From: an uncultured Gammaproteobacteria bacterium
Lineage (GTDB): Bacteria > Pseudomonadota > Gammaproteobacteria > CAWCPV01
Reading direction: 5' to 3'
Assembly (NCBI GenBank): GCA_963797555.1
Contig: CAWCPV010000013.1
Span: 32,001-96,000, forward strand
DNA: 64,000 nucleotides
The position numbers and the translations under genes were made by a program. Under the pieces are notes generated by a model. That model did not search any database. It was not told the origin of the DNA and worked only from the letters and a program-made list of their open reading frames with translations. The first letter of the stretch is position 1. Every line of letters starts with the position of its first letter. This document shows, one piece after another, positions 1 to 64,000 of the stretch.

Positions 1-1114
1 GCGTGTGGGCATAGTCCACGACTACCACCGGGCGACCTGGGCCGCTCACGAAGCGCTCCATACGACCAGGCGCTCCGCCGATACGGCCGAGCCGCGCCAC
101 GCCTTCCGCGAGCGGAACCCCCTGGAGCAACAGCACACTCAGAGCCGCCAGCAAGTTGTGAGCATTGAAACGACCTAACAGTGGACTGACCAGATCCGCT
201 TCGCCCCAGGGAGTGTGCACACGCATCTTCAACCCCGCGAACTCGAGCTGCAGGTCGCATCCCCACACCTCGGGAAGTGCCCCGGGTCTCTGACCGACCC
301 CGTAGCCGATGGCCTGGACCTCGTGTGCCAGTGCCGCGGCAAAGCGCCGTCCTCGGGCATCGTCCAGGTTGATCACCGCCCGCCGCAGGCCCGGATGTCT
401 GAAGAGAAGCTCCTTGGCGGCAGCATAGGCGTCTATGTCAGTGTGATAGTCCAGGTGATCCCGTGTCAGGTTGGTGAACACGGCACTGTCTATGAACAGC
501 CCATTGACGCGCGCCTGGGCGAGCGCGTGGGAAGAAACCTCCATGAAGACGTGGGTCGCGCCGCCCGCACGCATCTCCGCAAGCAGCGCATGGATGGTGA
601 CCGCGTCCGGGGTGGTATAGCCGGTCGCGCGCAAATCGGTTATCCGCCCCTGGCGGCAAAGGCCGTAACCCAACGTACCAATGACCCCTGTCGCGGTCTC
701 CCTCGCCATAGCCTGAGCCAGGAGGTGGCTGCAGGACGTTTTGCCATTGGTACCGGTAATCCCCACGACCCGCACCGAACGGGAGGGCTCACCGTAGAAA
801 CGCGCCGCGATTATACCCGCTCTTGCCCGCAAGTCGCAGACGCCCACCACGGACACATCGCCGAGACCCTCCGGGCGCGGCCCGCCCCCGACCTCGTAGG
901 CGACCGCCACTGCCCCCGCCCGCACCGCCTCGGCCACAAAGTCGTGGCCGCGGGCTCGATTACCGGCGCAAGCCAGGAAAAGGTCGCCCGGAGACACTCT
1001 TCGGCTGTCCAGGGACAGACCGCAGACCTGCCGCTCGGCTACGTCGGCGAGATCGGCGAAGCCATCCAACAGCGCGACGAGACTCTTGGGGCCAACCCGG
1101 CCTGGCCCGTTCAC
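1..1114 (-). CDS. murE: UDP-N-acetylmuramoyl-L-alanyl-D-glutamate--DAP ligase (runs off the left edge)
   Basis: Read manually; the GTG start overlaps the ftsI stop. Motifs DSRRV, GITGTNGKTS, TNLTRDHLDYH and VVVDYAHT; position in the dcw cluster. Confidence 0.93.
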   Translation of the reverse strand, partial: MNGPGRVGPKSLVALLDGFADLADVAERQVCGLSLDSRRVSPGDLFLACAGNRARGHDFVAEAVRAGAVAVAYEVGGGPRPEGLGDVSVVGVCDLRARAGIIAARFYGEPSRSVRVVGITGTNGKTSCSHLLAQAMARETATGVIGTLGYGLCRQGRITDLRATGYTTPDAVTIHALLAEMRAGGATHVFMEVSSHALAQARVNGLFIDSAVFTNLTRDHLDYHTDIDAYAAAKELLFRHPGLRRAVINLDDARGRRFAAALAHEVQAIGYGVGQRPGALPEVWGCDLQLEFAGLKMRVHTPWGEADLVSPLLGRFNAHNLLAALSVLLLQGVPLAEGVARLGRIGGAPGRMERFVSGPGRPVVVVDYAHT

Positions 1115-2898
1115 GGCGTCGTCTCTTGCCAAGCCACGCGCACTGCGGGGTCGTCGCGCTCATCGGGCGGGACATCGAGCATCCTCAGCGACTCACCCAT
1201 GACCCGTCGGAATACCGGAGCCGCCACTTGGCCACCGTAGTAGCCCCCGCGCTTCGGGTTCGGATCGTTCACCACCACGGCCAACACCAGGCGCGGGCGG
1301 CTGGCTGGCGCCATCCCCGCGAACACTGCGTAGTATTGGTGTGCCACGTATCCGGACGGGCCCGCCTTGCGGACCGTGCCGGTCTTGCCTGCCACCCGGT
1401 AACCGGGCACGGCGGCGAGGGTCCCGGTACCACCCTCGCGCACTACCGCCTCCATCATACGTCGCACTTCCGCGGCGATGGCGGACTGGATCACCCTCTG
1501 ACCTTGGGGTGGCTTGTCTACCCGCAGCAAGCTCACAGGGCGGCGTACGCCGTCGGCGGCCAATATGGCATAAGCACGCGCCAGTTGCAGGGGCGTCACG
1601 GACAGCCCGTACCCAAAGGCTGCGGTGGCAGTCTCCACCGGCCTCCATCGGTGGAAGTCCCGCAAAACGCCAGTAGCCTCTCCCGGGAAACTGACGCTCG
1701 TTGGGGACCCGAAGCCGACCCTGACGAACATATTCCACAGCCGGCCCGACGGCAAAGAGAGTGCGATGCGACCGGCCCCCACGTTGCTCGACTTCTTGAT
1801 CACCGTGGCGACGTCGATTATCCCGTAGTCGTGGACGTCGTGGATGGTCCTGCTGCCGACACGCAGCAGACCCGGACGTGTGTCGACTAGGGTGCTCGGC
1901 TTGTAGAGACCAGTCTCCAGAGCGCAGGCGATGGTGAACGGCTTGACTGTCGATCCAGGCTCGAAGACATCCGTCACCGCGCGGTTGCGATAGCGAGCAC
2001 CATGCAGATCCTCTCGGCTATTGGGGTTGAAGGCTGGCTGATTGACCACCGCCAGTACCTCGCCTGACAACGCATCAAGGAGCACCGCAGAACCGGCGCG
2101 GGCCCCGTGCTCCAGGACCGCCGCCTTCAGTTCCCGATAGAGGAGGTATTGCAGGCGCAGGTCGACGCTCAGTGCGAGGTCTCGGCCGGCACGCGGCTCG
2201 CGAATGCGTTCCATGTCCTCGACAACGGTGCCGTAACGGTCCTTCATCACCCGTTGGGCACCCGGCTCACCGCGCAGCAACTTATTATAAGCTAGCTCGA
2301 TGCCTTCCTGACCCTCATCGTCTATGTCCGTGAAACCGAGTAGGTGGCCGGTGACCTCCCCGTTCGGGTAGTAGCGGCGATATTCCCGCTGCAGGTATAC
2401 GCCGGGGATCTGCAGATCAGCGACCGCTTGCGCCGTATCCGGGGGGATACGGCGCCGCACGTACACGAATTCTCGGTCCCCGCTGGCGTTAAGGCGGGTA
2501 GCCAGTTCTCGGGGGTTGAGGCCCAGCACCTTCGCGAGCCGTGACCACTGATTGGGCTGCTCCAGCAACACCTGCGGGTTCGCCCACACGGAGGAGACGG
2601 GCGTGCTGATCGCCAAAGGCTCACCCATCCGATCCGTAATCATACCGCGATGGGCGGCTATGCTGTGGACCCGCAGCACACGTGCGTCCCCCTGGTCCCG
2701 GAGGAAGTGGTTGTCCATGATTTGCAGGACCAGAGCACGCCAGACTAGCATGCCGAAGGCGAGGCACAGACCTCCCAGTGCCAGCCGATGGCGCGTGGAA
2801 CACAGCGCCGGGCGCTCCGCCGCATCGCGGGCTGGGCCGTGCCACCAGCGCGGCTCGCCCCAGGTGAGGCAGGCATCGGACCGCACTCCGGCTTTCAT
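1111..2898 (-). CDS. ftsI: Peptidoglycan D,D-transpeptidase PBP3
   Basis: N-terminal TM segment, RGMITDR, EPGSTVK (SxxK), KSSN, KTGT; follows ftsL. Confidence 0.95.
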   Translation of the reverse strand: MKAGVRSDACLTWGEPRWWHGPARDAAERPALCSTRHRLALGGLCLAFGMLVWRALVLQIMDNHFLRDQGDARVLRVHSIAAHRGMITDRMGEPLAISTPVSSVWANPQVLLEQPNQWSRLAKVLGLNPRELATRLNASGDREFVYVRRRIPPDTAQAVADLQIPGVYLQREYRRYYPNGEVTGHLLGFTDIDDEGQEGIELAYNKLLRGEPGAQRVMKDRYGTVVEDMERIREPRAGRDLALSVDLRLQYLLYRELKAAVLEHGARAGSAVLLDALSGEVLAVVNQPAFNPNSREDLHGARYRNRAVTDVFEPGSTVKPFTIACALETGLYKPSTLVDTRPGLLRVGSRTIHDVHDYGIIDVATVIKKSSNVGAGRIALSLPSGRLWNMFVRVGFGSPTSVSFPGEATGVLRDFHRWRPVETATAAFGYGLSVTPLQLARAYAILAADGVRRPVSLLRVDKPPQGQRVIQSAIAAEVRRMMEAVVREGGTGTLAAVPGYRVAGKTGTVRKAGPSGYVAHQYYAVFAGMAPASRPRLVLAVVVNDPNPKRGGYYGGQVAAPVFRRVMGESLRMLDVPPDERDDPAVRVAWQETTP

Positions 2899-3233
2899 GG
2901 CCCGAGCACCACGACCTCACCGGACGGGGGAGGCGCCATGCTGAGGCGCGCCCGTGCGATACGGTCGATGCGGCTGTGGGTGGCGAGCGTGCTTTGCTCG
3001 AGCAGCAGCCTTCCCCACTCCACGTTCAAGTCGTCCCGCTGCTGTTGCACCGATTGAAGCTCAACGAACAACGACCGGCCAAGGTGCTTGCTGTAGATGA
3101 CCGCAACGGCTGAGGCTGTTACCGCCATCGCCAGCACCCCAGGACCCACCACTCGGGCGAGCCGGCTGCGCACCTCCCGGGCGGGGCTCAATGCCTCCTC
3201 TTGATCCCCATTGACGCGGCTCGGTCCGCTCAT
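2895..3233 (-). CDS. ftsL: Cell division protein FtsL
   Basis: Internal ATG at 3233 overlaps the rsmH stop; TM segment then coiled coil EWGRLLLEQSTLATHSRIDRIARARLSM. Confidence 0.9.
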   Translation of the reverse strand: MSGPSRVNGDQEEALSPAREVRSRLARVVGPGVLAMAVTASAVAVIYSKHLGRSLFVELQSVQQQRDDLNVEWGRLLLEQSTLATHSRIDRIARARLSMAPPPSGEVVVLGP

Positions 3234-4165
3234 GGCAGCTTCTCCGCCACCCGCAGCACGGCGCTGCGGGCACGGGGGTTGCGCGCGATCTCTCCCGGGG
3301 CCGGGCGGCGCGCCCTGCCCACCGGGCGCATCTGGCGCACCAAGTCCGCCTGCCGCACCGGCAGATCCCGCGGGAAACGGTCCCCCCGCGATTGGTCTCG
3401 AATGAATCGCTTGACCATCCGGTCCTCCAGAGAGTGGAAGCTGACCACCGCTAGGCGGCCGCCGGCCGCGAGCAGGCCGGGGATCTCGGCAAGGCAGCGC
3501 TCCAGCTCCTCGATCTCCCTGTTCACCAAGATGCGGATGGCCTGAAAGGTGCGCGTCGCCGGGTGCTGACCCGGCTCGCGGCCGGGGATGGTCCGTGAAA
3601 CGATCGCGGCGAGCTGGCCCGTCGTGGCGATGGGACCCCGCCGCCGCGCCGCCGCGATGGCCCTGGCCACGCGACGCGCGTAACGCTCCTCGCCGTAATC
3701 GTGCAGCACCGCGGCGATGTCCCGCTCCGCTGCTCGGGCCAGCCACTGCGCCGCGCTCATGCCGCTGCCTGGATCCATACGCATGTCCAGTGGCCCGTCG
3801 TGGAGGAAGCTGAACCCCCTGGCAGGGTCTTCCAGCTGAGGCGATGACACGCCCAGGTCCAGCACCACGCCGTGCACGCGGCCCTCCCAGCCCTGCTTGC
3901 GGACCTCCCGGCCCAGCGCCGAGAAGGGCGAGTGCAGCACGCAGAAGCGCGGATCCTGCCCGAACCGATCCACCGCCGCTCGCACCGCCTCCGGATCCCG
4001 GTCGAGTGCCAGCAGGCGCCCCTGCGGGCCCAAGAGCTGCACGATGCCCGCGCTGTGCCCACCCCGACCGTAAGTGCCGTCCACGTAAAGGCCGTCCGCT
4101 CGTATCGCGAGCGCATCGACCACCTCTTGGCAGAGGACGGGCTCATGCTCTGAGCGCCGGAACAC
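3230..4165 (-). CDS. rsmH: 16S rRNA C1402 N4-methyltransferase (MraW)
   Basis: HEPVL, DGTYGRGGHS, DLGVSSPQL, PLDMRMD, HPATRTFQAIRI, SFHSLEDR, NPRARSA. Confidence 0.96.
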   Translation of the reverse strand: MFRRSEHEPVLCQEVVDALAIRADGLYVDGTYGRGGHSAGIVQLLGPQGRLLALDRDPEAVRAAVDRFGQDPRFCVLHSPFSALGREVRKQGWEGRVHGVVLDLGVSSPQLEDPARGFSFLHDGPLDMRMDPGSGMSAAQWLARAAERDIAAVLHDYGEERYARRVARAIAAARRRGPIATTGQLAAIVSRTIPGREPGQHPATRTFQAIRILVNREIEELERCLAEIPGLLAAGGRLAVVSFHSLEDRMVKRFIRDQSRGDRFPRDLPVRQADLVRQMRPVGRARRPAPGEIARNPRARSAVLRVAEKLP

Positions 4166-4169
4166 GACC

Positions 4170-4628
4170 TCAGAACGATAGGGAATCAAATTCGGAAGGC
4201 AAATCACCTTGCTCCTCCTCGATGCGCCATTTGACTAGCGCATCGCTCCATGTCTGCTCGTCCCAGAGCTCGAATTTCTTACCCTGACCGATCAGGACCA
4301 CGCGCTTATCCAGATGGGTGCAGTCGCGCAGCGGGGGCGGCAGGAGGATGCGGCCCTGTCCGTCCATGTCGGATTCGGTCGCGTGCCCGATGAGCAGTCG
4401 CTGCAGCAGCCGGGCTTGACGGTTCAGGGCGGGCAGGCGCTCCAGTTTGGCCTCTATCGCCTCCCACTCCGGCAGCGGATAGAGCAGCAGGCACGGATCG
4501 TCCCGGTCGATTGTGATGACGAGCTGTCCGTGACAGTGCTCGTCCAGGCGGGCCCGATACCGCGCCGGCACCGTGATACGGCCCTTGCCGTCCAGCGCTA
4601 GTGGGCTGATGCCGCGGAACACACCCAA
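4170..4628 (-). CDS. mraZ: Division/cell wall cluster transcriptional repressor MraZ
   Basis: Two DxxGR SpoVT/AbrB repeats (LDGKGRI, MDGQGRI), FELW; first gene of dcw. Confidence 0.96.
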   Translation of the reverse strand: MGVFRGISPLALDGKGRITVPARYRARLDEHCHGQLVITIDRDDPCLLLYPLPEWEAIEAKLERLPALNRQARLLQRLLIGHATESDMDGQGRILLPPPLRDCTHLDKRVVLIGQGKKFELWDEQTWSDALVKWRIEEEQGDLPSEFDSLSF

Positions 4629-4650
4629 TCCCCCTCATGCGCCCCCATCT

Positions 4651-4723
4651 CCCACTTCACCCCACTTCAGCCTACTTTATCCCACGTCGCCAAAATATAG
4701 TTAGCGTTTGTGGGGAATGTCAA
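4651..4723 (-). promoter_or_regulatory. dcw (Pmra) promoter with four MraZ-binding boxes
   Basis: Minus strand TTGACA (4723-4718), 18-nt spacer, TATATT (4699-4694), then GTGGG/GTAGG/GTGGG/GTGGG at an exact 10-bp period (4685-4651). Confidence 0.85.
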
Positions 4724-4879
4724 GGCGGTACGCACCGTGCCTGCCCAGTGTCGACACGGGCAGGGGCGAAAGGGTGGGCCGCGCCATTCGGGCATGACCA
4801 GGCTCCTCACTCGAGGCGCTCCCTGCGCCGCCCGCCCTCCGGCGCTTGACAAGCGGAGCACCGGGGCTATTCTTCGAAG

Positions 4880-5180
4880 TCATGCCTGCGACGATTCCAA
4901 CACCCAAGAAGCTCGCGGCGGCTCGAAACAGAGACTCGTGGAAGACTTCGCCCGTCTCAATCTCGTTGGGGAGTCCCCCGCTTTTCTTCGCTGCTTGGCG
5001 CTGGTCAGGAAGTATGCGGCTTGCCACGCGACGGTCCTGGTCCGGGGCGAGACAGGTACCGGCAAAGAGCTGGCCGCGCGCGCGATCCATTATCTCGGCG
5101 GGCGCAGCGAGTATCCCTTCATCCCGGTGAACTGTGGAGCGATCCCGGAGACCCTAGTGGAGAACGAGCTCTTCGGCCAC
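4880..5180 (+). pseudogene. Truncated sigma-54-dependent activator (AAA+ N-terminal half)
   Basis: LVGESPAF...GETGTGKELAARAIH...PFIPVNCGAIPETLVENELFGH; breaks just before the expected GAFTGA loop. Start is approximate. Confidence 0.85.
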
Positions 5181-5459
5181 CATCAGCATTCGGGGCTCGC
5201 CCTGTTCACGCCTGCCGATGTGTTCTGCGGGCGTGTCGGGGCACTCCTTGCCACGCGCCAGGCGGCACTCAATGCCGCCTACGTCGCACATCCCGAGCGC
5301 TTCGTGCGCGGACGGCCCGTCGCTGCCCGGCCCCCTAAGGTGGTCGCCATTAACCGCCATTAACCCGATGCTCGCCGAGCAGCACCTGCCCACCGCCAGT
5401 ACCCCGCTCGTCGAGCATGCCGACACGCTCACCCAATGCGAGATGGCGGCAATGACAAC
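5181..5459 (+). mobile_element. C-terminal remnant of an IS3-type transposase
   Basis: HQHSGLALFTPADV...AAYVAHPERFVRGRP...AIN resembles the tail of IS3-family transposases; fused in frame to the activator fragment. Confidence 0.6.
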
Positions 5460-5463
5460 TTAA

Positions 5464-7084
5464 CCTTCCAGTTGCATAAGTTCTCGGTACAGGCTGAGCT
5501 AATGCCTTGAGGCAAAGCGGCTCGTGGGGTGTTTCGGTGTGAACGCTGGAATGCACCGGTGGTGAGATCCAGAAAACGCGATAGATAGGGAGTATCGATT
5601 AAAAATAGAAAGCGGTCTTCTCTTCAGGGTAGAATGGTGTCTGCCAAAACCTCCAATATACCCAGAAGGAGACCGCTCGAAATGAAGTTTAGCAGATCCG
5701 AGATTCACCGCAAGACTCACCGCGTCCCGAGTCTGCGCTTCGAAGACCAACAGCTCACTTCGTTTTCTGGGCTGGTCCTGTTTCAGGGTTTGTTTGCCCA
5801 TCTGGGGCTCCTGGAGCCGACTGCGCCAATGCTTCCGCCATCTGGGCGTGAGCCCCATCTTCGGCTACGCCAAGTGCGTGCTGCTGTTGGTGGTGCATCT
5901 GCTGCTCGGTTACCGGGAACTGCGCGACATGCGCTATTACGCCGATGACCCGCTGGTGAAAAGGGTGCTCGGGCTGCGCCGGCTGCCGGATGTGGCGACG
6001 CTGAGCCGAGCACTGGCCGGGGCCGATGCCGAGAGCGTGCAGCGGCTCGCCGCACTGCTGCGCGAGATGGTCCTGGAGCGGCTGGTGGTGCTGGGGCTGG
6101 AGCGCATCACGCTCGACTTCGATGGCTCGGTGATCGGCACCTGTCGGTTCGCCGAAGGCACCGCGGTCGGCTTCAACCGCAGGAAGAAGGGACAACGCAG
6201 CTATTATCCGTTGTTCTGTACCGTGGCCCAGACCGCCCAGGTGCTGGCGGTGCTGCATCGCTCGGGCAATGTGCACGACTCCAATGGGGCAGAAGCGTTC
6301 ATCCGAGACTGCATCCGGCAGGTGCGGGCTGCCTTGCCAAAAGTCATCATCGAGGTGCGCGCCGACAGCGCCTTCTTCAGCGACTCCCTCGTCGGCCTGC
6401 TGCAAAGCGAGAAGGTGCAGTACACGCTGAGTGTCCCCTTCGAGCGCTGGACCGAACTGAAGCAACGCATTGAGACGTGCCAGCGTTGGTTGCCCCTGGA
6501 CGACGAACAAGCCTATTTCGAGGCTCAGTGGAAGCCGAAGTCCTGGCACTTGTATCATCGCTTCCTGTTCATCCGCAGAACGGTGAGGCAACAGTCCAAG
6601 GGCCCCGTACAGCTCGATCTCTTCATCCCTTACCAGTACGGTTACGAGTTCAAGGTGATGATCACCAACAAGCCCCAGCACGCCGCTGAGGTGGTGGCCT
6701 TCCACAACGGCCGCGGTGCTCAGGAGGGATTGTTCGCAGAGCTCAAGTCCGACAACCAACTCGACTATGTGCCCACCCGCACCTGGGTGGGCAACCCGAT
6801 CTATCTGCTCTCGACAGTGCTCGCGCACAACCTCAGCCGGGAGCTTCAAATGATAGCGCGCCCACTACCCCGCCGTGTCTCGCAGAAACGGCCCGCATTG
6901 TGGGACTTCGCCCGTCTCAATACGCTGCGCTGCCGGCTCATCCAGCGCGCCGGTCGCCTGATCCGCCCACAGGGTCGATTGACCCTGTCGATGAGCGCCA
7001 ATTCAGCCGTCCAGCACGAGCTGTTGCATTATCTGCAGGCCCTGCAGAAAGCGGCATGATCAGAAAGGTTTTGCAACGATAGGG
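5464..7084 (+). mobile_element. IS1380-family insertion sequence
   Basis: Imperfect IRs CCTTCCAGTTGCA / TGCAACGATAGGG, flanked by a TTAA duplication (5460-5463, 7085-7088). Confidence 0.8.
5682..7059 (+). pseudogene. IS1380-family DDE transposase, frameshifted near 5810
   Basis: MKFSRSE...LTSFSGL continues in another frame with ITLDFDGS, SYYPL, VRADSAF, FHNGRGAQE..ELK. Confidence 0.85.
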
Positions 7085-7396
7085 TTAATTTCCAACCGCC
7101 CCTGTCTCAAAGTCATTGACACGTTCCGTCACTGCAGGCGATCTGGATTAGGCGCGCCTCTTTTCTCCGTTCGGAATCGGGTCTGTCGGCGGTCGCATAC
7201 GCACGCTTACGCTTCTTGCGATCCAACGCCGCTTCAAGACCCTGTTCGACCAGACATTGCCGAATGCTGCAAACCGTGCGCGGGGAACACGAGAATGCCT
7301 CCGCGGCTTGCGCATCGGTCCAGGCCGGGCCATCGGCATCGACCTTCAACAGGACGTTGGCGTGCTTGATCTTATACGCCGCAGCCTTGCCTTTAT

Positions 7397-8741
7397 GGTT
7401 CCTCTCAGGAATCGGTGCACAGTGAGGGGGCTGAGCGTTGAAGGGCATGAGTCTCATCAGGTACTTAGAAGATGCCAATCGTTCTAGGTATCTGGAGAGG
7501 GGACTCATGCTCTTGGGAAGTCTGGTCAAAGCAACGTTGGAATTGCAAGGGTTTCGGGTAGTCACGGTGGGAGGCGACTTAACGGGTCTGGTGGCTGAGC
7601 TTGCGCCGGATGGACGCTACGCGCCTCGGTGCGGGTGTTGTGGTCGAACGGCGAGCTACCGAGACACCCGGGCCGTTCGTCGGTTTCGTCACGTCCCGAT
7701 ATGGGGGATTGCGGTGAGCCTGAGCTACGCGCCTCGTCGCGTCAGCTGCGGGCAGTGCGCCGGTGTGCACGTCGAGGCGATGCCGTGGGCTGTGGGAAGC
7801 AGCGCTTGAGCCGTGCGCTGGTGGTGACGCTTGCCACGTGGGCTCGGGTGCTGCCATGGAGGCAGGTGGCGAGGCTGTTCGGGTGCGCCTGGGGCACCGT
7901 GGCGGACGCCGTTGACGAAGCGCTGGCCTACGGGCTTGCCCATCGTAAGCTCGATGAGCTCACCCACCTCGGCATCGACGAGATCTCCAGGAAGCGCGGT
8001 CATGTTTACGTCACCAATGTCTACGACCTGAAGACCAAGCGCTTGGTGTGGAGCGGCGAGGACCGCCGCCGGCAGACGCTGGAGGCATTCTTCGAGTTCC
8101 TCGGCCCTGAGGGTTGCGCTCGGCTCAAAGGCATCTGCTGCGATATGTGGCAACCCTATATCGATGTCATCAAGGCCAGGGCGCCGAATGCGGTGCTGGT
8201 CTTCGACAAGTTTCACATCGTGCGCCACCTCATGGAGGCGGTTGACCAAGTCCGACGCGATGAGGTCCGCGACAAGGGCGCGGCACACAAGCGCCTGCTG
8301 GCGCGAACCCGATACCTCTGGCTGAAGAACCCGTGGAATCTCACCGAGAAACAGGCCACGCGACTGCGCGACCTGGAGGGGCTGAATCTGAAGATCAACC
8401 GTGCCTATCTGCTCAAAGAGGCGTTCCGAGAACTCTGGAGCTACCGGCGCGCGGGCTGGGCGAAGCGATACCTGGCCCGCTGGTTCTGGTGGGCGACCCA
8501 CTCGAGATTGCCCCCGATGCGCGACTTCGCCTGGATGCTGCGCCATCATGAGCCCGACATCCTTAACTACCTCCGGTTGCCCATCGACAACGGGACCGTC
8601 GAGGGCCTCAACAACAAGGCCAAGCTCGTCATCCACAAGGCATACGGATTCCGCACGCCCAAGAACTACATCCGAAACCTCTACCACTGCCTGGCCGACC
8701 TCCCGCTACCCCAAACCGTGCATACATTTGTGTGAGGAACC
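7397..8741 (+). mobile_element. ISL3-family insertion sequence
   Basis: IRs GGTTCCTCTCA / TGTGAGGAACC; 8-bp target duplication GCCTTTAT (7389-7396, 8742-8749). Confidence 0.92.
7507..8735 (+). pseudogene. ISL3 transposase, frameshifted near 7795
   Basis: Zn finger CGCCG...CGQC, then LGIDE, CCDMW, FDKFH, NGTVEGLNNKAK..AYGFR. Confidence 0.88.
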
Positions 8742-9004
8742 GCCTTTATTAACCAGCTCCGTGAGCATCGAACGCTCCTCCTCCGTGAGACGCACAACGT
8801 ATTTCTTGTTCATGAGAGCACCTCCTGACTTGAAACATCAAGAAATACCCCCAACACCATGTGTTTGCAAGATTTGATGAAACTGGGTACTAGGTACCCT
8901 CGCGAAACCGGTTCCTATGGGATTCATGGGTTGGCCGAAAGTTACGCATGAATTAGATTAACCGCCTGATTTATACGCGTTGAACTGAATCTTCGGAAAA
9001 CGCG

Positions 9005-12000
9005 TCACAGCGCGCGATTGCCCTGTAATAATCTCATCAGCCATTTGTAAATCCAGCACAAAAAGATTTTTAGCATATCAGGACAATATGGCCAAAACGT
9101 CTTTGCTTTTCCGGTTTTCTTGAAGCCTACGCCAGACACGCTGACACCGGGTGTGGCGAGAGGCTTGAAGTCGCTATCACGCGTACGACCACTTGTGTCG
9201 GTGATGCGGATTGCCGCGGCCGCCTTAAGACCGGCCCGCCTCAAACTAAAGGACTGTGTCGTGCCCGCCGATTTTCCGAGCAGTATCCAAGAATCGCACA
9301 GGCCCCCATGCGCTGCCTCCACGGTATAGGATCGCAGATCCATGTCTGGCCGCACGAAAACGGTGACATCGTCGTCGCCCTGGGCGAGAATCGCTTCCTT
9401 CCGGACGCCGCCCGTCAGCGACCCACGCGCGCCCAGCGACACAAATGTATCCGGCGGCTTCTTTGAGATGTCCCCGAGCGCAGCCTCCGGATTCGCATGC
9501 TGGTTGGCGCCTTGGGCCGCTTCGGCGCCCTTCAGGAATTGGACGACCTTATCCGCCCAGCGCAATTGGCCCACCGGCGGCAGAGTCTGCTGTTGAATCA
9601 CCTGGCCGCCGAAGGACACGCCCAGGACAGGCGTCGCGCCGGGAGCAAACGTCAGTTGGCGGGTGTAGGTGCCATCGAGGTTGCTGACGAGCGGACCGGC
9701 GAAGTTGCCGTCCTGCACGGTCAAGTCAAAGCCGGGGGAGGTGCCCGGATCGACCAGCAACACGTTGCGAAAGCGATCGCCCGGAGCGACCACCACCTGC
9801 GCAGTGCCCGGTTGTCCGAACCGCACGTCAAGGAGGGTGAAAGCCGGATCCGGCCGTACCAAAACGTTGGTGGTGATCTTTGCCTCTCGCCGGAAGCTGC
9901 TTCCATCCTCGGTCACACCGGTGGCCGTAACGTAGAAGGTGCGCATCTCCGGCATGGAGGTGTCCGTAATCGTAGCGCGGTATGTACCGACGCCTCCCGA
10001 ATCGATCATAGCCGTGTTGCTTTGGACTTTGCCGCCCGGGAAGAACATGCCTGCCAGTGCGGCTCCCACTGTCTTGATCAAGAGCGGCGTGCTGTCCCCT
10101 TTTACTTTCTCGGCGGCCTGCTTTAACGCACTAGCCGGCACGTTTAGCCCGGCGAGCCAGTTGGCCTCCGATTGCTGGGGCGCGGTCGTGGACAGGATTA
10201 CCCCGGCGCCCTTGATGGGGCTGCCAGCAGCAGTAAGGCGTGCTGAAACCTGGATCGGATCGCCTGCGTAGAATACCGGCTGATCCAGCCGTAACTCCAT
10301 ACGCAGATCCGAATCCACGATGATGTCATAATCGTAATTTTCCAGGCCCGTTTCACTGTCGCTCAGCTCGGGACTGAGAACACGCAGGGTCCACGTGCCA
10401 TAACGCGGCCGGGTTGGATCGGCGGCGTTCCGCAGGAAGTCCGGACCGACCATATACAGTTGCGATCGATCGCCGCTGGTGAAAGTGACGTCAGGAAACA
10501 CCCCCTGTGCCGCAGCTTCCGGAGTTATTACGTCACAGGCGGGTGTTGTCAGCTCCAAGCGCATTCGTTGTGGGTCGGGCGTGTTCCAGGCCAAAACAAA
10601 GGCTGCCTTGTGATCGTATTTCGTTATCAAGGCAAAGTGGCGCGCCTCGGGCTGGCCGGCATGAAACACCGCCGACGGGTCGCCCGGCGATGACCCCGCC
10701 GTAACCCCGGCTTTGATCGCAGTACGGAACGCGGCTGCGATTTGCGTGCCGGTTAGGTGAGCGTCGTCAACCCGTTGATTCTGCGGCTGGCCGCTCTGCA
10801 GTGAACCGTCCACTAGATGTTGAAGCAATGTCGGATCGACGTTCGAAGCCCCAGTGACTCCATAGCCGATGGCAAACAGTGAGATATTCTGGTCCGCTAT
10901 CGAACTGCCTGCCGCTGCCGTGCCATTTGGAGGGAGGATGAACTCCGTCGGCTGATGGGTGCCGATATTTTGGGCACCATCCGTCATCAACACGAGCCAG
11001 CGCCGGTTCGCCTGCACACTGACGCTGTCGGTGGCGAAGTAGGTGGGAGGCTGGGCAAAGACACGATTGATGCCATCTCCCATCGGCGTGCCCGCAAAAA
11101 ACGGATTCACCCCCGCTATGGCCGTCTGCGCTGTCCCGATACCCGTCGCATCAATGTTGATGGGAGGATTAACCAAGTCAAACGTCGTCGGATCGGCGAA
11201 ATTTGTTTCCGGGAACCGAGCAACGCTGAACTTGCCTCGGTCCTGCCCAAATCCCAAGAGCAGCGGCAGGAAGTTGTTGTTGACCGCGTCCACCAGTTCG
11301 CCCCAGCGCGAGGTCGGCTGCGGTGGCGGCGGCAGCGGCAGAGGTGTGCCGTCGGGGAGCCAACTCATGCTGCCGGAATCGTCCAGCAGCATCACTACCT
11401 CCAAAGCTTGCGTCCTCGCCAATACCTTTAGTTGGTTGTTGTGTCCCACGGTGGTCCCTGCATTGGCATCCGCGGGCGTAATATTGACGGTGGCATTGGC
11501 GGTCGTCCCCCCATCTGGCGGCGGCGGTGCGGCCGGCGCGGTGAAAGTGACGGTCAACGGCTGCGAGTCGCCAGGATTCAACAAGCCGGGCACCGCTCCC
11601 AGGGCAAAGCTTCCGGGCAACGGGGGGTTCACGCTGTTGACGGTGAACGGGGCTGTGCCTCGGTTCGTGATCTGCACGCTTTCGCCCTTCGTTCCGTTGA
11701 TCAATACATCCCAGATGAGGGTGGTCGGCTGCAACGGGTCGATCAAGGGCGGAGTGGGCTCCACATCGATCCAGGGCTGGGCGGTGTTCGTTTCAGTGCC
11801 CGATACCACCCAGATGTAATCGCGTGCCGCCGCATCGTTATTGGTGATGGTGATTGTCCAGGTGTGCGATACGAACGCAACAAACGGGACGAAATCGATC
11901 GAGACGATGAACACGTTGTTGAAGCCAGGATCAGGCAGAATATTTGCGTCGGCTATGTAGGTTGCGCCCGAATAGATTGGCTGCGGTGTCCCGGTTAGAA

Positions 12001-12238
12001 TCGGAGAAGCTGGCCCGCCATCCGCCTGCAGGACGACACCGGGCATGCCCGCGCCGACCAGAGCGCCAACAGGATTCGACACCCCTATGCGGATGTACAT
12101 GAAGTTGTCGCCGTTTATGGAACCGACGGTTGAAGCCAGTTGCTCGATCGTTTTGGGTGCGCTTGTCGCGCCGGCTAGCACGTTGAGGGGTACGTTTGGG
12201 GGTGCGTATGTTAGATCTGGATATACATGCGGGTCCAT
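9005..12238 (-). CDS. Large VWA-domain protein with Ig-like domains; last gene of the CIS operon
   Basis: MIDAS elements LLDDSGSMS, TPMGDG, LMTDG; upstream ASH/Ig-like segment (ITNRGTAPF...LNPGDSQPLTVTF); no evident signal peptide. Confidence 0.8.
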   Translation of the reverse strand: MDPHVYPDLTYAPPNVPLNVLAGATSAPKTIEQLASTVGSINGDNFMYIRIGVSNPVGALVGAGMPGVVLQADGGPASPILTGTPQPIYSGATYIADANILPDPGFNNVFIVSIDFVPFVAFVSHTWTITITNNDAAARDYIWVVSGTETNTAQPWIDVEPTPPLIDPLQPTTLIWDVLINGTKGESVQITNRGTAPFTVNSVNPPLPGSFALGAVPGLLNPGDSQPLTVTFTAPAAPPPPDGGTTANATVNITPADANAGTTVGHNNQLKVLARTQALEVVMLLDDSGSMSWLPDGTPLPLPPPPQPTSRWGELVDAVNNNFLPLLLGFGQDRGKFSVARFPETNFADPTTFDLVNPPINIDATGIGTAQTAIAGVNPFFAGTPMGDGINRVFAQPPTYFATDSVSVQANRRWLVLMTDGAQNIGTHQPTEFILPPNGTAAAGSSIADQNISLFAIGYGVTGASNVDPTLLQHLVDGSLQSGQPQNQRVDDAHLTGTQIAAAFRTAIKAGVTAGSSPGDPSAVFHAGQPEARHFALITKYDHKAAFVLAWNTPDPQRMRLELTTPACDVITPEAAAQGVFPDVTFTSGDRSQLYMVGPDFLRNAADPTRPRYGTWTLRVLSPELSDSETGLENYDYDIIVDSDLRMELRLDQPVFYAGDPIQVSARLTAAGSPIKGAGVILSTTAPQQSEANWLAGLNVPASALKQAAEKVKGDSTPLLIKTVGAALAGMFFPGGKVQSNTAMIDSGGVGTYRATITDTSMPEMRTFYVTATGVTEDGSSFRREAKITTNVLVRPDPAFTLLDVRFGQPGTAQVVVAPGDRFRNVLLVDPGTSPGFDLTVQDGNFAGPLVSNLDGTYTRQLTFAPGATPVLGVSFGGQVIQQQTLPPVGQLRWADKVVQFLKGAEAAQGANQHANPEAALGDISKKPPDTFVSLGARGSLTGGVRKEAILAQGDDDVTVFVRPDMDLRSYTVEAAHGGLCDSWILLGKSAGTTQSFSLRRAGLKAAAAIRITDTSGRTRDSDFKPLATPGVSVSGVGFKKTGKAKTFWPYCPDMLKIFLCWIYKWLMRLLQGNRAL

Positions 12239-12257
12239 AATACTAAGCCTCGTGAGT

Positions 12258-13796
12258 TTAGGGTCCTGTAACGGTGAATGTGTCCGTGCTGACAGCCGAA
12301 CCGCCGGCCGTGGTGACGGTAATGTTGACGCCTAGGCTGCCTCCCGCGGCCACCATGTTGGGCGGTACCTGAACCGCGATCTGGGTTGCCGACGGCGCGC
12401 CGCTCAACACGGCGTTCGTGTTCCCGAACTTCACTGTAACCGGCGGGAAGTTGAAATTCTGGCCGAATAGCGTGATCAACGCGTTGCCTATGCCGCTCCT
12501 CGGTATAAACTGCGGCGAGGGAAGGACGGCGAAGGACGGCGCCGGGATGGTCACTTCCGCCGTGAAGTTATCGTCGCTGACCACGGTGCCTGCGGCGGTG
12601 CGCACCGTGATCCTGACGTCGGCGCTGGTGCTGCCGGCTGGCACCAGGCCAGCAGGCACGGGAACCACGATCTGGTTGGCCGTCGGCGTACCGGACGGCG
12701 TGGCCGTCACTGTTCCGAACTGCACTTGCAAACCGCCGGCATTGAAATTGAATCCGTTGATCGTGACCAGAGTGCCCGGCGTGCCGTGGATCGGACTGAA
12801 CTGGCCGCCCGGGTCGGCAAACGCCGGGTTTGGCAATACGGTGAAAGTGTCGTCGCTGACATCCGCGCCGCCGGCATTACGCACCGTGAGCTTGACGCCG
12901 GCTGGGGCGCCTCCTGGGGTCAGGCCAGATGGGACTTTCACTACGACCTGCGTGGGCGAGGGGGCTGCCACAATTGTTGCCGGCATATTGCCGAACAGTA
13001 CCTGGAGCGAACCGACGTTGAAGTTGGTGCCGAAGAGAGTGATCTGCTGGTTGATGACTCCACTCCTGGGCATGAACTGGGGGGTGGGTAGGTTGACGAA
13101 GGCCGGCAGTAGCACGAGTTTCTCCAGCAGACTCAGACGCCGCTCCATATCCGAAACGGTTAGGCGGGATTGGCGGAGGTCGGTGATCATGGCTGCGGTA
13201 ATGGTGTCGCTCCCTCGCGGCCGCTGCAACTGCGCCAGCGGATAATAGACGTGACCGGCAGGAGCAGCGGGAACCGGAACGCCTTCGGCAACCACCACGA
13301 CCCAGACCGGTTTCAACCGGACGGAGGTCTCGATCCCCACGTCCACGCCGTTGTTCAGATCGGAATCGACCGTACTGTCTACTTCGGTGAAAGAAACGTC
13401 GAGGTAGACGATGTCCGTGCGAGGATCCGGCTGCGCGGCCGTGGGAGTTGTCAGGGCGGGCACGCCCGCCTGGGCCTTATAGGTTGTGTTCGCCGGGATG
13501 GCGACTTCGATTCCGCCCACCATGCAGGTGCCCGGGCTTGCAGCTCCAGCCGCAATAACGAAATCCTGGGGCGCTGAGGCTGCGAGCGCTCGTATGGCGA
13601 ATCCGTCCACCCCGGCCGGGATGCCGTTTCCGATGTAGCGGGTAAACACCGAGCGCACGGTAGCGTTGATCAGGTCATGCAGCAAATTCAGATCCCGGTC
13701 CAGCAGCGGCACGCCTTGCTGGATATGGAGGCCCACATACCCTTTCTGCTGGTTCGCAACGAGAACATCTAGCGGCGACTTCGAGTAATCACTCAT
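12258..13796 (-). CDS. Putative CIS tail-fibre-like protein: DUF6519-like N-terminus plus three IPT/TIG repeats
   Basis: QQGVPLLDRDLN matches the DUF6519-type motif also seen at 42458; three ~90-aa repeats F.P.SG...IT.FG.NF...V.FG...TQI.V.VP...S.D.FT. Confidence 0.75.
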   Translation of the reverse strand: MSDYSKSPLDVLVANQQKGYVGLHIQQGVPLLDRDLNLLHDLINATVRSVFTRYIGNGIPAGVDGFAIRALAASAPQDFVIAAGAASPGTCMVGGIEVAIPANTTYKAQAGVPALTTPTAAQPDPRTDIVYLDVSFTEVDSTVDSDLNNGVDVGIETSVRLKPVWVVVVAEGVPVPAAPAGHVYYPLAQLQRPRGSDTITAAMITDLRQSRLTVSDMERRLSLLEKLVLLPAFVNLPTPQFMPRSGVINQQITLFGTNFNVGSLQVLFGNMPATIVAAPSPTQVVVKVPSGLTPGGAPAGVKLTVRNAGGADVSDDTFTVLPNPAFADPGGQFSPIHGTPGTLVTINGFNFNAGGLQVQFGTVTATPSGTPTANQIVVPVPAGLVPAGSTSADVRITVRTAAGTVVSDDNFTAEVTIPAPSFAVLPSPQFIPRSGIGNALITLFGQNFNFPPVTVKFGNTNAVLSGAPSATQIAVQVPPNMVAAGGSLGVNITVTTAGGSAVSTDTFTVTGP

Positions 13797-13817
13797 AACC
13801 CGCTCCTTTCCGCAACC

Positions 13818-15845
13818 TTATGTTTTAATAAAAACCGCTCTTTCTGTGATCGGCAGGAATTCTACCAAGACATTGGCGAGTCTGGAGAGCTTCGCGCTGA
13901 TCTGGTCCGGGTCATCGGTGCCCGTGCCCAGGAATAGTCCAATCGTGTCGCGGGCGATGCGGTCTTCGTTGGTTCGCAACCCGTTATCCCCTGCGTCGTA
14001 GGTATAAGCCAGAAAATCTTCAAACTTTCCCCGCAGCGCGAGCTTCGCGGTGTTGCGGGTGTCAGCCGTGGTTGCGCCGCAGTACCGCCCATCCAGTGTT
14101 TGCGTGGCGCCGTAAACCGTGCTGGTGTAAGCCAGGCTTTCATTCGAGCGGTACACCAGCAAAGTGCCCGCGCCGGTATCCACGGCCAGAGGTGCGCGGT
14201 TGGCGTAGGGCGTATTCGTGAGTTGCTGGGCCGCGCCCCAGGCCAGCGTGCCGATGTCCAAGGGGTCATGCCAGAGCGTCCAGCCGCCGCTCCGGGTGGA
14301 ACTGTAGAAGAGTTCGATGCCACCGTCGGGCGCCACCAGCGGGGACGGTTCGCGCTCGTGGTCGCCGGGCGCGTTCTTGGGGAGCGTGCTAACCCCTGAC
14401 CAGTCCGCCGCGGCCGGGTCGAGCCCCTGCTTGATCCGGTACGCGACAGTCCAGCGGCTCTGGCCGGGAGGCCCCCCCGCTTCGTGCCTGGCCCAGAACA
14501 CCCAGAGCCGCTGGCTGGGGCTGGTCGGATGGAACAGGACGTTGAGGTCGTTTTCGACGCGCGGGTCCTGGCCGCCGTCCGCCGGGAAGTCGAGCGCGGC
14601 CGGCAACCAGTTGGCGCCGTCGTGCCGGTTGTACTTGATTCCCCAGCCGGCAGCGGTTTGTTCCAGCCAGAAAAGCCAAAGCCCGCCGGCATTGTCCACG
14701 GCCGCCGCAGGCATGCGGCGCGCGGTGGCGGAATCGCTGAACACGGCGGCGGACGACCAGAGGCCGGCTGTGCGTGTACGAAAATTGATTCGCCACATCC
14801 GCTCGCCGGGCGGCTGGTTCGGGTCGTAGCTTTCCCAGAAAAGCCACAGACTGCTTCCTTGCAGCGCGGCGGCAGGGTGCATGTCGATGCCCGGTTGATC
14901 CACCACGGGCGCGCTTGGCTGCCATTGGCCGTCAGCAAACCGCTTGGTCCAGATGTCCCAGCCGTGGCGGCGATACGTATGGTAGAAGAGCGAGATTGAC
15001 CCATCGCTTTCGCGAATGCCGGTGGCACGTCCGTTGTAAACGAAATTCAGGGACGCCAGCGCCCGAGCGCCAAAGTTTCCGCCCACAGGCCGCAGGGCGG
15101 ACCATAGGTTCAACCGCTCGGGCTGGTTGGTGCGGGCCACGTTGTGGACGAATTCCTTGGTTTGGCTCTCCCAGTTGGTGATGCGCTTGACCGTGGCCTC
15201 CACGGTGGGGATGACGCCGACGGTCTGGTAGATCGACGGCGCGAAGCGAATCTCGTTGCGCTGCGCCCCCACTTCCAGGCTGTAATCCGTCTGCCAGCCG
15301 ATCCATTGCGCCAGCAGTGGCAGCAGGCTCCCCTCCAAGCGGGCCACGTCGTGCAAGCCCAGCGTCGCACGTGCCAGACTATAGATTTGGTCGAACTGAG
15401 AGCCCGGCAAATCCAGAAACCGGCGCAACTGCCCCTTGGTCCGGTCCTTAGGTGCCACAGCGGCATCCGAGGTAGGCTCCTGTGCTTCGTCGTAGCGATG
15501 GTACAGGGCGGGCAGCAGCGCATACATCTGCCCCGCGAAATCGTAAGGCGCGGTGGCCATGGCAGAGACGCGGTTGTGCGGGTCGATGTCATACTGGGGC
15601 GGGTCGTCGTGGAAAGCAAACAGGCCATAGTAGTAGACCGTCTCGCCTTGCAAGCCGAGGTCGGAAGCCGCGGCCAGGCCGGTGCCGTGCGCCACCACCA
15701 CGCCGTCGTCAGGTGCGAGCGGATGCGTGTCCTCGCGGCGTACCACGCGCACGCCGGGGAAAGCGTTGGGAGCCGGGTTGGTCCAGCTTAAGTCGATCCG
15801 GTTGCCGCCGGGATGGGCGAGGGCCGCGATATCGAGGAGGCGCAT
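13818..15845 (-). CDS. Baseplate wedge/tail protein (P2 gpI-like) with N-terminal FN3-like and C-terminal repeat domains
   Basis: LLPALYHRYD...LRRFL...LLPLLAQWIGW wedge motif; LSWTNP...YYYGLF FN3 signature; repeated LWLFW blades. Confidence 0.72.
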   Translation of the reverse strand: MRLLDIAALAHPGGNRIDLSWTNPAPNAFPGVRVVRREDTHPLAPDDGVVVAHGTGLAAASDLGLQGETVYYYGLFAFHDDPPQYDIDPHNRVSAMATAPYDFAGQMYALLPALYHRYDEAQEPTSDAAVAPKDRTKGQLRRFLDLPGSQFDQIYSLARATLGLHDVARLEGSLLPLLAQWIGWQTDYSLEVGAQRNEIRFAPSIYQTVGVIPTVEATVKRITNWESQTKEFVHNVARTNQPERLNLWSALRPVGGNFGARALASLNFVYNGRATGIRESDGSISLFYHTYRRHGWDIWTKRFADGQWQPSAPVVDQPGIDMHPAAALQGSSLWLFWESYDPNQPPGERMWRINFRTRTAGLWSSAAVFSDSATARRMPAAAVDNAGGLWLFWLEQTAAGWGIKYNRHDGANWLPAALDFPADGGQDPRVENDLNVLFHPTSPSQRLWVFWARHEAGGPPGQSRWTVAYRIKQGLDPAAADWSGVSTLPKNAPGDHEREPSPLVAPDGGIELFYSSTRSGGWTLWHDPLDIGTLAWGAAQQLTNTPYANRAPLAVDTGAGTLLVYRSNESLAYTSTVYGATQTLDGRYCGATTADTRNTAKLALRGKFEDFLAYTYDAGDNGLRTNEDRIARDTIGLFLGTGTDDPDQISAKLSRLANVLVEFLPITERAVFIKT

Positions 15846-15847
15846 GC

Positions 15848-17416
15848 CTAGAATCCCCCTTGGTTGGTGATCACCACGTTGGCGCCCGCGGCGTAAGCAG
15901 CATCGGCGGGCACCGCAGGAACTTCGTTTGCGGCAAGGTTGATCTTCCCGTGGGGCTCAATAACCGGCGTCGCCGTGTCCCCGCGCCGAAATTCACTGAT
16001 GTTTACATACAGCACCCCGGGTATCTGTTCGCTCACCTCGTAGAATTTGCTCAGATAGATCGTCTGGCCGAAAGTGACGTTATCGAACGCGAGCAGCGCG
16101 GCGGCCGCCTGCTGCACCTGCGATTGTATCTCGGAGCGCACGTAAAAGCTCTCCACCCCGATCTCGGCCGTCACGTAGATAGGCACGTAGTCCACGTCCT
16201 GGATCTCGACGATCTGGCTGAGTGTGCGTTTGTCTTCGAAGTAGGCCTTCAGGTTGGCCTCGAGCACGTCGCTCACTTTGCCGCCCCCTTCGGGAGCCAC
16301 ATAAAGCGTTACGGTGTTCCAGCCGGTGGCCCGCGCCTGCACTTTGCCCACGCCTGGGAAACTGAGAGCCAAAGCCTCATAGTCGGCAGCGGTGACGGCG
16401 CGCTTCAGCGAGCGGAACACCGCGGGTGCGTGCTGGACGGCATGCTGGATGGTTTCCCGGTCAGCCCCGCCGGTGGACGGATCGAAGTTGGTCACCTGCG
16501 CCCCCAAGAGCGCCAGTTGCGGCGCACCGACGATGGTTTGTATGGAGCCGGCGGGTGTGTTGCCGACAGCTCCACCGCCTACCCGGTAGGTGGCCAGAAT
16601 TTGCGCGCCGCTGGGCGGGATGTCGCCAAAGCCGCCGTCCCCGAAGACCACGGTCGATTCGTCGTTTTCATCGATCTCGATGACGTAATCCTTCTGGCCG
16701 GCCCGACTGAAGGCTAGGCTCTCTTGCAGGTTCCAGATGTCGATGACCCCTCCCAACTGGGTCAGAAGCACAATGTCGCGGCCGGTCTGCCCTGCCGTGC
16801 CGATCGGACGGAGAATCAGCTCGGGATGGGCGAGCACGAAGCGCTGGTTCGGCGAGCCGTCGGAGGTGCCGATCACCTCTGATTTGATCAGGCGTCCTTC
16901 CTCAACAGGAAGGCCTTTGTAAGTCTTCTTGCCGGTCGCAGGGTCAGCGGCAATCGTGCTGAAGTCGATCACCAGCGGCGCCTCGGGCGTGTATTCAAAG
17001 CGGATGCTGGGCTTGTTTTTCTGGCTCTTCGTCGCGAAGGCGTCGCCCTGACTCACCGTCACCACCGCGTCCACCGTCCCTGGAACGGTCACGTACAAGC
17101 CGGCGGAGGCCGGAACCGCAGTCGCCAACCTATACCCAATCAGACGGAGATGCTCGATGACGCTGCGCCGTGTACGCGCGGTGCCCAGGAAGCTTTCGTT
17201 TGCGACCCGGTCCTGGTAGTAGCTGAGAATGTCACCCATCTGTGCGAACAGTTCCAGCAAGACGTTCCCGAAATCGGCCTCGTTGGCAAAGTCCTTCCAT
17301 TCCGGCAGCTTGGATGGAACGAGAGCGTACATCGCCTGCAGCAGGCTTTCGTAGTCGCGCGCCATGTAATCGACGACCGGACTCCCGTTAATTTGCTTGA
17401 TCTCAGCCATGGCCAA
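15848..17416 (-). CDS. Baseplate J/gp47-like protein (Afp11-like)
   Basis: DYMARDYESL, DFGNVLLELFA, YYQDRVANESFLGTA, FGDG..G..P, YRVGGG..GN, RAVTAADY. Confidence 0.9.
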   Translation of the reverse strand: MAMAEIKQINGSPVVDYMARDYESLLQAMYALVPSKLPEWKDFANEADFGNVLLELFAQMGDILSYYQDRVANESFLGTARTRRSVIEHLRLIGYRLATAVPASAGLYVTVPGTVDAVVTVSQGDAFATKSQKNKPSIRFEYTPEAPLVIDFSTIAADPATGKKTYKGLPVEEGRLIKSEVIGTSDGSPNQRFVLAHPELILRPIGTAGQTGRDIVLLTQLGGVIDIWNLQESLAFSRAGQKDYVIEIDENDESTVVFGDGGFGDIPPSGAQILATYRVGGGAVGNTPAGSIQTIVGAPQLALLGAQVTNFDPSTGGADRETIQHAVQHAPAVFRSLKRAVTAADYEALALSFPGVGKVQARATGWNTVTLYVAPEGGGKVSDVLEANLKAYFEDKRTLSQIVEIQDVDYVPIYVTAEIGVESFYVRSEIQSQVQQAAAALLAFDNVTFGQTIYLSKFYEVSEQIPGVLYVNISEFRRGDTATPVIEPHGKINLAANEVPAVPADAAYAAGANVVITNQGGF

Positions 17417-17419
17417 TCC

Positions 17420-17788
17420 TCATCTGAACTGAATGCGAACTGCTTGCCGCGAAAGATCCTTGCGGCTAATGTAAGCCACCTCGATGGTGACGGTTTCGTC
17501 CACTGCTGTCACATTTACCCCGTTCACCACGAGTTGGTCGCCTAGCCAGCGGGTCAGCGCGGCGCCTACCGTAAACTCCATCGCCGCTCCCAGGATGGTG
17601 TTGGCGGGGTCGAAAACCAGGTTGAAAAGACCACACCCAAAGTCAGGGTGGTTCACCCGCTCGCCCGGAGTCGTGAACAACACCTGGATAATTTTCCCCT
17701 GAAGATCGACATCCTCGTCGGGATCCGGAATGATCGCACCCCCCGGCGAGACGGCAAAAGGGAAGCCAAAACCTGTCGCCATCCGCAT
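17420..17788 (-). CDS. GPW/gp25-family baseplate protein (Afp9-like)
   Basis: GFGFPF, ILFT.PGERV.HPDFGCGL-type motif. Confidence 0.92.
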   Translation of the reverse strand: MRMATGFGFPFAVSPGGAIIPDPDEDVDLQGKIIQVLFTTPGERVNHPDFGCGLFNLVFDPANTILGAAMEFTVGAALTRWLGDQLVVNGVNVTAVDETVTIEVAYISRKDLSRQAVRIQFR

Positions 17789-17803
17789 GTCTCCAATTTC
17801 TGC

Positions 17804-18298
17804 CTACGCTGAACAGCTCACGAAACTCTGGCCTGCGGCGGCCACAGTCGAGTTCGCTTTGCCCCCTGTGCCGTCGCAGGTGTCGATCTTGTCGCCATCC
17901 AAAAGCACCTTGACCCCGCCAATCGTCAGCAGAGCGCTGCCGGCAGCGGCGTTCGGCACGCCGATGCCGATCACGTCCTTAATTGACAGGGTGAGCGGGA
18001 TCGGCACGGGCGTTGCTGGCGTGAAACCGCTGCCGGCCGGCCCGGAATGCCCGCCCGCCGGCGGAGCCGCCTCGCCGGGATTCAGCGAACTCTTGCTCGT
18101 CAGCAGTGCGACTGGCTTGCCGCCGATCTTGACGAACGTGCTCAAACCGTCCGTCATCCCGCCCTTGTACACAAAACTGCCGATTCCCGTGTAGGGCACG
18201 GTTGGCGGCGGCGGCGCGGGATTGGTGGCGTTGCCCATCACGTTGTGCTTGTCCGTCCCCTGCACGGCGTCGCCCTGTATCACGACCTTCTTGCCCAT
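17804..18298 (-). CDS. PAAR-like spike tip protein
   Basis: Lies between gp5 and gp25; V.IGG.P repeats; GD...G.D.H and D.CD; no literal PAAR motif. Confidence 0.65.
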   Translation of the reverse strand: MGKKVVIQGDAVQGTDKHNVMGNATNPAPPPPTVPYTGIGSFVYKGGMTDGLSTFVKIGGKPVALLTSKSSLNPGEAAPPAGGHSGPAGSGFTPATPVPIPLTLSIKDVIGIGVPNAAAGSALLTIGGVKVLLDGDKIDTCDGTGGKANSTVAAAGQSFVSCSA

Positions 18299-18301
18299 CG
18301 C

Positions 18302-19048
18302 TCACCCCTGCTGCAAATCAATCGACGCGCCAACCACCGTCACACTCTGCCCACTGGCATCAATCTTCAGCGGCACTTTTGCTGTAATCGTGAAGGCGCT
18401 GCTCGACATGTCGATGCTGTTCCCCGTGGCGTCGGTCAGCTTGATTCCGTCCGACGTCATCTCAATTGTGTTGCTGTTCGTATCCTGAACCTTGATTCCG
18501 TCCGATGTAAACTGGATGGTATTCGCATTGGCATCCGTGACCGTGATTCCGTTCTGGTCCATGGCCAGGAAGTGCCCCTGGCTGCCCTCCCGAAGCAGGA
18601 TCATCTCGGAGCCGTCGGCGTCTTCGAACTGTAGCGTGTGCCCCTTGGCCGTCTTGACGATCTTCGCTGTCGGAGGGTCTTGAACGTTGCTCTCCTCGGA
18701 TCCGTCGCTGCCCTTGTTCGGCTTGGGCAATTCGCTTTCGAAGTTGGGTTGGCTCCAGAATGTGCCGACCCACAAGGGGAACTCCAAGTCGCCTTCTTCG
18801 AACTCCGTCCACACGCCAGCGCCGATGTCAGGAATAAACAGGAATCCCTGGTCGGCGGCCCCGCCGTAAGGCGCGCAGGGCGTGGCCCATCCGGTGACCA
18901 CATCGCCGCCCAGGACGCTAGGCACTTTCAGCTTCAGTCGGCCGAGCTTCAGCGGATCCTGATTATCGACCACGATTCCGCGGTACTTGCCATAAAACCG
19001 GTGCTCAATCTTTTCCGCCAGATCCGCGACTATACGTTCCAGATTCAT
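18302..19048 (-). CDS. Spike protein, gp5/phage baseplate assembly protein V (VgrG C-terminal half)
   Basis: FYGKYRGIVVDNQDP..LGR, P.IGAGVW.EFE.GD...P.W.G, GHTLQFED, and ~16-aa beta-helix repeats. Confidence 0.9.
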   Translation of the reverse strand: MNLERIVADLAEKIEHRFYGKYRGIVVDNQDPLKLGRLKLKVPSVLGGDVVTGWATPCAPYGGAADQGFLFIPDIGAGVWTEFEEGDLEFPLWVGTFWSQPNFESELPKPNKGSDGSEESNVQDPPTAKIVKTAKGHTLQFEDADGSEMILLREGSQGHFLAMDQNGITVTDANANTIQFTSDGIKVQDTNSNTIEMTSDGIKLTDATGNSIDMSSSAFTITAKVPLKIDASGQSVTVVGASIDLQQG

Positions 19049-20172
19049 AAGCCGCCCAGCAGGCCTCCTCCATTCGCGGAAAAGTTCTCCGCTCCGGTGG
19101 GCATCAGGCCGTTGCGCTTCACGCGAAAGCGCTGGATATAGCCGTCCGCATTGAAAATGTGATTGACGTGCGTGGTGTAATAGACCCCGCTGTACGTCTC
19201 GCCAATACCCTTGATCGTCACCGGGGCGCGGGGCTTGAGGATGTTGCCGTACTGATTGGCCGCCACTTCTCCTTCGCCGGTGACGAACCACTCGCCCTCG
19301 TTGTATAGGCCCTGGCACAGCGCCGTCATCTCGGCGCTGCCCGTCGTCACCGTTTTTCCGATATAAACCATGCCCGGCGCCAAGCCCGGGCACAGATAAG
19401 TGTCCACCCCTCTGGCGCCCAAAGCCTGTTGACTGCCAGGAGCGGACGTTGCGTCGAGGACGTCCTTGGTGTCGTGATCAAGCTGGAAGATGCCCACGTT
19501 CACCGTCGACAGCGCGTTCACTTCGAGCTGGAACCGATTGACGTTGGTATCGTCGCCGAACTGGACCGAAAGCACCGGCTGCGGCTCCCCGCTCACCTGC
19601 GGCGGTTGGAAATACCCGGTATCACCATCGACATAGCATTCGTAACCATTGCGCAGGGCGAGCCGCTTGAGGAACTGGATGTCGGTCTCGCGCTGGATGA
19701 TCGTTGAAACCTGCTCGTCGTGAATGAGGTCGGTATCCTCGACCTGCGGCGTCAATCCATAGGTGCCAAAAATCTCGGTGGCGATGTCGCTGTCTTTCCG
19801 GCTGGGCCAATCCTGGAGCTTGTCCTCGCGGTCCATCAGCACGCTGGCGTCCATGCCCCAGATCTCCAGATGGCATTGATCCAGTCCGCTGCCGAATATC
19901 GGCCGGATATGGGTGATGTACCCCAAGATCAACTGCTCCGTATCGTCTTCCAGGCCGGCGGTGACCACCACCTTCTTCCAGATGGCCAGCCGTTCGTCGT
20001 CAATGTAGTTCCACGTGCCGTCGGCCTGGAGCAGAAGCGCCACACTCATGCGAAACATGCCCGCCAGTTCCTCGTCGAGCTCCACTTCGAGGCTGACCAG
20101 GTCGTTGTATAACTCCTGGATTTCGCTTCCTTCGATCTCGATCTTGAGGTTGTCGTGCTGCATGGTGGTCAT
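19045..20172 (-). CDS. Phage late control D (gp27-like hub; VgrG N-terminal half)
   Basis: DSDIA.EI...YGL, QRETDIQFLKRLALRNGYE, GIG..YSG.YY...V.H. Confidence 0.88.
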   Translation of the reverse strand: MTTMQHDNLKIEIEGSEIQELYNDLVSLEVELDEELAGMFRMSVALLLQADGTWNYIDDERLAIWKKVVVTAGLEDDTEQLILGYITHIRPIFGSGLDQCHLEIWGMDASVLMDREDKLQDWPSRKDSDIATEIFGTYGLTPQVEDTDLIHDEQVSTIIQRETDIQFLKRLALRNGYECYVDGDTGYFQPPQVSGEPQPVLSVQFGDDTNVNRFQLEVNALSTVNVGIFQLDHDTKDVLDATSAPGSQQALGARGVDTYLCPGLAPGMVYIGKTVTTGSAEMTALCQGLYNEGEWFVTGEGEVAANQYGNILKPRAPVTIKGIGETYSGVYYTTHVNHIFNADGYIQRFRVKRNGLMPTGAENFSANGGGLLGGL

Positions 20173-20754
20173 CTATCCAATCGGCTTGGGCGGTATGACG
20201 ATCTCCTGGCCCACCTGTTCGAGATCGGCGAAAGGCGCGACCTGGAAACCGGCCGTCTCGATGCTAGTGGCAAGCGTGGCGGACGTCACGTTCAGCCGGT
20301 TGTAAGTGACGAGCACGGCCCGTTGGAATTGCTCCACAAGCGCGGTGATCGTTTGGCCGCCCACCGTGACCTGTTGCGGCGCCAGTTGAATGTCCTCCAC
20401 TATTTCGACGTCCTCGACGCCCAACAATCCCCGCAGGGTGCTGGACAGGACGGCCCAGGGAGGGGTGCCGGATACGGTCACGGGGAAGCGTGTGGTGATG
20501 ACGGCATCCTGGCCGAGCAGAGCCAAGGGAGATAAGAATTCCGGGTTGGCATCGCAGATGTTCCACCATTGCAGCGGTTGGCTGTAGTACTTGTAGGCCA
20601 ACTGATCCAGCCGATCGCCGGAGTCGACCGTATGGCGGAACGTACCGCTTACGTCCGGCAGCAGGCGCAGATCCTTGGCCGCCAGCATCCGCCCTTGCGC
20701 ATCGGGCGCGGTGACGTCGGGTACTTTGCGATAGCGGGAAACCTTGCTGAACAT
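20173..20754 (-). CDS. LysM/tail-X-like baseplate protein
   Basis: MF...SRY, HTV..GDRLD.LAY.YY..P..WW.ICDANP; C-terminal GQEIVIP with an internal insertion. Confidence 0.8.
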   Translation of the reverse strand: MFSKVSRYRKVPDVTAPDAQGRMLAAKDLRLLPDVSGTFRHTVDSGDRLDQLAYKYYSQPLQWWNICDANPEFLSPLALLGQDAVITTRFPVTVSGTPPWAVLSSTLRGLLGVEDVEIVEDIQLAPQQVTVGGQTITALVEQFQRAVLVTYNRLNVTSATLATSIETAGFQVAPFADLEQVGQEIVIPPKPIG

Positions 20755-20758
20755 AGGC

Positions 20759-21481
20759 TTATCCGGGAACCACCACGTTGGCGATGCTGGAGAGGTTGGC
20801 CAAGTTCAGGACCGACATGGCTTCGATCATGGCCTTGGAGTACAGGTAAGGCACGCTCTTGCCTTCGATCACCGTGAGATTCACGCCGACGGTGGCACGG
20901 ATCGGATTCAGATCGGTGCTGAACTCCGTCTCTGTGATATTCATGCTGTTGATATTCACGGGCAGTACGCGCTTGCGCCCGAAGATGAACAGAACCAGCG
21001 GAGGATTGGCGCCGCGAGTGAAACTGAAGCCCTTCGACCCGCCCAACAACGCGCCGAGGGCCGCGCCGAGCAAGCTCTCGTCCTTGGGATAGACCATCTG
21101 TTCGAGCGTCGAAATCTGCGGGGCGATGCCAAACTGCTCGCTGATGGTGTCTCCTTCGTTCAGCTTGTCGGTCGCATCCAGCCGGATATCGAAATTGATG
21201 ACCTGCTCCTGCACCGTCACGAGCTGCTGCTTCTGCAGGTCGAGCAGATCCGAGAACTGTCCATGAAACTGGCGCAAGGTCCGCGTCTGCGCCTGGCTCG
21301 CGGCGGCTGCGGTTCCCGGCGGCGGCGGAGGCGGGTTCGGCACGGCAAAGGTCAAGGCGCGGTTGCGCGTCAGTTGCAGCGGGTTGAACTGGAACACCAC
21401 CACCAGCGGCGGCAGGCTCAGCCCAAACTCCACGAACGCGCCGCGGAGGATTTTCGGTTTGTTGGGGAAGCCGTCAGACAT
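20759..21481 (-). CDS. CIS tube-initiator protein (Afp7-like, without LysM)
   Basis: VFQFNP..L.R, LDATD, LE.MVYP, PL.LF.FG..RVLPV.I.S..ITE..F...LNPIRA.V. Confidence 0.82.
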   Translation of the reverse strand: MSDGFPNKPKILRGAFVEFGLSLPPLVVVFQFNPLQLTRNRALTFAVPNPPPPPPGTAAAASQAQTRTLRQFHGQFSDLLDLQKQQLVTVQEQVINFDIRLDATDKLNEGDTISEQFGIAPQISTLEQMVYPKDESLLGAALGALLGGSKGFSFTRGANPPLVLFIFGRKRVLPVNINSMNITETEFSTDLNPIRATVGVNLTVIEGKSVPYLYSKAMIEAMSVLNLANLSSIANVVVPG

Positions 21482-21513
21482 ATCTCACATCCCACGCATC
21501 GGAATGGCCGTTG

Positions 21514-21948
21514 TCACTTGACTATCTCGCTCACAGAGCGGAAATGTAGCCTATTGGACTCGTGGTGTCCGGTTATGACGCCATATGTGACAGTGTTCTC
21601 ATCGGGCTCAATCTCTAGAATAGCACCAATGTCGATTGCGGTTTGCCGGTCGCTGCCGCACTTACTCAGATCCCATGTTCCGTCGTTCAGATCGAAGTGT
21701 TGCAGGTAAGCCTCTCCTGGTTGAATCAAGATTAAATCCGGTATGTTGACAGTCCACCTTTTAGGCATCCTTTTTATGGAGCACCGCTTTCCGTTCTGCG
21801 GCGATACCTGAAAGTAAACGGAATAGTAACCAAAGGAGTAGCTTGGACTCCATATCGAGACAACCGATTGTGATCGGTTAGCGATTGCCAGGTTGAACAC
21901 CTTCTCGATATAAGTGAGATTAAGATCCATAGGAAGCATTTGCGTCAC
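21514..21948 (-). CDS. Small AT-richer hypothetical protein, candidate immunity
   Basis: GTG start overlaps the DUF4157 stop (GTGA); visibly lower GC than neighbours; no recognisable family. Confidence 0.55.
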   Translation of the reverse strand: MTQMLPMDLNLTYIEKVFNLAIANRSQSVVSIWSPSYSFGYYSVYFQVSPQNGKRCSIKRMPKRWTVNIPDLILIQPGEAYLQHFDLNDGTWDLSKCGSDRQTAIDIGAILEIEPDENTVTYGVITGHHESNRLHFRSVSEIVK

Positions 21949-23585
21949 CAGTTAATCGTGATGGTGTCGGTACCACCGATTTGTCGATTCTCGTTACAGA
22001 CGTCAACCACAGAAATCCTGAATCGCATTTGTCCCGTATCCGCGGCAAACATATGTGGATCGTCATGGCCTTCAAACGTCGCGCCGGAAGCTTGAGCCAG
22101 ATTGCCCGCCGCATTCACGTATCGATTTCCAGCCACCCCTCCTCCGAATCCCGTCCTATGGCCGTATCGCTGGGCATTCGCAGCATCTCTATCTTCGATA
22201 AAGGTATCCACCGGTTGCGCCGCCGGGAAGCCGGCATGCGGCACTGGATTCCCCGGGGGGGTCGCCGCGAAGCTGGCTGCCATAGCGGCATCCCACGAGA
22301 TTTCCTGGCGCACCTCACAACAGGACGCGAAAATCCCGTTATCGGGATCGTGGTCGAACGTCGCCGCGAGGGCGAAAGGCACATGCCTTCCCGCTCCCGC
22401 TGGGGCGGTTACTACACCGTGGGGCGTGTAAGTGGGGCCTGTTCTGACCCTTCCCCTTCGCACTAAGCTCGCCAGTGTTTTGGATTCAGCAGACAACCCT
22501 TCCGCCCTCAATTCCCGAAACAACGGGGCCGCCGTGTCAGGCCCGAGTTTGCCATTCTGCGCTAGGTTGTTCGCGGCCTGCCACCTTGCCACCGCGTTCA
22601 CGAAATCCTCATCAATCACCGCCGGATCCTTGCCAATTCCCAGGACGTCTCGCAGAGTCCCGATAAGCGCAGCATCCGCAGCGCCAATTTTTATCGTATT
22701 GTACTGGATGGCCGCCTGCACCTGGGCGGCGGTCAGAGATCCCGCATCGGCCGTTGGATTAGGCGGTTCAATAGCGAAGTCCGCCTGGATGGATGGAACG
22801 CTGGTTTGCCTCTCGGAGTCGTCCCCGTCCTCCGGCGTTCTGACCGACTCCCGGTCGCGTTCCTTGTTGTCATCGGTCTCATCCGCCAACTTGCGCTGCA
22901 ACCCGCCGCCCTGCTGTAGCACGTGCGTCAACTCGTGAGCCAGCAGTTCCCGACCGGAGTGACTATCCGGATTATATTCTCCCTGGCGGAAAAAGATACC
23001 CTGTCCCCTGGTAAAGGCGCGCGCATTGAGAGTACGATTGAGGTCGTCGGCGGAGGCTCCAGTATGCACACGGACACCGCTGAAGTCGTAGCCGAAGCGA
23101 GGTTCAAAAAAGGCGCGAGTCGCTCCGGGCAGCGGCTGGCCGCTTCCAATGGACTGAATTCGGCTCTCTACTTCCGGAGACACAGCAGCGGCGTGGTCAG
23201 TTGCCGCCCGTCTCTGAATAACGTTTACTCCCCATTGCTGCCCCGGTGCCGCCCGTCGTTGCAGGGAAGGTTCCGGCATCCGCATCACCAGCCCGGCCAC
23301 GCGGTCCGCTTCTTGTTCGAAGGAATCACCGGCGGATCCAATCGTCAGTTTGGCCTGTACGTGGCGTGGCGGGCAGTTCCGGCGTCCACCCATGCTGCAG
23401 CCGTTGCGGTCGTGCGTCTCCTGGCCCGGCCCGCAGCAGGCAGTCGCGGTCTGCAGATAGCTGTTACCTAGACCGCGTTGGAGAGACTGTATGGCGTCGG
23501 ATGTTTGACTGGGCGCTGGCTCAGCGCAGTGCTTCACACTTGGCGCCACGTCCAGGGCAACTTCTTTGCTTCGAGATGCAAACAT
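21945..23585 (-). CDS. DUF4157 (eCIS core) protein with PG-binding-like and unknown C-terminal domains
   Basis: QAKL.I...GD.FEQEAD, RFGYDFSGVRVHT, ARAFT.G..I.F, LLAHELTHVLQQ; AVARWQ..NNL...GKLGPDT. Confidence 0.88.
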   Translation of the reverse strand: MFASRSKEVALDVAPSVKHCAEPAPSQTSDAIQSLQRGLGNSYLQTATACCGPGQETHDRNGCSMGGRRNCPPRHVQAKLTIGSAGDSFEQEADRVAGLVMRMPEPSLQRRAAPGQQWGVNVIQRRAATDHAAAVSPEVESRIQSIGSGQPLPGATRAFFEPRFGYDFSGVRVHTGASADDLNRTLNARAFTRGQGIFFRQGEYNPDSHSGRELLAHELTHVLQQGGGLQRKLADETDDNKERDRESVRTPEDGDDSERQTSVPSIQADFAIEPPNPTADAGSLTAAQVQAAIQYNTIKIGAADAALIGTLRDVLGIGKDPAVIDEDFVNAVARWQAANNLAQNGKLGPDTAAPLFRELRAEGLSAESKTLASLVRRGRVRTGPTYTPHGVVTAPAGAGRHVPFALAATFDHDPDNGIFASCCEVRQEISWDAAMAASFAATPPGNPVPHAGFPAAQPVDTFIEDRDAANAQRYGHRTGFGGGVAGNRYVNAAGNLAQASGATFEGHDDPHMFAADTGQMRFRISVVDVCNENRQIGGTDTITINW

Positions 23586-23613
23586 AGCTTTTTCCCCTTA
23601 CCTTAACTTAAAC

Positions 23614-25815
23614 TTACTGCTTGAGCCCGCTGATAGAGTGCCGCTCCTTCCATAGCTTGCCGATCTTTTCGAACTCCTGCCGCGCCCCACGCAGAATATG
23701 CTCCATTTCAATCAGACCGCCGTCTCGCGCAGCCGAAAAGGCCGAGTTCAGAACGATATTCTTGATGTTTCCCCCCGCCACCTGAAGATCCCGCGCAAGA
23801 ATCCGGCAATCAACCTCCGACGATACCGGCGCTTCCGCCGGGAAATGCGTCTGCCAAATCCGCAAGCGATTGGCCTCATTAGGAAACGGAAACTCGACGA
23901 TGAAGCGAATGCGGCGCGCGAATGCTTCGTCCATGTTCTCCCTGAGATTCGTCGCCAGAATCACCATGCCTTCGTACTCCTCCATCTTCTGCAGCAGGTA
24001 ACTGGTCTCGATGTTGGCGTAGCGGTCGTGCGCGTCGCTCACTTCGGTCCGCTTGCCGAATAGGGCGTCTGCCTCGTCGAAGAAGAGGATGGCGTTACTG
24101 GTTTCGGCTTCGGCGAAAATGCGGGAGAGGTTCTTCTCGGTCTCGCCAATATATTTGCTGACTACGCTCGACAGATCGACCTTGTACAGATCCAGTTCCA
24201 GTTCGCGGGCCAGAACCTCGGCCGCCATGGTTTTACCGGTGCCCGAGGGCCCGGTGAATAGCACGCTCAAGCCCTTCCCATGGCCCAGCTTCTTCCCAAA
24301 GCCCCAGGTTCCGAAGACGCGGTATTGATGCCGGACCTGGCTGCAGATCTCGCGCAAGTGGGCCAACTTGTCCTCGGGCAGCACGATGTCGTCCCACCCG
24401 TAATGCGGCTCGATCTTGACCGCGAGTTCGCGGAGCTTGTGATTAGACTGCGCCCGACAAGCGGCGGCGAGATCGGAGGCCGATAAGGCGCGCGGCTTCG
24501 ATACAGTAAGGCAGACATTTTGCGCCAGTTCGACCGCCGCCCGAATCTGCGCGGGCGTCAACCGGAATTGTGCCGCCAGTTGGGCGGCCCAAGCCGCCGC
24601 CTCGGCCGTTTGGCCAGCCAGGCAGCGCTCCCACGCGACCGCGCGCGCGGGAACATCGGGCAGCGGCAGCTCCACCGAGTGAAAAAGGCAGTCCGTAAAC
24701 GCCTGTTTGGGAGTCCATGGCGTCGCGGCGCTCAGAAAAACCAGCCAGCCGAATTCCGAGATGGCCGCTTGCAGGGCTTTGAGCAGCGGACGCGCGGCGT
24801 CCCGCAAGAGTACCTCGGCATTTTCCAGGTAAAGAAAGGCCTGCTGCAGCAGCGCTTCTCGAAATGCCAGGCGCAGGAGATCCTCCGCTTCCGATCCCCG
24901 GGCGAGCAATAGTTCCGCGTCTAGGCTCAACAAAAAGCTGTGGAGCCGCCGACAGATGTGCAGCGCGAGTTCGCGCTTGCCGACACCCTGCGGGCCGTGC
25001 AGATGAAGGACCAGCTTGCGCTTGTCCCTGTTCTCCGGAGCCAGGTGGCGGCCAACCAGGTTCTCCACGCCGGCAACGATGAAGGAGTCCATCGGCGGCT
25101 GGTCCGCATGACCGCTGGGTTGCTGGAACTGGGCGTGTCCCGCCAGCCGGGCATCGATCTGGCTGCCGCCCAACAAAAACTGGCAGATCCGGGTGTCCAA
25201 TGCGAGTAGCTGAGCAAGACCGCTGGATCCGGACGGGCTGTTAGAATCATTTACCTTCCGGAGCAGACCGGAGCGCAATAGGGGTGCCGAGTCGCAGAGA
25301 AGCCTTCGGGCCTCCCACTGTTGAGCCTCCGAACCGCACAGCAGCTCCAGCACCAAATCCACGCTGGGCCGCTTGCGCGTGAGGTCGTCCTGTAAATAGG
25401 CGTACAGCCGGTCATACTTGCGTCGCAGTTCGGGGGCGAGACAAATGACGACCACCTCCCGTTCAAAAGCCGACAGGCCAAACAGATGGCCCAGTTGAGC
25501 CAGCGCGGGGAACATACCCTCCTTCAGGCTATGGGCAACCCGGCCGTCGATCTCCGCCCTCAACCGCTCCAGTCCGGCACGCATTTCCAGGACTTCGGCA
25601 TCGCCGGCTTTGGGCGTCCCGCCCTCATCGAGCAGCCACTCGACCTCCGCCGGTGTGATGTAAACTGTCCGCGAAGCCTGCGCCTCGGGCACGGCCTGGT
25701 TCTGCAAGGCCAATGTCCTGGTCCTTAGCCGGATCAGCAGATCGAGCCAGCGCAACTCGTCTTCCAGATGCTCGTAGTTGTTACCGTAAGGACGCATTTC
25801 CGATCCCGGGCTCAT
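23614..25815 (-). CDS. CIS AAA+ ATPase (Afp15/Pvc15-like)
   Basis: FGLS.FE...APE...LYAYLQDD..RKRP; GPSGTGKT, VSKYIGETEKNL, FDEADALFGKR..V.DAHDRYAN. Confidence 0.93.
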   Translation of the reverse strand: MSPGSEMRPYGNNYEHLEDELRWLDLLIRLRTRTLALQNQAVPEAQASRTVYITPAEVEWLLDEGGTPKAGDAEVLEMRAGLERLRAEIDGRVAHSLKEGMFPALAQLGHLFGLSAFEREVVVICLAPELRRKYDRLYAYLQDDLTRKRPSVDLVLELLCGSEAQQWEARRLLCDSAPLLRSGLLRKVNDSNSPSGSSGLAQLLALDTRICQFLLGGSQIDARLAGHAQFQQPSGHADQPPMDSFIVAGVENLVGRHLAPENRDKRKLVLHLHGPQGVGKRELALHICRRLHSFLLSLDAELLLARGSEAEDLLRLAFREALLQQAFLYLENAEVLLRDAARPLLKALQAAISEFGWLVFLSAATPWTPKQAFTDCLFHSVELPLPDVPARAVAWERCLAGQTAEAAAWAAQLAAQFRLTPAQIRAAVELAQNVCLTVSKPRALSASDLAAACRAQSNHKLRELAVKIEPHYGWDDIVLPEDKLAHLREICSQVRHQYRVFGTWGFGKKLGHGKGLSVLFTGPSGTGKTMAAEVLARELELDLYKVDLSSVVSKYIGETEKNLSRIFAEAETSNAILFFDEADALFGKRTEVSDAHDRYANIETSYLLQKMEEYEGMVILATNLRENMDEAFARRIRFIVEFPFPNEANRLRIWQTHFPAEAPVSSEVDCRILARDLQVAGGNIKNIVLNSAFSAARDGGLIEMEHILRGARQEFEKIGKLWKERHSISGLKQ

Positions 25816-26651
25816 GGCATCACCTCGAACAGAAACGTCCTGCGAAACAGGCGCGAGACATCCACACGAATGTCATAAAAGCCTGGCAACGTGCCCGCCG
25901 GAATCGTGGCATTGAAGGTATCGCCAGCCAGGGCCTGCTGGTCGAGCACTGTCTGGTCGCCCACCAAGACAGTAACCTTCCATCCGGCCAGATTCTCGCC
26001 CGTGAAAGTGACCGCGGTGCCGGCAGGCCCGCTGGCGGGTGTCATGTCCAGCACGGCCGGCGGGCTGAAGGGCGCCCGCACGCCGGGAACGCCGATGGTC
26101 CGCACCCGCTTTGGCAGCGGCATCTCTCCCGCCGGCGACATGTCCAGTTGCACGGTCAAGACTTGATAGCGGACCGACAGGCGAAAAGGCTGTGCGAAGG
26201 TGCTCCAAAGACGGCTGAGTTCTTCCGGGTCCAAGGCGTTGTATACAATTCTGAATTCCTCCCTGGCGGTTTTCAGGTCGGTTTCCAGATACTGCTGTGG
26301 GATGACGGAATTCTCGTAGAACACGCGCATGGCCTCACCGAGGATCTCGTGCGCCGTCGAGTTGCCGGTCTGCGGATCGTTGCGCGCGTATGGCGTCACC
26401 AGGTAGTACAGGTTGAGCGACAAGGGCGCGGGCGCCAGCTGATTCGAATTCCCCGGTTTCAACGACCAATCCTGGTTTTTCAGGAAGGTGTTTTCCTCGA
26501 TCTTGTAGAGAAACAGATTGATTCGTTGATCGCCGCCGGCCTCGTCGGGCGCCAGAATCGTCACCGGCACCGCCGGGTTCAACTGCATTTCTCCCACCAA
26601 GAGATTGCGCAGCGATGTGCTGACCAAGCCCAAGGCAGTGGACACGCTCAC
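25812..26651 (-). CDS. DUF4255/Pvc16-like cap protein with C-terminal IPT/TIG domain
   Basis: INLFLY...EN...N, PL.L.L.YL.T, ILG.AM..F, EELS.LW.....FRLS..Y; PASGPAGTAVTFTGENL. GTG start overlaps the upstream stop. Confidence 0.85.
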   Translation of the reverse strand: MSVSTALGLVSTSLRNLLVGEMQLNPAVPVTILAPDEAGGDQRINLFLYKIEENTFLKNQDWSLKPGNSNQLAPAPLSLNLYYLVTPYARNDPQTGNSTAHEILGEAMRVFYENSVIPQQYLETDLKTAREEFRIVYNALDPEELSRLWSTFAQPFRLSVRYQVLTVQLDMSPAGEMPLPKRVRTIGVPGVRAPFSPPAVLDMTPASGPAGTAVTFTGENLAGWKVTVLVGDQTVLDQQALAGDTFNATIPAGTLPGFYDIRVDVSRLFRRTFLFEVMP

Positions 26652-27943
26652 CGCCGGATCCTCACGCTCAAGTGAGTTAGATGCCTGCGCTCCCAGAAGG
26701 CGATGGAAGTGGCCATGACGGCGTGGGCGGAATCCTGCTTGACCACAATCACGGAAGCTTGTGTCGACGGCGCGGCGGGCGCATGGTTGGAAGGGAAGTC
26801 CGCCGAACCTTGCTGGCGGGGCTCGGACGACCTGCGCATGCCACTTCCGGAGGTCTGCTCTGGTCGGCGCACTGTAGGGAAGCTTCGTGCCAACGACGCG
26901 GCATTCCGGCCCTGCGGATCGGGCACTTGGTGCCGGCGTGCAGATTGCGCAAGGGTTGGCGCCGCTGGGCACTTGGGCAGGGGCTCGCCTGAAATGGGTT
27001 GTGGATTCTCGGCCGCCGCCAGATGCGGTTCCCGCGCGGCCTGATGCGGTGCCGTGCGACGCAGTGGCGGGATGGCGACGGTGCTTCCGTCCGGGATCCG
27101 TAGGGATGGCGTATCTATCACCTTTGGACACGACTCCTTGGCATTTGCGTGCAAGTCCACAGGCGCGGCCTCACTCAAGGAGATCCCGCCTCGTGTCGCC
27201 GTAAGGCGCTGCCGTTCGTGGAACCCCGGGACACCCGGAATGATCACGTCCTGCTGGGTCAGCGAAACTCCATCGATCCCCCCGGCTCCGATTGTGTCGG
27301 CATCTTTTGCGAAACCTTTGGGGGCATCTAAGTCTCCAAAGGGAGCAGAAAATGGGCGACGGGCTGTCGCACCCGACGGACCGCCCTCGTCCCGCATCGG
27401 CCCCGGCGTGTATTCCTCTTCGCTGCGCACTGCGCCACGGCTCCCGCCGCGGCCGGACGCCCCGTCGGAAGCCGGAGGTCTAGTCTCCGCCCGCGTCGGC
27501 GCCGCAGACGTTGGCAAAATCTCTGGCCCTAGGGACGCTCCGCGCTCATCGGCCTCGCTTCGGTCTCCTTGCCCCTTCGCCGGAGCCGCGCGCTGGTTCG
27601 CTGCGCGCGGGTTGGATGCCCGTTCCCCCTCGTCCGGCATGCCGCGCCCGCGAGGCATCGTCCCATAAGGCGAAGAGCGCGTTTTTTCTTCCATCATGTA
27701 AGCTGGGCCGCGTGGATGGCCCGCCAGGAATTCATCCGAAAAGTCGAATTCACCTGTGAATCGCGGGCGGACGTACCCGAAGTCGGCAACCGGAATCGGT
27801 TTGAAGAAGTTCATCTCGACATCGCTGGACTCGGGAAGGCCGAGCAGCGCCCGAACACGGCAGCGGTAGCGAAACGGCCGGGCGCCGTCCGAGAGCACCC
27901 CGTACAGATAAGCTTTCGCTGCGCCCTCTGTTTTACTCGCCAT
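26648..27943 (-). CDS. Low-complexity hypothetical protein in the CIS operon
   Basis: 431-aa P/A/G/S/R-rich ORF overlapping both neighbours. Confidence 0.6.
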   Translation of the reverse strand: MASKTEGAAKAYLYGVLSDGARPFRYRCRVRALLGLPESSDVEMNFFKPIPVADFGYVRPRFTGEFDFSDEFLAGHPRGPAYMMEEKTRSSPYGTMPRGRGMPDEGERASNPRAANQRAAPAKGQGDRSEADERGASLGPEILPTSAAPTRAETRPPASDGASGRGGSRGAVRSEEEYTPGPMRDEGGPSGATARRPFSAPFGDLDAPKGFAKDADTIGAGGIDGVSLTQQDVIIPGVPGFHERQRLTATRGGISLSEAAPVDLHANAKESCPKVIDTPSLRIPDGSTVAIPPLRRTAPHQAAREPHLAAAENPQPISGEPLPKCPAAPTLAQSARRHQVPDPQGRNAASLARSFPTVRRPEQTSGSGMRRSSEPRQQGSADFPSNHAPAAPSTQASVIVVKQDSAHAVMATSIAFWERRHLTHLSVRIRR

Positions 27944-28829
27944 TATTCAGCCTCTCAATTTCATCCGCGAGCAGTTCAACGTACATCTGCCGCTTGTTCC
28001 GCGGCATCGCCATGATTTCATGCTCGCTCCAATGATAGTGGTAAGCCAAATAATGCACCTGGCGATACAGCAATTCGCTGTCGGTGCGTAGTTCGCCGAA
28101 AAAAAAGTGGTGCACGTCGAACGGCACCACGAAGGCGCGACCGCATTCCGAACAGTTGGTTTCGATGTTCAACTCGATTTTTGGCGTCACCCGCTCCATC
28201 TCAGCTTCGATTTCCGCGCGTGCGAGAGGCGGCAGTGCCGCCACGTGCTCGAAGTCTGGTGGGGACAGTGGGCCGATACGCTGGATCGTGCGAGCCAGGA
28301 GCAGGGTCAAGGACTTTGCTTCGTTTTCTGCGAGCAAGGCCGAAAGCGCCTCTTGGTCGGCCCCATTGGGCAAGCGGAAGTTGATCTCCCGCCGTGTCAC
28401 CTCCTCTTCAGCGCAGGCGCGGGGCGAAAGGGTCATGGTGTAGAACGGTGCCCGCTCGACGGCTTCCTCGACAGGCACGTCGTCGATGCCGAACTTCATG
28501 GACACCCGCCGCCCACAGTCGGCCCACGGACAGAAGACATCGGCGCGAACCATGTCACCGAACGTGAGCTGGCGCAACTTGAGCAAGAGGTACTGCCGGT
28601 CAGCGACCAGGAATTGACGGGCAACATCCTCAGTGACCGGGCTGATGCCTCCCAGGCGCCGCACACCGCGGCTCAAGACCGCGCTAACCAGAGACGCTGT
28701 TTCCCCCCCCCGAGCCTGGACCAGCAGTTCCTCCTCGCGCCCGGTCAGCACGGCCAGCTCAAACTCGCGGTGCAACGCGCCAGCCGCGTCCCAGTAGCCG
28801 CCTGGGAGCATACCTGTCATTTCTACCAT
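27933..28829 (-). CDS. T4 gp26-like baseplate/chaperone protein fused to a DUF6760-like tail
   Basis: LPGGY, LTGREEE, VADR.YLLL.LR..TFG, two CxxC-type motifs; C-terminal VHYLAYHYHWS..EIM.MPR..R. Confidence 0.75.
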   Translation of the reverse strand: MVEMTGMLPGGYWDAAGALHREFELAVLTGREEELLVQARGGETASLVSAVLSRGVRRLGGISPVTEDVARQFLVADRQYLLLKLRQLTFGDMVRADVFCPWADCGRRVSMKFGIDDVPVEEAVERAPFYTMTLSPRACAEEEVTRREINFRLPNGADQEALSALLAENEAKSLTLLLARTIQRIGPLSPPDFEHVAALPPLARAEIEAEMERVTPKIELNIETNCSECGRAFVVPFDVHHFFFGELRTDSELLYRQVHYLAYHYHWSEHEIMAMPRNKRQMYVELLADEIERLNNGE

Positions 28830-28966
28830 GGCTTCTCGTAGCTCCAGTTCCCCGCCAAACTTTAGGTGGCGTCACTAAATAATCCTGCGACTTAAGTGTA
28901 ACTGATAGCCATTCTTTGCAAACCATGCGCTCTGGATATCGGCAGAGCCTTTTTGCCACAGTGACT

Positions 28967-29467
28967 TTAGGACTCCTTGGGTTCGGTCACCGAAGTGTCA
29001 CGCACCCAGCCCTCGTTCTCCAGCTTTATGGTGGTTATCATCACGCCATTGCCGGACGCGTCCAGTTGCGGGAGTGCTTGGTATTCCGAAACCCAACAGC
29101 GAAACAGGTTGTACGCCAACACCTTTACACCCTGGGTATTGTAAACCTCGATGCTGATATCCTTGCGAAAGGACGCCAGCGAACTGGCGGCATCGCCCTG
29201 GAAGTTATTTACTTTGTTAGCCCACTGCTCGAACGTTGTATCGTGGGTGACGCCGGCTTCGAGCGTGATGGCGTCATACTTGGTTTTCCCGGGAATCTGG
29301 TGCGGGCCGCTGGAGTCGCCACCCTCGTACCACGGCGTCACCTCGGTGGTCCGCTTCAGGGCGCCGCATTTACTCAGGCCGGCCACGTATTGGCCATCCC
29401 ACTTGAGCTTGAATTTAAAGCCAAGATAGGGGTCGAATCGGGTGCTATTTACGGTGAATTTGGGCAT
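28967..29467 (-). CDS. Tail tube protein (T4 gp19-like, Afp1/5-like)
   Basis: RFDPY..FKF, PG.TKY.AITLE.GVTHD..FE.WA, RCWVSEYQALP.LDA, LENEGW.RD. Confidence 0.93.
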   Translation of the reverse strand: MPKFTVNSTRFDPYLGFKFKLKWDGQYVAGLSKCGALKRTTEVTPWYEGGDSSGPHQIPGKTKYDAITLEAGVTHDTTFEQWANKVNNFQGDAASSLASFRKDISIEVYNTQGVKVLAYNLFRCWVSEYQALPQLDASGNGVMITTIKLENEGWVRDTSVTEPKES

Positions 29468-29497
29468 GCAAGTTCTCCTTTCCGGTATGAGATGTCA

Positions 29498-31438
<1,941 letters not shown>

Positions 31439-31476
31439 GGTCTTGCTCCTTTCATATGTGTTCGAGCGCAGTCCGC

Positions 31477-31779
31477 CTAATCGGCGGCTGGGTCAACTTT
31501 GGTCTTGCGTCCGCGCGGACGCGAGTCCCCCTCGTCCTGGCGAGCTGGCTCGGCTATTCCGCCTTCAGTCTCGGTCGGCTTGGCCGCATCGCTCTCTTCT
31601 CCAGCGCGCTCGACAGTAATTGCACGTTGGCATAGCAGCTTGTCAATTTTGGGGTTAGCTTTCAACTCAACATCATGGAACACAGCCGAGATCTCCCCGG
31701 GGGATAAGCGCAAATTCGTCCCACTATTCAGGGGTACGAAAATTGGCCTTGGAGTCAAGTTTCTAATAGCGACGGACAT
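31477..31779 (-). CDS. Small hypothetical protein preceding the sheath
   Basis: AAGGAG RBS then MSVAIRNLT..PIFVPLNSG..LRL.PGE; co-oriented first gene of the operon. Confidence 0.7.
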   Translation of the reverse strand: MSVAIRNLTPRPIFVPLNSGTNLRLSPGEISAVFHDVELKANPKIDKLLCQRAITVERAGEESDAAKPTETEGGIAEPARQDEGDSRPRGRKTKVDPAAD

Positions 31780-32100
31780 ACTTAATCTCCTTTGTTTGAT
31801 TGACATCATTCGATTTGGGTTGATTGATTTAGACAAGATTCAACGGGGGTTGTAGTTCAGGCAAAACACTTTAGACCGGCGGCACCATAGGCGCGTGCTT
31901 GGGTAGTTTTGACCACCCGGCATTCGGCCGTTCGGCATGGCCCTGGAGCTTGCCGGAGACTAGAACCTGTCCCTCTAACTGCTTCAGCCGCTCGAGGGCA
32001 GACGGCGGTCGGGCGCAATAGCGAGAGCCAACCGCTCCAGCCCCGCGCGGTCGTGCGCCTGCACCAGGACGCAGGTGTCCACGAGAAGCCTCCACGACCT

Positions 32101-33125
32101 TCACACCCCCGCATGTTCGCGGCCACCTCGGGCTCGGCGATCGTTTTCTCCCATGCACAAGAACCGCCTCGAGCCGGCGGCCGAAGTCGGCGATCGATCC
32201 GAACAGAGCAAGTCCGGCAGTGGTCGTAAGCACGATCTTCGGGACTGCGGTTGGTGTGTTTCCTGGCGAGGTGCGCAAACGCCACCGTGCCTCTTGCCGA
32301 GGGGTGGCGCCGCGAGGGGGTCTGGTCGAATTCGAAGGCCGGCGCCGGCTCGGCTGCTGAAGGGTCGGAGGCCGGACTCGGGTCGGGCGCCTCCCACTCC
32401 GACGGACCATCGTCGCTTAAGGGCGGCGAGTAGCTTCTTTACCTCAGCAAATTGCGACTCAGGCTGGAAATCGGCTGGGGCGAGGGCTACCAAATTGTCG
32501 GCTTCGAGCAACGCTTCGCTCAAGGTGGCTTTCTGGGAGGGCGTGTGGAGGATGAAGACGCCTCGCTGGCCTTCTTTGAAGCGCGGTGCTGCTCTGGTCC
32601 AGGGCGCCCAATCGGCCGTCGGGAAGTACACCACCATGGACGCGCGGCCGTGGCCGCACAGCATCTCATGGACGCGTTCGGCTGGTGCCCACAAAGGGGC
32701 TTTGCCCTCGCGGCTCCGTTTTTCGACTGGGCTGATGTTCACCACCTCGGCGTCAACCACAAGTTCGGCGCCCTGCAGCCGCTCCCGCAAGTGGATTTGC
32801 GGCAAATGGGCCACAGCCGCAGCTACACTCTTCTCCTCCCGGATGTCCACGTGCTCTATTTCGCGCACGGCGATACCTCTGCCATGGACCCAACTGTTCG
32901 TGAAGAACACTGCCTTTTGGCCAGGACTAAGGGTTTCGGGCGCGTTGGCGGCAACCGCGATCATCTTGCCGCGCAGATCTTCAAGCACCGGTTCGACACG
33001 CAGACCCACGGTCGAGACGCACCACCACTAGCTTTTCATTCCGCGGTACGGCAGGTGCCGCGCTCAACGATGGTTCCACTGAAAATAAAGCTGGATGAGC
33101 GCACCAGACCCCGGATTGATGACAT
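32101..33125 (-). pseudogene. Frameshifted hypothetical protein
   Basis: MSSIRGLVRSSSFIFSGTIVE / LVVVRLDR / VEPVLEDLRGK... requires two frame changes at ~33060-33005; 3' end probably read-through. Confidence 0.55.
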
Positions 33126-33729
33126 TAAGGACCTCCTTGGAGTGCATGGATGAATGAAGGCAAAGACTGTGCCCTCGGTCCGTTTACCGGGTTTTGTGTC
33201 AAGCGGCCTCCGGCGATAGGGGTCGGGAAGGGGTGGCCCGTTATTCAGCGAGGTGCGGTCGGGTGGCGAAGAGCCCGTTGGGTGCGGTGCTCGCCCAGGC
33301 GTCCACGGGGAAGGTCGTTCGGCTGCTGCCGGTTGGGGGCTGCCGGCAGCGTGACCGAAGCAGTGAACAGTCGTTTTCGTGGCTTTCTCCCTACGAACTA
33401 TGGTTAGACTTTGTCGCCCTACGCCGGTAAGCACTTGAAGTTTAATGGGTTGCGTCCGGCAATGTGCGATCTGTTTGAAAGCATTAAGCCGAGCAAACAG
33501 TAACCAAGCTACCCGACCTGAGTCAAGTTAGGATGTTTCCCTGTCTCCACGCGGGTTTTCCCTACCGCCTGAGATGCTGTCTTGAAGTCGCTCGGTGTAA
33601 TGGTCACACTTTACTCCGGCACGCCGTTCTGGGGGGAGCATCCACAGCATGATGCCCGTGTCCAAGTATAGCGTATGCTCCACGTTACGGTCGGTTCAGT
33701 CACGCCCAGCGCTTTGGTTCCAGCGTACA

Positions 33730-34815
33730 CTAGTGTAGTGCTTCATTCTGTTTAGAACTTAAACGTGCGTTGGCGCGGATGACCTTCTGCAGGATGTCCT
33801 TAGCCTTGGCGGTCCAGATGAAGGGTTTGGGATTGGCGTTGTGGGCATCGACATAGCGGTTGATGGCAGGGATCAACTCGGGGACGCTTCGAAACACGCC
33901 ACGGCGCAACCGATCCACAGTCAGGTCGCGGAAGAATCGCTCGACCATGTTCAACCAGGATGCTGAGGTGGGCGTGAAATGGATGTGGAAACGCGGGTGT
34001 TTTCCCAGCCATTTCTGAACGTTGGGATGTTTGTGGGTGGCGTAGTTGTCGCAGACCAAGTGCAGTTCCTTGTCCTTGGGCGTCTCGCGGTCGATTTGGC
34101 GCAGGAAGGTGAGCCACTCCGTGTGGCGATGGTGCGGCTCGCAGCGGGCAATCACGGAACCCTCCAAGGTGTTCAGGGCAGCAAACAGTGTCGTGGTGCC
34201 ATGGCGCTTGTAGTCATGGGTCATGGTCGCAGCCCGCCCCTTCTTCAGCGGCAGGCCAGGTTGGGTACGATCCAGCGCCTGAACCTGACTCTTCTCGTCG
34301 CAGCACAACACCAAAGCATGCTCCGGGGGGAACAGATACAGCCCGACGATGTCCTCCAACTTCTCGGTGAATTTCGGGTCGCGCGATACCTTGAAGGATT
34401 CGACACGATGCGGCTTCAGCCCATGGGCATGCCACACGCGCAGCACCGTGGTGTCGCTCACTCCCATTTCCTTAGCCAGGGTCCGCGTACTCCACTGTGT
34501 CGCTGCTAAGGGCTGGGTCTGAGTCGTGCGTCGCACGATCTCGGCGGCATCCACCTTGGGCTGACGACCTCCGCGCGGCAGGTCACACTCGATGGCCGCC
34601 AGCCCGCCTTGCGCATAGCGCTCCCGCCAACGCCCAACCTGCACACGCCCAATCTTGAGTTCCGCCGCGATGGCCTTGTTCTCCATGCCCACCGCCGCCA
34701 ACAGCACAATGCGCGCTCGGCGGGCCAGCCTCACACTCGTGGTGTTCGAACGCGACACACGCCTCAGGCTCCGCTGTTCTTCCGCGCTCAGTCGGACCAT
34801 CGGGGCTACTCGCAT
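33730..34815 (-). CDS. IS630 transposase
   Basis: HTH, then CCDEKSQ.QAL, THDYKRHGT, DNYATHK, PTSASWLN.VERFF. Confidence 0.95.
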   Translation of the reverse strand: MRVAPMVRLSAEEQRSLRRVSRSNTTSVRLARRARIVLLAAVGMENKAIAAELKIGRVQVGRWRERYAQGGLAAIECDLPRGGRQPKVDAAEIVRRTTQTQPLAATQWSTRTLAKEMGVSDTTVLRVWHAHGLKPHRVESFKVSRDPKFTEKLEDIVGLYLFPPEHALVLCCDEKSQVQALDRTQPGLPLKKGRAATMTHDYKRHGTTTLFAALNTLEGSVIARCEPHHRHTEWLTFLRQIDRETPKDKELHLVCDNYATHKHPNVQKWLGKHPRFHIHFTPTSASWLNMVERFFRDLTVDRLRRGVFRSVPELIPAINRYVDAHNANPKPFIWTAKAKDILQKVIRANARLSSKQNEALH

Positions 34816-34895
34816 CAGTGCTCTCCTGTCTTGGCTTCATAGCCCTGGACAGCGATAGATCATATATGTTCCGTTAATTACCAAGCACTACACTA
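33731..34895 (-). mobile_element. IS630-family insertion sequence, apparently intact
   Basis: Terminal IRs TAGTGTAGTGCTT / AAGCACTACACTA, in a CTAG context. Confidence 0.92.
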
Positions 34896-34946
34896 GCGAC
34901 GCCTAAGCGGGTACTACCCATGCTTGTCCAGGATCATGGACAAGAG

Positions 34947-36188
34947 GGCACCTCGAAGAATTGGTTTTGGCGCCGGTCGGTCGCTGCGATCGGGTCAGGG
35001 ATAAGAGAATTGGGGCGAGGCGAGTGGATTTTGAGGGGTTTCGGGAGGGCTCCCGTCGCCTTGCGGCCGCCGGCCGGGAGACTCCGGCGGTCCTCAGGCC
35101 GGCGCCGGCATCGGACCTTTACCGCCTGACCTGATCAGATAGCTCAGGCGGTGCAGGTTGTAGACGAGATTCATGAGCCCGATCTTGGCCCTCGCACGCA
35201 CCCACCCGATGGTTCGCACGAGCTTCCCGCCTTGCTCGTTGTGCTGGGAGCCGAAGACATGCTCGACGCGCACCCGGATGCTCGAACGGCGCCGGTTGAC
35301 CTCTTGCTGGTAGGCGCTGAGCGCCCTGTGGCGGTGACCCCGGCGGTGAATCCGGCTCCTGAGCCCCTTCTTACGCAGCAGCCGCTCGGTCTCCTCGGAG
35401 CGGTAGGCGCTGTCGGCCCAGACCTCGGTGCTGGTGTTGGCTCGGTCGAGCAGCGGCTCGAAGACCTGACTGTCGTGCACCGCGGCATCGGTCACCGCGT
35501 ACCTGCGCACCCGCTTGTGGGCAGCGTCCACGCTCACGTGGTTCTTGTACCCGTAATAGCTCTTGCCATGTTTCTTGGTCCAGCACGCCTCGGTGTCCTT
35601 TTGACGAAGCTTGGCGGGCTTGTCCTTCCAGGACTCGGGCGTCTCGCCCCGCTTGAGGGCGTCGTTCTCTTCCCGGCTGTTGCGCTGCTTGGGAGCGGAG
35701 ACGATGCTGGCATCGATGATCTGTCCCTTGCGGGCGATGAACCCCCGCCGCTCGATCTGCTGGTTGAAGGCCCGAAACAGCTCTTGCACAGCGTTGCCCT
35801 TCGCCAGCGCCTCGCGAAACAGCCACACCGTGGTGGCATCGGGCACCTGCCCCAGGAATCGGCTGAAGGAGTAACGGTCCCGAATCTGGTACTCGATGCT
35901 CTCGTCGCTCAACGTGGTACAGGTGCTGCAGAACGAGCACCTTGAACATGAGCACGGCATCGTAGGGCCTGCGCCCGGCGTTGCTCTTGCGCGGCTTGTC
36001 CCGCAGGCACTCAAGCCGGGGGCGAAAGCCCTCCCAGTCGACCACCTGCTGGATGTGCACTAGGGGGTCACCGAGCCGGCCCAGGCGCTCATCGAATCCG
36101 GGCTGGGTCATCGCTCTGTTCCTCATCGGCCGCGAAGTGGCACCAGTCTATCGGGCAGCCGCCCCCAGTGGCAATTTTTCGAGGTGCC
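34947..36188 (-). mobile_element. IS5-family insertion sequence with frameshifted transposase (35094-36126)
   Basis: IRs GGCACCTCGAAGAATTG / CAATTTTTCGAGGTGCC; 6-bp duplication CAAGAG; motifs GRRPYD, PDATT, IIDAS, GYKNH, ADSAY, RVEHVF; frame change ~35910. Confidence 0.9.
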
Positions 36189-37223
36189 CAAGAGCTTCTC
36201 TGTGTCAGCCTCGCGTTGCTGGGAGAACTCAATCTTTGTGGGGTTCTGTAAATACTATCCCCGCCACTAGCCTCGCGCTCTGTGTATTAGTGAGCCCGCT
36301 CAGCTCCAACACTCCCAGACAAGCCCACAGCCTCACACCTTCCGACTTGGCATACCGCATCAGGCTTTCCAGCTCGCGCGCCGGGTGTAAGGCTGAGCTT
36401 CGGACAGCCTCCTGCAGGGAGGGACTCTACTAGGTCCATCTTGGCACTATTCAACGCGGCTTCGAAGTGCGGGTCTTGCCGCCATCGGCTGATCGTCTCC
36501 CCCCGGATACCAAGCTTCTCCGCACCCTCCAGGCCCGCATACTCTGAATACCCCCGGTAGAGTGACCGTCCCCACCACCCAGTCAACCTCTTCCCTCTGC
36601 CGGTCGGGCGGCTTTCATGCCCTCTGCGGTCACTCTTCGGAGCCTGCTTGCCAGGGAGGTCATCCGCGGACGCATGGAAGGGCGCAAGGGCACGCTCGCG
36701 CTGCTGGAGGTGCTGGCGAACGATGTCGCCGGCTGGCCGGCGCGGGCGGTGGAATTCTACGCGCTGCTGAACTGGACGCAGCACATCAACCATCTTCGTC
36801 TCAACCGCGTGCGCAGCACCGAACTGCGTAGGGGTGGTGCGCTCGATCTGTTGGGCGGGCCATTCGATCCGATCGCACACTCGGTCGATGTCCGTCGCGT
36901 GATCTCGCACCATCGCCTCGGCCGCTACAATATCCCCAGCGTCGGCGTTTTCGTCGCGGTTGAAGGTCTACTCGGTGACCCATGCACCGGCCTACTGTCT
37001 GGAGAGCGCCGGGCCGCAGTGCTTCACCCTCGGCCTGCTCGGTCATGACCAGCCTCTGTACACCAAGGCGGAGCCGGAGACGGAGCCGACGCACATTGCC
37101 GACGAGATCAACCTGCCGGTTGCCATCCGGCGCCGGGCGCTGGAGGAGCGCATCAGCCTGCGGCTGCTCAAGACCGACCCCTCGGCCGCGTACTACGGCG
37201 AGGGCAAGAGCTTGGTAATCTAA

Positions 37224-38288
37224 CCCGACTTCGCGGATTCGCACGGCGATTGGCCCGCTGGCCAGGGGTAAGTGATTGTTTGTGGGGACCGTGGTGAGCC
37301 AAAAAGGGTTGAAACGCGCTGTAGTGAAGACCTTGCTTGTTTTCAAGGGGAAAAATCTGCGGATAATGATGTTCCATCATGTTTCTACGGGCCACGACTC
37401 GGAAGAAAGACGGCAAGGATCACCGTTACTGGAGTATTGTCGAGAATAGGCGCCTGAGCGGTGGGCGCGTGCTGCAACGGCATGTGCTGTATTTGGGTGA
37501 GATCAACTCCTCGCAGGAGTTGGCGTGGCGTTGACGGATTTGCTCGGAGCGGATGCGGCGCTCTCCGACAGCCACCGGCTGTATGTCTGTCACGACCGCT
37601 TGCTGGAGCACAAGGCGGCGGTCTTTGACCATCTGGTGCGGCGTTGCGGCGCGCCAACACGGCCCAGCGGTATGGCGCTTGGTTCAACTGGAGGTCGACC
37701 CCAAGGACGCCACGTTTAGCTACCGCCTGCGCCGCGATAAGCTGCGTGAAGTGCGCCGGCGCGAAGGACGGTATCTGCTGCGCACCAATCTCACCGACAC
37801 CGATCCCGCCAAGCTATGGGGGTTTTACCTGCAACTGGTGGCGGTGGAAGAAGCGTTCAAGAATCTCAAGGGGGATTTGGCCATTCGGCCAATCTTTCAT
37901 CAACACGTCGAGCGTATCGAAGCCCATATCTTCATTGCCTTTCTTGCCTATTGTCTGCATGTCACGCTCGGGCGACGTTTGCATGCGCTCGCGCCTGGAT
38001 TAACCACGCGCAGCGTGCTGGAGAAATTCGCCGCCGTGCAGATGGTCGACGCACAGGTGCCGACCACCGATGGGCGCGAATTGACGTTCACCCGCTACAC
38101 CCAACCTGAGCCAGAACTGCAACTGCTCCTCGCGCAGTTGAAGCTCGAACTGCCCGCACCACCAGCTCCGAAAATCAGCACCGCCCACACTGCCTCAGCC
38201 GCCGCGATGTAGTGCAGACCTTGCCAGGCGCCCTCTCGCAATTTCAACCACTTACGCTATCCCTACCCCGCGAATCCGCGAAGTCGGG
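37224..38288 (+). mobile_element. Internally deleted IS1634-like element
   Basis: 19-bp IRs CCCGACTTCGCGGATTCGC; CTAA duplication; fragments EGRYLLRTNL, VEEAFKNLKGDL.IRPIFH, RIEAHIF. Confidence 0.8.
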
Positions 38289-39221
38289 CTAACGCCCCGG
38301 ACTGGCCAACCAAAGGCGCACCGCAGCCCATTTTGCGTGAGAAAGTGATTCCCGCCGACCTTTCCGACTGGCGCTACCGCGCCCAGCGGGGGCAGGTGGC
38401 GGTGGATCCGGTGCGCGGTCGCATCGTTTTCCCGGCCGGGCAGTTGCCCAAGCGCGGTGTGTGGGTCACCTACCACTACGCGTTCAGCGCGGGCATGGGC
38501 GGCGGCGAGTACAGCCGGCCCTTGTTCCAACCGCTGGGCTATGGGCTCTACAAAGTGTCCAAGGACAATCCGACACCCGGCACCTTCGACACCGTCAATG
38601 CCGCCATCACGCAATGGCACCAGGACCAACAGGACCTCGGACCTGAGCCCGCCGATCCGGCAGTGAAAGACAAATGGCTGCAGGACAAGGAGCGCCTGCG
38701 TGCGGCTGTGGTGGAGATCCAGGACAGCGCCGTGTACAGCGAGCCGATCACCATCGAACTGGAAGCGGGGGAGAGCCTGCAGATCCGCGCTGCCAATCGC
38801 AAGCGGCCGGTGATTCGCATGCTCGACTACATGACCGAGCGGCCGGATGCGTTCACGGTCTCCGGCAAGCAGGGCAGCCGCTTTGTCCTCGACGGCATCA
38901 TCGTCACCGGACGCGGGATGCAGATCGTCGGCCCCGACCGCATGGACCCGGAACGCTTCCCACAAGGCGACTTGTGCGACGTGACCCTGCGCCATGTCAC
39001 GCTGGTGCCCGGCTGGGGGCTGGAGTGCGACTGCGAGCCGCGACGGCCCAGCGAACCCCAGCCTGGAACTCATCTCCGCGGCCGCGAAAATCCGCATCGA
39101 GCACGTAACCGTTCACCCCCCTGGAATATTTTGACCCGGAGGGCTGGACAAAACGGTTCCAGCGTGAGACAGTTGGGTGCCCTTGGCAGGATGTTCCTCG
39201 ACCTCACTGTCACACACAATC

Positions 39222-40790
39222 ATGGTGCTCAAGGAGCACGACCTTCGTCAGCTCAGCGAGGAGCGCATTCTGGAGCTGAGGCAGAAGGATCCCGATGCGC
39301 TGGCAGCGCTGAGCATCCGCCTGCTGCAGGATCTCAAGGAAGCGTGGGAGCGGCTCAATCAGAGTCCCTCCAATAGCTCTCGTCCGCCGAGCAGTCAAGA
39401 CCCCTGGCTGCGTGCGCGGGAGGACGAAGAGGCCGACGCCGGTCCTGAGGACGAGGAGGCCAAGAGCCGTTCTGAGGAGGATGGCCTCCCCGGGGCTGGC
39501 GGCCAGAAGGGCGCAAAGGACACGAGTGGCAAGACCTCAGGGACGCAGCGCCGAGCGGGCCGGCAGCCTGGCTCCCAGGGATTCGGGCGCGCCCAGAAGC
39601 TGACAGTCACCGATTGGGACCATCATCGGCCGGGAAGTTGTGCGCTGTGTGGTGGGGCGCTCAATCCTGAGCAGGCGAAGCCCTACACCGCCTTTGATAG
39701 GCTGGACTTGGTCTTTGGCGATGAGCAGGCGCCGGGGCTGCGCCTGACCTGCACGCGGCAGGTATACTACCAGAGCCGTTGCGACTGTGGTCATGAGACC
39801 CGGCAGGCGCCGCACCGCGCGCCCGAGCACTTGGGATGCTGGCGAGGGGTGGAGCTTGGCGAGTGGCGCCTGGTGGGGCCGGGATTGTGCGCCTTCATCG
39901 TCTGGCTGCGGTTTCGGATGCGCCTGTCCATCCGCCTGGTCCGGGAGTTCCTGCACGAGGTGTTTGGGCTGGCGCTCGGCATCGGCACCCTCCACCAATG
40001 CGTGATGGAGACCGCCCGTGCCTGCGAGCCGGTCGAGGATGAGCTGGTGACCCAGTTGCTGGAAGCGGCCCTCATGCATGCCGATGAGACACCGCACAAG
40101 CAATGGGGAGAGCCCTTGTGGTTATGGGTGTTCATCTCGGCCTCGACGGCGCTGTTCTTGGTCGGCTCTCGCGCCAAAGAGATGTTTCAGAACCTCATCG
40201 AGGATCTCTTCTGCGGCTATCTGATGAGCGATGGGTACCAGGTCTATCGGGACTATGCCAAGCGCCTGCGTTGCTGGGCGCATCTCATTCGCAAGGCCCG
40301 GGGCCTGAGGGATTGCCTCTCGCCCACCCTCCAGGGCTACGGCCAGGCGGTCTATGACCTGCTCGATGCGCTGATGCAGGCCGTCTATCACGCCCGCGAG
40401 GGACCGGGCGGCTCCCTGCGGCAAGCCCACCCGGGCGAGATCAACGAGCTCACGGCCCTGTGTGAACGCATGAGCTGCTGCCCTTATGACAAGGCCCAGG
40501 CGCTGGGCAAGGAGCTGCTCAACGACTGGGGGGCGATCTTCCGGGTGTTGGATGAGCCTCAGCTGCCGCTGACCAACAACGTGGCGGAGCGGGCGCTGCG
40601 TCACTGGGTGATTCTGCGTCGCATCAGCCAGGGGACCCGCAGCGAACAAGGCAGCCGGGCGCTGGCGCTGCTCGCCAGTGTGATCGAGACTTCTCGGCTG
40701 CGATTGAGCTCCCCGCTGTGCTATCTCAGAGATGTCCTCGCCCACCGACGCCGCGGCTTTGAGGCACCGCCGCTTCCTGCGCCCGCTTGA
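39222..40790 (+). CDS. IS66-family transposase
   Basis: NSSRPPSS, HADET, LMSDGY.VY, CWAHL.RK, TNN.AERALR. Confidence 0.9.
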   Translation: MVLKEHDLRQLSEERILELRQKDPDALAALSIRLLQDLKEAWERLNQSPSNSSRPPSSQDPWLRAREDEEADAGPEDEEAKSRSEEDGLPGAGGQKGAKDTSGKTSGTQRRAGRQPGSQGFGRAQKLTVTDWDHHRPGSCALCGGALNPEQAKPYTAFDRLDLVFGDEQAPGLRLTCTRQVYYQSRCDCGHETRQAPHRAPEHLGCWRGVELGEWRLVGPGLCAFIVWLRFRMRLSIRLVREFLHEVFGLALGIGTLHQCVMETARACEPVEDELVTQLLEAALMHADETPHKQWGEPLWLWVFISASTALFLVGSRAKEMFQNLIEDLFCGYLMSDGYQVYRDYAKRLRCWAHLIRKARGLRDCLSPTLQGYGQAVYDLLDALMQAVYHAREGPGGSLRQAHPGEINELTALCERMSCCPYDKAQALGKELLNDWGAIFRVLDEPQLPLTNNVAERALRHWVILRRISQGTRSEQGSRALALLASVIETSRLRLSSPLCYLRDVLAHRRRGFEAPPLPAPA

Positions 40791-40792
40791 GT

Positions 40793-41702
40793 TCAGCGCT
40801 CACCGCGCAGGCGCTCTCTGGCCTGCGGGTGCAGAGCGTAGAGGAAGACCCGCTTTATCGCTCTGCCATGGCGTTGGTGCGCACGGTCCATGCGCCCGCG
40901 TCCGCTGGTCTCGCCCACCTCGCACCAGTTGGCCGCCCGGTAGCAGGTCCCGGCAAAGCGGGCCGGGTCCACCAGGGTCTCCAGCAGCCAGGGACGCAGC
41001 CCATAGTGGCGCTCCCAATCCCCTACGATGCGCCGGCTGCCCAAGGCCAGCACGTGGCTCGCCAGATGAGGCACTTTCACCCAGGGCAGAATCAGGAAGC
41101 GCCCCTGATTGACGATGCGTGCGAGGTGCGCTTTGCGCGCTCTCTCGTCCCAGCCGAATCCACGCATCGCGGGCCTGCATGCGCCAGGCCGGGCTGGTGT
41201 AGGTGAGCCCGCCCAACACCTCCCCCTCCCGGCGCTGGGAGCAGATGAGATAGACCAACTGGGCCCCAAAGGGTGTGGCATAGCCCAAGTAGTGATAGCG
41301 CGCGAGAAGCTCGCGCCACAATGCCCGTCCCTCGGCCTGGCGCACTAACTGAAGCTCCACCGGGGCCACCTCCTGCAGCGCACCGGCAATCTCGCCGCGG
41401 CGTTCGCCCCGATCGGTCTGCGCAGTGCAGGTGCGCCGCCCCTTGGGCCTGCCCGTGCGCTTGGCGGGAAGCCCCAGATCCCCCCGAGCTTCCAACCGCT
41501 CCAGTAGATCCCGACACTCGCGGGACTTCAGGGCTCCGTTGTCCCGTCTCCACCCCAGCAGCTCACAGATGGTCTGCGCCAGCTCAAAACGACTCAGGCC
41601 CACGCACATCGACACCATTCGGACGATGGCGGAGATCTCCTCTTCGGTAAAGCTCCGGCCGCTCGCCGTGATCGCCTGCGGAATAGAGGGCTCTTGATCC
41701 AT
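40793..41702 (-). pseudogene. DUF4338-domain protein, frameshifted near 41160
   Basis: RYHYLGY, RD.WIGW (split by the frameshift), RFLILPWV.V..LAS, LLET.VD...F.GTCY.AANW..VGETSGRG. Confidence 0.8.
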
Positions 41703-42457
41703 GAGCCGGGAGTGTACGACAAGCCGAGCGGCTCTGCTGCGCTGGACGCGCTCTTAACGCATCGATCAACTGGTGGGAGGGTCTGAACGGTTACTCGAGC
41801 ACAGCGTCAGCGGCGCGATTGAGGTCGTCGCCGACGAGGTGCAAACCGACCCGGTGGAAATTTACATCTCAGACAGCATCGTCGACGCCACCAGCGACAC
41901 GCGGTTCGCCGTCGGAGCGGCGAACCTGCCGCTCGCCTTCGCCAACCTCACCATACTGCGTACCACGGTGACCGGCGAGGTCAACACCCACGCCGTCACC
42001 CTGGCGGAGAACTCGATCTTCATGAGCCATATGCTGGTCGCGCGCCGGCAGCACGGCTGCGTGCGCTTCTGCTACGTCGTTCCCGGCTCGCGTACGCCGC
42101 GGCGCTACCACTGCCAGCCCGAACTGGCGGAAGCGGCGATCGAGGAAACCCTGCGCAGCGCGCCGCGTTCGGTCACCGACCCGCCGCTCACCGATGCGAT
42201 GATCGCCGACGCAAAACAGCGGGAAGACGTGCGCGTACGACCGAGATTCACCAGCACGCGCTACGGGCTTCCCGCTTATTGTCAACTCGCTTGCGATTGC
42301 GCCGACGAGATCAAGCGCGGTGCAGACGACGAGTCGGAAATGGGCGCGTTCCACGATCTCTATCAGCCGCAGCGTGAAGCGAACCTGCGCACGCGGCTGG
42401 ATGAACACACGCCGGCAGGGACGGAGGCCGGGATTTTGTTCGCGAACTAGGAGAACA

Positions 42458-43895
42458 ATGATGAAAGGCGATTTCACACGCGATACCTTCGATGCCGCCA
42501 AACACTTCAGTCGCGTGCTCATGCAGCAGGGCCGCGTGCAGTTGGACGCCGACTGGAATGAGCAGACCTCCATCTTGCTGCACTATCTGAGAACCTTGGC
42601 AGCGGACATCCTCGGGCCTTATGCCGGGCCGGCGGGTGCGATGGGGTTCGATCTCATCACCAAGGATGCACCCAATGCGGATGCGCGCATCGACGCCATG
42701 GAGCCCGACTCGGATCGGGCCAACTACCTCAAGCAGAAAGTGGCGGACGGCGACGTCGTGGTCGGCATCGGGCGCTACTACGTCCATGGCGTGCTGGTGG
42801 AAAATTACCGCGCGATTCTCTACAGCGAGCAGCTCGGCTATCCTTTCTCCGATGCAACCAAGCTGGAAAATCTCAAGGACAAATCTTTCATCGCCTATCT
42901 CGATGTATGGGAGCGGCTCGTCACCTATGTGCAGGACGGCCGCATTCGCGATGTGGCGCTGGGCGGCCCGGACACCTGCACCCGTGCCCAGGTGGTGTGG
43001 CAGTTGAAGGCATTGATTTCGTCCAGAGAACGCCGAGCAATTCGAATGCGCCTCGATCGAGGGGCTGCTCGAGCGTGCGATTCCTCCGCAGCTCAGAGCC
43101 CGTGCCAAGCTGGACAAGCCGCCCACGGCGTTGTGCGTGATCTCGCCGCAGTCGCGCTATCGCGGCGCGGAGAACCAACTCTACCGGGTGGAAGTGCACC
43201 AGGGCGGAACCGCCACGGGAGATGCGACCACCGGCACCTTCAAATGGTCGCGCGAAAACGGCTCGGTCGTCTTCCCGATCGTCTCGCTCAGTGGAACCAC
43301 CGTCGTCGTCGAGACTTTGGGGCGTGACGAATGCTTGTCGCTGAAGCCCGGTGACTGGGTGGAGGTCAGCGATGACGACATCGCCGTGGGCGGGCAGGCC
43401 GGCCCGTTGGCGCAAGTGGACACCATCGACCGCGACGCGCTGACCGTCACCCTCAAACTCCCGGACGGGGCGACGCCTCTCCCGTCCTACGCCGACACCG
43501 ATGCGCCCAGCAAACACCCCTTGCTCCGGCGCTGGGACCATGCCGGCGATCCGGCCGCCTACGGCGGCGAACTGCCCATCACCGAAGCAACGACTACAGA
43601 CCAGGGATGGATTCCACTGGAAGACGGGGTTCAGATCTGGTTGCCCAAGGGAGGAGAGTACAGGGCTGGAGACTATTGGCTGATACCGGCGCGCGTGGCG
43701 ACCGGCGATGTGGAGTGGCCGCCTGAACTCGACGGCAATGGCGTGCCGAAGCTCGACGCGGACGAGAATCCGATCCCAGCCGAGAAACCGCCCCATGGTC
43801 CCCACCACTTCTATGCGCCACTGGCTCTAGTGTCCGAGGGCGGCAATACCCCCCAGGACTGCCGCTGTCCCATCCAGCATCTGTCGTGCATGTGA
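42458..43895 (+). pseudogene. DUF6519-family CIS protein, frameshifted near 43030-43080
   Basis: MKGDFTRDTF...QQGRVQLDADWNEQ, GRYYV.G, YLDVWER, ALGGPDT; YRGAENQLYRVEVH, FKWSRENGSV, GDYWLIPAR. Confidence 0.82.
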
Positions 43896-44054
43896 ACCGA
43901 GTCGGGGCGCTCTCGGTAGCCCCTGGATCTCGAAGCGGAGAACGCGGCGCGGCAGGGCGGTTCACAAGCCGCTCAGGCAGACGGAGCTGACCGCAAGGAT
44001 CTGCGGGAACGCTTCCCTTATCCGAGGCGAGCGTCGCCGCGCAACGCTGCTATC

Positions 44055-44087
44055 GGGACGCGCGGCAAATTTGTTCAAAACCCTCAG
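44055..44087 (+). repeat. Dispersed short repeat end (MITE-like), copy 1
   Basis: GGGACGCGCGGC-N7-TTCAAAACCCTCAG, similar to copies at 50132 and 57033. Confidence 0.45.
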
Positions 44088-44199
44088 GGTCGCCCCAGCC
44101 CTCGGCGGTGCTATCCTGCCTGCCACTGGTCGGCATGCTTCGCCTGTGACGCCCTCTAGGGAGGAGATCCGCCGTGCCGCCGTCGGCCCTCGATTGGTC

Positions 44200-45576
44200 T
44201 CAAGGTGAGGGCTCGCGCCCCGTGCTCGCGCCGCTGGGCACCGGCCCCAACCCTTTTTCGCAGCGTGCGAACAGGTCGTGCTCCGACGCGCCAGTGACGG
44301 TGACCCTGAGGAAGTCGCCCGCCTTCGCGTCTCCCGTACCTTCGAGGTAGACCCTGCCGTCGATCTCGGGGGCGTCCATGGGACCCCGGGCGACGGCCTT
44401 GTCGGCGCGCACCTCGTCCACCAGCACCGTGAGATCCTGCCCCACCCGGCGGCGTAGCTTCTCGTGGCTTATCCGCTGCTGCAGCGCCATCAGGCACGCT
44501 CGGCGCTGCTCTTTGATCTCCTGCGACACGTGGCCGGGTAGGGCGTTCGCGGCCGCATGCTGCACCGGCGAGTACCCAAAACACCCCACGCGGTCAAGCT
44601 GGGCCTCCTCCAAGAAGTCGAGCAGCTCACCGAATTCTGCCTCGGTCTCACCGGGAAAACCCACGATAAAGGTGCTGCGCACGGTGATGTCCGGACAGAC
44701 CTGGCGCCAGGCGCGGATGCGCCTGAGCACCCGCTCGCTGCTTGCGGGGCGGCACATGGCCTTCAAGATGCGCGGGCTTGCGTGCTGCAGGGGTACGTCC
44801 AGATAGGGGAGTACCTTGCCTTCGGCCATAAGGGGTAACAAGTCGTCCACGTGGGGATAGGGGTAGACATAGTGAAGCCGCACCCACGCTCCCAGCTCCC
44901 CGAGGGAGCGGGCCAACTCGTACAGACGGGTCTTGACCGGGCGACCGCGCCAGAAGCCGGTGCGATAGCCGATATCCAACCCGTAGGCGCTGGTATCCTG
45001 CGCGATAACGAGCAACTCCTTGACTCCCGCCCTCACGAGGTTCTCCGCCTCCTGCAACACCTCTGCGACCGGGCGGCTCACCAGGTCGCCGCGCAGAGAG
45101 GGGATGATGCAGAAGGAGCAGCGGTGGTTGCATCCCTCGGATACCTTGAGGTAGGCGTAGTGGCCCGGGGTCAGCTTGATGCCTTGCGGCGGGACCAGAC
45201 TGGTGAACGGATCGTGCAGGGGAGGGAGGTAGGCATGTACGGCCGCCATCACCTCTTGCAGAGCATGCGGGCCGGTGACGGCCAGGACCTGCGGGTGGCA
45301 CTCCCGCACCGTGTCGGCGCGAAATCCCAGACAGCCGGTCACGATGACGCGCCCGTTCTCCGTCAGAGCCTCCCCGATGGCCTCCAGGGACTCCTCGACG
45401 GCCTCGTCGATGAAGCCGCAGGTGTTTACCACGACGAGATCGGCCTCCCGGTAGGTGGGCACGACCGCGTAACCCTCTGCCCGCAGTTGGGTCAGGACGC
45501 GCTCCGAGTCTACCAGGGCCTTCGGGCAGCCGAGGCTCACAAAACCGACCCGAGGCTCCTTAGCCACTCCTGCCAT
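44200..45576 (-). CDS. rimO: Ribosomal protein S12 methylthiotransferase
   Basis: [19 protein letters not shown], radical-SAM motif [20 protein letters not shown]. Confidence 0.96.
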
Positions 45577-45994
45577 CCAAGAGTGAGGCCAGCCACCGGT
45601 CCGCCCGCAGCACCAGCGTCGCCCCGCCACCCACCGAAGCCGAGACTGCCAGGCCGACCCCGGCGCCATCCGCCACCATGTCCATGACCTCGAATGTCCG
45701 ATAGGAGGTCATCCCCTGAAGGCATTCCATGAGGACACCCAATGCAGCGGCGGTCAGGGCCACCACCCAGTGGTAGCGCCGCACATAAAGCTGGCAATAC
45801 CAGCCCGCCAGAACGAAATAGGCGACGAGATGCTCGAGCTTGTCGCTCTCCGCCAAGGTGATCTGGATGGGCCTCGGCGTGAGCGACAGATACACGATGG
45901 TCGCGACCAGCCCCCAACCGATGGAGGTCCACGGGCCTGCATATCGCACGGGCCAGCGGGCCGACGAACGGGGATCGGGGCGAAAGGGGGTCAC
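45560..45994 (-). CDS. VanZ-family membrane protein
   Basis: [14 protein letters not shown]...YRTFE..D.VAD..G. Confidence 0.8.
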
Positions 45995-46085
45995 TGGGTT
46001 TCGGCTAGACCGTCACGCCGCGCCGGACGATGATGACTGCGGTGCGCCGCTCTTGCCACAGCACGCCGCGCCGCCGTCGAGAATC

Positions 46086-47606
46086 TCAGCGCCAGAACGT
46101 TCTCTGCTCGGCGAACCGTTCCCATGCAACCGGGAGATCTGCCAGCAGGCGTTGCGTCCGACAGGCGTGCCAACCTTGTACGAGGCGCCCCGCGGGCGTG
46201 TCGGCGAGGCCGAGATCCCGCAGCCGGGACGCCGCGACGGCTCCGTCGTTCAGCCCTCCCAGGATGCTCTGCAGCCGTGCCAAGGCCTTTAGATACCGCC
46301 GGGCGCGCCCGGACGGGTAGATTTCCGTCAAGGATTCCGCCGTGTAGCGCAGCTTCTTGACTCGGATACGCAGCCGGTGACGCTCCTCGGCCGTCAATGC
46401 CTGCGCCTGCTGACCGGCCCTGCGCAATTTGTGATGCCGCTCCTCCAGGATGCTGCCAGCGAACCCGACCAGCGGTGCATCCAACTGCTGGCGTTGCAAC
46501 GGCGTCATCGCCTCGCGCCATCGGCGCCCGACCAGCCACCGCCCCATGCTCAGCAAGAGCGTGGTGTACCGAGAGGACCGGAAGGCCGCCAAGGCACGCT
46601 CCCACCCGTCGTCGACCGCTTGGTGGACGGCCGACTGCAGGTCCAGTACGGTCTCGTCCACCGGCACCACGCTCGACAAAGGCACGAGGGTCTCTTGCTG
46701 CAACACGTCCCAGTCTCGCAGCGGCGCCAGCTCGCGGTTCAGCCACTTGGCCTCCTCTTCCAGCGCGCGGCTGGCGCGCCGCGGAACAATCGGGCGAAAC
46801 AGGCTCAGGGCGGCCCGGAGCCGACGCAGCGCCACCCGCACTTGATGGATGCCCTCCCCGTCCCGGAGAACCGTTACCGCGTGATCGTTGCCTTCCAGAT
46901 GCTCCAGGCAGCTGAACAGAATCGCGGCAAACGCGTCCTCGATGCCGATGTCGCGGATCAGCCCGACCGTCGTCGCCTTGGCCACCCCAGGGGTGGCATC
47001 GCCGCTCAGCAGAGCGTATCCACGCTCGGCCTTGGAGCGGTTCTCGACGGACATGTGGACGTCCGGAGCCAGGGCCAGCGCCAAGTCATAGAGCGCGTGC
47101 GCGTGCCCCCGTTTCAGCTCCAACTCCACCTCGCAGAGCGCCTGTGCGTGCTCCCCCGCGCGGATCTCGCCGTGGTCGACCGCCAGCTCGATCTGGGAGC
47201 CGTCCCCCCAGTGCAACGTGCGCGCGCTGCGCCAGAAGTCGGTGACGAACGCTGGCCGCAGCGCCGCGCGGGCAAGCATTTCGCGCACGTCCTCATCGGG
47301 GACCTTCTCTAACTCGAAGGCGGGCCCCGTCACCGGCTGTTCCCATTCGGAACGCTGGTGCAGCCCAAGGCGCGTCTGACCGTCTCCCTTGACGGCCTGC
47401 AGCCAGTGGCCGCCTGCCTTTCGCAGGCGGGCGGCCATGCCCCGCGCCCGCAGTTCGAGGTCGGGCGTATCGTAGTAAATGCTCACCAAGTGGCGGCGGA
47501 CGGCCGCACCGCGCGTCGCGGCGCGCACCACCGGGTGCCCTGTGACGCGCCGGGTCTGGGCGGGATGCAGACGAAGCTTCAGCTCCGTCTCGGCGGCATC
47601 GTTCAC
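46086..47606 (-). CDS. CYTH + CHAD domain protein (inorganic triphosphatase-like)
   Basis: ETELK, YYDTPD, EVELEL, SKAERGY; H..RV..RRLR, RD.DV, H.LRI..KKLRY, LQ..LG..ND. Confidence 0.9.
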   Translation of the reverse strand: MNDAAETELKLRLHPAQTRRVTGHPVVRAATRGAAVRRHLVSIYYDTPDLELRARGMAARLRKAGGHWLQAVKGDGQTRLGLHQRSEWEQPVTGPAFELEKVPDEDVREMLARAALRPAFVTDFWRSARTLHWGDGSQIELAVDHGEIRAGEHAQALCEVELELKRGHAHALYDLALALAPDVHMSVENRSKAERGYALLSGDATPGVAKATTVGLIRDIGIEDAFAAILFSCLEHLEGNDHAVTVLRDGEGIHQVRVALRRLRAALSLFRPIVPRRASRALEEEAKWLNRELAPLRDWDVLQQETLVPLSSVVPVDETVLDLQSAVHQAVDDGWERALAAFRSSRYTTLLLSMGRWLVGRRWREAMTPLQRQQLDAPLVGFAGSILEERHHKLRRAGQQAQALTAEERHRLRIRVKKLRYTAESLTEIYPSGRARRYLKALARLQSILGGLNDGAVAASRLRDLGLADTPAGRLVQGWHACRTQRLLADLPVAWERFAEQRTFWR

Positions 47607-48310
47607 TGCAGCTCTACGGCGCCCCGGACAGTCGCGCGCAAGCTCTCCTCGGCCGGCCGCCCAGGCGGGGGTGCGGGCCGCGGGGGCGGCTCTTTCTCAG
47701 CGGGCTCGACGGTGACCTCCAAGGCGGTCACCCGATAACTGCTCGCCTTGAGCGCCTTCTGGACCAGATCGGCGCGCACCAGAAACGCCTTGACCGCGTC
47801 TTCTACCAGCTTGTCCTCCGCCCGACGCCGCTCCTGAGGGGACAGCGAGAACCCCACCGACTTGACGAAAGCCTTGCCCTGCAACCGACCCAGAACGTCC
47901 TCCAGCGCCGGGAACTGCGTACTGCTCAGATAGATTTCCTGCACACCCCGCCAGTGGCTGAAGCGATAGGGATCATAGCGGTCGTAGATAGGGTAGGTGC
48001 GATAGGCCCCGGTCGTCACTTGGATATAGGGAGACTCCTGTGCCGTCTTCACCGCGCCGGCCACGCTCTGGCGAACTGAGTCCGCGAGGCGCGCCAAGTC
48101 GCGTTCCTCGGCCTCGATGCTGAGGACCGCCTCCATGGTATCGTTCGCTACATCTCGCACGGTGGTGACCACCAGCTTCACCGGAGTGGGGCTACCCGCG
48201 GGCGTCTCCTTGCCGGCACCGGAAAAGTCGAACTCTGCCGCGGCGCTCCGCGCGGCGATACCCGCGAGCAACAGTACGGGCAGGAGGCTAAGAGGAAGCA
48301 ATCGCTTCAT
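47603..48310 (-). CDS. SIMPL (DUF541) periplasmic protein
   Basis: Signal peptide; V.ND.M...L, Y..YP.Y, FSLS. Confidence 0.7.
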   Translation of the reverse strand: MKRLLPLSLLPVLLLAGIAARSAAAEFDFSGAGKETPAGSPTPVKLVVTTVRDVANDTMEAVLSIEAEERDLARLADSVRQSVAGAVKTAQESPYIQVTTGAYRTYPIYDRYDPYRFSHWRGVQEIYLSSTQFPALEDVLGRLQGKAFVKSVGFSLSPQERRRAEDKLVEDAVKAFLVRADLVQKALKASSYRVTALEVTVEPAEKEPPPRPAPPPGRPAEESLRATVRGAVELQ

Positions 48311-48670
48311 GGCAGGTTTCCTTGAGATCGGGCGTACCGGCGCCTAATCTTATGAATTGGCTGACATACCCTCACGAAATGAAGCAGTCTACCACACGCA
48401 CCCGGCGGGCGGGAGGACGACCCGTGGGGCCCGAGATCCCTCGCGTCTGCGCCATCGACGCCTCCCCGCCGTCGCGCAATGTCATGGGGTCCAATCCGCA
48501 CGACGGGGCCCGGTCGCGACCTTTCCGCTCGGGCCGTTCTGGGCGTTCCAAGCTGGAGGTGCCCGCTGAGCCCTGGGCTGCATGCGCCGAGCGAGCCAAC
48601 CGTTCGAGCGGGCGGATACTCGAGAGTGCCCCCGAGCGGCGAACGTCACTCCTGGCCAAAGGAGGTTGAA

Positions 48671-49900
48671 GTGAAGGACGAATACGACCCTGATGCGCTG
48701 TCCGTCGAAGAAGCGCTACACCGCATCGAGGCGGACATCCGACCCATCGGCGGGTTCGAGTGGCTGCCGATCAGGGACTCGCTCGAGCGCGTCCTTGCCG
48801 CAAACGTCCGCTCCCCCATCAACGTCCCGACGCACGCCAACTCGGCGATGGACGGATATGCGGTGGCGAGCGCCGACCTGGCGAACGATGGCGTGCGGGA
48901 GCTGGCCATCGTCGGAACGGCATTCGCCGGCAGGCCCTACGCCGGCACGGTGCACGCCGGCGAGTGTGCACGCATCATGACCGGGGGAGTAATCCCGAGC
49001 GGGACCGACACGGTCGTCCGGCAGGAGGACGTGGAACGCCTGGAGGGCGCGGTGCGCATCGGGCCGGGCCACCAGCCCGGGCAAAATGTCCGCCGCGCCG
49101 GCGAAGACATCGCCGCGGGGCAAATCGTCCTGAGGGCCGGGCACCGAGTGCGGCCGGCGGATACCGGTCTCCTCGCATCTCTCGGCGTCGCGGAGGTGAC
49201 GGTGCGGCGCAGGGTCAGGGTCGCCTTCTTCTCCACGGGCGATGAGTTGCGTTCTCTGGGAGAGCCGCTCCGGCCCGGAGAGGTCTACGACAGCAACCGC
49301 TACACGCTGCACAGTATGCTGCGGCGGCAGGGCGCTTCCCTCATCGACATGGGCGTGGTGCGCGACCAGCCGGAAGACCTGCAACGCGCGTTCCAGGAGG
49401 CCGCTGCCGTCGCAGACATACTGATCACGTCCGGCGGCGTCTCGGTCGGTGAGGCCGACTACGTGAAGGAGACCCTGGAACGTTTGGGCCAGGTGAGCTT
49501 CTGGAAGATCTCCATGAAGCCCGGCCGACCGCTCGCCTTCGGACGCGTGCAGGATGCCCTTTTCTTCGGCCTGCCGGGCAACCCGGTGTCGGTGATGGTG
49601 ACCTTCTACCAGTTCGTGCTGCACGCCCTGCAGCGCCTCAGCGGAGAGCTGCCTCGGCCGCGCCTGCGTCTGCGGGTGCCGTGCATCTCGCGGCTCAGGA
49701 AGACGGTTGGGCGCACCGACTTCCAGCGCGGGGTACTCGATGCGGGTTCAGACGGACGGCTGGTCGTCCGTTCGACCGGCCCGCAAGGCTCCGGGATCCT
49801 CAGTTCGATGAGTCAGGCCAACTGCTTCATTATCCTGCCCCAGGAGCAGGGCGACTTGGAGCCAGGCACCGAGGTGGAAGTGGAGCCCTTTGCGGCCTGA
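48671..49900 (+). CDS. moeA: Molybdopterin molybdenumtransferase
   Basis: GGAGG RBS; SAMDGYA, IMTG, STGDEL, SGGVSVG, MKPGRP, GLPGNP. Confidence 0.95.
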   Translation: MKDEYDPDALSVEEALHRIEADIRPIGGFEWLPIRDSLERVLAANVRSPINVPTHANSAMDGYAVASADLANDGVRELAIVGTAFAGRPYAGTVHAGECARIMTGGVIPSGTDTVVRQEDVERLEGAVRIGPGHQPGQNVRRAGEDIAAGQIVLRAGHRVRPADTGLLASLGVAEVTVRRRVRVAFFSTGDELRSLGEPLRPGEVYDSNRYTLHSMLRRQGASLIDMGVVRDQPEDLQRAFQEAAAVADILITSGGVSVGEADYVKETLERLGQVSFWKISMKPGRPLAFGRVQDALFFGLPGNPVSVMVTFYQFVLHALQRLSGELPRPRLRLRVPCISRLRKTVGRTDFQRGVLDAGSDGRLVVRSTGPQGSGILSSMSQANCFIILPQEQGDLEPGTEVEVEPFAA

Positions 49901-49959
49901 TTTGAGGCCAGGGAAGCGGGGTCGGAGGGCATCGCGGACCGGTGGCGGGTAAAACGCCC

Positions 49960-50164
49960 TCAGAGCTTGTGGAGAAAACGTCCCAAACGGCCCGAGAGCA
50001 AGGCGCACCTCTCAACCAGATAGGCGAGGAGCGACCGAATGGCAGCATAGCCATTCCGCACGTCCGCGGGACGCCCCAAGGGGGTGGCGTACGGGGAGGT
50101 CGCCATGAGCACCGCGCAGCACCGGCTTATCGGGACGCGCAGCGCACCTCTTCACGAGATCTGA
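49960..50164. repeat. MITE-like intergenic element, copy 2
   Basis: Imperfect inverted ends TCAGAGCTTGTGGA ... TTCACGAGATCTGA, with the GGGACGCGCAGC subterminal motif. Confidence 0.45.
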
Positions 50165-50365
50165 TGCCTGATCGGGTCACACTCCGTTTCTGCGCCGAAT
50201 GCGCATGCACGAGCGACAACCCGGTCCGCCACGCCCCTCGGTCATTTGCGCCGGGCAGCTCGCGGGCCCCACGACAGCGGGTAGAGTGGTGGTTGCGTAC
50301 TGGATATCTCCTATAATGCTGTGGGACCCGGAGCCGAGCCACCTGCGCGACGAGGCGCTCCTGCC

Positions 50366-51043
50366 ATGCCTGTACACGATCTCCCCGAACTTAGAGAAAA
50401 GACGCGGGTCTTCGAGGACCGCAACGAGGCGGGCCGCCTGCTGGCCGGCATGCTCGCAGCTCTGCGCGGCAGTGCCACCCTGGTGCTGGCGATTCCCGCC
50501 GGGGGCGTTCCGGTCGCCGCGCAGGTTGCGGAAGCCCTGGATCTGCCCCTGGACGTGGCCGTCGTGAGCAAGATCACCTTTCCCTGGAACCCTGAGTCGG
50601 GCTACGGTGCCGTAGCTTTCGACGGCACCGTCAAGCTGCAGCAGGGTATGATCTTCAATATGGGTCTCGTGGAGACGGACATCAGCCAAGGCAAACAGCA
50701 GACCCTGGACAAGGTGAGGCGGCGCCTGAAGGATCTCCGCGGCCAGCGCCCTTTTCCGGAACTGAAGGGACAGACCGTGGTGCTGATGGACGACGGACTC
50801 GCCTCCGGGATGACGATGGAGACCGCTGTCGAAGCCCTGCAGCGGGCGGGCGCCGAGCGTATCGTAGTGGCGGTGCCCACGGGGCATGAGGCTGCCGTCC
50901 AGAGGATCGCCGAGAAGGTAGACGATGTGTTTTGCGCCAATGTCCGCGGCGGATGGGGCTTCGCGGTGGCCGATGCTTACCGGCACTGGACCGACGTTCG
51001 GGAGCACGAGGCGCTGGAGATCTTGAACCGCGTCAGCGGCTGA
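50366..51043 (+). CDS. Type I phosphoribosyltransferase
   Basis: F.DR.EAG..LA, AIP.GGVPV, VVLMDDGLASG.TM, AVP. Confidence 0.88.
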   Translation: MPVHDLPELREKTRVFEDRNEAGRLLAGMLAALRGSATLVLAIPAGGVPVAAQVAEALDLPLDVAVVSKITFPWNPESGYGAVAFDGTVKLQQGMIFNMGLVETDISQGKQQTLDKVRRRLKDLRGQRPFPELKGQTVVLMDDGLASGMTMETAVEALQRAGAERIVVAVPTGHEAAVQRIAEKVDDVFCANVRGGWGFAVADAYRHWTDVREHEALEILNRVSG

Positions 51044-51067
51044 GCCGCGACCGGTGAGGGCGGCACC

Positions 51068-51496
51068 ATGACCGCGCATCGATCGCGCTGGGAGCACTTC
51101 TCCCACGGCGCCGATATCGGCATACGGGGTATCGGCGGCACACGCGAGCAGGCATTCGCCGCGGCCGCGACTGCGCTCACCGCCGTAGTCACCGATTCCG
51201 CCCAGGTTGCCCCGCGGGAGGCCGTCCAAATCCATGTTACGGCCGGGGATGACGAGACACTGCTGGTGGGGTGGCTCAACGAACTGGTCTACGAAATGGC
51301 GACACGCCAAGTTTTGTTTGGGCGCTTCGAGGTTCGCATCGAGGACGGGGACCTTGCCGCCACTGCATGGGGCGAGCCCGTCGACGTCGACAGGCACCAA
51401 CCGGCAGTCGAGGTGAAAGGGGCCACCTACACGGAGCTGAAGGTGGTGCGCATGGACGACGGCGCGTGGCTCGCCCAGTGCGTCGTCGACGTCTGA
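51068..51496 (+). CDS. Archease
   Basis: H.ADIG, WLNEL, EVKGATY, C-terminal VVDV. Confidence 0.93.
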
Positions 51497-51509
51497 GGAG
51501 GGAACCGCA

Positions 51510-52940
51510 ATGGACGCCAGCCGTCTGACGCGAAAATCCAGCTACGAGTGGCACATCCCACCGACCGGCCACATGCACGTGCCCGCGGTGATCTATGCCG
51601 ATGAACCGCTCATCGGGGCCATGGACGAAAAGGTGCGGGAGCAGGTGTGTAACGTGGCCAGCCTGCCCGGGATCGTGCAAGCCGCCTATTGTATGCCGGA
51701 TGCCCACTGGGGTTACGGCTTCCCCATCGGCGGCGTGGCCGCCTTCGACCCCGACGAAGGGGGTGTCGTATCTGCAGGGGGCGTGGGGTTCGACATTTCC
51801 TGCGGCGTGCGGACGCTGCATACGGGTCTCGGCGCTCAGGACATCGAGGCGGTGAAGCCGACCCTGGCCGACGCTCTCTTCTACCACATCCCCGCGGGCG
51901 TCGGCAGCACCGGCAGGATCCGTCTTTCGCCGACGGAGATGGATGCCATGCTGGCGGGCGGGGCGCGCTGGGCCGTGGACCGCGGCTACGGCTGGGAGGA
52001 GGATCTGGAGCGCATCGAGGGGCATGGGCGCGCGGCCGCAGCGCGGCCCGACCAAGTCTCCGACCGCGCGAAGAAGCGCCAGGAGAAGGAGATGGGCACC
52101 CTGGGCTCGGGCAACCACTACTTGGAGGTGCAGGAGGTCGCCCGCGTTTACGATGCGCACATCGCCGAGGGCTATGGACTGCATGAGGGCGAAGTGGTCA
52201 TCAGCATCCACTGCGGATCGCGGGGGCTCGGGCACCAGATCGGGACCGATTTCCTCAAACGCATGGTGGAGGCCGCGGCCGATTACGGCATACGGCTCCC
52301 GGACCGGGAGCTGGCCTGTGCGCCGCTCAACTCCTCCCTGGGCCAGTCTTACCTCGGGGCGATGCGGGCCGGCATCAACTGCGCCCTGGCCAACCGTCAG
52401 ATCATCACCGACCTCACCCGGGAGGCAGTGTCGCGGGTGCTGCCCGAAGCGAGGCTGACGCTCCTCTACGACGTTTCCCACAACACCTGCAAGGAGGAGG
52501 AGCACTGGGTGAACGGCAGGCCGCGGCGCCTCTTCGTACACCGCAAGGGTGCCACCCGGGCCTTCGGACCCGGCCACTCCGAGCTGCCGCAAGCGCTGCG
52601 CCCCTTGGGTCAGCCGGTGCTCATCGGCGGCAGCATGGGGACGGCGTCCTATGTCCTCGCGGGCACCGAGGAGAGCATGTCGCTCGCCTTCGGTTCCGCT
52701 TGCCACGGCGCCGGGCGCAGCCTGAGCCGTCACGCCGCGACGCGCCGGTGGCGGGGGCGCGAGGTGGTCGACGAGCTGGCGGAGCGCGGCATCCTGATTC
52801 GCAGCCACTCCTACCGCGGAGTCGCGGAAGAGGCGCCTGGGGCATATAAGGACGTGACTGCGGTGGTCGAGGCGGCGCACGAAGCGGGTCTCGCCCGGAT
52901 TGTGGCGCGTCTGACGCCCATGGTCTGCGTGAAAGGCTGA
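51510..52940 (+). CDS. rtcB: RNA ligase RtcB (archaeal-like)
   Basis: PDAHWGYG, GFDISCG, GTLGSGNHYLE, HCGSRG, YDVSHN, HRKGAT, CHGAGR. Confidence 0.96.
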   Translation: MDASRLTRKSSYEWHIPPTGHMHVPAVIYADEPLIGAMDEKVREQVCNVASLPGIVQAAYCMPDAHWGYGFPIGGVAAFDPDEGGVVSAGGVGFDISCGVRTLHTGLGAQDIEAVKPTLADALFYHIPAGVGSTGRIRLSPTEMDAMLAGGARWAVDRGYGWEEDLERIEGHGRAAAARPDQVSDRAKKRQEKEMGTLGSGNHYLEVQEVARVYDAHIAEGYGLHEGEVVISIHCGSRGLGHQIGTDFLKRMVEAAADYGIRLPDRELACAPLNSSLGQSYLGAMRAGINCALANRQIITDLTREAVSRVLPEARLTLLYDVSHNTCKEEEHWVNGRPRRLFVHRKGATRAFGPGHSELPQALRPLGQPVLIGGSMGTASYVLAGTEESMSLAFGSACHGAGRSLSRHAATRRWRGREVVDELAERGILIRSHSYRGVAEEAPGAYKDVTAVVEAAHEAGLARIVARLTPMVCVKG

Positions 52941-52943
52941 GCC

Positions 52944-54668
52944 GTGCCAGCGCAGAACGCCGACATCGCGGCGGTCTTCGACGGCATCGCCGACCTCCTG
53001 GAGATCCAGGGCGAGAACGTCTTTCGAGTGCGCGCGTACCGCAACGCTGCGCGCACTTTGAAGGATCTCAGCGTCGAGGTGGTCAGCTTGCTGGCCAAGG
53101 GCGAGGACCTTACACAGCTTCCCGGCATCGGTAAAGATCTGTGCGCCAAGATCGAGGAGGTGGTGCGCACCGGCACGAGCACCAAGCTGGAGGAGCTGAA
53201 GGCGCAGGTGCCGGCCGGGCTCACGGCGCTCCTCAGGGTGCCCTCTCTGGGGCCACAGCGGGTAAAGGCCCTCCACCAACAGCTTGCCATCGACACCCTG
53301 GACCAGCTCTACGAGGCGGCGAAGTCGGGAAAGATCCGTGAGCTGCCAGGCTTCGCGGAAAAGACCGAGCAGCACATCCTCCAGGCCCTGGAGGATCGTC
53401 TGCAGAAGAAGGGTCAGCGTTTTCTGCTGGCGGAGGCGGCGCACGTCGCGGACGCCCTGGCGGCCCACCTCAAGGCCGTACGCGGGGTGAAAGAAGTCGT
53501 GGCAGCCGGCAGCCTGCGTCGTGCCAAGGAGACGGTCGGCGACCTCGACCTGCTGGTCACCGGCCGGCCCGACACCCCGGTCATGGACCGCTTTGCGAGC
53601 TACCACGAGGTCAAGGACGTAGTCTCCAAGGGTACCACCCGCTCGACCGTGGTTCTGCAGTCGGGCCTCCAAGTGGACCTGCGGTTCGTGCCCGAGGAGA
53701 GCTTCGGGGCCGCCCTGCACTACTTCACGGGATCCAAAGCGCATAACATTGCGGTACGCCGCAGGGGTCAGCAGAATGGCCTCAAGATAAACGAGTACGG
53801 TATCTTTCGCGGCGACCGGATGGTCGCCGGCGCCACAGAGGAATCCGTGTTCCGGTCCGTGGGGCTCCCGTATATCGCCCCCGAGCTGAGAGAGGACCGC
53901 GGAGAGATTGAGGCGGCCACGGCGCACCGCTTGCCGTCGCTGGTCGGCCTGGCTGACTTGAAAGGAGACTTGCACTGTCACACGAAGTCGAGCGATGGCC
54001 GTTCCACCGTGCGGCAGATGGCTGAGACGGCTCGCAAGCTCGGCCTGGACTATCTCGCCATCACCGATCACTCCGGCCACCTGTACCCCGAGGACCACAA
54101 GGTATCTGCCGTCAAGCGATACGTGGAGGAGATCCGCCGCATCGATGGCGAGCTGTCGGGCATCGCACTGCTCATCGGGATGGAGGTGGAAATCCTGAGG
54201 GACGGGAGCTTGAGTGTGCCCGACGACGTTCTCAGCAGCCTGGACCTCGTGCTGGGCGCCGTACACAGCCACTTCGACTTACCGCGTGAGCAGCAGACGG
54301 CGCGGCTGCTGCGCGCCATGGACCATCCCCATTTCACGATCCTCGCGCATCCCACCGCCCGCCAGCTCCTCCACCGCCCGCCCTGCGATTTCGATGTCGT
54401 TAAGGTCGTGAGACACGCTCGGCAGCGGGGTTGTTTCCTCGAGGTCAACTCGCAGCCGAAGCGTCTGGACTTGGCGGACATCCACTGCCATCTGGCCAAA
54501 GAGGAAGGCGTGCTGCTCGCCATCGATAGCGACGCCCATGTTGCAGAGGACCTCCTCAATCTGCGCTGGGGTGTCGGACAGGCCCGTCGCGGGTGGCTGA
54601 CCAAGAAGGACGTGCTCAATACTCGCCCACTCGAGGACCTGCGCCCGTTGCTCGCACAGACCATGTGA
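52944..54668 (+). CDS. polX: DNA polymerase X with PHP domain
   Basis: FR.RAY, GSLRR.KETVGDLD, VDLR, YFTGSK.HN, DLHCHT, TDHS, DSDAH. Confidence 0.94.
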   Translation: MPAQNADIAAVFDGIADLLEIQGENVFRVRAYRNAARTLKDLSVEVVSLLAKGEDLTQLPGIGKDLCAKIEEVVRTGTSTKLEELKAQVPAGLTALLRVPSLGPQRVKALHQQLAIDTLDQLYEAAKSGKIRELPGFAEKTEQHILQALEDRLQKKGQRFLLAEAAHVADALAAHLKAVRGVKEVVAAGSLRRAKETVGDLDLLVTGRPDTPVMDRFASYHEVKDVVSKGTTRSTVVLQSGLQVDLRFVPEESFGAALHYFTGSKAHNIAVRRRGQQNGLKINEYGIFRGDRMVAGATEESVFRSVGLPYIAPELREDRGEIEAATAHRLPSLVGLADLKGDLHCHTKSSDGRSTVRQMAETARKLGLDYLAITDHSGHLYPEDHKVSAVKRYVEEIRRIDGELSGIALLIGMEVEILRDGSLSVPDDVLSSLDLVLGAVHSHFDLPREQQTARLLRAMDHPHFTILAHPTARQLLHRPPCDFDVVKVVRHARQRGCFLEVNSQPKRLDLADIHCHLAKEEGVLLAIDSDAHVAEDLLNLRWGVGQARRGWLTKKDVLNTRPLEDLRPLLAQTM

Positions 54669-54747
54669 GCCGGCCCGCGCGACGCATGCCGCCCGACAGC
54701 GGGGTGCCGGCGACGCACCGCACCCGCGCCAAGGCCGGGAGCCACCG

Positions 54748-55296
54748 ATGGCCAAGTTCTACCGACTGCTGGATGACAACCTGCGAAGCTTCATGGCGGC
54801 GCAGCGGCTGTTTTTCACCGCCACCGCGGCAGACAACGGGCGCATCAACCTATCCCCCAAGGGCATGGATACTCTCCGCTGCCTGGACAACCGCACGGTC
54901 GCCTACCTGGATCTCACGGGGAGCGGCAACGAGACCGCGGCCCACTTACGGCAGAACGGGCGGATGACCCTCATGTTCTGCAGCTTCGACGAGCACCCAC
55001 TGATCCTGCGCCTGTACGGCCGCGGTAGGGTGGTGCCACAAGACACATCGGAGTGGGCCAGCCTTCGCCCCGAGTTCCCGCCGCTGCCCGGCGCACGTCA
55101 GATCATCGTGCTCGCCCTGGAGTCTCTGCAGACTTCCTGCGGCTTCGGCGTACCGGTCTACGCGTTCCTGCGCGAGCGTCCCACGCTGCGCGACTGGGCG
55201 GCCAAGAAGGGCGAACAGGGCATCGTCGACTACCGGCGCGAGAAGAACCGCGTCAGCATCGACGGACTGCCTACAGGTATTTCGGACGAAAACTAG
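54748..55296 (+). CDS. Pyridoxamine 5'-phosphate oxidase-like FMN-binding protein
   Basis: NLSPKG, YLDLTGSGNET.AH, MFCSF, TSCGF.VP, N..SIDGLP. Confidence 0.85.
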   Translation: MAKFYRLLDDNLRSFMAAQRLFFTATAADNGRINLSPKGMDTLRCLDNRTVAYLDLTGSGNETAAHLRQNGRMTLMFCSFDEHPLILRLYGRGRVVPQDTSEWASLRPEFPPLPGARQIIVLALESLQTSCGFGVPVYAFLRERPTLRDWAAKKGEQGIVDYRREKNRVSIDGLPTGISDEN

Positions 55297-55608
55297 GCCG
55301 GCGTGCTGCGGTCGACTGTCGGCATAGAGTCGTCCGGGGACGGCGCGTCGAAGTGAATGACACCGGCGTTCTAACAGACCCGGAACCCTTCTGCGGCCGA
55401 AGAAGTCGCCGCCCGGCGGAGCATCGGCGCCGGGACGCACACCTCGGCGAACGCTGATCACCTCGGCCCTTTCCCCGCGATGCGGGCAAGGAAATAGGCA
55501 GAATCCGGACGCCATGCGCCTCCGGACGGTTTGCGTTAACATCCCGGTTCGAGATTGTCGCGGGCCCCGAGGGCAGGGTTCGAATTCAACAGACGCGCAG
55601 AGCATGTC

Positions 55609-56946
55609 GTGGACCCTGGCGCCAGCGCACTGCTGACCGACCTCTATCAGCTCACCATGCTGCAAGGATATTTCGAGCGCGGCATGGAGGACACCGCGGT
55701 GTTCGAGTTCTTCGTGCGCAAGCTCCCCGCCGGACGCAACTTCCTGGTGGCGGGAGGCTTGGAGCAGGCCCTGTGCTATCTGGAGCAGTTCCAGTTCGCC
55801 GACAGGGAGGTGGCATGGCTCGACCGCCTCGATCGCTTCAGTATCGAATTCCTCGATTACCTCAAGACTCTTCGGTTCACGGGCGACGTGGACGCCATGC
55901 CGGAAGGCACGGTGTTCTTTCCCGAGGAGCCGATCGTCAGGGTCGTGGCACCCTTGCCCCAGGCGCAGATCATCGAGTCGCGACTCATCAACCTGCTGCA
56001 CTTTCAGACGCTCATCGCGTCCAAAGCAGCACGCTGTGTGCTGGCCGCACCGGACAAACTGCTCGTAGACTTCGGCATGCGCCGCGCCCACGGCGCCGAG
56101 GCGGCACTGCTGGCCGCGCGTGCCAGCTACCTGGCGGGCTTCAGCGGCACCGCCACGGTGCTAGCGGGTGCGCAGTTCGGCATCCCCGTGTTCGGCACCA
56201 TGGCCCACTCCTACGTCCAAGCCCATGATGACGAGGCCGAGGCATTCGAGAGCTTCGCCAGGGCGCAGCCCGAAAACGTGGTCTTGCTCATCGACACCTA
56301 CGACACGGAGGCAGCCGCGAGCAAAGTCGTCTACCTGGCGCACCGTCTGGCAGGCGCGGGCATCAGCGTCAAGGGGGTGCGCATCGACAGCGGCGATCTG
56401 GCGCAACACGCCATTCGGGTGCGACGCATCCTGGATGAGGGGGGCCTGCGGGACACCACCATCTTCGCGAGCGGTGGTCTGGACGAGCACGAACTCGCGC
56501 GCATGGTCCAAAGGCATGCCCCAATCGACGGCTTCGGCATCGGGACCATGATGGACACGTCCGCAGACGCGCCTTACCTGGATTGCGCCTACAAGCTCCA
56601 AGAGTACGCAGGACGCCCCCGACGCAAGCGCTCGGAGGGCAAGGCGACCTGGCCCGGACGCAAACAGGTGGTCCGCGTACTCGACAACCGCGGGACCTTG
56701 TACCACGATGTGCTGACCACTCAGGATGACGAGCACCCCGGCGAGCCCATGCTGAAACCGGTAATGCGCCGGGCCGAACGCCTGCAGCCCGCCGAGCCCC
56801 TGTCCCAGACGCGGAAGCGCGCCGCCACTGAACTGGGTCGTCTACCCGAGTCCTTGCGCGCCCTGGCGGACGCCCCCCCCTACTCGGTGGAGGTGGCAGC
56901 CGCCCTGCGCTCGCTGGCTAAGGCAGTAGACGAGGGGCGCGTCTAA
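55609..56946 (+). CDS. pncB: Nicotinate phosphoribosyltransferase
   Basis: LLTDLYQLTM, DFGMRRAH, GTMAHS, LIDTYD, GVRIDSGD, AYKL. Confidence 0.93.
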   Translation: MDPGASALLTDLYQLTMLQGYFERGMEDTAVFEFFVRKLPAGRNFLVAGGLEQALCYLEQFQFADREVAWLDRLDRFSIEFLDYLKTLRFTGDVDAMPEGTVFFPEEPIVRVVAPLPQAQIIESRLINLLHFQTLIASKAARCVLAAPDKLLVDFGMRRAHGAEAALLAARASYLAGFSGTATVLAGAQFGIPVFGTMAHSYVQAHDDEAEAFESFARAQPENVVLLIDTYDTEAAASKVVYLAHRLAGAGISVKGVRIDSGDLAQHAIRVRRILDEGGLRDTTIFASGGLDEHELARMVQRHAPIDGFGIGTMMDTSADAPYLDCAYKLQEYAGRPRRKRSEGKATWPGRKQVVRVLDNRGTLYHDVLTTQDDEHPGEPMLKPVMRRAERLQPAEPLSQTRKRAATELGRLPESLRALADAPPYSVEVAAALRSLAKAVDEGRV

Positions 56947-57032
56947 GCCGCGCAGCCCGACAGGCTGCGTGTCGAAGCTCCGGCGCGCGCTCCCTCGCGC
57001 TTGGGCAGTCGTCGGCGCAAAGGTTCCCGCCC

Positions 57033-57123
57033 CTGAGAGCTTGTGAATGAATGTGCTGCGCGTCCCAGCAGACGCGGTTGCCTCAGCCCCCGCCCTCGCG
57101 ACGAGTCCTTCACAAGCTCTCAG
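57033..57123. repeat. 91-bp element with perfect 15-bp terminal inverted repeats (MITE-like, copy 3)
   Basis: CTGAGAGCTTGTGAA (57033-57047) / TTCACAAGCTCTCAG (57109-57123), between convergent genes. Confidence 0.65.
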
Positions 57124-57479
57124 TTGACAGCGGAAGCATCGACGCTGGGGCGGCGGCCGTAGCGGCGGTCGCTCGCGCTCAGCACTCGCCTCAGACAGCG
57201 GATGGTGTCCGCCTCGAAGTCGCGAAAACTCAGCTCCGACCCTAGCTCGGAGTTGCGCACCACCTTCGCCGTGATCTGATGCACTTGGTCGTCCGCGCCA
57301 TCGCAGAGTACAACGGCCACTTCCACCTCTTCATCCAGGGGGAGACGGATGATGCCGGTGTCGATGATCATGCTGCCCACCCCTACCTGGCGTGTCCGAC
57401 CCCGCACCAGACCCAGGCCGCGGCAATAGATGACAACCTGTACGGACAATGGCACTCGGGGGTTACGCAGTGGGTCCAT
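57120..57479 (-). CDS. PilZ-domain protein
   Basis: RNPR.P near the N-terminus, degenerate xSxxG (VGVGSM), AKVVR...G..L.F; GGAGG RBS. Confidence 0.65.
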   Translation of the reverse strand: MDPLRNPRVPLSVQVVIYCRGLGLVRGRTRQVGVGSMIIDTGIIRLPLDEEVEVAVVLCDGADDQVHQITAKVVRNSELGSELSFRDFEADTIRCLRRVLSASDRRYGRRPSVDASAVN

Positions 57480-57820
57480 ATGCAATCCTCCTTTCTTTCG
57501 GCGCGGCCGGCAGGCGACCCTCACCGACTATCCCTTTTGAGCTTGATACGCTTACCGAGGCACCCGCCGCAATGCCGGCCAGAGGAAACGGCGTCCCTGC
57601 CGGACAATGTGCACCCGCTGGTGCAGCCACTCCTCTACGCTACAGACCCAGGCCTCGGCTGGAGCCTCCGCGCTGTCCTCGCGGGCCGAACTGGATGAGG
57701 CTCCTTCCCAGAGTTATCCAGACCGCCAACACCGAAACCGGACCACCCTGGAACGCTGGCAGCACTGCGATCGGGACTATTTTTATATACCCATAAGGCT
57801 ACTCAATGGAATGAGGAGAT

Positions 57821-58456
57821 TTACTGAGGGTCGTCAGGGTTTTCCCTATACCCGCCACAAGCGAGCACCATCTGCACTAGCTCGGACACCGACCGGGCGC
57901 GCATCTTTTCCATCAGCCTGGCGCGGTGGGCTTCGATGGTCTTCACGCTGACCCCCAGTTCCCTGGCCATGGCCTTGTTGGCTTTGCCCGCTACCACCTT
58001 GTCCATCACCTCTCGCTCGCGAGGCGTGAGGGACGCCGTGCGGGCACACAGCTCGGCCCTCTGCGCTCGTTCCTTACGCTGTGAGGCGTCCCGCTGGATG
58101 GCCTGGTGGATACGATCCAGCAACTCCTGGTTGTTGAACGGCTTCTCGATGAAGTCGAGGGCTCCCCGCTTCATGGCCCGAACGGCCATCGGCACGTCGC
58201 CATGGCCAGTGACGAATATCACGGGGATCGCGACGTCCATGGTAACGAGCTGCTCCTGGAGATCCACCCCGCTCATGCCTGGCATTCTGACATCGAGCAC
58301 GAGGCACCCGTGCTGGTCATCGGCGTAAGCGTCCAGGAAAGACTGTGCCGAGGGATAGGTCTTCACCCGCAACCCCACCGACTCGATCAGCCACGCCAGC
58401 GAGTGGCGCACCGCGGGGTCGTCGTCCACGACGAAGACCGTTGCTTCAGGATGCAC
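57821..58456 (-). CDS. FixJ/LuxR-family response regulator
   Basis: VVDDD, LDVRMP, TGHGD, FIEKP, LTPRE..V, NK..A..LG.S.KT.E.HR. Confidence 0.93.
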   Translation of the reverse strand: MHPEATVFVVDDDPAVRHSLAWLIESVGLRVKTYPSAQSFLDAYADDQHGCLVLDVRMPGMSGVDLQEQLVTMDVAIPVIFVTGHGDVPMAVRAMKRGALDFIEKPFNNQELLDRIHQAIQRDASQRKERAQRAELCARTASLTPREREVMDKVVAGKANKAMARELGVSVKTIEAHRARLMEKMRARSVSELVQMVLACGGYRENPDDPQ

Positions 58457-61154
58457 GAGCCGACCCTCCCTGGATCGGCAGGATAAACCGGAAGGTGGTT
58501 CCCGACTCTGGCCCCGCCTCAGCCCAAAGACGGCCCCCGTGAGCCGTGACGATGGAGTGGCTGATGGCGAGTCCCATCCCCATCCCGTGGGGCTTGCTGG
58601 TGAAGAACGGATGAAAAAGTCGATCGGCGCTGTCGGAAGGGAGTCCTGCGCCTCGGTCGGTGATCGCCACCTCCACTTCATCGCCAGCCGGTCTCGAGCT
58701 GACCGCAAGAACCCGCTGCCCCGCCTGCACCCCCCTCATCGCCTCTATCCCGTTGCGCAGCAGATTGAGGATCACCTGCTCGATCTGGACCATGTCGGCC
58801 ATCACAGGCGGCAGTCTGTCCGCGAGATCCAACTGCACCGCGACACCATAGCGGCGCGCCTCCGGGGCGGCGAAGCCGATGGCCTCCCGCACCGCCTCGT
58901 TGACATCCATCAGCGTGCGTCGAGGCTCGCGCTTGCGCACGAAACCACGCAACCGATGGATAATCGCTCCGGCTCGTTGCGCCTGGGCGCTGATCTGCTC
59001 GGTCGCCTCGATCAGGTGGCCCTCCGTAGCGCTCCCGGAGTGCAGCCGCTGCAGGCAGCCGCCCGCGTAGTTGGCGATGGCGGCCAACGGCTGGTTCAGC
59101 TCGTGCGCCATGGTGGCCGCCATCTCGCCCATGGTGCTGAGTCTTGCGACGTGGGCCAGCTCAGCCTCGCGCTCGCGGATCTTCTCTTCGGCCCGGCGGC
59201 GCTCCTGGATCTCCCGCTCCAGGCGCTCGTAGGCCGCGAGCAAGGTGGCGGTCCGCTCCCGCACACGCTGCTCCAACTCGTCGTGGACCCGGCGCAGCGC
59301 ATCTTCGGCACGCTTTCGTTCCGTGATGTCGCGCACGAAATGCAGCAGCACCCGGCGTCCCCCATATTCGATGAGCCGACTGCTGGTCTCTACCGGCATC
59401 TCCGTGCCGTCCTTACGGCGGTGTCGGTGCTCGAAGATCACACTGCCTCCCTGCTCCACCGCCTCGGCGATGGCTGCCAGACGACCATTGACCATGGTCG
59501 GGCAGATTTCATGCAAGGTCAGGCCCAGCAGTTCCTCCCGCGTATACCCTAGCCGCCGGACCGCATTCTCGTTGACGTCCAGAAGACAATGGGTGTGCGG
59601 GTCAATGACCAGGATGGCGTCGTTGGCGTGCTCGAAGAGATCCCGGTACTTTTGCTCGGAGCGACGGACCGCCTCCTCGGCTCGCCGGCGTTCACTGATG
59701 TCCGTGGCTACCCCGATGACGCCGCAACGGCCCCCGCTGGCGTCGTAGAGCGGGCGATACCAGCATTCGAACACCAGGCCGGAGACCTCGGTCACCGAGA
59801 GGAAGCACTCGCCCCCCAGTGCCCGCTGCAGGTCCGAGGAAACCTGCGGCACATGGCGGTACATCTCTAGGGCCGACCGGCCCACCACCTCCCCGGGCTT
59901 CATTCCGAGCGCGCTCAGCCCCCTGCCTTCCGAAAGCGTAAATATTCCTTCGCGGTTGGTCGCGAAAAGCACGATGGGTGCATTGCTGACCACCATGCGC
60001 AGGCGCTCGTCACTCTCGCGCAGGGCTTCTTCCGCCCGCATGCGACCCAGGCTGAAGGCAACGTGGCTGGCGACCGCCTGGATCAACTTTAGCTCCTCGT
60101 CCTGGAATGCCCGCGCCCTGTCGTAATAGATCATGAACTTTCCCAGGAGCCGCTCCTGGTACACGAGGGGCACGAAGGCCATGGCACGGATTCCCTCGGC
60201 CTCGATGACCGACAGGATCGGCCCCAGCTCCGGCGCTTGCCGCGTGTCGGGCACCTGGATGAGCTGTGGATCCGCCACGTCTCGCGGCCACGGGGAGTGG
60301 CCCTCGACCGCCGCCCGGTATGCGTCGGACAGGCCCCTCCAAGCCTTGAAGCGCATCACGCCATCTTCGTCCATGAGCAGCACGGCGAGACGGTCGGGCC
60401 CCAGGGTACGCTGCAGCGTGCTCAGCACCTGCTCATAGACCTGCTCCATGCGCCGCGCACGCCCGATGGCCGTGGTCAGCTCGTAGCTGGCCTCTAACCT
60501 CTCGAAACGCCGCCGCTCCCCCTGCTCGGCACGCAGGCGCTCGATCGCCATCCCGAGCACGCGAGCAACCGCCTGGAGATAACGCACCTCCTCCCGCGAG
60601 AACTGGCGCGGCCGGCGGCTGTAGACGCCGAGCACGCCGAAGGGTACTTGGCCCCCTCCGATGGCCAAGGTTACGCCGCTTTGTACGCCAAGTCGGCGCA
60701 GCGCCGGGGACAAGCCAGTGCGACGACCGGCGGCCCGAGGGCGTAACAACACCGGAGCGCTCCGGGCAAGTGCCGACTCGACCTCAGGCTGCTCCGCCAG
60801 ATCCAGCCGCCGTCCGATGTACTGCGCATCCCATCCCGTTCCGGCGACGACCCGGATCAAGCGTTCCGCAGGCTCGTAAGCGAACAGCGCGCAATAACGC
60901 GCCTTCAGTGACTTGGCGACGATCGGAGCCGCATCCCCCAGCAGGCTGTCCACCCCCGCCGCCGCGAGCGCGGCTTGGGCGAGCTGAGCCAACGCTTGAG
61001 CGCGAGCGCTGTCCGGCGACCGACCAGATCGTTTCTTGCCTTGGGGATCGGCATCGTGCCCGGGCCGCAGCCCAGGGTCCGAACGGCCATTGCCCTGTCC
61101 GCCTCGAAGTTCGACGGCCGGGGTAGGCAAGTCCGGGCCGTGGCGGGCCGTCAT
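58446..61154 (-). CDS. GAF-GAF-PAS-PAS sensor histidine kinase (FixL-like)
   Basis: MGEMA..MAHELNQP H-box, QVILNL..N, D.G.G, PFFT.K..GMGMGL; two GAF and two PAS segments. Confidence 0.92.
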   Translation of the reverse strand: MTARHGPDLPTPAVELRGGQGNGRSDPGLRPGHDADPQGKKRSGRSPDSARAQALAQLAQAALAAAGVDSLLGDAAPIVAKSLKARYCALFAYEPAERLIRVVAGTGWDAQYIGRRLDLAEQPEVESALARSAPVLLRPRAAGRRTGLSPALRRLGVQSGVTLAIGGGQVPFGVLGVYSRRPRQFSREEVRYLQAVARVLGMAIERLRAEQGERRRFERLEASYELTTAIGRARRMEQVYEQVLSTLQRTLGPDRLAVLLMDEDGVMRFKAWRGLSDAYRAAVEGHSPWPRDVADPQLIQVPDTRQAPELGPILSVIEAEGIRAMAFVPLVYQERLLGKFMIYYDRARAFQDEELKLIQAVASHVAFSLGRMRAEEALRESDERLRMVVSNAPIVLFATNREGIFTLSEGRGLSALGMKPGEVVGRSALEMYRHVPQVSSDLQRALGGECFLSVTEVSGLVFECWYRPLYDASGGRCGVIGVATDISERRRAEEAVRRSEQKYRDLFEHANDAILVIDPHTHCLLDVNENAVRRLGYTREELLGLTLHEICPTMVNGRLAAIAEAVEQGGSVIFEHRHRRKDGTEMPVETSSRLIEYGGRRVLLHFVRDITERKRAEDALRRVHDELEQRVRERTATLLAAYERLEREIQERRRAEEKIREREAELAHVARLSTMGEMAATMAHELNQPLAAIANYAGGCLQRLHSGSATEGHLIEATEQISAQAQRAGAIIHRLRGFVRKREPRRTLMDVNEAVREAIGFAAPEARRYGVAVQLDLADRLPPVMADMVQIEQVILNLLRNGIEAMRGVQAGQRVLAVSSRPAGDEVEVAITDRGAGLPSDSADRLFHPFFTSKPHGMGMGLAISHSIVTAHGGRLWAEAGPESGTTFRFILPIQGGSARAS

Positions 61155-61277
61155 AGCGCGTTGCCGTTTTGACCGAAGCTCATCGTCGCTTGCATCGAAT
61201 TCCCTTACCGGATCTGCCCGTTGTCCATCGGTCAGCCCCTTCCTCGAGTTTCGGCCGCACCGGTTCGAGGTGGCATG

Positions 61278-62618
61278 CTACAAGGCGCAGGTACGAAACC
61301 CTGCAAGCACATCCCGCCGGTCGGGCGTGAAGAAGTTCCGCCAAGTGTTGCGCAGCAGCCGGCTGCGCGATGCCCAACTGCCGCCGCGGAGCACTTTACG
61401 CGTGTAAAACCAGGGCTCGGAATATTCCCGGTAGGGGTCCGGAGTGAATCCGGGATATGGAGCAAAGGTGGTGGCGGTCCACTCCCAGACGTTTCCCATC
61501 ATCTGGCGACAGCCGGGCCCGCTGTCCCCGGCAGGCAGCGAGCCCACATCGACGCAGCCCAGCAGTCGCCCGTCCAGGTTTGCCCGGTCCGGGACCGGAG
61601 CCTCGTCGCCCCAAGGGAATTTTCGCTTGTTCCGGACGAACTGCACGCCTTCCTCCAGGGGCTCCGCCGACGCGGCCAGCTCCCACTCCGCCTCTGTCGG
61701 CAACCTGCGTCCCGCCCAACGGCTGTAAGCCTGCGCCTCGAACCAACTGACGTGCACGACAGGGGCGTGCGGACTCAAGGGGAATAGCCCGTCGAAACGC
61801 CGCTCGAGCCACTCACCCCGGTCTCCCCGCACCCAATAAACGGGGCTCTCCGCGCCGACCGTTTGGCGCCAGCGCCATCCTTCCATGCTCCAAAGGTGCT
61901 CTCGTCGATACCCGTCTTCCTCGACGAAACAAGCGAACTCCCGATTCGTCACCGCCGCCCGAGCAATACGGAAGGGCTGCAACGAGACCTCATGCGCCCA
62001 CTTCTCGTTGTCGAAGACGAAGGGCTCGCTGTCGAGGGCGCCCAGCAGATAAGTGCCCCCCGGAATCTCCACGTCACCCGTTAGTGGACCGCCACCCCAT
62101 TCGGGACGCGGCTGACCGGCTCCCGCGATCCGCGGCGCCGGGTAGCCCAGGGTCTGGCGTGTGTACACGAACGCCTCCCCGTGCATGTCTTCATGAAAGG
62201 TCGTGAGTTGGTAAAAATAGGTGTCCTCGGGCGTAGCTAGCCCCCCCCGCAGGCGGGCGAGCAGGGCGTCGTGCACGTGTTCTAGGTATGCTAGGGTGTC
62301 GCGTAGAGATGGCAGGGGCAGGTCCCAGCGGCGGTCGTGGGCGATGGCAATGGAGTCATACAGGGCGTCCGCATCGCCGCGGATCGGCTCGCGGCCGTCC
62401 AGGTGGCGCAGTATCCAGCGCTCGTGGAACCAGGCCAAGTGCCCGATCTCCCAGAGCAACGGATTCACGATGTCCAGGCGCGGGCCGATGAGCTGTTGGT
62501 GATCGAGGTCCGAGACCAGATCGAGAGTTCGTGCCCGGGCGTCCTCCAATATCTCTGCTAGGTAGGCAGTGGGCGCACGTTCCCCCCCGGGTTCAGGAGC
62601 GGAGACCGCCATCGACAT
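61278..62618 (-). CDS. senA: Selenoneine synthase (EgtB-like DinB + FGE domains)
   Basis: NPLLWEIGH, FHEDMH, FDNE, RLPTEAEWE, GNVWEW, RNFF...R.D..AGFR; adjacent to senB and selD. Confidence 0.8.
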   Translation of the reverse strand: MSMAVSAPEPGGERAPTAYLAEILEDARARTLDLVSDLDHQQLIGPRLDIVNPLLWEIGHLAWFHERWILRHLDGREPIRGDADALYDSIAIAHDRRWDLPLPSLRDTLAYLEHVHDALLARLRGGLATPEDTYFYQLTTFHEDMHGEAFVYTRQTLGYPAPRIAGAGQPRPEWGGGPLTGDVEIPGGTYLLGALDSEPFVFDNEKWAHEVSLQPFRIARAAVTNREFACFVEEDGYRREHLWSMEGWRWRQTVGAESPVYWVRGDRGEWLERRFDGLFPLSPHAPVVHVSWFEAQAYSRWAGRRLPTEAEWELAASAEPLEEGVQFVRNKRKFPWGDEAPVPDRANLDGRLLGCVDVGSLPAGDSGPGCRQMMGNVWEWTATTFAPYPGFTPDPYREYSEPWFYTRKVLRGGSWASRSRLLRNTWRNFFTPDRRDVLAGFRTCAL

Positions 62619-63561
62619 CGTCCTGATCACTCCGGCCCCCCCGCGGTCCCGTGCCGGCAATCGAACCACGGCCGCGCGTTGGGCGCGACTGCTGCGCCGC
62701 ATGAGCCACCGGGTCACCGTCGCAGTCCAGTACGATGGTCGACCTCACCAGCTCATGATCGCACTGCATGCATACCGCAGTGCCCACGCGATCCGCGACT
62801 TCCGGCGCCTCTATCCCAGTAAGCCGATAATTCTAGCACTCACCGGAACAGATATTTACCACTTCATCCATACCGACCGCCCGACCACGCTGGGCTCCAT
62901 GGAACTGGCGGATCGCCTGGTCGGTCTGCACGAGGGGGTGGGCGACGCCGTGCCCGAGCACCTGCGCCCGAAGGTACGTGTCATTTACCAGTCCGCAGCG
63001 CCTCTGCGCAGGGCGCCCGCACCGATCCTTCCGGGGCTGCGGGTCTGCGTTATCGGACACCTTCGCGAGGAGAAGGATCCTCTACTGACGGCCCGCGCTG
63101 CGCGCCTCCTTCCTGCCGATTCTCGGGCGCAGGTCGTGCATCTGGGAAAAGCCCTGGACGAGCAGTGGGCGCGACGCGCGCGCGCGGAAATGGAGCAGAA
63201 CAGCCGTTATCGGTGGCGGGGCGAGGTGCCGCATTGGGAGGTGCGACGAACCCTCGGGCGCAGCCATCTCATGAGCCTCACCTCCAAGATGGAGGGTGGG
63301 GCCAACGTGATCTCCGAAGCGGTCGCCGCCGGCGTCCCGGTCATCTCCGCGGCCATTCCCGGGTCCATCGGCCTGCTCGGGCGGGACTATCCCGGGTACT
63401 TCCCCCTGGGCGATGCCCAGGAGCTCGCCCGCTTGCTTCTGCATGCCGAACGGGAGGAGGGGTTTCTCACCACGCTGAGAGAGCACTGCCGGGCGCGAGC
63501 GCCGTTGTTCAAACCCGAGACGGAGCAGGCTGCATGGGCGGCGCTGCTCGATGAGATCTAA
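62569..63561 (+). CDS. senB: Selenosugar synthase (glycosyltransferase)
   Basis: ITPA....GN..TA.RW, IALHA.RS, LTGTD.Y, GHLR.EKDP, MEGGANV, GLLG.DY.GYF. Confidence 0.85.
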   Translation: MGARSPPGSGAETAIDIVLITPAPPRSRAGNRTTAARWARLLRRMSHRVTVAVQYDGRPHQLMIALHAYRSAHAIRDFRRLYPSKPIILALTGTDIYHFIHTDRPTTLGSMELADRLVGLHEGVGDAVPEHLRPKVRVIYQSAAPLRRAPAPILPGLRVCVIGHLREEKDPLLTARAARLLPADSRAQVVHLGKALDEQWARRARAEMEQNSRYRWRGEVPHWEVRRTLGRSHLMSLTSKMEGGANVISEAVAAGVPVISAAIPGSIGLLGRDYPGYFPLGDAQELARLLLHAEREEGFLTTLREHCRARAPLFKPETEQAAWAALLDEI

Positions 63562-64000
63562 ATGCCGCATGCACCACTGCGCAGGGAAACCGGCTCCGGC
63601 CGATCCCCTGCGGGAAGCACCTCCCCGACGAAGGCCGCACTCGGATAGCCTGAGCGGCGCAGTTGGCCCAGACACGCCTCGCAACGATGCGCGGGAACGC
63701 TCGCGAGCAGGCCGCCTGCCGTTTGGGGATCGAACAGGAGCGGATAGAGCGCGTGCCCGGAGGCGCGTTCCACGTCCGCGACCGCGCGGCGCAGTCGGAC
63801 ATTCTGGGGTTGCAGGGAGCTGAAGATGCCGAGCCCTAGGGTCTCGATGGCGCCCTCCAGCACCGGGAGAGCGTCCAGGTCGATGGCCACGTCGACCGCC
63901 GACGGCCGGGTCATCTCCAGCAGGTGCCCGAGCAGGCCGAAACCGGTGACGTCCGTGCAGGACGTGGCCCCGTGTCGCCGCAAGATCTCAACCGCCACCC
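63558..64000 (-). CDS. selD: Selenophosphate synthetase, C-terminal part (5' end beyond the window)
   Basis: TDVTGFGLLGHL, LLFDPQTAGGLL. Confidence 0.88.
   Translation of the reverse strand, partial: VAVEILRRHGATSCTDVTGFGLLGHLLEMTRPSAVDVAIDLDALPVLEGAIETLGLGIFSSLQPQNVRLRRAVADVERASGHALYPLLFDPQTAGGLLASVPAHRCEACLGQLRRSGYPSAAFVGEVLPAGDRPEPVSLRSGACGI

Follow-up and report, generated by a model that had tools for sequence, protein, structure and literature searches.

Contractile injection systems (CIS) are built in general from a needle formed by the hub, spike and PAAR protein, a baseplate comprising the initiator, LysM protein, gp25, baseplate J and wedge, and a tube and sheath that polymerise and are capped by Pvc16, with an AAA+ ATPase assisting in loading; in T4 and R-pyocins the wedge has the stoichiometry (gp6)2-gp7. 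Subtypes IIa–IIc of eCIS lineage II have been described as having a split spike and lacking a tape measure (Chen 2019, PMC6899500), and the described systems closest to the locus reported here belong to IIc, one of the six eCIS subtypes. The IIc references that we used are those of Mycobacterium sp. JS623 (pMYCSM01) and Novosphingobium resinovorum SA1 (pSA1) (dbeCIS; PMC6899500). In both, the genes follow the order sheath, tube, gp26/DUF6760, spacer gene, Pvc16, AAA, DUF4157 cargo, initiator, LysM, gp27, gp5, small gene, gp25 and J, which is also the order in our locus, and all three have a single sheath and a single tube, split the spike and lack a tape measure; the fibre N-terminus is homologous too. 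The locus differs in possessing one J protein of ~520 amino acids (aa) in place of two of 800–980 aa, a propeller-like insert in the wedge, a short TIG fibre and a VWA/beta-sandwich gene after it. A literature search returned no experimental study, structure or function for IIc, and the description of the subtype as poorly characterised in the initial annotation is thus fair.

Other described systems resemble the locus in part. The CIS of Halogeometricum borinquense (IIa; PMC11566945) shares with it a spike split in two, distinct genes for the initiator and the LysM protein, a PAAR protein, the lack of a tape measure and a DUF4157 cargo, but it has two Cis11 genes, two tube genes and another gene order, lies in a separate clade, and is held at the membrane by a six-helix anchor for which the locus has no equivalent. 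The CIS of Streptomyces and Roseiflexus provide the best PDB matches for the locus sheath and J, and in the IId-type loci compared (PMC12998442) a single J is likewise followed by a small gp7-like gene, but these systems have a fused VgrG-like spike, belong to another clade and contain no fibre of the locus type. The sections of the eBAP paper compared here (PMC12923769) link DUF6519-type anchors to Tail_P2_I baseplates; according to these sections, the fibre gene of eBAP3, eBAP5 and the Tail_P2_I baseplate class lies directly behind the Tail_P2_I adaptor, as it does here, and a ~200-aa shoulder anchor related to DUF6519 is common to that class and the locus fibre, while they mention neither a VWA partner encoded separately nor a propeller within the adaptor. 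Afp/PVC (Ia) have in common with the locus a core of tube, sheath, hub/spike, gp25, J, AAA and cap, but their three sheaths, two tubes, fused Afp8, Afp12 and Afp14 tape measure are absent here, Afp carries lysis genes, and both are distant from the locus in our trees; lineage I (Afp/PVC/MAC; fused afp8, afp12, afp14 tape measure) was rejected on gene content. The non-canonical layout that had been proposed for the locus holds only against Afp/PVC, but the missing Afp14, the split spike and the separate LysM gene, which is present in IIa and IIc reference loci, are all known in lineage II, and the real departures, which differ from those emphasised in the initial annotation, are the single J, the propeller-bearing wedge and the VWA partner.

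The window, i.e. the whole 64,000-nucleotide stretch of DNA that was analysed, contains at positions 9005..31779 a set of 19 ORFs, all on the minus strand and each with one stop codon, which is terminal. The gaps between these genes range from -11 to +137 nt and are under 40 nt in 17 of 18 cases, and no internal stop or IS element was seen in the 22.8-kb locus, which bears out its description as a co-oriented, tightly coupled operon without frameshifts. The dN/dS values lie between 0.04 and 0.18 in all 10 of the locus genes tested, and, being measured against distant relatives, they report past selection and not current use. An Afp11 protein (TIGR02243/PF04865) and a non-phage Afp1/5 tube (TIGR02241/PF06841), both above cut-off, occur together in the locus and establish its eCIS membership. 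Eight core types (Afp1/5, 2/3/4, 7, 8, 9, 11, 15, and 16) are present, with Afp7 and the gp27 half recognised from sub-cut-off matches plus position. The gene set makes up an intact locus of the eCIS type. Its integrity and purifying selection, both read from the sequence, support the earlier suggestion that it is functional.

Most of the gene labels given in the initial annotation are backed by Pfam and NCBIfam. Matches above cut-off were obtained for the sheath, gp19 tube, T4_baseplate+DUF6760, Pvc16_N+TIG, WHD+AAA, eCIS_core (DUF4157)+PG_binding_1, gp5 OB, gp25, Baseplate_J and three TIG domains, whereas several others score under the curated cut-off (CIS_tube E 5e-5; LysM-like 0.007; GPD 4e-6; PAAR 0.004; Tail_P2_I 0.036) and two small ORFs and a 431-aa protein have no family match in these collections. 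The first gene encodes one of these small proteins (100 aa; 31477..31779), whose position is conserved, its homologues directly preceding the sheath gene in related loci. It is followed by the sheath of the Cis2/Afp2-4 type (646 aa; 29498..31438; PF04984, PF17482), which is 86% identical to a sheath in a Bryobacteraceae MAG and whose nearest solved structures are the sheaths of the Streptomyces and Halogeometricum CIS, and by the inner tube Cis1/Afp1 (166 aa; 28967..29467; PF06841 E 5e-40, TIGR02241). A fusion of a gp26-like T4_baseplate domain with DUF6760 (298 aa; 27933..28829; PF12322, PF20546) is a probable tail assembly chaperone. The low-complexity 431-aa protein (26648..27943), which keeps its position in related loci and is conserved only in its N- and C-terminal 50–90 aa, is a candidate length or cap factor. 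The Pvc16/Cis16 cap with a C-terminal TIG domain (279 aa; 25812..26651; PF14065 E 1e-37, PF01833) precedes the AAA+ ATPase Afp15/Cis15 (733 aa; 23614..25815; PF22977, PF00004), whose Walker motifs A (522) and B (576) are both intact.

The hub and baseplate genes begin with the tube initiator (CIS_tube; 240 aa; 20759..21481), which is assigned by its sub-cut-off PF19266 match and conserved position, and a LysM/tail-X-like baseplate protein (193 aa; 20173..20754) with weak PF05489 and PRK11198 matches. Afp8 is split into a gp27-like hub, its N-terminal half (375 aa; 19045..20172; PF05954), and a gp5-like spike, its C-terminal half (248 aa; 18302..19048; PF04717), the two ORFs together covering NF033848 (positions 4-348 and 372-542, respectively). 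The PAAR-like spike tip (164 aa; 17804..18298; PF05488, sub-cut-off) is identified also by its location between gp5 and gp25, and is followed by the gp25 sheath initiator Afp9 (122 aa; 17420..17788; PF04965) and the single baseplate J/gp6 protein Afp11 (~520 aa; 15848..17416; PF04865 and TIGR02243 above cut-off), whose likely start is the ATG at 17410. A wedge gene of the type described below directly follows J in 26 of 26 loci with enough sequence (the other 5 of 31 end too soon), and loci of this arrangement span at least four named phyla.

The wedge itself (675 aa; 13818..15845) is a gp7/Tail_P2_I-like protein that carries a Trp-rich, propeller-like insert; it is assigned from homologues, of which 4 of 10 contain Tail_P2_I, and a profile match. 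Repeats are seen in the insert, whose best profile match to PLL/PHL propeller lectins (E 2.6e-7) extends over single repeats. The fibre (512 aa; 12258..13796) combines a DUF6519-related shoulder anchor with three IPT/TIG domains; over its N-terminal 215 aa it aligns both with homologues positive for DUF6519 and with the JS623 IIc fibre (94% in hhalign), whereas the locus and JS623 wedges reach 1%, a similarity that is not significant. The last gene encodes a multi-beta-sandwich protein with a MIDAS-bearing VWA domain (1077 aa; 9005..12238), a predicted adhesin. The VWA family match is absent on the window's own protein and present on homologues, of which 43 others were found, and the MIDAS residues D286/S288/S290/T384/D420 are invariant across 37 sequences. 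The structural model of this protein (pLDDT 86.5) has fold matches that include the pilus adhesins SpaC and PitA at low overall TM, and the whole-protein fold search was uninformative (TM under 0.2). A C-terminal amphipathic helix was considered as a membrane anchor and rejected, as it is not conserved among the 37 homologues. Eukaryotic cells are equally plausible binding partners for VWA, Ig and lectin-like modules.

Phylogenetic trees place the locus within the IIc clade. The subtype references of the J tree were few (2 IIc, 3 IIa, 1 proxy for IIb, 1 IId plus a proxy, 1 Ia and no Ib), with labels read by eye from glyph-coded figure text, and against these the locus J falls in a clade of 17 rows that also contains the two J paralogues from each of JS623 and N. 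resinovorum SA1 (support 100/100), in a careful tree built after removal of 12 of the 45 rows (near-duplicates and long branches, Afp11 among the latter). Grouping with the two dbeCIS IIc references is also seen in the sheath tree (99 SH-aLRT) and the gp27 tree (98 SH-aLRT). Because the locus of Mitsuaria PDC51 clustered with IIa, although another strain of that genus is listed as IIb, it was left out as a reference. The split afp8 and the weak PAAR (afp10) match between gp5 and gp25 are IIc traits, and no family match to afp6 or the afp14 tape measure was found in the locus. IIb, suspected first from the single J and split spike, was rejected on the PAAR-like gene and the trees, since afp10 is absent and afp6 present in IIb and the locus J and the S. 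clavuligerus IIb proxy do not cluster; IId, with its fused afp8, was rejected since the spike is split here and the clade separate. However, the two afp11 copies typical of IIc are replaced by a single J, both here and in all 26 close loci with enough sequence, and the locus is therefore filed as a variant inside the IIc clade and not as typical IIc. In its phylogeny and sheath-to-J order the locus thus matches a subtype that is catalogued but whose two-J periphery differs; what is already known is the IIc family, and what differs is a recurring one-J variant with several predicted adhesion modules. dbeCIS lists Nitrospira defluvii under IIc and Nitrospira MAGs carry the single-J variant, so that IIc may already include single-J loci.

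The cargo slot is occupied by a DUF4157 protein (546 aa; 21945..23585) composed of eCIS_core (PF13699), a peptidoglycan-binding domain (PF01471) and an Ig-like C-terminal domain. Its C-terminal half has 75 matches, 1 of them an RHS protein, and the C-terminal domain is modelled as Ig-like (pLDDT 92, best Z 7.8); an enzyme identity was rejected, the matches being generic Ig folds with Z < 8. The slot is polymorphic in related loci, with varied C-termini behind DUF4157, and is vacant in 4 of 19. The adjoining 144-aa protein (21514..21948; GC3 0.57) is a candidate immunity protein or chaperone of the cargo. Its homologues adjoin the same cargo type in one related locus (L080) and bear consecutive locus tags with it in a Bacteroidia MAG, and three other copies of the gene were found vs. 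the 75 cargo matches. Immunity to a periplasmic toxin would be odd for this protein because it has no hydrophobic signal segment.

We favour, with a probability of roughly 0.6, the reading that the locus encodes an intact, horizontally acquired headless tail of the IIc lineage, with a one-J homodimer wedge, that binds cells and injects its DUF4157 cargo into bacteria. The wedge would consist of a homodimer of the single J protein and a gp7-like partner, by analogy with the (gp6)2-gp7 stoichiometry of T4 and R-pyocins. Particles would be released from the producer cell, the propeller, TIG and VWA modules would bind other cells, with the VWA protein docking on the particle, and the DUF4157-tagged, peptidoglycan-binding cargo would be injected into a presumably bacterial target, while the 144-aa product might protect against, or chaperone, the cargo. 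It is likely that the system fires a cell-wall-binding cargo at neighbouring bacteria.

The mode of action is, however, read unreliably from sequence because the IIa Halogeometricum CIS is membrane-bound and the IId systems are cytoplasmic. The same particle might act while held in the producer, either in the cytoplasm as in IId or at the membrane as in haloarchaeal IIa. We consider this unlikely, for although no lysis or regulator gene was found in or before the locus by family search, the nearest solved sheaths come from Streptomyces and Halogeometricum, and both characterised lineage-II modes compared (IIa, PMC11566945; IId, PMC12998442) are non-released, hydropathy detected no transmembrane segment that could serve as an anchor across the 19 proteins (maximum 1.71), the fibre is conserved together with two other modules predicted to mediate adhesion, and the genome (85% complete) has no TssM or TssK match. 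It is more improbable still that a released particle is directed against soil eukaryotes such as protists or fungi, whose surfaces would be bound by its VWA, TIG and lectin-like modules while the peptidoglycan-binding fold serves another purpose: the MIDAS-bearing VWA domain and PLL/PHL-like propeller would suit such targets and VWA is listed among possibly anti-eukaryotic eCIS domains (PMC8213781), but the PG_binding_1 domain of the cargo scores above cut-off, Tse3-N muramidase-type domains occupy the same slot in two relatives, and a small linked gene lies downstream.

Returning to the favoured reading, horizontal acquisition is likely: the nearest sheaths lie in Acidobacteria, the GC content of the locus is 60.7% vs. 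a block median of 64.6%, and IS elements lie on both sides, ones with ~14–20 genomic copies being located within 2–8 kb. The statement that nearly all surrounding genes are broken is roughly correct for the passenger genes (a sigma-54 fragment, a wedge split by IS66, a two-frame DUF6519 gene, and IS5 and ISL3 in two frames) but not for the IS630- and IS66-type transposases, whose frames look whole. That the locus is a recently imported silent island, intact because decay has not yet begun, is very improbable, since 22.8 kb have stayed free of IS elements and stops beside such multi-copy elements, even if these and a broken canonical IIc fragment flank it, the sigma-70 promoter scan upstream gave 0 matches (0.7 expected), and the dN/dS values concern the past. 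No capsid/terminase or T6SS membrane complex family occurs within the locus, and, in answer to the concern that such partners lie elsewhere, PF03237, PF03354, PF06744 and PF05936 gave 0 matches in the host genome (85% complete) while controls gave matches; a prophage tail or classical T6SS was thus rejected on the lack of terminase, TssM and TssK matches.

More tentatively, and with considerable doubt, the single-J clade might constitute an unrecognised subtype with a (gp6)2-gp7 baseplate. Such a subtype would have three layers of recognition, viz. the lectin-like wedge propeller, the short fibre with its TIG domains, and an exchangeable VWA adhesin docking by its conserved N-terminal domain, and would carry an undescribed family of peptidoglycan-binding Ig-fold effectors common to RHS toxins; the whole unit would move among Acidobacteria, Actinobacteria, Nitrospirota, Chloroflexota and Proteobacteria. 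If true, this would give CIS two new routes of cell recognition, one through a receptor-binding domain built into the wedge and the other through a VWA adhesin docked on the particle. Because the variant is compact, with its own candidate cargo and partner, and close copies are present in the named strains Rugosimonospora africana NBRC 104875, Actinomadura miaoliensis JCM 16702 and Streptomyces pseudovenezuelae, the questions surrounding lineage II (release or retention, length control without a tape measure, and targets) become testable. Among 40 genomes of the same class (including the unpublished G039), 8 have weak sheath matches, none above 45% identity. A peat sequencing run, in which no piece spans the locus, contains diverged relatives of it, and a soil run, likewise with no spanning contig, contains short contigs with 0–1 differences at several places of the locus.

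The window locus (9005..31779, minus strand) is genuine: our analyses show an intact eCIS that belongs to the IIc clade. The 19-gene co-oriented operon claimed in the initial annotation was borne out, comprising 19 minus-strand genes, each with a single terminal stop and with gaps of -11 to 137 nt, and dN/dS was 0.04-0.18 in all 10 genes tested against the closest loci (L080 and L003). Most of its gene labels are backed by family scans, while those of the initiator (CIS_tube), LysM, hub (gp27-like), PAAR and wedge (gp7/Tail_P2_I-like) genes rely on sub-cut-off matches and position. Upstream of the operon, a 302-aa frame (32101-33009, minus strand) has no Pfam match and no counterpart in the fetched loci.

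In the sections of the dbeCIS study used here, Afp14 is generally absent from lineage II, a split afp8 is a trait of subtypes IIa-IIc, two afp11 genes occur in IIa and in IIc, and afp10 is absent from IIb (PMC6899500). Reference subtypes were taken from glyph-coded subtree labels in its supplement, decoded by eye, which place Mycobacterium JS623 pMYCSM01 and N. resinovorum SA1 pSA1 in IIc, Halogeometricum pHBOR03, Rhodococcus pWB1 and the P. caribensis MBA4 plasmid in IIa, S. clavuligerus in IIb (represented in our trees by a proxy, another strain of this species) and, on the following supplement page, Rhodovulum MB263 pRSMBA in IId (PMC6899500). The trees contain few subtype references and none from Ib. 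In the tree of baseplate J (gp6/Afp11; 33 of 45 rows kept, the tree of all 45 grouping alike), the window protein lies within a 10-row single-J clade (support 100/100), nested in a 17-row clade with both IIc J paralogues (100/100), within which the branching order of single-J rows and IIc paralogues was not resolved. The same IIc grouping is seen in the sheath and gp27 trees, where SH-aLRT (99 and 98, respectively) is the sole support measure, and gene order from sheath to J in both the JS623 and SA1 loci is identical to that of the window. The layout initially proposed is non-canonical only against Afp/PVC: clade and order from sheath to J agree with IIc. The window has one J (~520 aa) where IIc as described has two afp11 genes.

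A close J was found in 31 loci (of which L084-L086 and L087-L088 seem to be duplicates); in all 26 with enough room, the wedge gene directly follows it. The named single-J loci belong to Acidobacteria, Actinobacteria, Nitrospirota, Chloroflexota and one Thiohalomonadaceae MAG. The wedge core is a weak Tail_P2_I match, found in 4 of 10 homologues; an insert of Trp-rich repeats matches PLL/PHL propeller lectins (E 2.6e-7), and the first 100 residues we take, by eye, to be FN3-like. The JS623 wedge has no significant match to that of the window. A wedge profile search gave 423 clusters with E < 1e-30, and ~70 of the best 150 (hand count) align nearly full length. This baseplate variant recurs across loci and is apparently undescribed. 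Listings of full-text literature outside subscription papers on Acidobacteria, Nitrospira and propeller, lectin or gp7 eCIS showed no description of it, and such listings yielded no experimental study of IIc, in keeping with the earlier suggestion that the system is poorly characterised. The contractile tail would be assembled as in known CIS biology, and by analogy with T4 and R-pyocin baseplates, which combine a gp6-type homodimer with a gp7-like partner, a J homodimer may pair with a gp7-like protein here. Single-J members may already be catalogued in dbeCIS, since the sections used place Nitrospira defluvii in IIc (PMC6899500). Three loci (L118, L119 and L121; Nitrospirota, Thiohalomonadaceae and Anaerolineae) carry an extra conserved gene of 176-183 aa, without Pfam match, between wedge and fibre.

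The locus was likely acquired horizontally. GC content of the block holding it is 60.7% (genome block median 64.6%); 3 of 226 genome blocks are equally low in GC and 4 of 226 equally distant in tetranucleotide use, tallies that may count blocks overlapping the locus. The closest sheaths come from Acidobacteria (79-86%) and Actinobacteria (66-79%), and in 40 same-class genomes sheath matches never exceeded 45% identity, over part of the protein. IS elements lie on the flanks; in the stretch 4710-8877, an IS1380-type element, ISL3 and an interrupted IS630-like element come after a sigma-54 activator fragment, and this stretch adjoins what we take, from translations, to be mraZ-rsmH-ftsL-ftsI. 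The front-half gene order of the window locus also occurs in a Nitrososphaerales archaeon MAG (L039).

The genome also holds other CIS loci. Adjoining the intact locus, a second CIS, of canonical IIc type, survives as a decayed remnant (38333-43895, plus strand): an IS66-like element interrupts its wedge gene, its DUF6519 fibre gene is in two frames, and its best matches are two-J loci (L123, L070 and L110). A DruA-family (PF14236) match (40800-41702, minus strand) adjoins the IS66-like transposase, in a stretch with ~14 copies in the genome. On contig C3, an IId-like locus (G000:C3:27100-39300, L066) has a fused VgrG-like spike and a single J, and clusters in both the J and sheath trees with the IId locus of Rhodovulum MB263.

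The slot between ATPase and initiator holds an insert in 15 of 19 loci examined and is empty in four. In ten cases the insert was confirmed to be a DUF4157 protein; the C-termini of these differ, a Tse3-N domain being present in two and a weak metallopeptidase match in one. Another scanned insert lacked any family match. DUF4157 is toxin-associated according to the portion of PMC8213781 used. In the window cargo (546 aa), the C-terminal half pairs a peptidoglycan-binding domain with an Ig-like domain that carries invariant polar residues. Matches to this half number 75, including one RHS protein, and a fold search with the C-terminal domain gave no enzyme. The neighbouring 144-aa gene, in whose product a search for a hydrophobic signal segment found none, has homologues that adjoin cargo of this type in L080 and a Bacteroidia MAG. 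An orphan DUF4157 gene (G000:C2:265033-265221, L132) lies near a contig end, apart from both CIS loci.

The presence of fibre and predicted adhesins, the lack of a membrane segment, the peptidoglycan-binding cargo and the linked small gene lead us to favour, at a probability of roughly 0.6, a released particle with an antibacterial role. Against this reading, the locus holds no lysis or regulatory gene and the cargo has no catalytic match. The systems characterised in related subtypes also count against release, being membrane-bound in IIa (PMC11566945, in part) and cytoplasmic in IId, and mode of action is not reliably readable from sequence (PMC12998442, in part).

Fibre residues 1-215 align with DUF6519-positive homologues and with the JS623 fibre, and are followed by three TIG domains; DUF6519-related fibre anchors are tied to Tail_P2_I baseplates in the portion of PMC12923769 used. 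The last gene (1077 aa) encodes a VWA domain with MIDAS residues invariant among homologues, surrounded in a confident predicted structure by a chain of beta-sandwiches. Of the 18 loci that extend far enough, 13 (L115 among them) encode, next after the fibre, a protein homologous to it over at least the N-terminal part. Behind the fibre gene of L099 (15596-17554), VWA is missing and this N-terminal domain is instead joined to ASH and TIG domains, which suggests that it may be a docking domain. In L119 (10337-12934) and L121 (6747-9269), the product of the gene after the fibre has a hydrophobic, signal-like start; that of L119 has CBM9 and VWA matches. In L079 (5574-7625), a pair of small ORF and sheath starts directly behind the fibre, which points to a rearranged locus or a tandem one.
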